From: Candidatus Heimdallarchaeota archaeon B3_Heim
GTDB taxonomy: Archaea; Asgardarchaeota; Heimdallarchaeia; Hodarchaeales; Hodarchaeaceae
Reading direction: 5' to 3'
Assembly (NCBI GenBank): GCA_003144275.1
Contig: NJBF01000006.1
Span: 30,001-62,000, forward strand
DNA: 32,000 nucleotides
Numbering within the stretch: position 1 is the first letter of the stretch; the number at the start of each line of letters is the position of its first letter. A program made the translations under genes and the position numbers. The notes below the pieces were generated by a model, which did not search any database, was not told the origin of the DNA, and saw only the letters and a list, made by a program, of their open reading frames with translations. This document shows, in pieces, positions 1 through 32,000 of this stretch.

Positions 1-602
1 GCTACAACAATAAAACCTGCTTCAAGTAATGTATTCACTTGATCTTTTTCATAAATTTCAGTAGGATCAGGTGAGGGAACAACTCGTCGATATCCACGAC
101 CTGCATCTTCGATAATTGTGAACTCTGGGTGTTCTGTTCGGATTGACTCAGCTTGCTCCTTGGAGTAAAAAGGTCCAACTGGCTTTGTTGGATTTTGAAA
201 GGCTGGATCATCCTTGGATACAACAACTTGTGTGACAAATGTTGTCACCTTAATTTTTTCTTGCGGATTCAACCTGCTTGGAGGGCCTTCCTTTAGCAAT
301 AGATTACCTAGGATATTCTGTATTAAATACCCAATTTGTCCTTGTGTCATTGCTCCGCAGATATCCATTGGAAGTACAGGTCGGTTGAATGGAGGATGAC
401 TACCTGCTTCCATCTGAAGCATGATATTTCCCACCTGTGGGCCATTCCCATGAGTAATTACGACTCGATTTTTTGGAACTACTTTCATTATCTGTTTCGC
501 AGTTTCGGTAATATTCTCAATTTGTTCTTCTATTGTTCCTCTTTGTTTCCCCTTGATCATGGCATTCCCGCCAAGTGCGATTACTAGTAATGGTTTGAGC
601 AT
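1..602 (-). CDS. arcC: Carbamate kinase (3' part runs off the window start)
   Basis: Not in the ORF track. Manual minus-strand translation from ATG at 602 gives MLKPLLVIALGGNAMI...VITHGNGPQVG...TQGQIGY...TQVVVSKDDPAFQNPTKPVGPFY...EDAGRGYRRVVPSPDP, the diagnostic carbamate kinase motifs. AGGT ribosome-binding site 6 nt upstream. Confidence 0.96.
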   Translation of the reverse strand, partial: MLKPLLVIALGGNAMIKGKQRGTIEEQIENITETAKQIMKVVPKNRVVITHGNGPQVGNIMLQMEAGSHPPFNRPVLPMDICGAMTQGQIGYLIQNILGNLLLKEGPPSRLNPQEKIKVTTFVTQVVVSKDDPAFQNPTKPVGPFYSKEQAESIRTEHPEFTIIEDAGRGYRRVVPSPDPTEIYEKDQVNTLLEAGFIVV

Positions 603-763
603 AGAATTACCTGCTTTTCTTGAAATAATAGTCGATTTGAGATAAATATGATTCATACAAAAATTTGTTTCACTAAGAATTGGTTTCTTTCTTGGGAAAA
701 TATTACCACATTAATAATTTATTAAGAGTAAAACTTATTCTGTTTCTAAACGCGGTATTTCAA

Positions 764-1984
764 ATGTCTATTGATCTTTTCTCCAAAATTCAAAGTAGAT
801 ATCCCTCTTCTTTAGACAGAAATATTAGTTTAATACTGTTAATCAATATGGTATTTACAATTCCATGGGGGTTAATTCAACCTTTTATCAGTCCGTACTT
901 CTTTGAGCTTACTCAAGGTGATTATTATTTAACGGGATTACTCAACGGGATTCCATTAATGACGATGGTGGTGTCAGTTTTTGTATTTGGATGGATAGTA
1001 GATAAAATCGGTTCAAAAATAGTAATGATGGCAGGATTCATTATTTTCATTATCCTTTTCATAACCTTATTACTGATAAGTGATCCCCTCTTATTTTTTA
1101 TTGATTACATTATACTTTATAGTCTTTTGTCGTGTTTCAACCCTGCTGTACTGAAATATACAAGCTTATTACAGAGTAAAATTAATATATTCGGTGCACT
1201 AGCTGCTTCAACATCTTTTGGATATTTTCTTGGTTCTTATGTCGGGGGAAATTTATTTGATATATTTGGTATGGATCTCCTATATTTCCTTGGTCTACTT
1301 GTCTGTATATTCGGATTTATACTTGTTCTTTTCGTTACAGATTTACAAAATGAAGAAGCAATTACACTCCCATATTCTTCGAATCCTAATAATTCTAATT
1401 CCCAAAATATTTTATCTATTTTGTTTAACTCAAGAATTTTAGTGGTTCTATTAATAATAGGAGTGATCCAATCCCTACAAGGTTCTTTTGCAGGTATGTT
1501 TTTTTCAGTGTATTTTATTTCGGAACTTGGAGCCCCAGCATCATTATTGGGTTTGGTATTTGGTATTGCTACATTAGCTGGCACATTTGCCTCTCATTAT
1601 GCAGGTAAATTCGGTGAAAAACGTGGATATAAACCGATTCTGTTCATCTGTTATGTTGGATACTTACTAATCTGGACAACTATGTATTTTTCAGTAAATG
1701 ATTATGTATTACCAGCGCTTGCCTATACATTACCTATATACATTGGATTAATGGTTACAGGCCCAGTTATAATAACCAAGTATGTTCCAGAAAAAAGAAG
1801 AGGAACTTTCATGGGACTATTTAGTGGAAGTCAAAATTTAGGATTTGGTATTGGAACAATCCTTGGAGGAGTATATGCAGGTATACAACAAACCATCCGT
1901 TTCAATTTCGGAGTTTCCGCAATTTTGTCAGTGATATTAATTCTATTTCTATTAATTGCATTTAAAGAAGAAAAAAGAGGCTAG
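764..1984 (+). CDS. Major facilitator superfamily transporter
   Basis: About 12 hydrophobic segments. MFS motif A GWIVDKIGSK and second-half repeat GKFGEKRG. ATG at 764 (MSIDLF) preferred over the TTG at 680. Substrate unknown. Confidence 0.9.
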   Translation: MSIDLFSKIQSRYPSSLDRNISLILLINMVFTIPWGLIQPFISPYFFELTQGDYYLTGLLNGIPLMTMVVSVFVFGWIVDKIGSKIVMMAGFIIFIILFITLLLISDPLLFFIDYIILYSLLSCFNPAVLKYTSLLQSKINIFGALAASTSFGYFLGSYVGGNLFDIFGMDLLYFLGLLVCIFGFILVLFVTDLQNEEAITLPYSSNPNNSNSQNILSILFNSRILVVLLIIGVIQSLQGSFAGMFFSVYFISELGAPASLLGLVFGIATLAGTFASHYAGKFGEKRGYKPILFICYVGYLLIWTTMYFSVNDYVLPALAYTLPIYIGLMVTGPVIITKYVPEKRRGTFMGLFSGSQNLGFGIGTILGGVYAGIQQTIRFNFGVSAILSVILILFLLIAFKEEKRG

Positions 1985-2559
1985 GCTAGTTTTAGCAGAT
2001 TTTCCAAACATAGCAAATTAGTTAATGAAAGATCAAATCGTTCCTCAAGATTGGTTTGATCTTGAGGGTTATTTATTCGATTTACGAATACAAATAGCCC
2101 AGCTAAAATTCCTTCGTGATCCAAAATCGTCTTCAAGATAGGTACTTTACTGATTCCGGAAGTGATGACATCATCTACTAATAAAATTCGCTTATTCCTA
2201 ATATTTCCTTCAATGAGCTTCTTAGTTCCATGGTCTTTTTGTTGTATCCGAGCTAAATAAAATTCTTTTTCTAGTTCTAGAGCTAAGGCAGCACCCAATG
2301 GGATCCCTGCTAGTGGAGGAGCAATTATTCCATCAAATTCTTCATCTAACCTTGATCTTTTTATATACTTGGAAGTCAGCTTAATTATAGCCTTAAATTC
2401 GTTTGGGAAATTGGGTAGTATTCGTAAATCTATGTAAACAGGAGAGATTGACCCATCTTTCAAAGTAAAACTACCAAACTGCACAACATTGACTTTTTGA
2501 AGAATTTTCACTAGTTCTTGAATCTCTGAATTTGTTAAATTAATCAATTGTCTCACCAA
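1981..2559 (-). CDS. pyrE: Orotate phosphoribosyltransferase
   Basis: FTLKDGSISPVYIDLR, PRPP-binding LLVDDVITSG, flexible loop QKDHG. Start is TTG 2559 or the in-frame TTG at 2547. Confidence 0.95.
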   Translation of the reverse strand: MVRQLINLTNSEIQELVKILQKVNVVQFGSFTLKDGSISPVYIDLRILPNFPNEFKAIIKLTSKYIKRSRLDEEFDGIIAPPLAGIPLGAALALELEKEFYLARIQQKDHGTKKLIEGNIRNKRILLVDDVITSGISKVPILKTILDHEGILAGLFVFVNRINNPQDQTNLEERFDLSLTNLLCLENLLKLA

Positions 2560-2655
2560 TATTTACTAAGGTTTCATTCCAATTCTTCTTAATTTCTTAG
2601 TTTATTAATAGAAGAATTTTAAATTCCATCCTTATGTGATTTTTTACTGATTATA

Positions 2656-3426
2656 ATGCAATTTCTGGACTTATTAAATAAATCTAAGCAAGAATCAAAA
2701 AGCCAAATATGTGTTGGCTTAGATCTAGCTGCTTTTGGAACCAGAGAGCAATATACTCTTAAGAAAGAACAGGACAAAGTAGTTGTATTATTGAACTTAA
2801 TAGAAAACCTATATTCACGATGTTGCGCATTTAAAATTAATCGACAGTACATTCTTGATCTTACCTCACCTGAAATACAACAAATTACACAAGCATCCCA
2901 TAAACATAGTAGGCCAATAATTATTGATCACAAACTTTCTGATATTGGTTCTACCAACCGACAGGCCATACAACATTTTGCAAAAGAGGGTTTTGATGCA
3001 TTTACAGCTAGTCCATTTCCTGGAAACGTACAAAATCTTTGTGAAACAGCTCATAATTCAGATCTAGCCGTAATTTTGTTAATATTAATGTCAAATCCAG
3101 AAGCAATCTGGATGAAAAAAGCCTATATCGAGAAGGTTCCTGTATTTCAGTTTAATGCTATTTTAGCAAATGAATTCGCGGATGGAGTCGTTATTGGCGC
3201 CACTGGTCATGTTACCAATGAGAACTTGCATACAATTAAATCTGAAATTTCAGGAAAAGTTGTTTTAGCACCTGGAGTTGGCGCTCAGGGAGGAGATGTG
3301 AAATCATTAGTAAATATTTTTCACAAAGACGTGATCTTTAATGTTGGAAGAAGTATTATCTATCAAGATGATCCTCTTCAAGTGCTACAGTCGTATAATG
3401 AATTAGTTAGAAAACATACTGGGTAA
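2656..3426 (+). CDS. pyrF: Orotidine-5'-phosphate decarboxylase
   Basis: VGLD, catalytic DHKLSDIGST (DxKxxDI), PGVGAQGG, VGRSI. Confidence 0.95.
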   Translation: MQFLDLLNKSKQESKSQICVGLDLAAFGTREQYTLKKEQDKVVVLLNLIENLYSRCCAFKINRQYILDLTSPEIQQITQASHKHSRPIIIDHKLSDIGSTNRQAIQHFAKEGFDAFTASPFPGNVQNLCETAHNSDLAVILLILMSNPEAIWMKKAYIEKVPVFQFNAILANEFADGVVIGATGHVTNENLHTIKSEISGKVVLAPGVGAQGGDVKSLVNIFHKDVIFNVGRSIIYQDDPLQVLQSYNELVRKHTG

Positions 3427-3430
3427 TAAT

Positions 3431-4678
3431 TTGTTATTAACTAACGCTAAAATCTGGGTTACAGATAGGATTATTGAAGGAAATCTACTTCTCGATGATG
3501 AGAGCGGAGTTATACAAAGTATTTTCAAAAGCTCATCTTCTACAAATGAGCAGAATGAATTCAAGATTAATTTAAGGAAGAAATTAATTATACCAAGTTT
3601 AATTGATATTCATTGCCATTTACGAGATTTTAATGAATCGCACAAAGAAACTTATCAAACTGGTGCAAAAGCAGCCGCTGCAGGTGGATATACTCACGTT
3701 TTTGATATGCCAAACAAGCAACCCGCAGTTATTTCGAATAAACAAATACAGGGAATTAATAAAACTATTAAAAATCTTAACTCTGTCAAAATTACCCCCT
3801 TTTTACTATTATGTAGTGAAACAGAAGAACTTCTGAAATATAAATATCCTTTTTTGAAAGCCTATCTAGGATTAACTACTGGTAATTATCTTACAACAGA
3901 ATTAGATATACAGAATTTCATTCAGAATTCTTCTTCTTTCTTAAGTGTCCATTGTGAAGATAATGAACTTATTGAAAGAAATAAAATAAAGATGAAAGAT
4001 GAATTAAAGGATCATTGTGAAATAAGAGGGGCAGAAACGGAATTAACCTCTCTTTCAACGCTTCTTCGGATAAAAAATGAGCTTAAGTCTAATGCAACCC
4101 TTCATGTTGCTCATTTGACGCTTACAAGATCTATTGATATGCTTAAAAATAAAAATATCTCTTTCGAAGTAACACCCCATCATTTACTTCTTAATCGCGA
4201 TGATTACACCCGTCTCGGAGTGTGGGGTAAAATGAATCCTCCACTAAGAAATAAAAATGAGCAAGGTATGTTATTGAAAGCATTTTTGGAAGGCAGAATA
4301 CCTATAATCGCAACTGATCATGCCCCACATACAAAGGAGGAGAAAGTTAATTCTCTTAGAGCAGGAGTCCCTGGGCTTGAAACTACTCTTCCTCTTTTAC
4401 TAGACAAACTCAAACCTTTAGATATTCAAAAAATCCAGTTAATAATAGATGTATTAGCAACAAATCCAAGAAAAATTATGAAATCCTCATCCAGAGGTAT
4501 TATTGCCGAAGGTGAGGTGGCTGATCTGACAATAATAGATTTAAATATGATTAAAGAAGTAAAAGGAGAAAATCTCTACACAAAATGTAATTGGAGTCCT
4601 TGGGAAGGAAAAAAAATGAAAGGATGGCCTGTAATGACCATTAGAGAAGGCCGAATCATCCATAACGATCTATTCTGA
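3431..4678 (+). CDS. pyrC: Dihydroorotase
   Basis: Amidohydrolase motifs IDIHCHLRD, AAAGGYT, DMPN, VHCED, HVAH, KMNPPLR, TDHAPH. Directly follows pyrF. Confidence 0.93.
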   Translation: MLLTNAKIWVTDRIIEGNLLLDDESGVIQSIFKSSSSTNEQNEFKINLRKKLIIPSLIDIHCHLRDFNESHKETYQTGAKAAAAGGYTHVFDMPNKQPAVISNKQIQGINKTIKNLNSVKITPFLLLCSETEELLKYKYPFLKAYLGLTTGNYLTTELDIQNFIQNSSSFLSVHCEDNELIERNKIKMKDELKDHCEIRGAETELTSLSTLLRIKNELKSNATLHVAHLTLTRSIDMLKNKNISFEVTPHHLLLNRDDYTRLGVWGKMNPPLRNKNEQGMLLKAFLEGRIPIIATDHAPHTKEEKVNSLRAGVPGLETTLPLLLDKLKPLDIQKIQLIIDVLATNPRKIMKSSSRGIIAEGEVADLTIIDLNMIKEVKGENLYTKCNWSPWEGKKMKGWPVMTIREGRIIHNDLF

Positions 4679-4710
4679 CTTCATTTTAGAATAAGATACA
4701 CTCGAGTCTC

Positions 4711-5559
4711 TTAAAGAGGATATTTCGACCCATTTGCATTCCTACCAAATGAACCAAAGTCTGTTATCTTTTGTAGAACATCGCCGCGAAACACTGGGCC
4801 ATCACGACAAATACTGAGACCAACGCCATCTAAATAACAGGAACCGCAAATACCAAAACCACAACGAATGTACCTGTCTGCTAAGCTAAATTGAGCATTT
4901 TTCTCAAGGTTAAATTGATTTACAATATCTAAAATGCCTTTAAGCATTTTTTCTGGTCCACAGGAATAGATCTCATGGGATAAATTTTTTTGTTGAGCTT
5001 TTTGAAGAATTTCCTCTAATATAATAGTCGGAAAACCATGGAAACCAAATGATCCGTCATCTGTACAATAACGAATGTCAATATCAGTGTTATTCAATTC
5101 CTCCTTAAAGAACAGTTCATCGTGAGTTCTTGCACCATGAATGAGAAGTATTTTTTTTTGAGTCCTTGATATCAAAGTGGAAATTATGAATCTCAAGGGT
5201 GCAATTCCCATTCCACCTGCAATAATAATAGCTACTTCTTTATCGCTTATATCAAAACCATTACCATAAGGACCACGTAGACCAACTAAGTCACCTTTAT
5301 TCATTCTGAGAAAATTAGCTGATGTTTGCCCTTTTGAGCATATTGTAAACTGAATTTTTTCATTATTTTCAATTTGGCTTATCGAGATGGGTATTTCATC
5401 GTCTCCTGGAAGCCATAACATGAAGTATTGGCCTGGAATGGGATCAAGCTCAAGATTTGCAGGCAAATGAAAAGAAAAAGTCGCTGTCTTTTCACCCTCA
5501 AATACTAGGTCTGTAATCGTTAAACAAAGTGGAATTTCAATTCGATTCTGCTTATTCAT
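4711..5559 (-). CDS. pyrK: Dihydroorotate dehydrogenase electron-transfer subunit
   Basis: PGQYFMLW, LRGPYGNGF, IAGGMGIAP, SCGP, [2Fe-2S] motif CGFGICGSC...CRDGPVF. Start overlaps the pyrD stop. Confidence 0.93.
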   Translation of the reverse strand: MNKQNRIEIPLCLTITDLVFEGEKTATFSFHLPANLELDPIPGQYFMLWLPGDDEIPISISQIENNEKIQFTICSKGQTSANFLRMNKGDLVGLRGPYGNGFDISDKEVAIIIAGGMGIAPLRFIISTLISRTQKKILLIHGARTHDELFFKEELNNTDIDIRYCTDDGSFGFHGFPTIILEEILQKAQQKNLSHEIYSCGPEKMLKGILDIVNQFNLEKNAQFSLADRYIRCGFGICGSCYLDGVGLSICRDGPVFRGDVLQKITDFGSFGRNANGSKYPL

Positions 5560-6484
5560 GGGCTAGTCCCCTTAGTTGACTGAATGATTTCCCCTCTCTC
5601 GAAAGATACTCATTTAATCCATTTAGAATGTTATGAACGAGTGTTTGAGGAGCATCATAATCGATTAAAGCTGAACCAATTTGGATAGCCGTTGCTCCAG
5701 CAAGAATATATTCAATTGCATCTTGCCAAGAACTTATTCCTCCCACCCCAACAAGAGGTATCTCTGAACCGAATCTTTCGTATAGATCATAAATCACCCT
5801 TACTCCTATTGGTTTTATTGCCTGACCAGATAAACCACCAGAAATGTTTCCTAATACTGGTTTTTTAATGTGAATATCAATCATCATAGCTTTTATTGTA
5901 TTAATTGCAACAATAGCATCTGCACCTGCAGAAATCGCAGATTCAGCAACTGATTTAATATTCGTGATGTTTGGAGTCAATTTCACCCAAATGGGTACTT
6001 TAGTTCTAACTTTACATGCTTCTACTATAGTGTATACAATATTTGGGTCTGTGCCCACGGCTATGCCAACTTTTTTAGCGTGAGGACAACTTAAGTTCAA
6101 CTCATAGGCGATTGGAGTGTTCCCAGTTAAGTTATTATCCATATGTTGAATTATTTGTTGAAATTCAGTTGATGAAGAACCAAAGATCGAGACTGAATAT
6201 TTTACCTCATGGTTAATTTCACGGAGTTCTTCACTAAATGCATCATATCCTGGGTTGGCTAATCCAACAGCATTCAAAATAGACTTTATTTCAGGAATAT
6301 AGATAACTGAAGGGTTTGGATGACCTTTTCGCGGGTTTAACCCAACGGATTTTGTAGTTACTGCTCCAAATCCTTCTTTATACGCCCGATTAAGTGTTGA
6401 ATATGTTGATCCCCAAATACCAGAAGATAAAATTATCGGATTCCTTATTCTTACTGTTCCAATGAGAGTTTGGAGCTCTGTCAT
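5552..6484 (-). CDS. pyrD: Dihydroorotate dehydrogenase family 1B catalytic subunit
   Basis: GAVTTKS, NAVGLANPG, ELNLSCPH, VKLTPN, INT, GGLSGQAIKP, VGGI. Coupled to pyrK. Confidence 0.95.
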   Translation of the reverse strand: MTELQTLIGTVRIRNPIILSSGIWGSTYSTLNRAYKEGFGAVTTKSVGLNPRKGHPNPSVIYIPEIKSILNAVGLANPGYDAFSEELREINHEVKYSVSIFGSSSTEFQQIIQHMDNNLTGNTPIAYELNLSCPHAKKVGIAVGTDPNIVYTIVEACKVRTKVPIWVKLTPNITNIKSVAESAISAGADAIVAINTIKAMMIDIHIKKPVLGNISGGLSGQAIKPIGVRVIYDLYERFGSEIPLVGVGGISSWQDAIEYILAGATAIQIGSALIDYDAPQTLVHNILNGLNEYLSREGKSFSQLRGLAHE

Positions 6485-6497
6485 ATCTTGATCTCAA

Positions 6498-7007
6498 TTA
6501 CTGTATTAATGAAATATTTTCAAGGATTTTGAAGATCTTATCACAGTATACGCACCGAAGGCTTAGGTTTTCACGGTTTCCAACTTCATTACTTCCAATA
6601 ACAGTAAATTCTGTTTCTACATCTTCTCGTAAGTTTGTAATGCAGCTAATTCCTGGACATTTGATAACACCGTAGGCTTTCTCAGGAGTTTGAATTTTTT
6701 CTTTGTGGACAATGTGATAATTCTCTATACAGATAAAATTGCTTCCCGATATTAATAACCCTAAGAGATCTAAATTTAGATCTTCCTTACCTATATTCCT
6801 GATTTTAAGAACATCTTTTCTCCCGAGTTTTTTAGAAGGAACGTTCATTGCTATAAATACCGAATGAGGGAAATGCACATCAATATTTAATGCTTGTAAA
6901 ACGTAAAATGCTCCTCCAGTAACAATATGATCGATAACAATTCCATTATCAATTTTTTTTACTGAAAGTTGTTTATCATTAGATTTTGTCTTAGCCAATA
7001 TTCTCAA
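6498..7007 (-). CDS. pyrI: Aspartate carbamoyltransferase regulatory subunit
   Basis: LSVKKIDNGIVIDHI, VPSKKLGRKDVLKI, zinc ligands KCPGISCITN and RCVYCD. TTG start at 7007 or 6998. Confidence 0.95.
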   Translation of the reverse strand: MRILAKTKSNDKQLSVKKIDNGIVIDHIVTGGAFYVLQALNIDVHFPHSVFIAMNVPSKKLGRKDVLKIRNIGKEDLNLDLLGLLISGSNFICIENYHIVHKEKIQTPEKAYGVIKCPGISCITNLREDVETEFTVIGSNEVGNRENLSLRCVYCDKIFKILENISLIQ

Positions 7008-7008
7008 C

Positions 7009-7947
7009 TCAGTGTATTAACCGATTTAAAACTGCCATTCGGGTGTAAACTCCATTTTTCGCTTGCTCAAAGTATTTTGCTTGTGGAAATCGATCAATAG
7101 CATAAGGAATTTCATCCACTCTTGGTAATGGATGCATAATAATTAAATCTTCTTTTGCGGCTTTCATTAAGTCAGGTCTAAGTTGGTAAGACTCTTTTAC
7201 TTTGTTATACAGCATTGGATCTGGGAATCGTTCTTTCTGTAATCGTGTAACATAGAGAACATCGAGACTACTAATTATTTCAGCAAGATTCGTTGCTTTA
7301 TGCATCTCTAAATCAGTTGATTCAAGATCGTAGACTAATTCGTCTTGTAAATGTAAAGACGGGTGAGATAGATAATAGATAGTGTTTCGACCAAATTTAC
7401 CTAGGGCAAATAATAATGAAGAAATTGTACGACTATACCGTAAGTCTCCAACAATACCTACATTAAGTCCTGATAACCTATGATGATATTCTTGAATTGT
7501 AAAAATGTCTAATAAAGCCTGAGTAGGATGTTCCTGACTTCCCGAACCTCCTGATATAACTGGAACTCCATATTTATCGGCAATTTTGGCTGCAAGCTTA
7601 CAACTACCTCTTAGTGGATGTCGCAGTACGATACAATCAGAATAACCTGCTAGCATAGTTATGGTATCAGACAGAGACTCACCTTTCTCGATTGAGGTTC
7701 CAGCTTGGCTTGAAAATCCTAATGTTTTACCTCCTAAACGAAGCATTGCACTTTCAAAAGATAATCTTGTTCGAGTACTTGCTTCCCAAAATGCTAAGGA
7801 CAATATTTTCCCTTTTAAAGCCTCTGCATATTTGGAAGGATTTTGTTTAATTTCAGATGCATCGTCTAAGATGCCTTGAATAAAATTTTCAGTCATGTAT
7901 CGAATACCAAAAATATGAGAGGTTTGGTGTTCAGTATCTTCATTCAT
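7009..7947 (-). CDS. pyrB: Aspartate carbamoyltransferase catalytic subunit
   Basis: EASTRTRLSFE, KGESLSDT, LRH, HPTQALLD, GDLRYSRT, TRLQKER, HPLPR. Confidence 0.97.
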   Translation of the reverse strand: MNEDTEHQTSHIFGIRYMTENFIQGILDDASEIKQNPSKYAEALKGKILSLAFWEASTRTRLSFESAMLRLGGKTLGFSSQAGTSIEKGESLSDTITMLAGYSDCIVLRHPLRGSCKLAAKIADKYGVPVISGGSGSQEHPTQALLDIFTIQEYHHRLSGLNVGIVGDLRYSRTISSLLFALGKFGRNTIYYLSHPSLHLQDELVYDLESTDLEMHKATNLAEIISSLDVLYVTRLQKERFPDPMLYNKVKESYQLRPDLMKAAKEDLIIMHPLPRVDEIPYAIDRFPQAKYFEQAKNGVYTRMAVLNRLIH

Positions 7948-8147
7948 TAGTATTTTTCTCCATGTTTATACGGATTGATGGTTCCAACATCCATATTCAA
8001 ATAACCATCAAATTTCAAAGGTGAAACATTATATCCAGTTGAATCTAGAATTTTTGCGAGGGAGGCAGCCAATAATCCTTTTCCCAACCCAGACATGACT
8101 CCCCCAGTGATTATGATATATTTAGGAGTTATTATCTTAGCCTCCAA
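7947..8147 (-). pseudogene. pyrG: CTP synthase N-terminal stub (66 codons), truncated after HGE
   Basis: [16 protein letters not shown]...[20 protein letters not shown] matches the PyrG N-terminus. It then ends KY-stop, with TAA overlapping the pyrB ATG (TAATG). About 85% of the enzyme is absent. Confidence 0.88.
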
Positions 8148-8390
8148 TAGTATTAGTGGATTTACTTAGGTTTTTGTATTCAAACAAGGTAGTTTTTCTA
8201 TTCTTATAAATGTAAGTCATTTATATCTATCATACTGATTGTAGGATTGTATACCCGAAATTCTCTATTACAAAATTCTTTTCTTTTTGACCTGTAGGTA
8301 ACATCAATCGAGGATTAAATTTCGGAGTAATGCGCTCTTTTTCATCCACTTTTAATTTAATGGATTAACCTGAGATGTTTTAGCCATTAT

Positions 8391-8432
8391 AAAAGGAAAA
8401 AAGGAGAGAGAAAGCAGATAGGAAAAAAAATA
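8391..8432 (-). terminator. Probable oligo-T terminator after the carbamoyltransferase gene
   Basis: A/G-rich plus-strand tract, read as T-rich runs on the minus strand 35-75 nt past the stop at 8468. Confidence 0.4.
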
Positions 8433-8467
8433 CACTTGAAAAATACCGAGATAGATAAGCCTCGGGA

Positions 8468-9532
8468 TTAATGCATAATACAGGCCATGACACCTTTTTG
8501 TGCATGTAGTCTGTTCTCTGCTTGATCAAAAATAATTGATCTAGGACCGTCGGCTACTTCATCATCTACTTCCATTCCTCGATCTTGCGGAAGGCAGTGC
8601 ATATAGTAACCTCGTCCATTCTTGGTCACATCCATAAGATCTACCGTAGTTTTCCAGTCTTTGTATTTATTCATGATTTCGGGCATGATATCGGGATTTG
8701 GTTCTCGAACACCTTCGAGTCCGTGAGCATCAAGGATTCCCCAACTTTTCGGATATACAAAATCAGCCCCTTCGAAAGCGGTCTTCATATCTCTTTCAAT
8801 TTCGAATGAACCGCCTTGGATATCAGAATACTCTTCCACTTTTTTGATGATATCAGGATGTAGATCAAAATCAGGTGGACAAGCCAAAGTTACATCCATA
8901 CCAAACATAGAAGGAGCGAGTACACCTGTTTGAGGAACAGCTAATGGCTTTTTTCCAGCTGAAAATGCCCAGCTCATTACAAACTTCTTTCCCTGTAATT
9001 TATTGAAGCTATGGCCACTTTTTTCATACATCGTCATTACATCAGCCATCCCTTGGCACGGATGGTAGACATCTGATTCCATGTTTATTATGGGTTTTTT
9101 GCTCCAATAAGCAAAGTTTTCTAGGATTTGCTGACCCTTGCCGTACATCCACTTACATTTACTTCCATAAATCCGAATGGCAATGGCATCACCCATCCGT
9201 GAAAGTACACGGGCGACATCAGAGACCCGCTCGGTTTCGTACGCGATTTCATCTCCCTCTAAAGCCGGGGTATATATCGCACCTGGTTGTAAAAAATGTG
9301 CATGACCTCCTAATTGAGTCATTCCAGCCTCAAACGAATTTCTTGTCCGTAAACTATCATTATAAAATACCATAAACAAAGTTTGAGCAGGAAGAATGTT
9401 TCTGTGATCTTCACGCATTGTGAACTTTTTTTTCAAATCGGTTCCTACACTAAGCATTGTTTCTAATTCTTCTCTTGTGAAATCAGTCATAGTGAGAAAA
9501 TCTCGTCCTGTTAAATCTTCAGTAACTACCAT
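8468..9532 (-). CDS. YgeW/ArgF'-like (knotted-type) carbamoyltransferase, substrate unknown
   Basis: Carbamoyl-phosphate motif SLRTRNSFE, HPCQGMAD and YMHCLP. Has SWAFSAGKKPLAVPQ and VYPKSWG instead of the ornithine SMG motif. Start re-set to ATG 9532, because the track's TTG at 9547 lies in the GAGGT ribosome-binding site. Confidence 0.85.
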   Translation of the reverse strand: MVVTEDLTGRDFLTMTDFTREELETMLSVGTDLKKKFTMREDHRNILPAQTLFMVFYNDSLRTRNSFEAGMTQLGGHAHFLQPGAIYTPALEGDEIAYETERVSDVARVLSRMGDAIAIRIYGSKCKWMYGKGQQILENFAYWSKKPIINMESDVYHPCQGMADVMTMYEKSGHSFNKLQGKKFVMSWAFSAGKKPLAVPQTGVLAPSMFGMDVTLACPPDFDLHPDIIKKVEEYSDIQGGSFEIERDMKTAFEGADFVYPKSWGILDAHGLEGVREPNPDIMPEIMNKYKDWKTTVDLMDVTKNGRGYYMHCLPQDRGMEVDDEVADGPRSIIFDQAENRLHAQKGVMACIMH

Positions 9533-10019
9533 AATATAAAACCTCAAAGGAAAATTAAGTTTTCAACGAAAATCTTCATCTAATTCAGTAAACTTTTGAT
9601 AGATGGTTAAAGGAATGTTGGTTTTATAAGTTAAAAACAATATTTCAATCAAAATTTACCTAATCTGTTTTATAATGGATGAAACGGATCATAGAATTCC
9701 TCAAATCGGCGTTTTTTCATCGGGGTCATTCAACAAATGAATATCGGATTTTGATCTTATTCTTTTTCTATTAATTTGTCCTCAGATGGAAATAATCGAT
9801 AACCAAGAGTAGTAGTCAAGTTATTTCAAAACCTCCTTGTAAAATTCATATTATTTTAGGATTAATGTTTAAATTTCCCCCCCATATTATGTTTGAAGCA
9901 TTTATTATTTTGATGGCACATCCTATTACTTTTAAAGATCCTTATTCATTAATTTCATTGATTCTATTAGTGAAAGATCAGAAAAGCATATTAAAAATCG
10001 TCATCTGGTAATACAGGGG

Positions 10020-11720
10020 ATGGTGGAATCAGATTTGAAGTTGATTAATCGATTTAGTATAAAAAATTCAAAATCAACCATAGAGAAACTAAGGGAGAAA
10101 ATTCAACCTAGTCATTTAGGATTTATTGGATTAGATGATAGCTGGATTGCTGAAAGTGATTGGATAGGATATATCGAATTGAAAAAATTCATTTTATCTG
10201 TTTCACATCCAGTAAGAGCTTACAAGATATGGGCTGAACTATTTACAGGTCAACCGATTTACAGTTGGACGAATAAACCCATATGGTGGTCCATCAACGT
10301 AAAACCAACAGAAACTGTCCTAAACTTGATTCCAGAGTTGGTAGACCAAACAATATTACTAAAGAACAATAAATTATATTTTAAGAAAGATGGTTTCTCA
10401 GGGAACGATCATTTTGTGAATGGTGTTTTAGCAGAATTTCGAAAGAACTTTGTATACAAATTGGATATGAAATTTCTAGGATTACCTAAGAAGAAACGCT
10501 ATTCAGAACTTAGAAGAGATTTATTTCATCAGTTCTATGAAAACTATGACAGAACTCACTTCTACAAATTACTATATAGAAAACAAAGACCATCTCTCTT
10601 TATATTAAATTTACCAAAATTGAAATTCCATCTATCCTGGGTAAGATTATATAATGAAACTAAGCGTAATCATGCTTGGAGAGGGGATAAAGGGGCTCTA
10701 AAAGTTAGACAAATTTTCAATTCGTTCCCTTATAGAAAAATATTAGATTTTGAACCTATTTCATATGCTGTTTCAACAAGTAAAATCAGTTATAAGAAAA
10801 TTCTTGATGAATTTAATAGTAATAGAAATTTGACCATTGATAGCATATTAAACTTCATCCAATCGTCACGAGGATCTTCAAGGATTTTCTTTAATGAGCT
10901 TATAGGAACAGAGGATGTTAAACCTCCTTTAATTGTGGAAACAAATAACATAAAGAAATATAGGAAAGAAAACTTCCCGAGAGGACAAGTTACAGTTATA
11001 CAAGCTGTATTTCAAAAGAATAAGATCATGAAATTCTTAAACGTGCATCATAATATTCATCTTCCCTTGAATGGCGTATATAAATTTAAAGGACAATCCA
11101 GAGGTAAATCTTCAACAACTACAACGATTTTTGAAGATATTTCAGCAACTACTGATACACTTGGATATCCTTTGCTGGAAAATGTTAATATTCTAATCAA
11201 AAATTCGACAGAATTCGTAAAGCAGAGATTGATTGAGGATCGACTATTTAAGCTTCTATCTTTCCCACCAAAGGAAAAATCTATCAATATTGTTGTCGAT
11301 GTCACCCATCCAGACAATCTAGAGGATGGAATATTGCAAGAATCACAGATAAAAGCAATAGAAAACCATAATTCGCCTACTCCGTTTGGATGGATAGATA
11401 TTGGTATCCATCTCGGAACAGAAGCTGAAGAGAATTTGTCTTCAGTTTATGGTGCAATCAAGTATTCAAGAAGTAAGAATCAATCTAAAGATCATGTAGA
11501 TACTGCTGAAAGGATTTTATTAAGTCATCATCTTACTGGAATTTCCAGGGATCTTATTACTAGGATGGATCGACTATTTCAAAAATATGAGATCCAGAAT
11601 TTCACACCAAGAGATTTAAACAAAAGAGAGTTTTTAGCTTTCACAATAGACTTTATAGATAATTTTCTGTCTTCTAATTCCCAAGCCGTCCCTCCTACTC
11701 CCGAATTTTCTGAATCCTAG
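10020..11720 (+). CDS. Hypothetical protein (566 aa, no family recognised)
   Basis: Long uninterrupted ORF in AT-rich DNA. Soluble, basic and aromatic-rich; no motif identified. Confidence 0.8.
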   Translation: MVESDLKLINRFSIKNSKSTIEKLREKIQPSHLGFIGLDDSWIAESDWIGYIELKKFILSVSHPVRAYKIWAELFTGQPIYSWTNKPIWWSINVKPTETVLNLIPELVDQTILLKNNKLYFKKDGFSGNDHFVNGVLAEFRKNFVYKLDMKFLGLPKKKRYSELRRDLFHQFYENYDRTHFYKLLYRKQRPSLFILNLPKLKFHLSWVRLYNETKRNHAWRGDKGALKVRQIFNSFPYRKILDFEPISYAVSTSKISYKKILDEFNSNRNLTIDSILNFIQSSRGSSRIFFNELIGTEDVKPPLIVETNNIKKYRKENFPRGQVTVIQAVFQKNKIMKFLNVHHNIHLPLNGVYKFKGQSRGKSSTTTTIFEDISATTDTLGYPLLENVNILIKNSTEFVKQRLIEDRLFKLLSFPPKEKSINIVVDVTHPDNLEDGILQESQIKAIENHNSPTPFGWIDIGIHLGTEAEENLSSVYGAIKYSRSKNQSKDHVDTAERILLSHHLTGISRDLITRMDRLFQKYEIQNFTPRDLNKREFLAFTIDFIDNFLSSNSQAVPPTPEFSES

Positions 11721-11913
11721 GAGGCCTTTATTTGTATGCAATTCTCTTAGCAATCCCTTTCTAGGGTAATCTCTCCTCATGTAGATGAACTTCAAATTTG
11801 TTATTGACACTAGCGAGCATAACATTTATGGATCTAAATCCTCTTTCCTAACATATAAGAGCAATGATAAACGTCTAGAGGTCCCATTATCAAGTTAATA
11901 AACCAGTATACTC

Positions 11914-13041
11914 TTAGCGTTTCGAAACTGCCCAGAAATAATTACGTCCATCTTGGATTAATTCAGCTTTCTGAAAAGGAGTGGATTCTATAAATTGTCT
12001 AAAACTTTTCTCATCATAGAAATGGGATCCAATTCCCACTTCAAACCATTTATGCATAATTTCATAATATTTTGCTTGATTCGGGGCATATATGTCCGGA
12101 ATCATATGTTCCCCAACAATTAAAAGCCCGTCATCCTTCAATAACGTGTAGAGGTTCTGAAAAACCTTCTGCCTGTAATTTTCTTTGGTATCCGTCTCGT
12201 GAAGCACCTGATTTAATACAATCACATCAAATTCATCGGAATGAGTCGATGTATAATCACTGGTTTCAGTACAGAGAATTTCTATTCTAGGTTTCCAATT
12301 ATGTTTATCTATGATTGTATTCGCATTCTCCACTGCCTGAGAATCAATATCAATTCCCACCATCTTCGAATTTGGATATTTTTTCGCCCAATTTTCCAAG
12401 TTAAACCCAAACCCACATCCTACTTCCAATAGCAAACCCCCATTATCTAGCCTATCTTTATGATCTTCACAATTTTCAGAAAATACTCTTTCGATTACTA
12501 ATCCCAATCCTGCACTCATTCGTTGTGTAACTTCTTTAATCTCATCAGGTAGTTCAAATGGGTTAAAATTTTCTCCAGTTTTGAAATTGGCTACAAAACG
12601 ATCTTGGAACACTGCCATATAATAGAACCCATGAAGAATATTTCCTATATAGAACAAATTCTCTTTGTCAACAAGTAAATAATAGATAAACGGAGCTGTC
12701 TTTATGCATTTCTTACAAGAATCGTCAATCTCAAACATCCCAAACTCTATTGCCATGTGAAGCCACCCATCTAAATAAATGGGGTCTAATCCTAATTCCA
12801 GAGCTAATTCATCAGGTGTAAAGTTGATCGATGAAAGTTCATTTCCCTCTGAAGAAATTGTTACTTTATTTTGTAAATATTCAAAAATCCCCAACCGTTG
12901 CCCTATCCCAAAAAGCAATATTGTTTGAAAACCTAACAAACCTTTGACAGCGAACTTCTTCAGTTGATCCCTGAGTGAAATTTCATCCTCATCGTTATTG
13001 GGATTCATTTTCTTACACATCTTAGCAACGATTGATTCCAA
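11914..13041 (-). CDS. Class I SAM-dependent methyltransferase with N-terminal winged-helix/dimerisation domain
   Basis: Motif I LLEVGCGFG, acidic GIDID, FDVIVLNQVLHE, LKDDGLLIVGE. N-terminal TPDELALELGLDPIYLDGWL helix-turn-helix. Start uncertain (TTG 13041 or a downstream ATG). Confidence 0.9.
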   Translation of the reverse strand: MESIVAKMCKKMNPNNDEDEISLRDQLKKFAVKGLLGFQTILLFGIGQRLGIFEYLQNKVTISSEGNELSSINFTPDELALELGLDPIYLDGWLHMAIEFGMFEIDDSCKKCIKTAPFIYYLLVDKENLFYIGNILHGFYYMAVFQDRFVANFKTGENFNPFELPDEIKEVTQRMSAGLGLVIERVFSENCEDHKDRLDNGGLLLEVGCGFGFNLENWAKKYPNSKMVGIDIDSQAVENANTIIDKHNWKPRIEILCTETSDYTSTHSDEFDVIVLNQVLHETDTKENYRQKVFQNLYTLLKDDGLLIVGEHMIPDIYAPNQAKYYEIMHKWFEVGIGSHFYDEKSFRQFIESTPFQKAELIQDGRNYFWAVSKR

Positions 13042-13056
13042 TCAAATTATTAGTGA

Positions 13057-13932
13057 TTACGGTAAAAGTTTCGTCATATCTTCATAGGTTTCGGGCCTGC
13101 GATCACGAAAGAACTGCCAATCTGTTCTGACTTCACCGATAAAATCGAGATCAAAGTCACAAATAATCAGTTCATCTTTATCCTGACTCCCTTCAGCTAT
13201 TATTTTTCCTTTCGGATCAACAAAATAGCTATTACCATAGAATTGACCTAAATTCCAAGGTTTTTCTTCCCCAACCCTGTTTATACAACCCATGAAAATT
13301 CCGTTAGCAACGGCATGAGCAGGCTGTTCTAATTTCCATAAGTATTGGGATACGCCAGCTACTGTTGCTGATGGATTATAAACAATCTCTGCGCCATTAA
13401 GAGCCAATAATCGTGCTCCTTCGGGAAAATGTCGATCATAGCATGTATATACCCCTATACATGCATATCGAGTATTAAAAGTGGGATAACCTAAATTTCC
13501 AGGTTTGAAAAAGAATTTTTCCCAGAAACCTGCAACATGCGGGATATGGTTTTTGCGATATTTTCCTAAATATCTGCCATCAGCGTCAATAACAGCAGCA
13601 GTATTATAAAAGACACCTGTCATTACCTCTTCATAAATCGGGACGACAATGACCATCTCATACTTTTTTGCATATTCCATCAATTTCTGAGTAGTGGGGC
13701 CTTCAGGGATCCTTTCAGCCGTTTTATACCACTTAGTATCCTGAGAGGGACAAAAATAGGGCGTATTAAAGATTTCTTGGAGACAGAGTATTTGAACTCC
13801 TTTTTCACCCGCTTCATCAATAAATTGTATATGTTTATTAAACATAGCTTGCTTAATTTCCTCAACAGAACCCTCTCCCTCTTGCATTGGTAGCGAACAT
13901 TGAATTAATCCACTTTTAATCATACGTACCAC
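13057..13932 (-). CDS. Beta-ureidopropionase (N-carbamoyl-beta-alanine amidohydrolase), nitrilase superfamily
   Basis: Glu-Lys-Cys triad: CLQEIF, YRKNHIP, CYDRHFPE. FWEKFFFKPGN motif. GGTGA ribosome-binding site plus GTG. Pyrimidine-degradation context. Confidence 0.88.
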   Translation of the reverse strand: MVRMIKSGLIQCSLPMQEGEGSVEEIKQAMFNKHIQFIDEAGEKGVQILCLQEIFNTPYFCPSQDTKWYKTAERIPEGPTTQKLMEYAKKYEMVIVVPIYEEVMTGVFYNTAAVIDADGRYLGKYRKNHIPHVAGFWEKFFFKPGNLGYPTFNTRYACIGVYTCYDRHFPEGARLLALNGAEIVYNPSATVAGVSQYLWKLEQPAHAVANGIFMGCINRVGEEKPWNLGQFYGNSYFVDPKGKIIAEGSQDKDELIICDFDLDFIGEVRTDWQFFRDRRPETYEDMTKLLP

Positions 13933-14019
13933 TATAGTTCACCTTTAAATTTCGTTAAGATGCAATATTATTCTTTTTATGAATTCCTGAATTTAAACAA
14001 TACTAATACTTCTTGATAA

Positions 14020-15360
14020 TTACTCTAGGTAATATTTTTCTGCTTCACTTAAAGCTCTTTCAATGATGGTTATACCTTCTTGAATTTGTTCTTCTGTTAT
14101 AATCAATGGAGGTGCACAGAAGATCCAATTCCATCTAACAAAGGTGCTCAACCCGTTTTCCCGCAAGATCTTTGCAACTTTCTGCATAGGTTCCGTAAGT
14201 GGACTGTTGAAGGGACTTAAGGGTTGACGGGTACCCCGATTCTTAACTAATTCAATAACATAATGCAATCCGATACCACGAATCTCACCTACAACTTGAT
14301 ATTTCTCATGAAGCTTCATCAATTCTGTATAAAGATTTTTTCCCATTTCCTCTGATCGTTTTATCAGATTATCGTTTTGATAAACCTCAATATTGGCAAC
14401 AGCAGCCGCACATCCAAGGGTGTGAGAGCTATTAGTTAGACCACACCAGAGTACATTATCATCAAAATGGGAGGCGATCTCTCCTGAAACTACTGCTGCA
14501 CCAAGTGGTACATAAGCACTAGTAATACCCTTTGCAAGGCACATAATATCTGGTTTGACTTGTGGTTGATGGTTAATTCCAAACCATTTACCAGTCCTGC
14601 CAAAACCACTCATTACCTCATCAATAATCAACAAAATATTGTATTTGTTACAAATCTCCTGAATACGATCCCAAAAGACCTTTCCACCTTGCATAATACC
14701 GCTGGATCCACTATATCCCTCAAGTAATATTGCGGCAACATTTTGTGGACCTTCAAACAGGATTGTTTCTTCAATAAGGTCTGCGATGACAGAATCACCT
14801 TCTTCTACTGTTTTATTCCGATATATAGGATTTCGGTAAGCATATGGACCATGAACATAAACAATCCAAGGAAGTCCTGGCTCATTAGCCAAACGACGAG
14901 GATCTCCTCCTGCGGTCATTGCACCAAAGGTTCCTCCATGATAAGAACGGTAACGAGTAATAATTTTTTGACGACCCGTATACAAACGGGCGATTTTCAT
15001 AGCATTTTCAATAGCTTCAGCCCCTCCATTAGTGAAAAATGCTTTACAGTCCTTCATTGGAACGATTTCATTAAGCATTTCACCCAACCGAGCTCGCGCT
15101 TCAGTAGCTATACTTGGAGAGACATAGCAAAATTTGGCTAGCTGATCTTGGATTGCCTGATTTACATATTGATTCCCATGCCCAATGTTTACATTGATTA
15201 ATTGAGAAGACCAGTCTAGATGTTTTTTCCCCTCTGTATCCCAAAGATATACTCCTTTTGCTTTTTCTATGGCAATCGGATTCCAGCTTGATTGAGATTT
15301 CCAACTTGACAATGTATATTTCTTATTTTTTTCAACCATTTCATTTTGAGTCATACCCAT
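14020..15360 (-). CDS. Class III PLP aminotransferase, probable beta-alanine aminotransferase
   Basis: SYHGGT, LIIDEVMSGFGRTG, PLP lysine CLAKGITS. Lies between the ureidopropionase and malonate-semialdehyde dehydrogenase genes. Confidence 0.88.
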   Translation of the reverse strand: MGMTQNEMVEKNKKYTLSSWKSQSSWNPIAIEKAKGVYLWDTEGKKHLDWSSQLINVNIGHGNQYVNQAIQDQLAKFCYVSPSIATEARARLGEMLNEIVPMKDCKAFFTNGGAEAIENAMKIARLYTGRQKIITRYRSYHGGTFGAMTAGGDPRRLANEPGLPWIVYVHGPYAYRNPIYRNKTVEEGDSVIADLIEETILFEGPQNVAAILLEGYSGSSGIMQGGKVFWDRIQEICNKYNILLIIDEVMSGFGRTGKWFGINHQPQVKPDIMCLAKGITSAYVPLGAAVVSGEIASHFDDNVLWCGLTNSSHTLGCAAAVANIEVYQNDNLIKRSEEMGKNLYTELMKLHEKYQVVGEIRGIGLHYVIELVKNRGTRQPLSPFNSPLTEPMQKVAKILRENGLSTFVRWNWIFCAPPLIITEEQIQEGITIIERALSEAEKYYLE

Positions 15361-15387
15361 AATTCGTTCACCAGATTTTAATTTCCA

Positions 15388-15789
15388 CTACTTTTCTTCT
15401 GATAAATTTTTAAGGTTACTATGTTCTTTTTGACATCGCTTTAACACACGTCTAGTCTCTAAAACATTGATCTTAGGTGTAACATCGAAATAAAAGGTGA
15501 TTACCTGCTTTTCCAGGGTATCTATCTCTTGAGGGGATGTACCTGACAGATTCAACTGATACTTTTTTTCATCCAACCCTTCGATTGGTTCAAGGGTTAT
15601 CTCCGTTATGTTTTCTCTACGAGACCGTTCTAACCTTTGTTTACGTTTTACACATGCTTTTGCTCTTTTTGAAAACTCCTCAGAAAGGGCCCCATTCTCT
15701 TTGGAGGCTAATTCTTTGTATAATTCCTCCAATTTTTCTTCTAAAAGAATTGCAAAAGATAAAATTGATCCAAATTGTGTTAAAGACAC
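15388..15789 (-). CDS. Ferritin/rubrerythrin-like four-helix protein with degenerate metal site
   Basis: FAILLEEKLEELYKELA resembles rubrerythrin helix 1 (E-x6-Y). C-terminal CQKEH. Predominantly helical; GTG start with an upstream GAGTGG site. Confidence 0.6.
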   Translation of the reverse strand: MSLTQFGSILSFAILLEEKLEELYKELASKENGALSEEFSKRAKACVKRKQRLERSRRENITEITLEPIEGLDEKKYQLNLSGTSPQEIDTLEKQVITFYFDVTPKINVLETRRVLKRCQKEHSNLKNLSEEK

Positions 15790-15847
15790 CTATTCCACTC
15801 AGTTCCTTAGTATAAGCCAATCTTTAAAGATAAATTCGATGATAAAT

Positions 15848-17299
15848 TTATACCCACCGCTCTATTACTACTTTGTAATCTGTATAAAAGCGAACAGAAT
15901 CTGGGCCTTGTCCATGTAAATCTCCGAAGAATGAATCATTTTTACCACCAAAAGGAAAAGAAGCAGTTGCTGCGGCTACGCCAACATTGACACCAATATT
16001 CCCTGCATTTACCCGATATTTGAATTCTCGAGCATAACCACCTTTTTGGGTAAAAATGCTGGCAGCATTTCCATAATTAGAAGCATTAATAGTTGTTACC
16101 GCTGTTTCAAAATCAGGAACATGAATTATACTCATAACTGGTCCAAAAATTTCTTCTTGTGCTAGTGTCATATCAGGAGTTACTTTATCAAAGATAGACG
16201 GGCCAATAAAATTTCCAGTTTCATATCCGTCAACCACTAGATTACGACCATCTAACAATAATTCCGCTCCTTCATCTATACCTTTTTTAATCATCCCAAG
16301 AATGCGTTCTTTTGATTTTTGGGTTGCTATAGCTCCCATTTGGCTTGCATCATCGAGCCCATAACCCACCTTGAGTTTTCTGGCTGCAGTTAACAATTCT
16401 TTTTTCAAAGATTCATAAATATCTCCTACAGCAAGTACAACTGAACCCGCCAGACAACGTTGTCCCGCGCAGCCATAAAATGAACCCATTATATTCGGGA
16501 CGGCAGTAGCCAAATTAGCATCAGACATCACGGCAAGGTAATTCTTGGCACCACCTTGAATTTGGACTCTCTTCCCATGCTTAGTAGATTTCTCATAGAT
16601 GATTTTTCCTACAGTCGAGGAACCCACAAAAGAAACTCCCTTCACATCAGGATGTTCCATTAAGGCATTAGCTGCATCCACACCTCCGTGGACTAGGTTT
16701 ACAACTCCTTCAGGTAATTCCACTTCTTCCCAAAGTTTAAAAACATAATCCATCGTTAGAGGAGTAGTAGGCGATGGTTTCACAACCATAGTGTTACCAC
16801 ATGCAATTGCAACTGGTAAAAACCACATAGGAACTAAAAATGGGAAATTAAACGGAGCTAACATTGCAAAAACTCCGAGAGGTTGGCATTCTGCTGTTTC
16901 ATCTATACCTGATGAAATATCTTCAACTTTAAATCCTGTCATTAACGAGGGGACACTAAAGGCAAACTCAACGCTCTCAATTCCTCTCCTAACTTCACCC
17001 CTTGCCTCATCTATTGTTTTACCAGCCTCCTTAACAACAAGTTTTGATATCTTTTCAAAATGTTCTTCTAATAAATTTTTAAACGTCATCAGGTATCGAG
17101 TACGACTAAGGACAGGTGTTTGTCTCCATTCCACATAAGCTGTGGATGCTGCATTGACTGCACGCTTAACATCATCAGGTGTTGAATCAGGACATTCCGC
17201 GAGAACTTCTTGAGTTCCAGGATTTATCACTGGGGTGAATTTCTCAGTTGTAGCTTCGACCCATTCTCCATTAATCAGATTTCTCAGTTGGGTGGTCAT
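15848..17299 (-). CDS. mmsA: CoA-acylating (methyl)malonate-semialdehyde dehydrogenase
   Basis: APFNFP, VKPS, SFVGSS, RVQIQGGAKNY, catalytic GCAGQRCLA, EEIFGPV, YGNAASIFT, SFFGDLH. Confidence 0.93.
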   Translation of the reverse strand: MTTQLRNLINGEWVEATTEKFTPVINPGTQEVLAECPDSTPDDVKRAVNAASTAYVEWRQTPVLSRTRYLMTFKNLLEEHFEKISKLVVKEAGKTIDEARGEVRRGIESVEFAFSVPSLMTGFKVEDISSGIDETAECQPLGVFAMLAPFNFPFLVPMWFLPVAIACGNTMVVKPSPTTPLTMDYVFKLWEEVELPEGVVNLVHGGVDAANALMEHPDVKGVSFVGSSTVGKIIYEKSTKHGKRVQIQGGAKNYLAVMSDANLATAVPNIMGSFYGCAGQRCLAGSVVLAVGDIYESLKKELLTAARKLKVGYGLDDASQMGAIATQKSKERILGMIKKGIDEGAELLLDGRNLVVDGYETGNFIGPSIFDKVTPDMTLAQEEIFGPVMSIIHVPDFETAVTTINASNYGNAASIFTQKGGYAREFKYRVNAGNIGVNVGVAAATASFPFGGKNDSFFGDLHGQGPDSVRFYTDYKVVIERWV

Positions 17300-17399
17300 G
17301 GTCTTTCTATTCCTCTTTTTTCTAATAATTTCTTCTAAAGTTATTTCTCATTATTTACTGTAGGCTATTTGATACTTTTTGAATTGGATGAAAGTTACA

Positions 17400-18794
17400 T
17401 TATAAAAAGTTGCCTGAGAAACCTCTTTTCACAAATTTCCCATAACCTTTTTCTCCCACGCATTTTCCTTCCTTTCCGACGACTTTACCCCTTACAATGG
17501 TTAGATAAGGATAACCTTGTAGCTGTTTATCTTGAAAAGGACTCCAATCACAGTTAGTCTCCATTTTTCGATAATCCACAGTTAAATTAATCTCAGGATC
17601 AAAAACAACTAAATCTGCATCGGCTCCGATGTTAAGAGATCCTTTCTGTGGGTACATTCCAAATACTTTGGCTGGATTTGTACTTCCAAGCTCAACCATT
17701 TTATTGAGAGAAATTTTTCCAGTCCTAACCCCATCGTTATAAAGTAAGGGCATCATCAACTCAGTTCCAGGTAGTCCAAAAGGTATCTTAGTGAAATCAC
17801 CGTTCCACATGTTCTTTTGTTCAGTGTTGAATGTGCAGGTATCAGTTCCAATAGTTTGGACTGAACCATCTCGTAAGCCTGCCCATAATCGTTGTCCATC
17901 GGCTTCACTTTTTATCTGAGGACAAGTGGCAAAATAATGGCCGTTATCACCTTTAAAAACATCTTCATTTAATATCAAGTATTGGGGGCCTGTTTCTGCT
18001 ATAACATTCACCCCTCGTGCTCTTGCCGCTTTTACTAAATCAGCACCTTCACCTGTAGACATATGCACTATGAACAAGTGCCCTCCAGTATACTCAGCCC
18101 ATGTAATGGCTCTCTGAATAGCTTCAGCTTCAATAATGTTAGGTCGGGTGATAACATGGAGCCAAGCACCGTGTTTCTCCATTTCTTCTTGTGTATGATG
18201 TTTAGCAATTAATGAATCCAATAAATCTACTGATTCGGCATGAACTTGAATCATTCCCCCTAGTTTCTTTGTCACCTCCAGAGCGTCGATAAGGACTGGA
18301 TCTGTCGTAAGCCAGCCTTCACTCTTATAAATCATGAACATTTTGAATGAGCTAATTCCATCTTTAATTATCTCGGAAATTTCTTGTCTAGTACTTGCAT
18401 TCCAATCAGTGATACCTCCATGAAGCGAATAATCTACAAACACTTCCCCGTCAGCTTCAGCTTTCCTACTCTTAATGGCATCCTTGAGTGAACTTCCCTT
18501 GGCTTGAATAGCAAAGTCAACGACCGTTGTTACTCCACCAGCTGCTGCAGCTCTTGTACCTGTTTCAAAAGAATCTGCTGAAATTGTACCACTAAAGGGT
18601 AGAGAAAGATGTACATGTGCATCTATGAAACCAGGCAAAACAAATTTCTCGGATGCATCTATAATTCTACTTCCATTATCAGGTGTCAAATTTCCTATAG
18701 TTTGTACTTTACTGTCTTTAATACCAATATCAGCGACATAAGAATCACTGGCTGTGACAATTGTTCCATTCTTTACAATTAAATCCATCTTCAT
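17400..18794 (-). CDS. hydA: Dihydropyrimidinase (D-hydantoinase)
   Basis: IDAHVHL, AAAGGVTT, SFKMFM (carbamylated Lys), VHAES, IVHMST, AETGPQYL, GTDTC, PFGLPG. Confidence 0.94.
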   Translation of the reverse strand: MKMDLIVKNGTIVTASDSYVADIGIKDSKVQTIGNLTPDNGSRIIDASEKFVLPGFIDAHVHLSLPFSGTISADSFETGTRAAAAGGVTTVVDFAIQAKGSSLKDAIKSRKAEADGEVFVDYSLHGGITDWNASTRQEISEIIKDGISSFKMFMIYKSEGWLTTDPVLIDALEVTKKLGGMIQVHAESVDLLDSLIAKHHTQEEMEKHGAWLHVITRPNIIEAEAIQRAITWAEYTGGHLFIVHMSTGEGADLVKAARARGVNVIAETGPQYLILNEDVFKGDNGHYFATCPQIKSEADGQRLWAGLRDGSVQTIGTDTCTFNTEQKNMWNGDFTKIPFGLPGTELMMPLLYNDGVRTGKISLNKMVELGSTNPAKVFGMYPQKGSLNIGADADLVVFDPEINLTVDYRKMETNCDWSPFQDKQLQGYPYLTIVRGKVVGKEGKCVGEKGYGKFVKRGFSGNFL

Positions 18795-19073
18795 AACTCC
18801 TTGTCTTATTATTCCAATGATTTTGATAATTGTTGAATTCTCATAATAATAAATAAAGAAAGTAATGATTTGTAGAGTTTATTCAACCAATCTATAAAAA
18901 GAACAGGAAAAATACATTGATTATATTTTTTTCTACCAGTTTTCATATCTGAATAACAATTCTTCTATAAGTAATGGTACAATTTCAGAGGAATTTTTAA
19001 TTGAAGAGAAATTTGTCTTGAAGTACTTTTCCTTGTATCTAGATGATACTTTAGGGCTATATTATAGAAGAGC

Positions 19074-20252
19074 GTGATATTTTTGCCAGGTTTGAACGTA
19101 AATTTTGCTGGTGTCGAGTTTGAGAATCCATTTCTACTGTCCTCTGCACCACCAACGAAAGATGGAACTCAAATTAAAAGAGCTATCGAATTGGGTTGGG
19201 GTGGTGCGGTAACAAAGTCATTACTCCTAGTTCCAGATAAAAATACGAGACCTAGATTAGGATTTCTGAAGTTAGGCAAACGGATGATAGGAATGAGTAA
19301 TATTGAAATGGCTACAGAATTGTCTCTAGAACGATGGAAGAAGGAAATAGTTATCGCTAAAACACCTGGTGCTCCGATTATAGGATCTATCATGACAGAT
19401 TCAGATCCAGAAAACTGGGTAAAGCTGACAAAAATAGTTGAAGAAACTGGAGTTGATATGCTTGAATTAAATGTTTCTTGTCCCCATATGTCTCCTGAAA
19501 AACATATGGGCGCCTTAATAGGACAAGATTCAGCATTAATTACTTTAATAACTAAAAATGTTAAAGAAAATTGCTCAATTCCCGTCATTGTAAAATTAAC
19601 CCCCAATGTAACTAGTATCCCAGACATGACAATTGCTGCAAAAACTGGTGGTGCAGACGCTATTTCAGCTATCAATACTGTACTATCTCTAATCGGAGTG
19701 GATATTGAGACAGGAATACCCAATCCAAGTTCCCAAGGAAAATCCACTTTTGGAGGTTATTCAGGACCTGGTGTAAGACCCATTGCTCTGAGAGTTGTCG
19801 CAGAAATCGCACAAACAACTAATTTACCAATATCAGGAATAGGAGGCGTTGATAGTTGGAAATCAGCTATTGAGTTCATAATGGTTGGAGCAACAACAGT
19901 ACAAGTATGCACCGCAATCATGTGGAGAGGTTATAAAATTGTTGAGAATTGGAAAAAGGGATTACAGAGTTTCATGGAAAGAAAAGGTTATCGTTCTTTA
20001 AATGAATTTACAGGTAAATCTTTGCAATTTCTCCATCCTTTTTCAGATTTTAAGACTGAACCGCCCATAAAAGCGAGAGTAACACATGCAGATAGCTGTA
20101 ACGGGTGTGGAATTTGTGTGACTTCTTGTGGAGATGGTGCTTATAATGCTATCACATTAGAAGATTCTGATGTAGCAATTGACGATCAAATTTGTGATGG
20201 ATGCGGTTTGTGTGTGAATGTTTGCCCTCAAAATGTTATGACTATGGGTTGA
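19074..20252 (+). CDS. preA: Dihydropyrimidine dehydrogenase FMN/Fe-S subunit PreA
   Basis: NPFLLSSAP, GWGGAVTKS, ELNVSCPH, VKLTPN, FGGYSGPGVRP, two C-terminal [4Fe-4S] motifs CNGCGICVTSC and CDGCGLCVNVCP. The start may be the TTG at 19083. Confidence 0.93.
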   Translation: MIFLPGLNVNFAGVEFENPFLLSSAPPTKDGTQIKRAIELGWGGAVTKSLLLVPDKNTRPRLGFLKLGKRMIGMSNIEMATELSLERWKKEIVIAKTPGAPIIGSIMTDSDPENWVKLTKIVEETGVDMLELNVSCPHMSPEKHMGALIGQDSALITLITKNVKENCSIPVIVKLTPNVTSIPDMTIAAKTGGADAISAINTVLSLIGVDIETGIPNPSSQGKSTFGGYSGPGVRPIALRVVAEIAQTTNLPISGIGGVDSWKSAIEFIMVGATTVQVCTAIMWRGYKIVENWKKGLQSFMERKGYRSLNEFTGKSLQFLHPFSDFKTEPPIKARVTHADSCNGCGICVTSCGDGAYNAITLEDSDVAIDDQICDGCGLCVNVCPQNVMTMG

Positions 20253-20261
20253 TCTCTTGAT

Positions 20262-20300
20262 GAGAAAGAAAAAGCCATCTTTCTCTCACTTCTTTTTCTC
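20262..20300 (+). terminator. Probable terminator after preA (8-bp stem plus T-rich tail)
   Basis: GAGAAAGA (20262-69), 8-nt loop, TCTTTCTC (20278-85), followed by CTTCTTTTTCTC. Confidence 0.5.
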
Positions 20301-20409
20301 ATCCTTTGCTCCTCTTTTTCAATCAGAGTTGGTATTATTCAAAAATTAGTAGAGGTAGTTTTAATAGGAGATTTCACAATAGTTAATTCAAATAACAAGG
20401 TGGTTAAAT

Positions 20410-20904
20410 ATGCCTGAAAAAATTATTCAAGGTGAAAGTAAGCTTAAAGTGGGTGATGAAGCCCCAGATTTTGTTCTCCCAGCACAAGATGGGAAAAAAA
20501 TTCGTTTGTCAGATTATCGTGGAAAAAAGAATGTAATGTTAGCATTCTATCCTCAAGATTTTACTCCTGTATGTTCACATCAGCTTCCTTCTTATAGTAA
20601 ACAAATCAATAAGTTTGAGGAATTGAATACTCAAGTATTAGCCATTGGAGTGGCCTCAATTCCAGTCCACATTGCATGGATTGATTCTTTAGGAGGATTA
20701 AACTACCCATTATTGGCAGATTGGGTACCCGCAGGAGATGTAAGCAAAAAATATGATGCATTTATTCCAAAAATCGGATTTGGTAAAAGGGCGATCTTCA
20801 TCATTGATAAAGAAGGAATAATTCAGTATATTGATATTCCCCACGAGCTAAATGAAGGGCCCCCAGATGAAGCAAAGATCTTTGTTGCGTTAAAAAACCT
20901 TTAA
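20410..20904 (+). CDS. 1-Cys peroxiredoxin (AhpE/AhpC-TSA family)
   Basis: [17 protein letters not shown] (peroxidatic Cys, the only Cys), [15 protein letters not shown] ribosome-binding site. Confidence 0.92.
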
Positions 20905-20975
20905 AGCTAAGAATTTTTCCCTTCTTCTTTTTTCTGTTTTATTATAGCTGTTTTATTTGTGTGAAACTGCCCGTC

Positions 20976-22328
20976 TTAGAGTGGAACGACTCTTGGTGTT
21001 AAATCCAATCTATCCCATAATTTGATAGCCGAATCTTTCGATTGTTGACTGACTTGACTAGCATCAAGGGAAGTATGGATACCATTTTTAACTATCGTTT
21101 TCCCATTCACGACTACTCGCTTGATATCTCTTCGTGAAAACGAACCGTATACCATATGTCCGTACACATTTCCTTCGTGTATGGGGGTAGGTAAAGCAGA
21201 GGTATCTAAAATGACAAAATCTCCTTTTTTACCCACTTCAATTGATCCAATTTGATCCTTTAACCCTATTGCCTGTGCAGCATTAATCGTGATCATTTGA
21301 ACTACCTGTAAGGGTGTGGGAACCTGACTCGGATTTAGGTGATTCAACTTATGCATAAGATAGGCTGTTCGCATATTCTCAATTGCATCGTAAATGAATC
21401 CATCATTCCCTACACCGATGTTTATCCCCTTTTCCAGCATCTCAGGTAATTGAGCAACACCAACCGCGTTAAGTTCATTACTCTTCGGATTATGGGCAAC
21501 ATTTGTATTTGTTTCAGCAATTAGGTCAATTTCACGTTGATTAATATGTACAGCATGAGCGAGAGCTGTTCTTGATCCAAGGAATCCTTCATCATATAGC
21601 CGCTCTACTGTACGTTTTCCATATCTCTCAAGATTGTGTTGAAGGTCAACGAGTCCTTCAGAAGTATGAATTGTCCTAAAAGAATTTGTCTTATCAGCAT
21701 ATTCAACCGTTTTATGCATCAATTCATCTGATACTGTGAAAGATGCGTGCAAACAATAAATACCATAAACAAGCGTTTTTTCAGGATTATTTTGAGAGAT
21801 GAATCTGCGATTTTCCTCTAATCCTCTTCTCCCTTCTTCTTGAGATCGTCGTTCAGTTTGTTCAAAACAAACTGCTCCTCGTGTGCCAACGTCTTGTGTG
21901 GCTTTACTGATTCGATCAAGTGATCCTTCAATAGCATTTGGGCCAGAATAAGTATCTAAGTAAGCAGTAACTCCATTTAATGCTAATTCATATACTGCAT
22001 ACAATGTAGATGTATAAGCATCTTCTAATGTGAGAGCTTCATCCATGGGCCACCAAATTCGTTGTAAATTCTGAGTAAAATCGGTAGGGGGTAAAATGTT
22101 CATTGGTGCGCCCCTAAGTAACGCTGAATACAAGTGTGTATGAGCACAGATAAATCCAGGAAAAATCACCTGATTTTTACAGTCTAATATCTCATCAGCT
22201 TTTTCTTTGATCTCTTTGTCAATTCTGACGATTTCTCCTCCCTCAACTAATACATCCATGGGTAATTTTATTTCGTTATCTGCATTCATGGTTACAACTA
22301 AACCATTTTTTAGTAATAGACTTTCCAT
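20976..22328 (-). CDS. ssnA: SsnA-like metal-dependent amidohydrolase (nucleobase-ring hydrolase/deaminase family)
   Basis: FPGFICAHTHLYS, DFTQNLQRIWWPMDEAL, LHASFTV, IHTSE, HNPKSN, GNDG. Start re-set to ATG 22328, which has GGAG upstream. Confidence 0.75.
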   Translation of the reverse strand: MESLLLKNGLVVTMNADNEIKLPMDVLVEGGEIVRIDKEIKEKADEILDCKNQVIFPGFICAHTHLYSALLRGAPMNILPPTDFTQNLQRIWWPMDEALTLEDAYTSTLYAVYELALNGVTAYLDTYSGPNAIEGSLDRISKATQDVGTRGAVCFEQTERRSQEEGRRGLEENRRFISQNNPEKTLVYGIYCLHASFTVSDELMHKTVEYADKTNSFRTIHTSEGLVDLQHNLERYGKRTVERLYDEGFLGSRTALAHAVHINQREIDLIAETNTNVAHNPKSNELNAVGVAQLPEMLEKGINIGVGNDGFIYDAIENMRTAYLMHKLNHLNPSQVPTPLQVVQMITINAAQAIGLKDQIGSIEVGKKGDFVILDTSALPTPIHEGNVYGHMVYGSFSRRDIKRVVVNGKTIVKNGIHTSLDASQVSQQSKDSAIKLWDRLDLTPRVVPL

Positions 22329-22649
22329 CTTTATATCTCCGCAAAATATTTGTTTGGAATTATCCACATCGAATTTCTTACTATGCTTTGCGATATGAGG
22401 GTTAAAAGAATTAAACATTGTGGAGAAAAGATTCATCGAAAAATCAAAGAAAATTTCTTATTTGGTGCAATAATTCATCATTCATGCTCCTGAGAGTATT
22501 CATTGAAGGATTTTTCAGAATGTATTTTTATAAGGTATCTCACGTTCTCTCAAAGGATAGGAGATATAAAGGTAATATTGTGATGAATGATACATTGTCG
22601 AACAAGAATTACGATTGAAATAAATGATTAAATGTTATGAGGACATATT

Positions 22650-24095
22650 ATGATAAAAATTAGACATTTCGCTCTACTTCTTTCTTTCACATTAGCCTTT
22701 TCTTTCCTATTTCTAATGGTTGAAGGAAAGGAAACAACTTATGGAACTAATTTCAGATTTTCAAATGAATTTTCATCTCAAGACGCTTTCAAATCATTAA
22801 ATCAGATCTATTCAAGTTACCCGAGTCATACTGATATTCCCAAAGCAAATTTTACGGGTACATATAATGTAACACTGTTTGTCAATCCCGATAATGCTGA
22901 AGAGGTTATTTTTCGTTATCTGTCAAGTGCTCAATCGTCAGTATTTGTATCCATGTATACTATCAGCAGACCTGATTTTAATCAAACACTTATTGACTTG
23001 AAAACTTCAAATCCCTCAATTAATATTAGTGTATTAATCTCAGATCGAAGAGTTGGTAGTACTGAGAACAGGGATACCGCAGCAGCTGCTCAATCTCTTG
23101 TTGATACTGGAATACCCGTTTTTTCCTCAACTACAGACGATGACAAAGTTGATGGGTTTTATCATGCAAAATATTGGATTATCGACGGAAAGCACGTCTT
23201 TGTATATTCGGGAAATTGGAGTCCCCGCAGTGTTACACCTTATGAGGAAACATTCAGTTCTTCAGAAGGGAATCGAGATATGGGAATCGCGGTGCATGAT
23301 GCTCCAGACATTGCTCAGTTTTTTAAAAATGAAGTATGGGAAAAAGATGTTGCGGTTGCAAATGTTTGGTCAACAACAGCGATCAAAGCCAGTTTAAATA
23401 AATTTAATTCTTCTAAAGTTTCACTAAAGATTAATTCTCCCCAACTTTACTCTCCAATTTTTAATTCAACCAATATTATGGGAGAGATGACATTATCTCC
23501 GATGTTTACTCCTGATAATGCATTAGATATTCACAAAGCATGGATAGATAGTGCTACATCTACCATTGAGATTCAAAATCAATATATTACCCAATTTGAT
23601 GATAATGTACCTTGGGATGATGATCCTTCTCCCCTGGTTCGTTCCCTAGTAAATGCTCATAATAGAGGCGTTCAGATTCGTATCCAGGTGAACGAGGACA
23701 GTGATTCAGATGATATTTCAGAATATCTTGCCAATAAAGGTATTGAGGTAAAATGGATGGGTAATTCATCTAGTAGCACTGATGGGTGGTTATCAGATAC
23801 CCACAATAAACTGCTCATAATTGATGGAGAGGCGACTTTACTCTCATCTATAAATTTTGGTGAAAATGGTTTCACAAATAATCGTGAAGCAGGAATGGTA
23901 ATCCAAAATACAAATGTAGCGAATTATTACTTATCAATATTTGATGCAGATTGGATAGATGGAGAAATTCCTCCCTATGTTGTCATTACAGATACTACAA
24001 CAACAACCGAAGAGCCGATTACTTCTCCCTATTCTTGGATTGCAGTTTTAATTTCATTTTTCTCAATTAAAATCATTCGGAGGCAAAAAAAATAG
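22650..24095 (+). CDS. Secreted, C-terminally anchored phospholipase D superfamily protein
   Basis: Two HKD motifs (YHAKYWIIDG...SGN; THNKLLIIDG...SSIN). N-terminal hydrophobic signal; C-terminal TTTTT linker, hydrophobic helix and RRQKK. Confidence 0.9.
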   Translation: MIKIRHFALLLSFTLAFSFLFLMVEGKETTYGTNFRFSNEFSSQDAFKSLNQIYSSYPSHTDIPKANFTGTYNVTLFVNPDNAEEVIFRYLSSAQSSVFVSMYTISRPDFNQTLIDLKTSNPSINISVLISDRRVGSTENRDTAAAAQSLVDTGIPVFSSTTDDDKVDGFYHAKYWIIDGKHVFVYSGNWSPRSVTPYEETFSSSEGNRDMGIAVHDAPDIAQFFKNEVWEKDVAVANVWSTTAIKASLNKFNSSKVSLKINSPQLYSPIFNSTNIMGEMTLSPMFTPDNALDIHKAWIDSATSTIEIQNQYITQFDDNVPWDDDPSPLVRSLVNAHNRGVQIRIQVNEDSDSDDISEYLANKGIEVKWMGNSSSSTDGWLSDTHNKLLIIDGEATLLSSINFGENGFTNNREAGMVIQNTNVANYYLSIFDADWIDGEIPPYVVITDTTTTTEEPITSPYSWIAVLISFFSIKIIRRQKK

Positions 24096-24142
24096 CCAAT
24101 GCAAAGTTTAAACTGTCTACTTGGGATAAAGGAGAACTATTC

Positions 24143-24331
24143 ATGCAGGAACTGGCATCTAATCTAGATAGTCCTATAGAAACGCGCGATGCAAAACAAG
24201 TGATCGATTTACCTAAAGGAAAAATAACTTTTCACCCCGATGATCGAGGTTTTGCCTTTATTACTGCTAAAGGTGTTGAAGAAAAGACCATCGAAGTAAT
24301 AGACAGAATTAAGGAAAGATTCCTTGATTAA
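24143..24331 (+). CDS. Small hypothetical protein (62 aa)
   Basis: AAGGAG ribosome-binding site 8 nt before ATG; protein-like composition; followed by a convergent terminator region. Confidence 0.6.
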   Translation: MQELASNLDSPIETRDAKQVIDLPKGKITFHPDDRGFAFITAKGVEEKTIEVIDRIKERFLD

Positions 24332-24349
24332 GAGGTCTCCCCTGATTAT

Positions 24350-24388
24350 AAAAAAAAGAAAAAAACAGATGAAATAAGCAGCTTATTT
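24350..24388 (-). terminator. Histone gene 3' hairpin plus oligo-T terminator
   Basis: AAATAAGC-A-GCTTATTT (24372-24388) spans the stop codon, then a T-rich run on the minus strand (A-tract 24350-24365). Confidence 0.55.
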
Positions 24389-24586
24389 ATCAGCCGCTAA
24401 TTTAACATCGTTTTCTTTAACAGTTTTTCGACCAGAGTGTCGAGCAATTTCAACTGCGTATTTAGCTAAATCCATACTGTATTCAGTAAGGACCTCATTT
24501 AGTCTGCTGATAGCTTTCGCGGAAACACGACGAGCACCAGCTGTACGAATTAATTTTTCAATTCTTGCGCTAGCAAATCCTGCCAT
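24383..24586 (-). CDS. Archaeal histone (HMf-type, 67 aa, tail-less)
   Basis: IEKLIRTAGARRVS...IARHSGRKTVKENDVKLA matches HMfB (AGA glycine, RVS, H-x-GRKT, D...L). GGTGA ribosome-binding site 7 nt before ATG 24586. Confidence 0.96.
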   Translation of the reverse strand: MAGFASARIEKLIRTAGARRVSAKAISRLNEVLTEYSMDLAKYAVEIARHSGRKTVKENDVKLAADK

Positions 24587-24658
24587 TTTTATTTCACCTT
24601 TTCTCAATAAAATATTCTTGTTCTACTTTTGCAGAACAAGCTAGCTCCCAAAAACTTA

Positions 24659-24674
24659 CTATTAAATATCTTTC
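24659..24674 (-). promoter_or_regulatory. Probable BRE/TATA promoter of the histone gene
   Basis: Minus strand reads GAAAGATA TTTAATAG, about 75 nt upstream of the ATG. Confidence 0.45.
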
Positions 24675-24844
24675 TCTTTCATTGCTCAAATACCTCACAA
24701 TTTTGTTCCCACTCTAGAATCGACCTCAGTGAAAGTTCAAATTTCGTCATGCAAACTTGAGTTGAGAATCACTTGAAGTATACCTCTGATCGAAGATAAT
24801 TATTTTTACATTCATGACCGATGTTGATTAATAGACACAAATTA

Positions 24845-25384
24845 TCAGTTTTTCGTCCAATGACTCTTTTTTATGAAAATCTGGCAGATTAGCGTGAAGT
24901 TCTCATCTTTTCCAAATGAAAACCATGTGGGTTTATCCTGATTAGTTATAAACCTCCCAATCACCTTTGAAATAGGATAATTCAGGCGTTGGTCAAATCT
25001 CAGATATTTTACACTCCTTCCCGTTAATATTTTTTCCATTGCCTTGATTTTTGTATGATAAAAGGATTTTACCGTGATGTGCTCTTCAGTAAACAGTTCA
25101 AATCCCCTCAGAATCACCGCATTTTTAAAGGCATAACCATCATCAAATCCCATCCCCTCGAAAATAGGATGAGCGTTCATCTGTTCTGCAGTATTTGTTT
25201 CGGTAAATAATTGTGATTGAGAGATGTATGGATAAAAATTTACTAATATTCCTCGTGGAATCAACACTCGCCATGCTTCACCTAATCCCCAGATCATTTG
25301 ATCTACAGAGGGAAGACAGCAAAGAGAATAATTAAAGAACACAATATGAGTGGTTTGAGATTCGAGAGGTATTCTCTCACCCAT
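24845..25384 (-). CDS. Methyltransferase-like protein lacking the N-terminal SAM-binding motif I (possibly a truncated gene)
   Basis: GERIPLESQTTHIVFFNYSL...LGEAWRVLIPRGILV resembles the C-terminal half of class I MTases. ATG 25384 has GGAGG 7 nt upstream. An in-frame stop lies upstream and no GxGxG motif was found in neighbouring frames. Confidence 0.55.
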   Translation of the reverse strand: MGERIPLESQTTHIVFFNYSLCCLPSVDQMIWGLGEAWRVLIPRGILVNFYPYISQSQLFTETNTAEQMNAHPIFEGMGFDDGYAFKNAVILRGFELFTEEHITVKSFYHTKIKAMEKILTGRSVKYLRFDQRLNYPISKVIGRFITNQDKPTWFSFGKDENFTLICQIFIKKSHWTKN

Positions 25385-25941
25385 TGTGCATCCTCCAATG
25401 AGGCCGAAGTGCAGTTTTATCACGCCCCTAAGGTTTCTTATTCTGGGTACTCTATGAGTAAGAGTTAATAAGTTGAACTAAAGAAATTATTCTTATTGTC
25501 GGATTTTCAACCTAGTAGCGTTCTTAAAATTCTGAATTGGTAAAAATGTATAGTTCTGGCATTTATTTATTTCATCGGTGCAATTTTTTTTAATTATAAT
25601 AAACCAAAGAAAATACTCCAGATCAGGAATAAAACGTTCATTTTTCTAGGATTAGACCTTAAAAAATGATAAAGCATAAGAATAACGTTATGGACGATTA
25701 TGAAATCATAATTAAGTGAAAACGGTCAGGATGAGGTTAACACGGCTGAAAATTATTACAAAAAAATACATATATTTCACAAATATCGTCCGGAAGCACA
25801 TAACAATAGATAAAAATTCGTTCAAAAATTGATACCCCGAGTGTTAAACTCCCCAAGAACTGTATAGTCACTAGTAATATTTCATTCTACTGAGAATGAC
25901 TATCAGTTTGTTGCATGATTCAATGTATGAGGTTATTTACT

Positions 25942-27594
25942 ATGCAACTAGGTGGACAACCGATAATAATCCTTAAAGAAGGAAGTGAGCGATCACGCGG
26001 CCGTGATGCTCAACGAAATAATATTCAGGCCGCCATAGCCGTGGCTGATGCAGTACGTAGTGCATTAGGTCCTCGAGGTATGGATAAGTTACTCGTTGAT
26101 TCGTTAGGTGACGTTGTTATTACTAATGATGGTGCTACGATTTTAGACGAGATTGATGTTCAACATCCTGCAGCCAAAATGCTTGTTCAGGTAGCTAAAG
26201 TTCAGGACCAGGAGGTTGGTGATGGTACCACGACTTCTGTCATTGTCGCTGGTGAATTGCTTAAACGCGCTGAAAAATTACTTGATCAGAAAATTCATCC
26301 CACTGTTATCATTGGTGGTTTCAAACTCGCCTCTGATAAATGTGCTTTGATTTTGAAAGAAATTGCTAACAAAGTTGAAGCCGATGACATAGATACTCTC
26401 AAAGCAATTGCTAGAACTTCTTTGAATTCTAAATCTGTGGGTGGTGCGAAAGAAATACTCTCAGACATGGCTGTTACCGCTACTAAAGCAGTGATGGAGG
26501 ATAATAAAGTTGATATAGATATGATCTCTATTATCCAGAAACAAGGTAAGAGCTTAACTGATTCTGAGCTCATTCAAGGCATTGTGATTGACAAAGAAGT
26601 AGTTAATAGTCGAATGCCTTCTTCTGTTGAAAATCCTTCGATTGCTCTAGTTGATGTCGCATTAGAAATCAAGAAGACAGAATTTGATGCGAAAATCCGC
26701 ATTACTGAAGCTTCTATGATGGATGCTTTTCTAGATCAGGAGCAAACCATGATTCAAGATATGGTTGATTTAATTCTTGCCTCTGGTGCGACTACTGTTA
26801 TGTGTCAGAAAGGTATTGATGATTTAGCCCAACACTTCCTGGCTAAAAAAGGCGTTTTAGCGGTTCGTCGAGTAAAAAAATCCGATATGGAAAAACTCGC
26901 TCGTGCTACAGGCGCTAAAGTAGTAACCAATCTCAAAGATCTATCTTCTGACGATTTAGGTTCAGCAGGAATTATTGAAGAAGTTCAAATTGGAGACGAA
27001 AAGCTCATCTACGTAAGAGACTGTCCTAATCCTAAATCAGTTTCCATTGTTCTTCGCGGTGGGACTAAATACGTCACTGATGAGGCTGAACGTGCATTAC
27101 ACGATGCTCTATGTGTTGTCAGGGATGTTTTAGAAGATACTTGGGCTGTTGCTGGTGCTGGAAGCCCTGAGATTGAACTTCATAAAGGTCTCAAGGAATT
27201 TGCAGGAACAGTGATAGGCCGTGAGCAAATGGCTGTCGATGCCTTCGCAGATGCTGTGGAGATCGTTCCCCGAACTCTGGCTGAGAATGCTGGTCTTGAT
27301 TCTATTGATGTTTTGGTCGAATTACGTGCTGCCCATGAAAAAGGCAATCCTAACATTGGTATCAATGTCGACACTGGGAAAACAGTGGATGCTTTCAAAG
27401 CTGGTATTATCGAACCTCTCCGTGTGAAACGCCAAGCACTTAGATCTGCTCGTGAAGCTGCTGAATTAATTCTTCGTATTGATGATGTCATTCAGAGCAA
27501 AAGTACGGGCGGTGGTGCACCAGGCGGTATGCCCCCAAATATGGGTGGTATGGGCGGAATGGGTGGTATGGGCGGTATGCCCCCAATGATGTAG
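25942..27594 (+). CDS. ths: Thermosome (group II chaperonin) subunit with GGM tail
   Basis: [50 protein letters not shown]-terminal [19 protein letters not shown] 25942 has a GAGGT site upstream. Confidence 0.98.
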
Positions 27595-27605
27595 GAGGAA
27601 AAAAA

Positions 27606-29234
27606 ATGACTTTTCAAGGTACACCCGTATTAATATTAAAAGACGATACCCAACGAACAACTGGAAAAGACGCAGTCGGTAGTAATATCGCTGCGGCTCG
27701 TGTTATCTCTGAAGCAATTCGTTCTGCCCTTGGACCCAAAGGCATGGACAAGATGCTTTTGGACAATTTTGGTGATGTTGTTATTACCAATGATGGTGCT
27801 ACAATTCTGAAAGAGATTGATATTGCCCATCCAGTAGATAAGATGATGGTTGAGCTATCTAAAATTCAAGATCAGGAAGTTGGTGATGGTACAACCAGTG
27901 TTGTTATCCTAGCTGGTGAGATGCTTTCTGAAGCTGCAGAATTAATTTCCAGTGATAAAATCCATCCTACTATTCTTGTAGAAGGATATAGACTAGCTAC
28001 TGAAAAAGCAATTGAATTTCTTAACGAAATTGCTACTGAAGTTTCTGCAGATGATGATAAACTCTTGAAAGAGATTGTTATGACCTCTATGGGATCAAAA
28101 ATTGTCGCCCGATCAAGTGAGATGCTGTCATCAATTGTAATTGATGCCGTTAAAAGCGTTGATCCAGGGACAGGTAAGATCGATATCGATGATATCAAGG
28201 TAGAAAAGAAAGAAGGTGAAGATATTGAAGCAACAATCTTAGTTAAAGGCATTGTTCTTGATAAAGAAGTTGTTCATGTTGGTATGCCTAAAAATCTGGA
28301 AAACCCAAAGATCGCTTTGATTACTGAGGCTTTTGAAGTTTCAAAGACAGAGTTTGATTCTGAACTGAGTATTACCGACCCTTCCAAAATCCAAGAATTC
28401 TTGGATCGTGAGGCCTCAATGCTACAAAAAATGGTAGATAGTGTCGTAGCTGCAGGTGCTAATGTAGTCATCGCCCAAAAAGGCATTGATGATGTTGCAC
28501 AACACCTCTTAGCAAAAGAGAATATTATGGCTATTCGTCGGGTCAAAAAATCCGACATCGAAAAACTGAGTAAAGCTACTGGTGCGGCCATCGTTAATAA
28601 CCTTAGCGATTTATCAGCTGCTGATTTAGGTACTGCTGGTAAAGTTTACGAAACTAAAATCGGTGACGATGACATGATATTTGTTGAAGACTGCCCTGAA
28701 GCTAAAGCTGTTACCATTTTAATTCGTGGAGGCACAGAACTTGTTGTTGATGAAGCTGAAAGATCTATTCACGATGCAGTATGTGTCGTGCGTAATGTTC
28801 TTGAAGATAAAAAAGTAGTTGCAGGTGGCGGCGCTCCAGAGGCATATGTCAGTCGAAAACTACACAAATTCGCCGAATCTCTTATAGGACGTGAACAACT
28901 TGCTGTTGAGGCTTTTGCCAACGCATTAGAAGTAGTCCCCAGAACTCTGGCTGAAAATGCTGGCCTAGATCCTATTGATATCATTGTTGCACTTCGAAAT
29001 GAACATGAAAGTGGGAATTTCAAAGCTGGCGTAGATGTTTTTAAAGGAAAAGTTATGAACATGGATGGAGTCACTGAACCCCTACGTGTGAAAACGCACG
29101 CTATTTCAGCTGCTAGTGAGAATGCTCAAATGATTTTGAGAATTGACGACATTATTTCAGCTAAAGCAGGTGCTGGCCCTGATCCAGGTGGTCCAGGCGG
29201 TCCTGGAGGAATGGGCGGAGACGACTTCGATTAA
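27606..29234 (+). CDS. ths: Thermosome (group II chaperonin) second subunit with Gly/Pro-acidic tail
   Basis: [47 protein letters not shown], tail GPDPGGPGGPGGMGGDDFD. GGAGG ribosome-binding site; 11 nt after the first subunit. Confidence 0.98.
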   Translation: MTFQGTPVLILKDDTQRTTGKDAVGSNIAAARVISEAIRSALGPKGMDKMLLDNFGDVVITNDGATILKEIDIAHPVDKMMVELSKIQDQEVGDGTTSVVILAGEMLSEAAELISSDKIHPTILVEGYRLATEKAIEFLNEIATEVSADDDKLLKEIVMTSMGSKIVARSSEMLSSIVIDAVKSVDPGTGKIDIDDIKVEKKEGEDIEATILVKGIVLDKEVVHVGMPKNLENPKIALITEAFEVSKTEFDSELSITDPSKIQEFLDREASMLQKMVDSVVAAGANVVIAQKGIDDVAQHLLAKENIMAIRRVKKSDIEKLSKATGAAIVNNLSDLSAADLGTAGKVYETKIGDDDMIFVEDCPEAKAVTILIRGGTELVVDEAERSIHDAVCVVRNVLEDKKVVAGGGAPEAYVSRKLHKFAESLIGREQLAVEAFANALEVVPRTLAENAGLDPIDIIVALRNEHESGNFKAGVDVFKGKVMNMDGVTEPLRVKTHAISAASENAQMILRIDDIISAKAGAGPDPGGPGGPGGMGGDDFD

Positions 29235-29247
29235 GAAGTGTCTACGT

Positions 29248-29298
29248 CTTTTTTCTTTCTTTTTATCATAAAATCTCCCTTTTTCCTTTTTTTTTATT
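29248..29298 (+). terminator. Oligo-T terminator after the thermosome pair
   Basis: Two long T-rich tracts starting about 14 nt after the stop. Confidence 0.6.
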
Positions 29299-29451
29299 CA
29301 ATCATCCTGCTTGAGACTAATTCTCCATTTCAAGCCTAAGAATAAACAAGAAGAACTCACTTATATCTCATGCAAATTCGTCAGTTCTTGTTTGGTATTG
29401 GGCTTTCCAAACCGTTTTTAATTCTTAATGATATTTTGGGCTGGTTACTCC

Positions 29452-29781
29452 GTGACAGAGGCGAATGTGGATTATAAGATTGAAATTGGACCTCAAATGC
29501 TGACTAGGTTTGAATATGCGCGTATTTTAGGAGCAAGAGCTCTGCAAATATCGATGGGTGCCCCTGTATTAGCAGAAGCACAGGAAACAAAACAACAACG
29601 GACTCCTGAGGCAGTGCAAGAACAGGGTGATCCTCTTCTAATCGCTGAACAAGAAATTAAAAAACGCCTCCTCCCTATATTAGTTCGAAGAACGCTACCT
29701 GATGGAAGATACCAAGATATTCCCCTTTCACATCTTCTAAAACAATCTGGACGTAAGCACGGAAGGATCATAACAAATTAA
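29452..29781 (+). CDS. rpoK: DNA-directed RNA polymerase subunit K (Rpo6/RPB6)
   Basis: [22 protein letters not shown]...[10 protein letters not shown]...[15 protein letters not shown] 29452 preferred; ATG 29428 possible. Confidence 0.95.
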
Positions 29782-29974
29782 AAAAGATTTCATACTATTA
29801 ACAAGCTCATTCTTTTGTTAGGGTACCATAAGTAGTGGTTCTTTTCACTAGACGCTTGTATTGATACTCCGAATGTAACCTTTTAATATTCAAGACAATA
29901 TCATTCACTCGGAGGCAATTCCTATCCCAAAACCCAAGTCTACCAAAGAGCTTCATGATAAATTTGCAGACAAA

Positions 29975-30595
29975 TTGAAAAAAATCTCTGATTCTGCTGG
30001 TGAAGAAGCAAAATCCTTACTCACCAAAGGGTTACAAAAAACTGCTAGAATTACCTATTTCCCACAAGAATTTTCTACATACTTATTGGATCTGAAACTT
30101 TCTTCTAATTTACCTGTTTCCCTTTTACCTGATGATTTATTTGTAAAACCCAATTTCAAAGGAAAAACTGATTTCTTTCACCGACTAGCGTCCGAGCTCA
30201 TTTCATTTGGATTAGCATATCAACGGGTTAACTTAAAACCAGTTCCTCTGCATAAAATTACCTCTTTATTTCATAAACATCGGCCTTGGTGGCAGTGTGA
30301 CATTCAAGACATTGAAACTGCTCTTGATGTTCTAAAAAAGAATAGTATTGTACGCAAAAAGGAGGATGGTTATATTTTTGAGCCATTCTCAGTATCTAGT
30401 GAGATCAGAACTTTTCTGTCTGCTATTTCCGATGGAATAAGCGATTATGGGGAAATATCCTTGACATTGATTGAGCAATTAGTACCTTGGGAGAACGCTA
30501 GGATCATCGCAATATTAGAAATCCTTACTAGTAATCAGATTTGTATATATGACCAGAAGAACGAATTAGTTTATTTCCCAGGTTTTAAGAAATGA
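29975..30595 (+). CDS. ESCRT-II Vps22/Vps36-like (EAP30) tandem winged-helix protein
   Basis: DFFHRLASELISFGLAYQRVN, DIQDIETALDVLKK, GEISLTLIEQLVPWENARIIAILEILTSNQICIYD and terminal YFPGF align in register with the recalled SNF8/Vps22 consensus (DFYYELGVQIIEVCLALKHRN; DDLIRAIKKL; GYVTVSEIKASLKWETERARQVLEHLLKEGLAWLD; YWLPALF). The frame is open back to 29879, and the true start may be ATC 29924. Confidence 0.8.
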   Translation: MKKISDSAGEEAKSLLTKGLQKTARITYFPQEFSTYLLDLKLSSNLPVSLLPDDLFVKPNFKGKTDFFHRLASELISFGLAYQRVNLKPVPLHKITSLFHKHRPWWQCDIQDIETALDVLKKNSIVRKKEDGYIFEPFSVSSEIRTFLSAISDGISDYGEISLTLIEQLVPWENARIIAILEILTSNQICIYDQKNELVYFPGFKK

Positions 30596-30618
30596 AAGAA
30601 TGAGGAGCCCGAAATTTC

Positions 30619-30918
30619 ATGTTATTTCCTCCCCCAGAGGCATCAAAATTTTATGATGATCGAATATTAATATCTTGGGAAATCTCTCAACCAAAAAATT
30701 GTGATTTACTTCGTGAACTTAAATTTGAGATATCTGGAAAGCCTAAATTAGTTTTTGATCCTAATCAAAGCCCTATTATTGAGTTACCAACGTTAGAAGG
30801 TAACACGGTTATCTTGAATTGGGTCATCAAGCAACCAGAAAAAAGTACAGATATTCACTTATCGATGGAGTCTTCAACGATTAAGGAAACCCAAAAAATT
30901 ACCCTGCTCTCTGAATAA
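30619..30918 (+). CDS. Hypothetical beta-rich protein (99 aa)
   Basis: TGAGGAG ribosome-binding site; 23 nt after the Vps22/36-like gene; alternating hydrophobic strands. Confidence 0.65.
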   Translation: MLFPPPEASKFYDDRILISWEISQPKNCDLLRELKFEISGKPKLVFDPNQSPIIELPTLEGNTVILNWVIKQPEKSTDIHLSMESSTIKETQKITLLSE

Positions 30919-31060
30919 TTATATGATACTGATTCCTTGAAATGAGTGGTTGAAAGCTTTAAAAATTTCTAGAGTAAACGTTACTCGAAGCGTAATTACT
31001 CTTCTAAACACCATAAAACAATAGAATGACGAAGAGACACTCACTAGGATAATGAGCATT

Positions 31061-31276
31061 ATGGGTAAAGTCCGAACATCCGCAGTAAAAGTAATTTCAC
31101 GAGAAATTGTGAAAGCATATGAATCACATTTATCTCCAGATTCGTTTGAACATAATAAAGACATAGTCTCGAAAGTGGCTCATATCCATTCCAAGAGGTT
31201 TAGGAATCAAATTGCTGGATATGTTACGCATCAGTTAAAGCTGAAAAAGTTACGTGAAGAGTCCTACGAAGATTGA
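31061..31276 (+). CDS. rps17e: 30S ribosomal protein S17e
   Basis: MGKVRT...FEHNK...SKRFRNQIAGYVTH. ATG 31052 is an alternative start. Confidence 0.96.
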   Translation: MGKVRTSAVKVISREIVKAYESHLSPDSFEHNKDIVSKVAHIHSKRFRNQIAGYVTHQLKLKKLREESYED

Positions 31277-31512
31277 ATCTATTTTTCTGCGAGTAATCGG
31301 ACCAACATTAACAATTTTGCATTTTTATGAGAGATTAAGCTGGTTTTCTTCTAATTTGAGCTTAGCTTTCAAGTTTCTAGTCTTTTAAAGATGAAACAAT
31401 GGTTTATTAGAAGGTATATGGAGAAAACCTCATCGCCATTGCTCTCTCTAAATTATCTCATGGTTACATAGATTTTCTTAATTCGACGAAAAAAGTAAGT
31501 GTGAATCGTTCT

Positions 31513-31695
31513 ATGGCAGATAGTCCTCCACTTGGTGTACGCATAAAAGTTGAAGAAACTAAAGAGCGGTGTGGGAAGTGTAAGGCGCCATTCATCATGG
31601 AAGTTTATCTGGATCCATTAAGTGAAAGAAGATCGACAAGAGTCTACTGTAAGAATTGTCACTATGATGTCCCATTGGAGGAAAATGATTATTGA
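31513..31695 (+). CDS. Small zinc-ribbon protein
   Basis: CGKC...CKNC pairs. ATG 31513 preferred over GTG 31501. Confidence 0.7.
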   Translation: MADSPPLGVRIKVEETKERCGKCKAPFIMEVYLDPLSERRSTRVYCKNCHYDVPLEENDY

Positions 31696-32000
31696 GGTCT
31701 GCTAAACCTCCTGAATTTTATTTTGAGTGTCAACAGAGTGGTCTTTGTTGTTGTGATCCAAAGATTATTGTTACTACAACTTTTCTCGATATCTATAGCT
31801 TATATTTAGCGCTAGAGAGAGAATTTGACTACCTCCTGAAAAAATTATCATTTTACAGGATCGATACTGACCTAAGTCCTGAATCACGGAAGAAATTAGT
31901 TCTCTCAGCTATCCACACATCTGATGGTGAAATAATTCCAGGTCTGAGAAAAATTAATGGACAAAATTGTGTCTTTTACACCAGACCAAATTGCTCAATT
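31692..32000 (+). CDS. YkgJ/UPF0153 cysteine-cluster protein (partial, runs off the window end)
   Basis: Not in the ORF track. The TTG overlaps the upstream TGA (TTGA). Translation MRSAKPPEFYFECQQSGLCCCDPK...NCVFYTRPNCSI shows the F-x-C...CC and C-x-F...C-x-I pattern. Confidence 0.8.
   Translation, partial: MRSAKPPEFYFECQQSGLCCCDPKIIVTTTFLDIYSLYLALEREFDYLLKKLSFYRIDTDLSPESRKKLVLSAIHTSDGEIIPGLRKINGQNCVFYTRPNCSI

Follow-up and report, generated by a model that had tools for sequence, protein, structure and literature searches.

A probable mosaic of purine-type carbamoyltransferase genes and pyrimidine insertions in an Asgard archaeon

We analyzed a 32,000-nucleotide stretch of the B3_Heim genome (the window) and compared its gene content, synteny, insertion boundaries and family relationships directly with those of Hodarchaeales-like Asgard archaea of the same genus (congeners). 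On balance, the 22-kb cluster at its left is probably a recent mosaic, in which two pyrimidine insertions interrupt an older purine-type core of carbamoyltransferase (CT) and carbamate kinase (CK) genes. In the most likely reading, this core is an archaeal form of the reductive urate (2,8-dioxopurine) pathway that uses two transferases, and its two-CT plus CK module draws ATP from the products of purine breakdown.

Gene content of the locus

The first-pass annotation had described a mirror image of pyrimidine synthesis and degradation, joined by a carbamoyl-phosphate shuttle. Profile scores and coordinates placed all of its listed genes where it had put them, including the CK at the left edge and a second, non-canonical CT beside the pyr operon (CT-2). 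The ring-building and ring-breaking paralogue pairs are real: PyrD/PreA are both DHO_dh, and PyrC/dihydropyrimidinase (HydA) are both cyclic amidohydrolases. A third transferase, CT-3, lies outside the window and is absent from that annotation. Small parts of the sequence occur in marine sediment and cold-seep metagenomes, a faint hint of habitat. The genes are as follows.

L007:16551-17603 (C93:28551-29603), CT-3, third carbamoyltransferase, 350 aa, just left of the window
L007:17616-18656, CK full gene, 346 aa (arcC TIGR00746, 378.7 vs. cut-off 358)
3-656, minus, CK, 5' part, cut by the window edge (arcC TIGR00746)
680-1984, plus, MFS transporter (Pfam MFS_1, 121 bits)
1981-2559, minus, PyrE (family assignment, as for all Pyr proteins through PyrB)
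2656-3426, plus, PyrF
3431-4678, plus, PyrC
4711-5559, minus, PyrK
5552-6484, minus, PyrD
6498-7007, minus, PyrI
7009-7947, minus, PyrB
7950-8132, minus, pyrG N-terminal stub (80% identity to the operonic PyrG of G056)
8468-9547, minus, CT-2, non-canonical carbamoyltransferase, AOTCase fold, YgeW-related
10020-11720, plus, 566-aa protein, no family given
11914-13041, minus, methyltransferase-like
13057-13932, minus, beta-ureidopropionase-like CN hydrolase
14020-15360, minus, class-III aminotransferase
15388-15789, minus, 133-aa protein, no family given
15848-17299, minus, MMSDH, CoA-acylating malonate/methylmalonate-semialdehyde dehydrogenase
17400-18794, minus, dihydropyrimidinase (TIGR02033, 466 > 393)
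19074-20252, plus, PreA-type dihydropyrimidine dehydrogenase (NF006183, 432 > 335)
20410-20904, plus, AhpC-type peroxiredoxin (Pfam AhpC-TSA)
20976-22436, minus, SsnA-like amidohydrolase (NF005540 SsnA, 378 bits, below the cut-off of 444)
1977-8466, inserted segment 1, pyr operon and pyrG stub
9537-20333, inserted segment 2, 10.8-kb catabolic block, analyzed genome only

Two pyrimidine segments in an older locus

Synteny comparison defined a core kept in congeners: CT-3, CK, CT-2 and SsnA. CT-3 starts 12 nt downstream of CK, an adjacency kept in all congener loci inspected, and CT-2, CT-3 and CK are kept in at least 14 congeners without PreA. In the closest relatives, the MFS gene between CK and CT-2 belongs to the older core (same position in G008, G023, G026 and G058), and the AhpC-type peroxiredoxin is older backbone between CT-2 and SsnA. 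The SsnA-like protein, found at the same position in congeners (81-96% conserved), is the genome's best match to E. coli SsnA (30% identity); a second SsnA-family hydrolase and a HyuA-like hydantoinase lie ∼11 kb further left of the core.

Homology to G023 and G058 (blastn) is confined to window positions 1-1976, 8467-9536 and 20334 onward. The pyr operon, which fills the first gap, has this arrangement at CT-2 only in the analyzed genome and G008, whose overlapping contigs bear out the MFS/pyrE junction. The co-location that had been read as a mirror image is not conserved in the genus: the pyr operon lies beside CT-2 in two of the 16 genomes in which pyrB was found (the other 14 have pyrB at a separate site, which in the closed genome G046 is ∼3.4 Mb away from CT-2), and PreA was found in none of 21 other genomes of the genus. 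Identity to G008 is ∼99% over the pyr operon, falls to 79% in the CT-2 5' part and is 88% at 20262-21260. The pyrG stub matches residues 10-70 of the G056 protein, and the full-length pyrG of the analyzed genome is on contig C101. We propose that the pyr operon moved between the MFS gene and CT-2 in a common ancestor with one near-identical relative, a move that would have left the truncated stub.

The 10.8-kb block is absent from G008, G023 and G058; G008 has the pyr operon but skips from 9535 to 20262. Other Asgard families have the same catabolic genes in a cluster (48-70% identity), and one of them holds the nearest PreA (70%). The best solved relatives are Drosophila and human beta-ureidopropionase for the CN hydrolase and pig DPD for PreA. 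Recombination would have brought the block in between CT-2 and AhpC, in the analyzed genome only, and its predicted route runs through PreA, dihydropyrimidinase, a hydrolytic beta-ureidopropionase, a beta-alanine aminotransferase and the CoA-acylating semialdehyde dehydrogenase. Judged by its gene families, the block carries its own putative hydrolytic decarbamoylase, of beta-ureidopropionase type, and would need no CT; three homologous clusters from other Asgard families, when inspected, had neither CT nor CK. Both results tell against the earlier proposal that pyrimidine ureides are converted to carbamoyl phosphate.

We considered whether the block could be foreign Asgard DNA mis-assembled into the contig. 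A single assembly shows its junctions, none of the public contigs bridges 9536 or 20262, its G+C is slightly higher (0.36-0.39 vs. 0.33-0.35), and its nearest PreA belongs to another family. However, such an error would require two exact chimeric junctions, both falling in intergenic DNA of a contig 110 kb long, and the flanks (CT-2 5' part, AhpC) are 79-88% identical to G008 yet are intact genes, a pattern expected from recombination. We regard mis-assembly as extremely unlikely.

The carbamoyltransferases, their neighbors and carbamoyl-phosphate supply

The top model for CT-2 is N-acetylornithine CT (AOTCase; 281 bits), and CT-3, 38% identical to CT-2, scores 238 against it, both below the cut-off of 288; both are also below the YgeW cut-off of 453 (165 and 101, respectively). 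CT-2 is slightly nearer to Xanthomonas campestris AOTCase (35% identity, TM 0.86/0.93) than to YgeW (33% identity) in sequence and fold. It retains the carbamoyl-phosphate motifs SxRTR, HPCQ and HCLP and reads Thr, Pro and Glu at AOTCase positions Trp77, Asn185 and Lys302. These three residues, together with a canonical OTC elsewhere in the genome (contig C57, 412 bits), mark CT-2 as other than a plain (acetyl)ornithine transferase, as the first-pass annotation had anticipated. In a tree built without any AOTCase or SOTCase sequence, a superclade separate from the OTCs unites CT-2, CT-3 and the clade with E. coli YgeW (support 100/99); the placement of YgeW in it is unsure because of its long branch (1.46). 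The two types, CT-2 and CT-3, are found together in six loci. CT-2 is probably a catabolic ureide phosphorylase.

We compared the neighborhoods of 28 CT-2-like loci (at least 38% identity, ∼10 phyla) with those of 52 ordinary OTC loci that the same search returned. CK was found in 17 of the CT-2-like loci as against one ordinary locus; XDH (12 of 28), a ThrC-like PLP enzyme (16), a 489-aa PLP enzyme (11) and an SsnA-family gene (12) were found in none of the 52. CT-2-like loci also held M20 genes (11) and a second CT (13), whereas an ArgD-like gene was near the OTC in 31 of the 52. Overall, 25 of the 28 had a purine-type context, and across ∼10 phyla the YgeW-related superclade neighbors CK, XDH-type enzymes, SsnA/HyuA-type hydrolases, M20 peptidases and PLP enzymes. 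A single cluster in another Heimdall family combines Se-XDH (895 bits), YgeY (630 bits), a CT-2-like gene, a 487-aa PLP enzyme, a hydantoinase, SsnA, DHO_dh+Fer4 and a ThrC-like PLP enzyme. No arginine genes were found near CT-2 and CT-3, which accompany purine-type and not pyrimidine-type genes, contrary to the tie first supposed. Other candidate pathway genes are scattered in the analyzed genome: a search for xdh, ygeX and ygeY homologs returned XDH-type genes (C45 and C49) and no YgeX or YgeY orthologue, a PLP pair is on C48, and no gene was clearly recognizable as a 2,8-dioxopurine reductase.

Because the neighbors of the superclade are purine-type, the preferred reading of CT-2 and CT-3 is a reductive urate pathway in a two-transferase form; their substrates are predicted from gene neighborhood. 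The purine ring would be reduced and then opened twice to a diureido acid, CT-2 and CT-3 would remove its ureido groups by phosphorolysis, and CK would turn the resulting carbamoyl phosphate into ATP.

CK, the genome's sole copy, shares 40% identity with E. coli YqeA. Neither carA nor carB, missing from the window in the first-pass annotation, was found in the 94%-complete genome (14/14 control genomes positive). Their absence is not specific to the locus, since it holds for the whole class: carB was above cut-off in 0/61 class genomes. CK is single-copy and near-universal there (54/61 genomes, 13/13 high-quality ones), including genomes without CT-2 and CT-3. Given this distribution, CK is probably also a biosynthetic source of carbamoyl phosphate, for PyrB and OTC, with a precedent in Pyrococcus (reviewed in PMC6022934), and the carbamoyl-phosphate pool may be shared between the CK module and PyrB. 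The direction of CK flux is likewise predicted; as it shares an operon with a catabolic-type transferase, CK is likely to serve both directions or mainly catabolism. Canonical arginine deiminase (just a 31-bit ADI-family match) and agmatine deiminase were not found in the genome, in line with the first-pass view of the module.

A reading close to that annotation is that CT-2 and/or CT-3 phosphorolyse pyrimidine ureides (N-carbamoyl-beta-alanine, N-carbamoyl-beta-aminoisobutyrate) as parts of a single evolved unit passing carbamoyl phosphate on to PyrB or CK. Every part lies within 22 kb of a genome without CarAB, and a catabolic beta-alanine transcarbamylase has been proposed and never found (PMC4581275). 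Moreover, both insertions concern pyrimidine metabolism; two such insertions in one 10-kb locus are unlikely under random placement and could reflect selection for co-location, that is, a functional link underrated by the mosaic view. We nevertheless consider this reading quite improbable: CT-2, CT-3 and CK persist in PreA-less congeners, the block encodes a beta-ureidopropionase-type hydrolase, the three related Asgard clusters have no CT or CK, the CT-2 family is purine-associated in 25/28 loci, and a terminator-like hairpin followed by T-runs, 3' of the CT-2 stop codon, parts CT-2 from pyrB.

It is rather unlikely that the transferases act on another ureide (allantoin-derived, citrulline, carbamoylputrescine or a hydantoin-derived N-carbamoyl amino acid) instead of diureidopropionate intermediates. 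The neighboring SsnA2, just 21-24% identical to SsnA, resembles TRZ/ATZ deaminases, the conserved partners are two uncharacterized PLP enzymes and not YgeX, and YgeX, YgeY and a clear reductase were not found in the genome; against this, neither deiminase was found in the genome, and XDH, SsnA, hydantoinase and DHO_dh+Fer4 recur in CT-2-family clusters. Biosynthetic transferases (acyl-ornithine transcarbamylases or makers of another carbamoylated product), fed along with PyrB by a purely anabolic CK, would agree with the AOTCase model and fold match, with the database naming of relatives as AOTCase and with a near-universal CK in a class without CarAB. Such a role is quite unlikely given the sub-threshold AOTCase scores, the loss of Trp77, Asn185 and Lys302, the canonical OTC on C57 and the absence of nearby arginine genes where ordinary OTC loci often have ArgD. 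The catabolic-type CT plus CK module and the purine-derived ureide that the first-pass annotation had offered as an option fit the comparative data, and its evolved pyrimidine unit does not.

Comparison with known systems

The closest known system is the reductive uric acid/2,8-dioxopurine cluster of E. coli and Clostridium (xdhD-ygfK-ssnA-hyuA-ygeW-ygeY-ygeX-yqeA), in which YgeW and YqeA yield ATP from 2,3-diureidopropionate (PMC12507026; bioRxiv 10.1101/2025.04.24.650524). The analyzed genome has homologues of YqeA (40%), HyuA (37%), YgeW (33% and 27%), SsnA (30%) and, on another contig, XdhD (38%). A transferase likewise adjoins CK, clusters of relatives hold XDH, YgeY and DHO_dh+Fer4 (UacX-like), and the expected logic is alike, with ureido phosphorolysis giving carbamoyl phosphate and then ATP via CK. 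Unlike that system, which pairs YgeW with the M20 hydrolase YgeY, the present one has two transferases of distinct clades with low YgeW-model scores (165 and 101 < 453); ThrC-like and CysK-like PLP enzymes recur as partners and YgeX was not found, the genes are scattered in the analyzed genome, and the host is an Asgard archaeon.

X. campestris AOTCase (PDB 3kzc and others) is the top sequence and fold match of CT-2 (rmsd 1.9 A), with which it shares an extended 120's loop and a KSW motif replacing DxxxSMG. It differs at the three positions read as Thr, Pro and Glu in CT-2, whose score is below the curated cut-off and whose context is not arginine biosynthesis. The CT-2 gene also neighbors CK, a trait by which Shi et al. 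2015 (PMC4581275) recognize catabolic YgeW-type enzymes. The anabolic CK of Pyrococcus and Thermococcus (PMC6022934) is likewise a single CK in an archaeon without CarAB and with ATCase and OTCase; here, in contrast, CK shares its operon with a transferase of catabolic type, and the host, to go by its source, may not be a hyperthermophile.

All five steps of reductive pyrimidine catabolism (PydA/PreA, dihydropyrimidinase, beta-ureidopropionase, beta-alanine transamination and malonate-semialdehyde dehydrogenase) are represented at 13057-20252. The block departs from the known pathway in that the cluster holds no PreT partner for PreA, decarbamoylation falls to a eukaryote-type CN hydrolase in place of the bacterial M20 PydC, and the cluster, common to other Asgard families, was apparently acquired here by transfer.

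Gene content and probable stepwise assembly of the locus

Genes were called from an ORF listing combined with Pfam and NCBIfam scans over the window, which comes from a 3.95-Mb genome that is 94% complete, and every gene named in the first-pass annotation was confirmed. Among named organisms, Candidatus Hodarchaeales, an Asgard group, has the closest relatives of its proteins.

Table. Features of the window.
3-656, minus strand: carbamate kinase (CK), cut by the left window edge (Pfam/NCBIfam)
680-1984: MFS transporter
1981-7947: biosynthetic PyrE, PyrF, PyrC, PyrK, PyrD, PyrI, and PyrB
8468-9547, minus strand: CT-2, the second carbamoyltransferase
10020-11720, plus strand: 566-aa Lys/Asn-rich protein without family match, left end of the inserted block
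11914-13041, minus strand: 375-aa methyltransferase-domain protein, left end of the inserted block
13057-13932: CN hydrolase; best solved relatives, Drosophila and human beta-ureidopropionase
14020-15360: class-III aminotransferase
between the aminotransferase and the semialdehyde dehydrogenase: unknown 133-aa protein
15848-17299: CoA-acylating semialdehyde dehydrogenase
17400-18794: dihydropyrimidinase; TIGR02033, 466 bits (cut-off 393)
19074-20252: PreA-type enzyme with two 4Fe-4S motifs; NF006183, 432 bits (cut-off 335)
right end of the region: AhpC, then an SsnA-like amidohydrolase at 20976-22436

The full CK is 346 aa long and scores above the arcC cut-off (TIGR00746, 378.7 vs. 358.25). 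A third carbamoyltransferase, CT-3 (350 aa; L007:16551-17603, on the stretch of the same contig reaching left of the window), starts 12 nt after CK and is 38% identical to CT-2. These two, PyrB, and a canonical stand-alone ornithine carbamoyltransferase (OTC) on contig C57 (TIGR00658, 412 bits) are the four OTCace-family genes of the genome. Beside CT-3 lie four small genes conserved in all congeners (C93:25623-28434; L007:13623-16434), which encode a 279-aa transglutaminase-core protein and proteins of 160, 275, and 109 aa, the latter three without an NCBIfam or Pfam match. A divergently transcribed pair farther left (C93:14794-17853; L007:2794-5853) is conserved with the CT-3–CK locus in the genus and consists of SsnA2, a TRZ/ATZ-type amidohydrolase 21%–24% identical to SsnA, and DHPase2, a second hydantoinase 37% identical to HyuA. 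Here the pair is separated from the four small neighbors of CT-3 by ~8 kb of other genes and lies ~11 kb from CT-3.

We used BLASTP to map the CT-2 locus in ten congeners and in several less closely related genomes. The genus backbone runs from SsnA2 and DHPase2 through three or four small uncharacterized genes to CT-3 and CK; after a variable interval comes CT-2, and after another such interval SsnA, PLD, two thermosome genes, and RpoK. Three congeners (G023, G026, and G058) have the order CT-3, CK, MFS, CT-2, AhpC, SsnA. The interval between CT-2 and SsnA in several congeners (loci L026-L034 and L039) carries genes for a TrmB-like regulator, an ArsM-like methyltransferase, a ThrC-like PLP enzyme, and a ~1075-aa protein with a GNAT domain at its N-terminus only.

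The pyr operon sits between MFS and CT-2 in only one other congener, G008, with ~99% identity over the operon and with both junctions present in that independent assembly. Elsewhere in the genus, pyrB was located away from CT-2 in the 14 other congeners where it was found, ~3.4 Mb away in the closed genome G046. A breakpoint of the relocation is marked by an N-terminal stub of pyrG, 61 codons long (7950-8132, minus strand), just upstream of pyrB and overlapping its start at TAATG. The stub corresponds to residues 10-70 of a 545-aa PyrG and shares 80% identity with the PyrG encoded at the head of the pyr operon in congener G056, and the full-length pyrG of this genome stands alone on contig C101 (25669-27294). 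A single transcript of CT-2 with pyrBIDK was considered, but the hairpin and T-runs found after the stop codon of CT-2 make it unlikely; the two are probably transcribed separately. No RNA sequencing run with this sequence was found among the runs listed.

The second segment, the catabolic block (9537-20333), is missing from G008, G023, and G058, and PreA was found in none of 21 other genomes of the genus and nowhere in the class sample. Sequence identity with G008, ~99% across the pyr operon, drops to 79% for the 5' part of CT-2 (8623-9535) and is 88% at 20262-21260, around AhpC. The block thus seems to have come in by recombination, bringing diverged DNA on its flanks with it, and the mosaic pattern suggests that this recombination was homologous and involved a less closely related congener. 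No paralogs of block genes, which would be a sign of a mobile element, were found elsewhere in the genome. Contigs from four metagenome runs were all short and bridged neither block junction (9536 or 20262), so the insertion is seen in one assembly.

The co-location of synthesis and degradation genes is thus not conserved as a unit, the pyr operon being shared with G008 only and the block being confined, within the genus, to this genome. Co-location that is not conserved in relatives, which the first-pass annotation had itself named as telling against its proposal, is what we see for the cluster as a unit. The mirror-image arrangement is recent, and the annotation's picture of a carbamoyl-phosphate shuttle, taken as a designed system, was mostly not borne out.

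Two carbamoyltransferases beside carbamate kinase

Both CT-2 (359 aa) and CT-3 carry the OTCace_N and OTCace domains of the aspartate/ornithine carbamoyltransferase superfamily. The carbamoyl-phosphate motifs SxRT, HPxQ, and HxLP are represented by S65-R67-T68-R69, H162-P163-Q165, and P320, all invariant in the family alignment, and CT-3 reads HPMP where HCLP is expected. The predicted structure of CT-2 (pLDDT 93.5) superposes best on a knotted enzyme, the AOTCase of X. campestris (TM 0.86/0.93, 35% identity), and CT-2 has the extended 120's loop (IYGSKCKWMYGKGQ) that is a feature of knotted transcarbamylases. The proline-rich loop is shortened to KKPLAVPQ in CT-2 and missing from CT-3. AOTCase, OTCase, and PTCase make up the 50 best fold matches, with the YgeW-type structures 3q98 and 2yfk not among them.

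These similarities do not make CT-2 a plain acetylornithine transferase. Both proteins score below the cut-off of the AOTCase equivalog NF003384 (288), at 281.1 bits for CT-2 and 238.5 for CT-3. We checked the AOTCase substrate residues Trp77 (80's loop), Glu92, Asn185, and Lys302 (PMC4581275) by alignment to 3kzc: Trp77 is replaced by Thr, Asn185 by Pro, and Lys302 by Glu, and Glu92 is possibly kept at a position where the alignment register is ambiguous. The neighbors of CT-2 are CK, MFS, and SsnA, with no arginine-synthesis gene nearby. The YgeW models also score both proteins below their cut-offs (NF005538, cut-off 453, and TIGR03316, cut-off 500; 165/154 for CT-2 and 101/100 for CT-3), and identity to E. 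coli YgeW is 33% for CT-2 and 27% for CT-3. The genomic context is of the YgeW type, with CK directly adjacent to CT-3 and purine-type contexts across the family.

Gene neighborhood is the strongest evidence on what CT-2 and CT-3 are. A scan using one genome per species returned 80 loci, of which 28, spanning about ten phyla, were CT-2-like (38% identity or more). CK was present in 17/28 of these, XDH in 12/28, M20 in 11/28, a ThrC-like PLP enzyme in 16/28, a 489-aa PLP enzyme in 11/28, an SsnA-family protein in 12/28, and a second carbamoyltransferase in 13/28; 25 of the 28 had at least one such partner. The search also gave 52 ordinary OTC loci, which served as an internal control: CK lies at one of them, the other partners at none, and an ArgD-like gene at 31. 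M20 and the second transferase tend to replace each other (M20 only in eight CT-2-like loci, second transferase only in 10, both in three), a trend only, with a Fisher p of roughly 0.1 by hand estimate. Gene order in Bipolaricaulota, Caldisericota, and other contigs is (M20), CK, CT-2 type, CT-3 type, XDH or else CT, PLP, CK, CT. Six loci have CT-2-type and CT-3-type genes together; other lineages have an ATCase-like paralog as the second transferase, or M20/YgeY in its place.

A maximum-likelihood tree of 61 transferases, with E. coli YgeW as its only characterized anchor and with AOTCase, SOTCase, and PTCase left out, separated from the OTCs a single superclade (100/99) made up of the clades of CT-3 and CT-2 and of a large clade in which YgeW falls; YgeW itself sits on a long branch, which calls for caution.

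The full enzyme set for reductive urate breakdown is clustered in another Heimdall family, where a CT-2-like gene is accompanied by a selenium-dependent XDH (895 bits, over the cut-off), YgeY (630 bits), a 487-aa PLP enzyme, a hydantoinase, SsnA, a UacX-like protein with DHO_dh and Fer4 domains, and a ThrC-like PLP enzyme. The present genome encodes homologs of XdhD (38% identity), SsnA (30%), HyuA (37%), and YgeW (33%). Four XDH-family large subunits, sought on the suggestion of the first-pass annotation, were found on other contigs, the XdhD homolog among them; the same search for ygeX and ygeY turned up no ortholog of either, nor a clear reductase (YgfK/UacX).

The pathway and its ATP link through YgeW and YqeA were published in 2025 for bacteria. 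In E. coli, YgeW removes one ureido group from 2,3-diureidopropionate by phosphorolysis, YqeA then makes ATP, and YgeY hydrolyses the other ureido group (PMC12507026; bioRxiv 10.1101/2025.04.24.650524); the two reports differ on which group leaves first. By analogy with YgeW, CT-2 and CT-3 may each phosphorolyse one of the two ureido groups, and CK may turn the carbamoyl phosphate of both into ATP, which would account for the two transferases and the missing YgeY ortholog. Two recurrent PLP enzymes, adjacent on contig C48 in this genome, may stand in for YgeX.

The pair on C48 (18384-21160; L046:8384-11160) comprises a ThrC-like (425 aa) and a CysK-like (489 aa) enzyme, families that recur in bacterial and archaeal CT-2-type purine clusters where YgeX is expected. 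Two genes from this pair is a luciferase-like (F420-type) oxidoreductase, and CofE lies beside the OTC on C57. TnpB/IS605-family genes adjoin the PLP pair (C48:22885-24168) and lie near the stand-alone OTC (C57:176822-178093).

The pyrimidine catabolic block

The enzymes of reductive pyrimidine catabolism (PreA/PydA, dihydropyrimidinase, and beta-ureidopropionase) are encoded together in the block. Among solved structures, the CN hydrolase is closest to beta-ureidopropionases (205 bits), and for PreA the best relative is pig dihydropyrimidine dehydrogenase (domain IV). The block most plausibly encodes an ordinary reductive pathway of the hydrolytic kind, leading to beta-alanine and on to acetyl-CoA or propionyl-CoA. 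Other Asgard families have a cluster of MMSDH, PreA, aminotransferase, CN hydrolase, dihydropyrimidinase, and sometimes the 133-aa protein; PreA occurs in 43/76 and 10/19 genomes of two such families and is 70% identical in a third. Carbamoyltransferase and CK were both absent from the three pyrimidine clusters inspected, as were the 566-aa protein and the 375-aa methyltransferase-domain protein. Neither the 566-aa nor the 133-aa protein matched NCBIfam or Pfam. The PreA-type enzymes of the Asgard pyrimidine clusters (window 19074-20252; L051-L053) carry two C-terminal 4Fe-4S motifs; these clusters contain no PreT partner, and GltD-like genes lie elsewhere in the present genome (C87 and C46).

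Carbamoyl phosphate supply in Heimdallarchaeia

The absence of carAB noted in the window extends to the whole genome, where neither carA nor carB was found (controls positive in 14/14 genomes). As a special trait of this locus it does not hold: carB was above the cut-off in 0/61 class genomes, and in the phylum sample it was present in 52/151, in some families but not others. Agmatine deiminase (aguA) is likewise absent from the genome, as is a canonical arginine deiminase (arcA), the only ADI-family match being one of 31 bits in a 297-aa frame. CK is single copy in 54/61 class genomes and in 13/13 high-quality ones, including families without CT-2 or CT-3. Given this near-universal distribution, CK is probably also the general source of carbamoyl phosphate, as proposed for Pyrococcus and Thermococcus (PMC6022934). 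Our literature search found no paper on Asgard archaea that deals with CK, carbamoyl phosphate, or dihydropyrimidine dehydrogenase, and none on the combination of absent carB and single-copy CK in the class.

Carbamoyl phosphate from CT-2 and CT-3 could also supply PyrB and OTC in an organism without CarAB, which is chemically reasonable. A further-reaching proposal, which we regard as unlikely, is that in CarAB-less Heimdallarchaeia the carbamoyl phosphate of purine ureides goes to ATP and also directly to PyrB and OTC, possibly channeled through CK as in Pyrococcus, so that purine breakdown pays for pyrimidine and arginine synthesis, and that selection for a single nucleobase-recycling island, built around a common carbamoyl-phosphate pool, lies behind the pyr relocation and the later block. 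Two pyrimidine-related insertions in one ~10-kb locus of a 4-Mb genome are indeed improbable if sites are random. Yet both intervals flanking CT-2 are hypervariable in all congeners (0–17 kb, with differing cargo), so a recombination hot spot accounts for the double insertion as well as selection does. Still worth testing are the transferase/CK module itself and the way in which these archaea manage their carbamoyl phosphate.

Two results are new here: the dated, stepwise addition of genes for pyrimidine synthesis and degradation to the transferase/CK module and, across the class, a pattern in which CK is universal and CarAB is missing. The former, if confirmed, carries a caution, in that a cluster that looks designed can have been put together in a few steps at a variable locus; the first test to apply is therefore synteny in close relatives. 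If the latter is confirmed, the class closest to eukaryotes apparently makes carbamoyl phosphate without CarAB, via one CK that also sits in a catabolic operon, and such a supply bears on the nucleotide and arginine metabolism reconstructed for the archaeal ancestor of eukaryotes. Confirmation of the purine reading would mean that many database entries under the name "N-acetylornithine/ornithine carbamoyltransferase" in anaerobes, both bacterial and archaeal, are probably part of purine fermentation, and that the two-transferase version could save both purine ureido groups as ATP, whereas E. coli saves one.

Follow-up and report, generated by a model that had tools for sequence, protein, structure and literature searches.

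The window analysed here, 32,000 nucleotides of Candidatus Heimdallarchaeota archaeon B3_Heim (GCA_003144275.1 NJBF01000006.1:30001-62000), carries six neighbouring genes that raise two questions, namely whether together they could break down uracil and thymine to acyl-CoA and whether they are informative on the ancestry of the eukaryotic pathway. We consider it probable that they form a working cluster for reductive pyrimidine degradation (Pyd), of the extended type, with a PreA-only first enzyme for which ferredoxin is the likely donor, and that the cluster resides on a mosaic accessory island in one Hodarchaeales lineage. The host, previously described as a probable Asgard archaeon, holds as a member of the Hodarchaeales, since the nearest homologues of PreA and of the hydrolase are Candidatus Hodarchaeales by NCBI name; thermosome, rpoK and Vps22-like genes are also found in the window.

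Gene content and predicted route

The arrangement proposed in the initial annotation for positions 13057-20252, with preA divergent from the other five genes, was recovered with every open reading frame exactly where it had been placed (Table 1), and the catalytic motifs said to be intact were confirmed for the residues examined in the hydrolase, PreA, HydA, MmsA and the aminotransferase. Four of the six proteins score above the curated NCBIfam cut-off for the function expected of them. The ligands of the binuclear metal site of HydA (H60, H62, K151, H185, H244 and D318) are invariant, and so are the G-Q-R-C282 motif of MmsA over 11 cluster homologues, in which C282 is the catalytic residue, and D247 and K277 of the aminotransferase. 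The closest solved relative of the latter is a taurine:2-oxoglutarate aminotransferase (6jix, E 1e-100), and given this taurine-type relative beta-alanine is regarded as a putative amine substrate.

Table 1. Features of the cluster and of the segment that carries it (positions in the window).
Feature	Position	Strand	Basis
Accessory segment, 10.7 kb (orf566, methyltransferase, pyd cluster)	9536-20261	.	absent from closest congener
orf566, orphan protein on island	10020-11720	+	ORF; without Pfam match
Class-I SAM-dependent methyltransferase on island	11914-13041	-	Pfam Methyltransf_12/31/25
Nitrilase-type hydrolase of bacterial type, putative beta-ureidopropionase (PydC-like), 291 aa	13057-13932	-	CN_hydrolase, Pfam E 7e-62
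Class-III aminotransferase, putative beta-alanine aminotransferase (PydD-like)	14020-15360	-	Aminotran_3; NF004718 485 vs cut-off 472
Ferritin-fold four-helix protein, 133 aa	15388-15789	-	without family match on its own
CoA-acylating (methyl)malonate-semialdehyde dehydrogenase (MmsA/MSDH)	15848-17299	-	TIGR01722 MMSDH 540 vs cut-off 448 bits
Dihydropyrimidinase / D-hydantoinase (PydB, HydA)	17400-18794	-	TIGR02033 466 vs cut-off 393
Divergent intergenic region hydA/preA, presumed promoters	18795-19073	.	sequence reading: AT-rich, TATA-like runs
PreA-only dihydropyrimidine dehydrogenase, 392 aa	19074-20252	+	NF006183 PreA 432 vs cut-off 335

The hydrolase finds its best solved match in the Drosophila beta-alanine synthase, and its tetrad E53/K127/E138/C164 aligns with E119/K196/E207/C233 of human beta-ureidopropionase (beta-UP; PMC10741476). 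Its motifs RKNHIP, CYDRHFP and NPSAT are of the beta-UP type and not of the N-carbamoylputrescine amidase type. Superfamily, tetrad and motifs agree with the earlier description of a ureidopropionase of the nitrilase type used by animals, the substrate being a prediction.

As judged by homology, uracil or thymine would be reduced by PreA, the ring would be opened by the dihydropyrimidinase, and the nitrilase-type hydrolase would release beta-alanine (or beta-aminoisobutyrate), NH3 and CO2; the class-III aminotransferase would then give malonate (or methylmalonate) semialdehyde, which MmsA would convert into acetyl-CoA (or propionyl-CoA). Breakdown of uracil and thymine to acetyl-CoA and propionyl-CoA is the most likely function of the six-gene cluster as predicted from its sequence. 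The gene roles and the route from uracil to acetyl-CoA are well supported, because the catalytic residues, the scores against family cut-offs and the recurrence of such clusters in bacteria and further Asgard archaea point the same way. This part of the proposed complete five-step pathway stands, but "complete" is an overstatement, the PreT half of the first enzyme being missing from both the window and the genome. A search of the 94%-complete genome gave no NCS1/NCS2 or other known nucleobase permease, and consequently the substrate may derive only from internal nucleotide turnover.

The sixth gene had been termed ferritin-like. With the AF2 model of the 133-aa protein (pLDDT 87), Foldseek returned TM1526 as top PDB match (1vjx; TM 0.77, E 9e-4), followed by Dps-like proteins; its structural neighbours in the Atlas carry Ferritin_2 or Rubrerythrin, and Pfam Ferritin_2 is weakly matched by six of the nine members of its family. 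The label holds for the four-helix bundle of the ferritin fold, but the two E...ExxH sets of diiron ligands are not conserved, since the nine-member alignment (A2) holds no invariant His; its conserved features are FG..FA...E and a loop LERxRRENxTEMxLEPIxGLD. Homologues lie directly downstream of mmsA in the loci L016, L072 and L073 and in five Thorarchaeota loci, and the conservation of a ferritin-fold gene at this position in Asgard and bacterial clusters is new here.

Electron supply of the first step

PreA keeps the equivalents of K574, N609, E611, N668, S670, C671, K709, N736 and T737 of pig dihydropyrimidine dehydrogenase (DPD). Its only domains are DHO_dh (starting at residue 7) and Fer4, that is, the FMN/uracil part and a C-terminal 2x[4Fe-4S] domain with two CxxCxxCxxxC motifs, the sole pair of Cys motifs in the protein; it has neither the FAD/NAD(P)H domain nor the N-terminal Fe-S domain. 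PreT, the NAD(P)H-oxidising FAD component, was found neither in the window nor in the genome, the N-terminal Fe-S domain neither in the cluster nor in the genome, and no ferredoxin gene was found on the island. In the absence of PreT and of the N-terminal Fe-S domain the first step requires another donor, most likely ferredoxin, and we infer that reduced ferredoxin or another low-potential carrier feeds the C-terminal clusters. In fact, a ferredoxin-dependent DPD without FAD domain has been demonstrated by experiment (PMC7332683), and the window enzyme would be akin to this clostridial PydAc, although with two clusters only. The same five enzymes also occur together without PreT elsewhere among Asgard archaea: a PreA match was obtained in 10 of the 19 genomes of family f12 and in 49 of the 89 genomes of three more families, two of which are f31 (named Thorarchaeota at NCBI) and f32, and at the 19 Asgard or Anaerolineae loci inspected no PreT was found within 8-10 kb.

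The pathway would be the same if NAD(P)H, and not ferredoxin, supplied PreA by way of a protein from another locus, such as one of two NfnB/SudA-like GltD homologues, an arrangement that we regard as unlikely. The only PF14691 proteins of the genome are two Nfn/Sud-like pairs, in each of which a GltD-like protein adjoins an NfnA/PyrK-like partner, and an 859-aa fusion; these GltD proteins, which combine the PreT-type Fer4_20 domain with FAD, are homologues of PreT and of the DPD N-terminal half. However, all are encoded on other contigs, the GltD-like proteins in operons of their own, and the latter score as NADPH-dependent glutamate synthase or Nfn-type and do not register as PreT. Moreover, no GltD-like gene occurs near any of the 19 PreT-less clusters examined, and ferredoxin is the donor of the characterised FAD-less enzyme cited above. 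Reduced ferredoxin, or a carrier of similar potential, is accordingly retained as the likely donor.

The accessory island and the role of the cluster

A blastn comparison with contig C73 of the closest congener (G063) revealed that positions 5122-9535 and 20262-24004 of the window are colinear with it at 94-95% identity, and that the flanks of the 10.7-kb segment between them are only 235 bp apart in that genome. YgeW and Prx are neighbours in a further congener (G060) as well, and lie 3.1 kb apart in another (G061). Neither flanking direct repeats nor a tRNA were found at the island, no integrase-like Pfam match was obtained on the ORFs scanned, and the GC content is 0.363 for the island and 0.361 on average for the genome. 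Besides the pyd genes, the segment carries orf566, with no usable Atlas match (Atlas model pLDDT 0.29) and no Pfam match, and a methyltransferase with no evident link to the pathway, whose gene is missing beside the pyd genes of L016, the other Hodarchaeales contig. PreA together with the hydrolase was found in one of 24 Hodarchaeales species genomes; PreA was detected in none of the 21 congeners and the hydrolase in none of the 23 other genomes of the order. The pyd cluster is thus cargo of a variable segment in one Hodarchaeales lineage, an accessory catabolic trait, and this island and the mosaic origin of the cluster are new here.

The distribution bears on whether the cluster could serve mainly in anabolism, with the first three steps providing beta-alanine as a precursor of coenzyme A, in place of carbon and nitrogen catabolism. 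In some bacteria beta-alanine for pantothenate derives from uracil degradation, according to a passage in PMC7142369, but the trait under study is missing from 23 of the 24 genomes of the order, a poor fit to an essential cofactor route. In addition, the hydrolase gene shares its orientation with those of the aminotransferase and the CoA-acylating dehydrogenase, and the three are kept together in Thorarchaeota and bacteria; we consider the anabolic use improbable.

It is quite improbable that the substrates of the cluster are cyclic ureides of another kind or carbamoyl compounds, with hydantoinase and carbamoylase as core enzymes converting 5-substituted hydantoins into amino acids or acting on N-carbamoylputrescine. 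The hydrolase passes no curated NCBIfam model and its top match there is AguB, the N-carbamoylputrescine amidase (TIGR03381), the best solved matches of HydA are bacterial D-hydantoinases/dihydropyrimidinases (about 350-360 bits), and genes of ureide metabolism, for SsnA, a YgeW-like carbamoyltransferase and carbamate kinase, are located nearby. Nevertheless, the AguB score of 239 bits is far under the cut-off of 410, the active site shows the beta-UP motifs where the Medicago amidase compared has CWDQWFP and YPTA, and every uracil-site residue is kept in PreA. Likewise, no agmatine deiminase (PF04371) was matched in this 94%-complete genome, evidence against a role in carbamoylputrescine metabolism, and SsnA and YgeW are independent of the island, because they are conserved in congeners that do not carry it. 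A preference for N-carbamoylputrescine or hydantoins, named in the initial annotation as an outcome that would refute its reading, is therefore disfavoured, even though D-hydantoinases are the closest solved relatives of HydA, and catabolism of pyrimidines is the preferred function.

Mosaic origin and relation to known systems

Trees were obtained with a "quick" search and without eukaryotic sequences, and the AU test was run under LG+G4 on 38 rows. In the hydrolase tree the window sequence pairs with a second Hodarchaeales sequence (support 99), nested in a clade of 64 rows (SH-aLRT 94) in which, among the named members, bacteria from several phyla are joined by a single Thermoplasmata MAG, and a separate group (84) unites Heimdall, Thorarchaeota and f12 sequences with one Anaerolineae and two cluster representatives. 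Asgard monophyly of the hydrolase was rejected by the AU test (delta lnL 84.6, p 0.002). The aminotransferase joins those of bacterial pyd clusters (100), away from the Thorarchaeota type. PreA belongs to a clade made up entirely of Asgard sequences (98), to which stand-alone Chloroflexota PreAs are sister, HydA groups with Thorarchaeota/f12 (99), and MmsA obtained no resolved placement in its tree; since the bacterial rows of the HydA, MmsA and aminotransferase trees come only from contigs selected via the hydrolase, closer bacterial relatives of HydA or MmsA may exist. The cluster is a mosaic in which preA and hydA are Asgard-type, as in Thorarchaeota and Heimdall genomes, and the hydrolase and aminotransferase genes are bacterial-type; the direction and timing of the gene transfers are what we infer.

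The claim that these genes bear on the ancestry of the eukaryotic pathway found no support. Against the solved eukaryotic beta-UP and dihydropyrimidinase (DHPase), the bit scores of the hydrolase and of HydA are not above those of bacterial counterparts: to the Drosophila and human beta-UP the window hydrolase scores 205 and 186 bits, a bacterial one 210 and 200, and a Thorarchaeota one 194 and 192, and the human and Dictyostelium DHPases match HydA with 286-289 bits, less than the Bacillus enzymes. Nesting within one bacterial clade, which had been expected to remove the link to eukaryotes, was indeed observed for the ureidopropionase, but that clade spans several phyla. We disfavour as very improbable an ancient Asgard pathway, passed on by vertical descent, from which the eukaryotic DPYD-DPYS-UPB1-ALDH6A1 route would derive or to which it would be sister: PreA and HydA form Asgard clades, the hydrolase shares its best solved match and active-site motifs with the animal family, and the score of PreA against pig DPD is marginally above that of one PreT-linked bacterial PreA (235 and 218 bits, respectively), but the island is accessory and confined to one of 24 genomes, the hydrolase is of bacterial type and lacks parts of the eukaryotic enzyme (see below), and the PreT half contained in eukaryotic DPD is missing from all Asgard clusters examined. 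Being strain-specific and partly bacteria-derived, the island says little on the origin of the eukaryotic pathway, and the cluster is to be seen as an accessory catabolic trait and not as a conserved Asgard inheritance informative on that origin.

With the animal beta-ureidopropionases (human UPB1, PDB 6ftq and 8pt4; Drosophila, 2vhh) the window hydrolase has the nitrilase fold, the catalytic tetrad and the RKNHIP, CY(D/G)RH and NPSAT motifs in common. It differs from human UPB1 in having no N-terminal extension of about 70 residues, the alignment beginning at human residue 70, and no insertions bearing H173 and H307, the regulatory residues of the human enzyme (PMC10741476). Similarly, PreA resembles E. 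coli PreT-PreA and mammalian DPD (pig, PDB 1gt8) in its FMN/uracil site, including the equivalent of the catalytic Cys671, and in its C-terminal 2x[4Fe-4S] domain, but has neither the PreT subunit of the former nor the N-terminal half of the latter. PydAc of Clostridium chromiireducens (PMC7332683) also lacks the FAD/NAD(P)H domain and stands in a Pyd cluster, in a host whose energy metabolism is run by ferredoxin, to which the window organism is likened; it retains, however, both ferredoxin-like domains with four [4Fe-4S] clusters, whereas the window PreA has only the C-terminal two-cluster domain.

At the level of the whole cluster, the extended Pyd pathway from uracil to acetyl-CoA of Bacillus megaterium, as depicted in Fig. 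1C of PMC7332683 after Zhu et al. 2020, consists of PydA, PydB, PydC, a beta-alanine aminotransferase and MSDH, and thus, as far as that figure goes, has the same five chemical steps and enzyme families, clustered as in the window. In the bacterial clusters compared, the aminotransferase is homologous, the hydrolase is 74-81% identical, and a small ferritin-fold gene is present in two; one of them has the order Aldedh-aminotransferase-NCS1-SSF-DHPase-hydrolase-PreT-PreA, and others have an extra small ORF after Aldedh. These clusters encode the NAD(P)H-dependent PreT-PreA and often an NCS1 permease, whereas neither PreT nor a permease accompanies the PreA of the window. The PreT-less clusters of Thorarchaeota (L019, L057-L069) encode the same enzymes, likewise with PreA alone, and the ferritin-fold gene again follows mmsA, but their gene order is unlike that of the window, their aminotransferase belongs to another subfamily (about 30% identity) and their hydrolase to another clade (56-60% identity), and they are common in their families, whereas the window cluster is rare in its order.

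Gene content and catalytic residues

The gene coordinates proposed by the initial annotation were reproduced exactly by ORF calling, with five co-oriented minus-strand genes followed by one divergent plus-strand gene.

Genes of the pyrimidine-degradation cluster, with window coordinates and basis of assignment
Product	Position	Strand	Basis
CN_hydrolase	13057-13932	-	ORF calling and family match
Class-III aminotransferase	14020-15360	-	NCBIfam NF004718 subfamily, above cut-off
133-aa ORF	15388-15789	-	No significant match when searched alone
Aldehyde dehydrogenase (CoA-acylating methylmalonate-semialdehyde dehydrogenase, MmsA)	15848-17299	-	NCBIfam TIGR01722, above cut-off
Cyclic amidohydrolase (dihydropyrimidinase, HydA)	17400-18794	-	NCBIfam TIGR02033, above cut-off
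PreA, DHO_dh with two [4Fe-4S]	19074-20252	+	NCBIfam NF006183, above cut-off

The hydrolase scored above the cut-off of no curated NCBIfam model, its best match being AguB (239 bits vs a cut-off of 410). In a residue-by-residue alignment its E53, K127, E138 and C164 align with the tetrad E119, K196, E207 and C233 of human beta-ureidopropionase, whose catalytic and regulatory residues have been described (PMC10741476). Its motifs RKNHIP, CYDRHFP and NPSAT agree with RKNHIP, CYGRHHP and NPSAT of the animal enzymes and differ from RKSHIP, CWDQWFP and YPTA of the Medicago N-carbamoylputrescine amidase, and a search of the genome for an agmatine deiminase was negative. In contrast to the eukaryotic beta-ureidopropionases, however, it lacks the N-terminal 70 residues and the insertions in which the regulatory H173 and H307 lie. 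Proteins of Bacteroidota, Verrucomicrobia, Deltaproteobacteria, Neomarinimicrobiota and CSSED10-310 share 74-81% identity with the hydrolase, and on long bacterial contigs these relatives are members of full pyd clusters, one ordered Aldedh-aminotransferase-NCS1-SSF-DHPase-hydrolase-PreT-PreA and another Aldedh-small ORF-hydrolase-DHPase-aminotransferase-PreT-PreA. No other indirect evidence speaks as strongly as this context for the putative beta-ureidopropionase function.

Apparent natural fusions of beta-ureidopropionase-like CN_hydrolases, putative as to gene calling, were also observed (proteins P0268, P0392-P0421, P0492, P0459 and P0443), the partner being a DegT-type aminotransferase (~683 aa, many cases), Amidohydro_1 (791 aa), an aldehyde dehydrogenase or an NCS1 permease. 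When region 1-290 of P0268 was used as a query for long relatives, in order to leave out the prokaryotic proteins of 288-291 aa by length, the search for eukaryotic homologues brought up nothing but fusions from prokaryotes and gene calls that were too long.

Among the remaining enzymes, PreA keeps K574, N609, E611, N668, S670, C671, K709, N736 and T737 of pig dihydropyrimidine dehydrogenase (DPD), together with both C-terminal cluster motifs. Alignments of cluster homologues show no variation in the metal ligands of HydA, the catalytic Cys of MmsA or the Asp/Lys of the aminotransferase. The 94%-complete genome yielded no nucleobase permease of the NCS1 (PF02133) or NCS2 (PF00860) family, whereas bacterial pyd clusters include an NCS1 gene.

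The genes form a genuine Pyd cluster of the extended type, in which the first enzyme is unusual and minimal. Fermentation of pyrimidine bases to acyl-CoA is probably within the reach of some Asgard archaea, a capacity that bears on sediment life from nucleic-acid debris. According to Fig. 1C and ref. 5 of PMC7332683, the five-step uracil route is already known in bacteria; a library search combining Asgard, Thorarchaeota or Hodarchaeales with pyrimidine degradation found no paper linking Asgard archaea to it.

An accessory island of mosaic ancestry

Outside the cluster the window is archaeal/Asgard-like, with a de novo pyr gene set, two thermosome subunits, rpoK and a Vps22-like gene. When the 21 other species of the genus were searched at the DNA level, matches were obtained to the flanks and none to the cluster; likewise, PreA (E <= 1e-60) was absent from 21/21 congeners and the hydrolase (E <= 1e-80) from 23/23 other genomes of the order, the compared genomes being 70-99% complete. 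Window 5122-9535 and 20262-24004 have colinear counterparts 235 bp apart in G063, the closest relative (99-100% identity in Pyr proteins), which has no copy of the 9536-20261 island, and the same adjacency is seen in G060. The interval holds 3.1 kb of other genes in G061 and 6.5 kb in G066 (TrmB, a methyltransferase, a GNAT protein and a PALP enzyme), so the YgeW-SsnA interval is a variable spot. Across the genus (the window and loci L051, L052, L053 and L055), the distance between the YgeW-like carbamoyltransferase (window 8468-9547) and peroxiredoxin/SsnA (20410-22436) takes values of 0.24, 0.35, 3.1, 6.5 and 10.7 kb. The cargo differs every time, the PALP enzyme of G066 being YgeX-like. Congeners devoid of the pyd island keep YgeW, SsnA and a carbamate kinase (window 3-656), which therefore form a separate ureide or purine-type module.

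Contamination or mis-binning is ruled out by the two flanks, both colinear with congeners on one 110-kb contig, and by a second Hodarchaeales contig (114 kb) with the same six genes, at 67-87% identity, in a different neighbourhood. The ends of the island show no flanking direct repeats and no tRNA, and no integrase-like family match was obtained among the ORFs scanned. At 0.38, the cluster's GC content is inside the genome range, in the top 8% of 7.2-kb windows, and composition is therefore no flag of foreign origin. Unmarked ends and unremarkable GC fit transfer among low-GC relatives rather than fresh bacterial import. At its left end the island carries a 566-aa basic orphan (window 10020-11720) belonging to no family and with a poor Atlas structure (pLDDT 0.29).

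The closest homologues of PreA and the hydrolase carry the NCBI name Candidatus Hodarchaeales. The individual trees differ (supports as printed). The hydrolase was placed in a prokaryotic tree of 111 rows (IQ-TREE quick mode, mixture model). The representative-library search gave mostly fragments, and full-length rows alone were kept. The two Hodarchaeales sequences pair (99) inside a 64-row clade (SH-aLRT 94) whose named members are bacteria of several phyla and one Thermoplasmata MAG, while those of Heimdall, Thorarchaeota and the Asgard family f12 group apart (84) with one Anaerolineae sequence and two cluster representatives. A tree forced to hold the Asgard hydrolases in a single clade was worse by 84.6 lnL units (p-AU 0.002; 38 rows, LG+G4). 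The PreA tree, by contrast, points the other way: rooted on PyrD, PreT-linked bacterial PreAs branch first, then stand-alone Chloroflexota, then an all-Asgard clade (98) in which Hodarchaeales fall with Heimdall and one Thorarchaeota subgroup. With narrow bacterial sampling in each case, HydA clusters with Thorarchaeota/f12 (99) and the aminotransferase joins those of bacterial pyd clusters (100), that of Thorarchaeota being another subfamily, and the MmsA tree gave no resolved placement. The cluster is accessory, mosaic island cargo. One Thorarchaeota genome (L071, G372 contig C67, 161-9229) has, in addition to the ordinary cluster, a second divergent set lying side by side, comprising two class-III aminotransferases and HydA-like (31% identity), PreA-like (37%) and YgeW-like carbamoyltransferase (36%) genes.

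All trees comprised prokaryotes, and eukaryotic affinity was gauged by bit scores to solved structures, a weak proxy. Against Drosophila/human beta-ureidopropionase the window protein reached 205/186, a protein from a bacterial cluster 210/200 and that of Thorarchaeota 194/192. HydA scored 348-360 with Bacillus D-hydantoinases, 352 with a bacterial dihydropyrimidinase (3sfw) and 286-289 with the human and Dictyostelium enzymes; PreA scored 235 with pig DPD vs 218 for one PreT-linked bacterial PreA, a gap too small to interpret. A search for eukaryotic relatives of PreA among genome contigs returned a single irrelevant Oscillospiraceae PyrD-like locus, and eukaryotic DPD includes a PreT half that is absent from every Asgard cluster. 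The suggestion of the initial annotation that these genes bear on the ancestry of the eukaryotic pathway is accordingly not sustained: an island that is patchy, mosaic and bacterial in part says nothing in favour of an archaeal origin of the eukaryotic route, and this "eukaryote-like" Hodarchaeales pathway is a cautionary case for eukaryogenesis arguments.

A ferritin-fold protein linked to MmsA

In Thorarchaeota clusters, on the second Hodarchaeales contig (67% identity) and in two bacterial clusters (32-38%), mmsA is directly followed downstream by a homologue of the 133-aa ORF. The alignment of these proteins opens with an invariant FG..FA...E, includes the loop LERxRRENxTEMxLEPIxGLD, which is strongly conserved, and contains no ExxH ligands. 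Pfam Ferritin_2 is weakly matched by six of nine family members, the AF2 model (pLDDT 87) is a four-helix bundle nearest to TM1526 and Dps-like proteins, and an Atlas structural search agrees with a ferritin-type fold. The gene tracks one clade of malonate-semialdehyde dehydrogenases (11 rows, support 100), with a small ORF downstream in 9/9 examined, and two more distant bacterial MmsAs have no homologue on their contigs. A ferritin-fold protein tied to this dehydrogenase raises a biochemical question. A congener (G059, contig C150, 70-2983) carries on a 3.2-kb contig the ferritin-fold gene (74% identity) and the aminotransferase (79%) followed by a radical-SAM gene in place of the hydrolase, an arrangement that is either an incomplete module or one of different construction.

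A minimal dihydropyrimidine dehydrogenase

The PreA domain begins at residue 7, so the N-terminal Fe-S domain is absent, and no PreT was found within the window. The only Fer4_20 (PF14691) proteins of the genome, two GltD-like proteins with NfnA/PyrK-like partners and one 859-aa fusion, are encoded on other contigs. On contig C87, two neighbouring NfnB/SudA-like and NfnA/PyrK-like pairs (67947-71243 and 73940-76560) adjoin NuoF-like and NuoG/formate-dehydrogenase-like genes, one NfnA-like protein being fused to a thioredoxin-reductase-like domain (615 aa). PreA occurs with a hydrolase or dihydropyrimidinase nearby on an Anaerolineae contig, a Heimdall contig and at 16 further Asgard loci, one locus having PreA only, and at none of these does PreT lie within 8-10 kb. 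The absence of PreT beside PreA is not peculiar to one genome.

We infer that ferredoxin is most likely the electron donor. Taking both proteins together, we tentatively hypothesize, at slightly less than an even chance, that the 392-aa PreA-only enzyme of Asgard and Chloroflexota pyd clusters represents an undescribed DPD class fed by ferredoxin or another low-potential carrier through just two Fe-S clusters, and that the ferritin-fold protein is an unrecognised component of the pathway. If so, both would define an anaerobic, fermentative form of pyrimidine breakdown common in Thorarchaeota and moved between Asgard archaea and bacteria. A minimal DPD devoid of the NAD(P)H module and the N-terminal Fe-S domain is itself a biochemical puzzle. 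A precedent is PydAc of Clostridium chromiireducens, an enzyme devoid of the FAD domain that uses reduced ferredoxin to reduce uracil (PMC7332683). PydAc, however, retains both ferredoxin-like domains (PMC7332683), whereas the window PreA has only the C-terminal two-cluster domain, and the Asgard/Chloroflexota PreA is therefore a further reduced variant.
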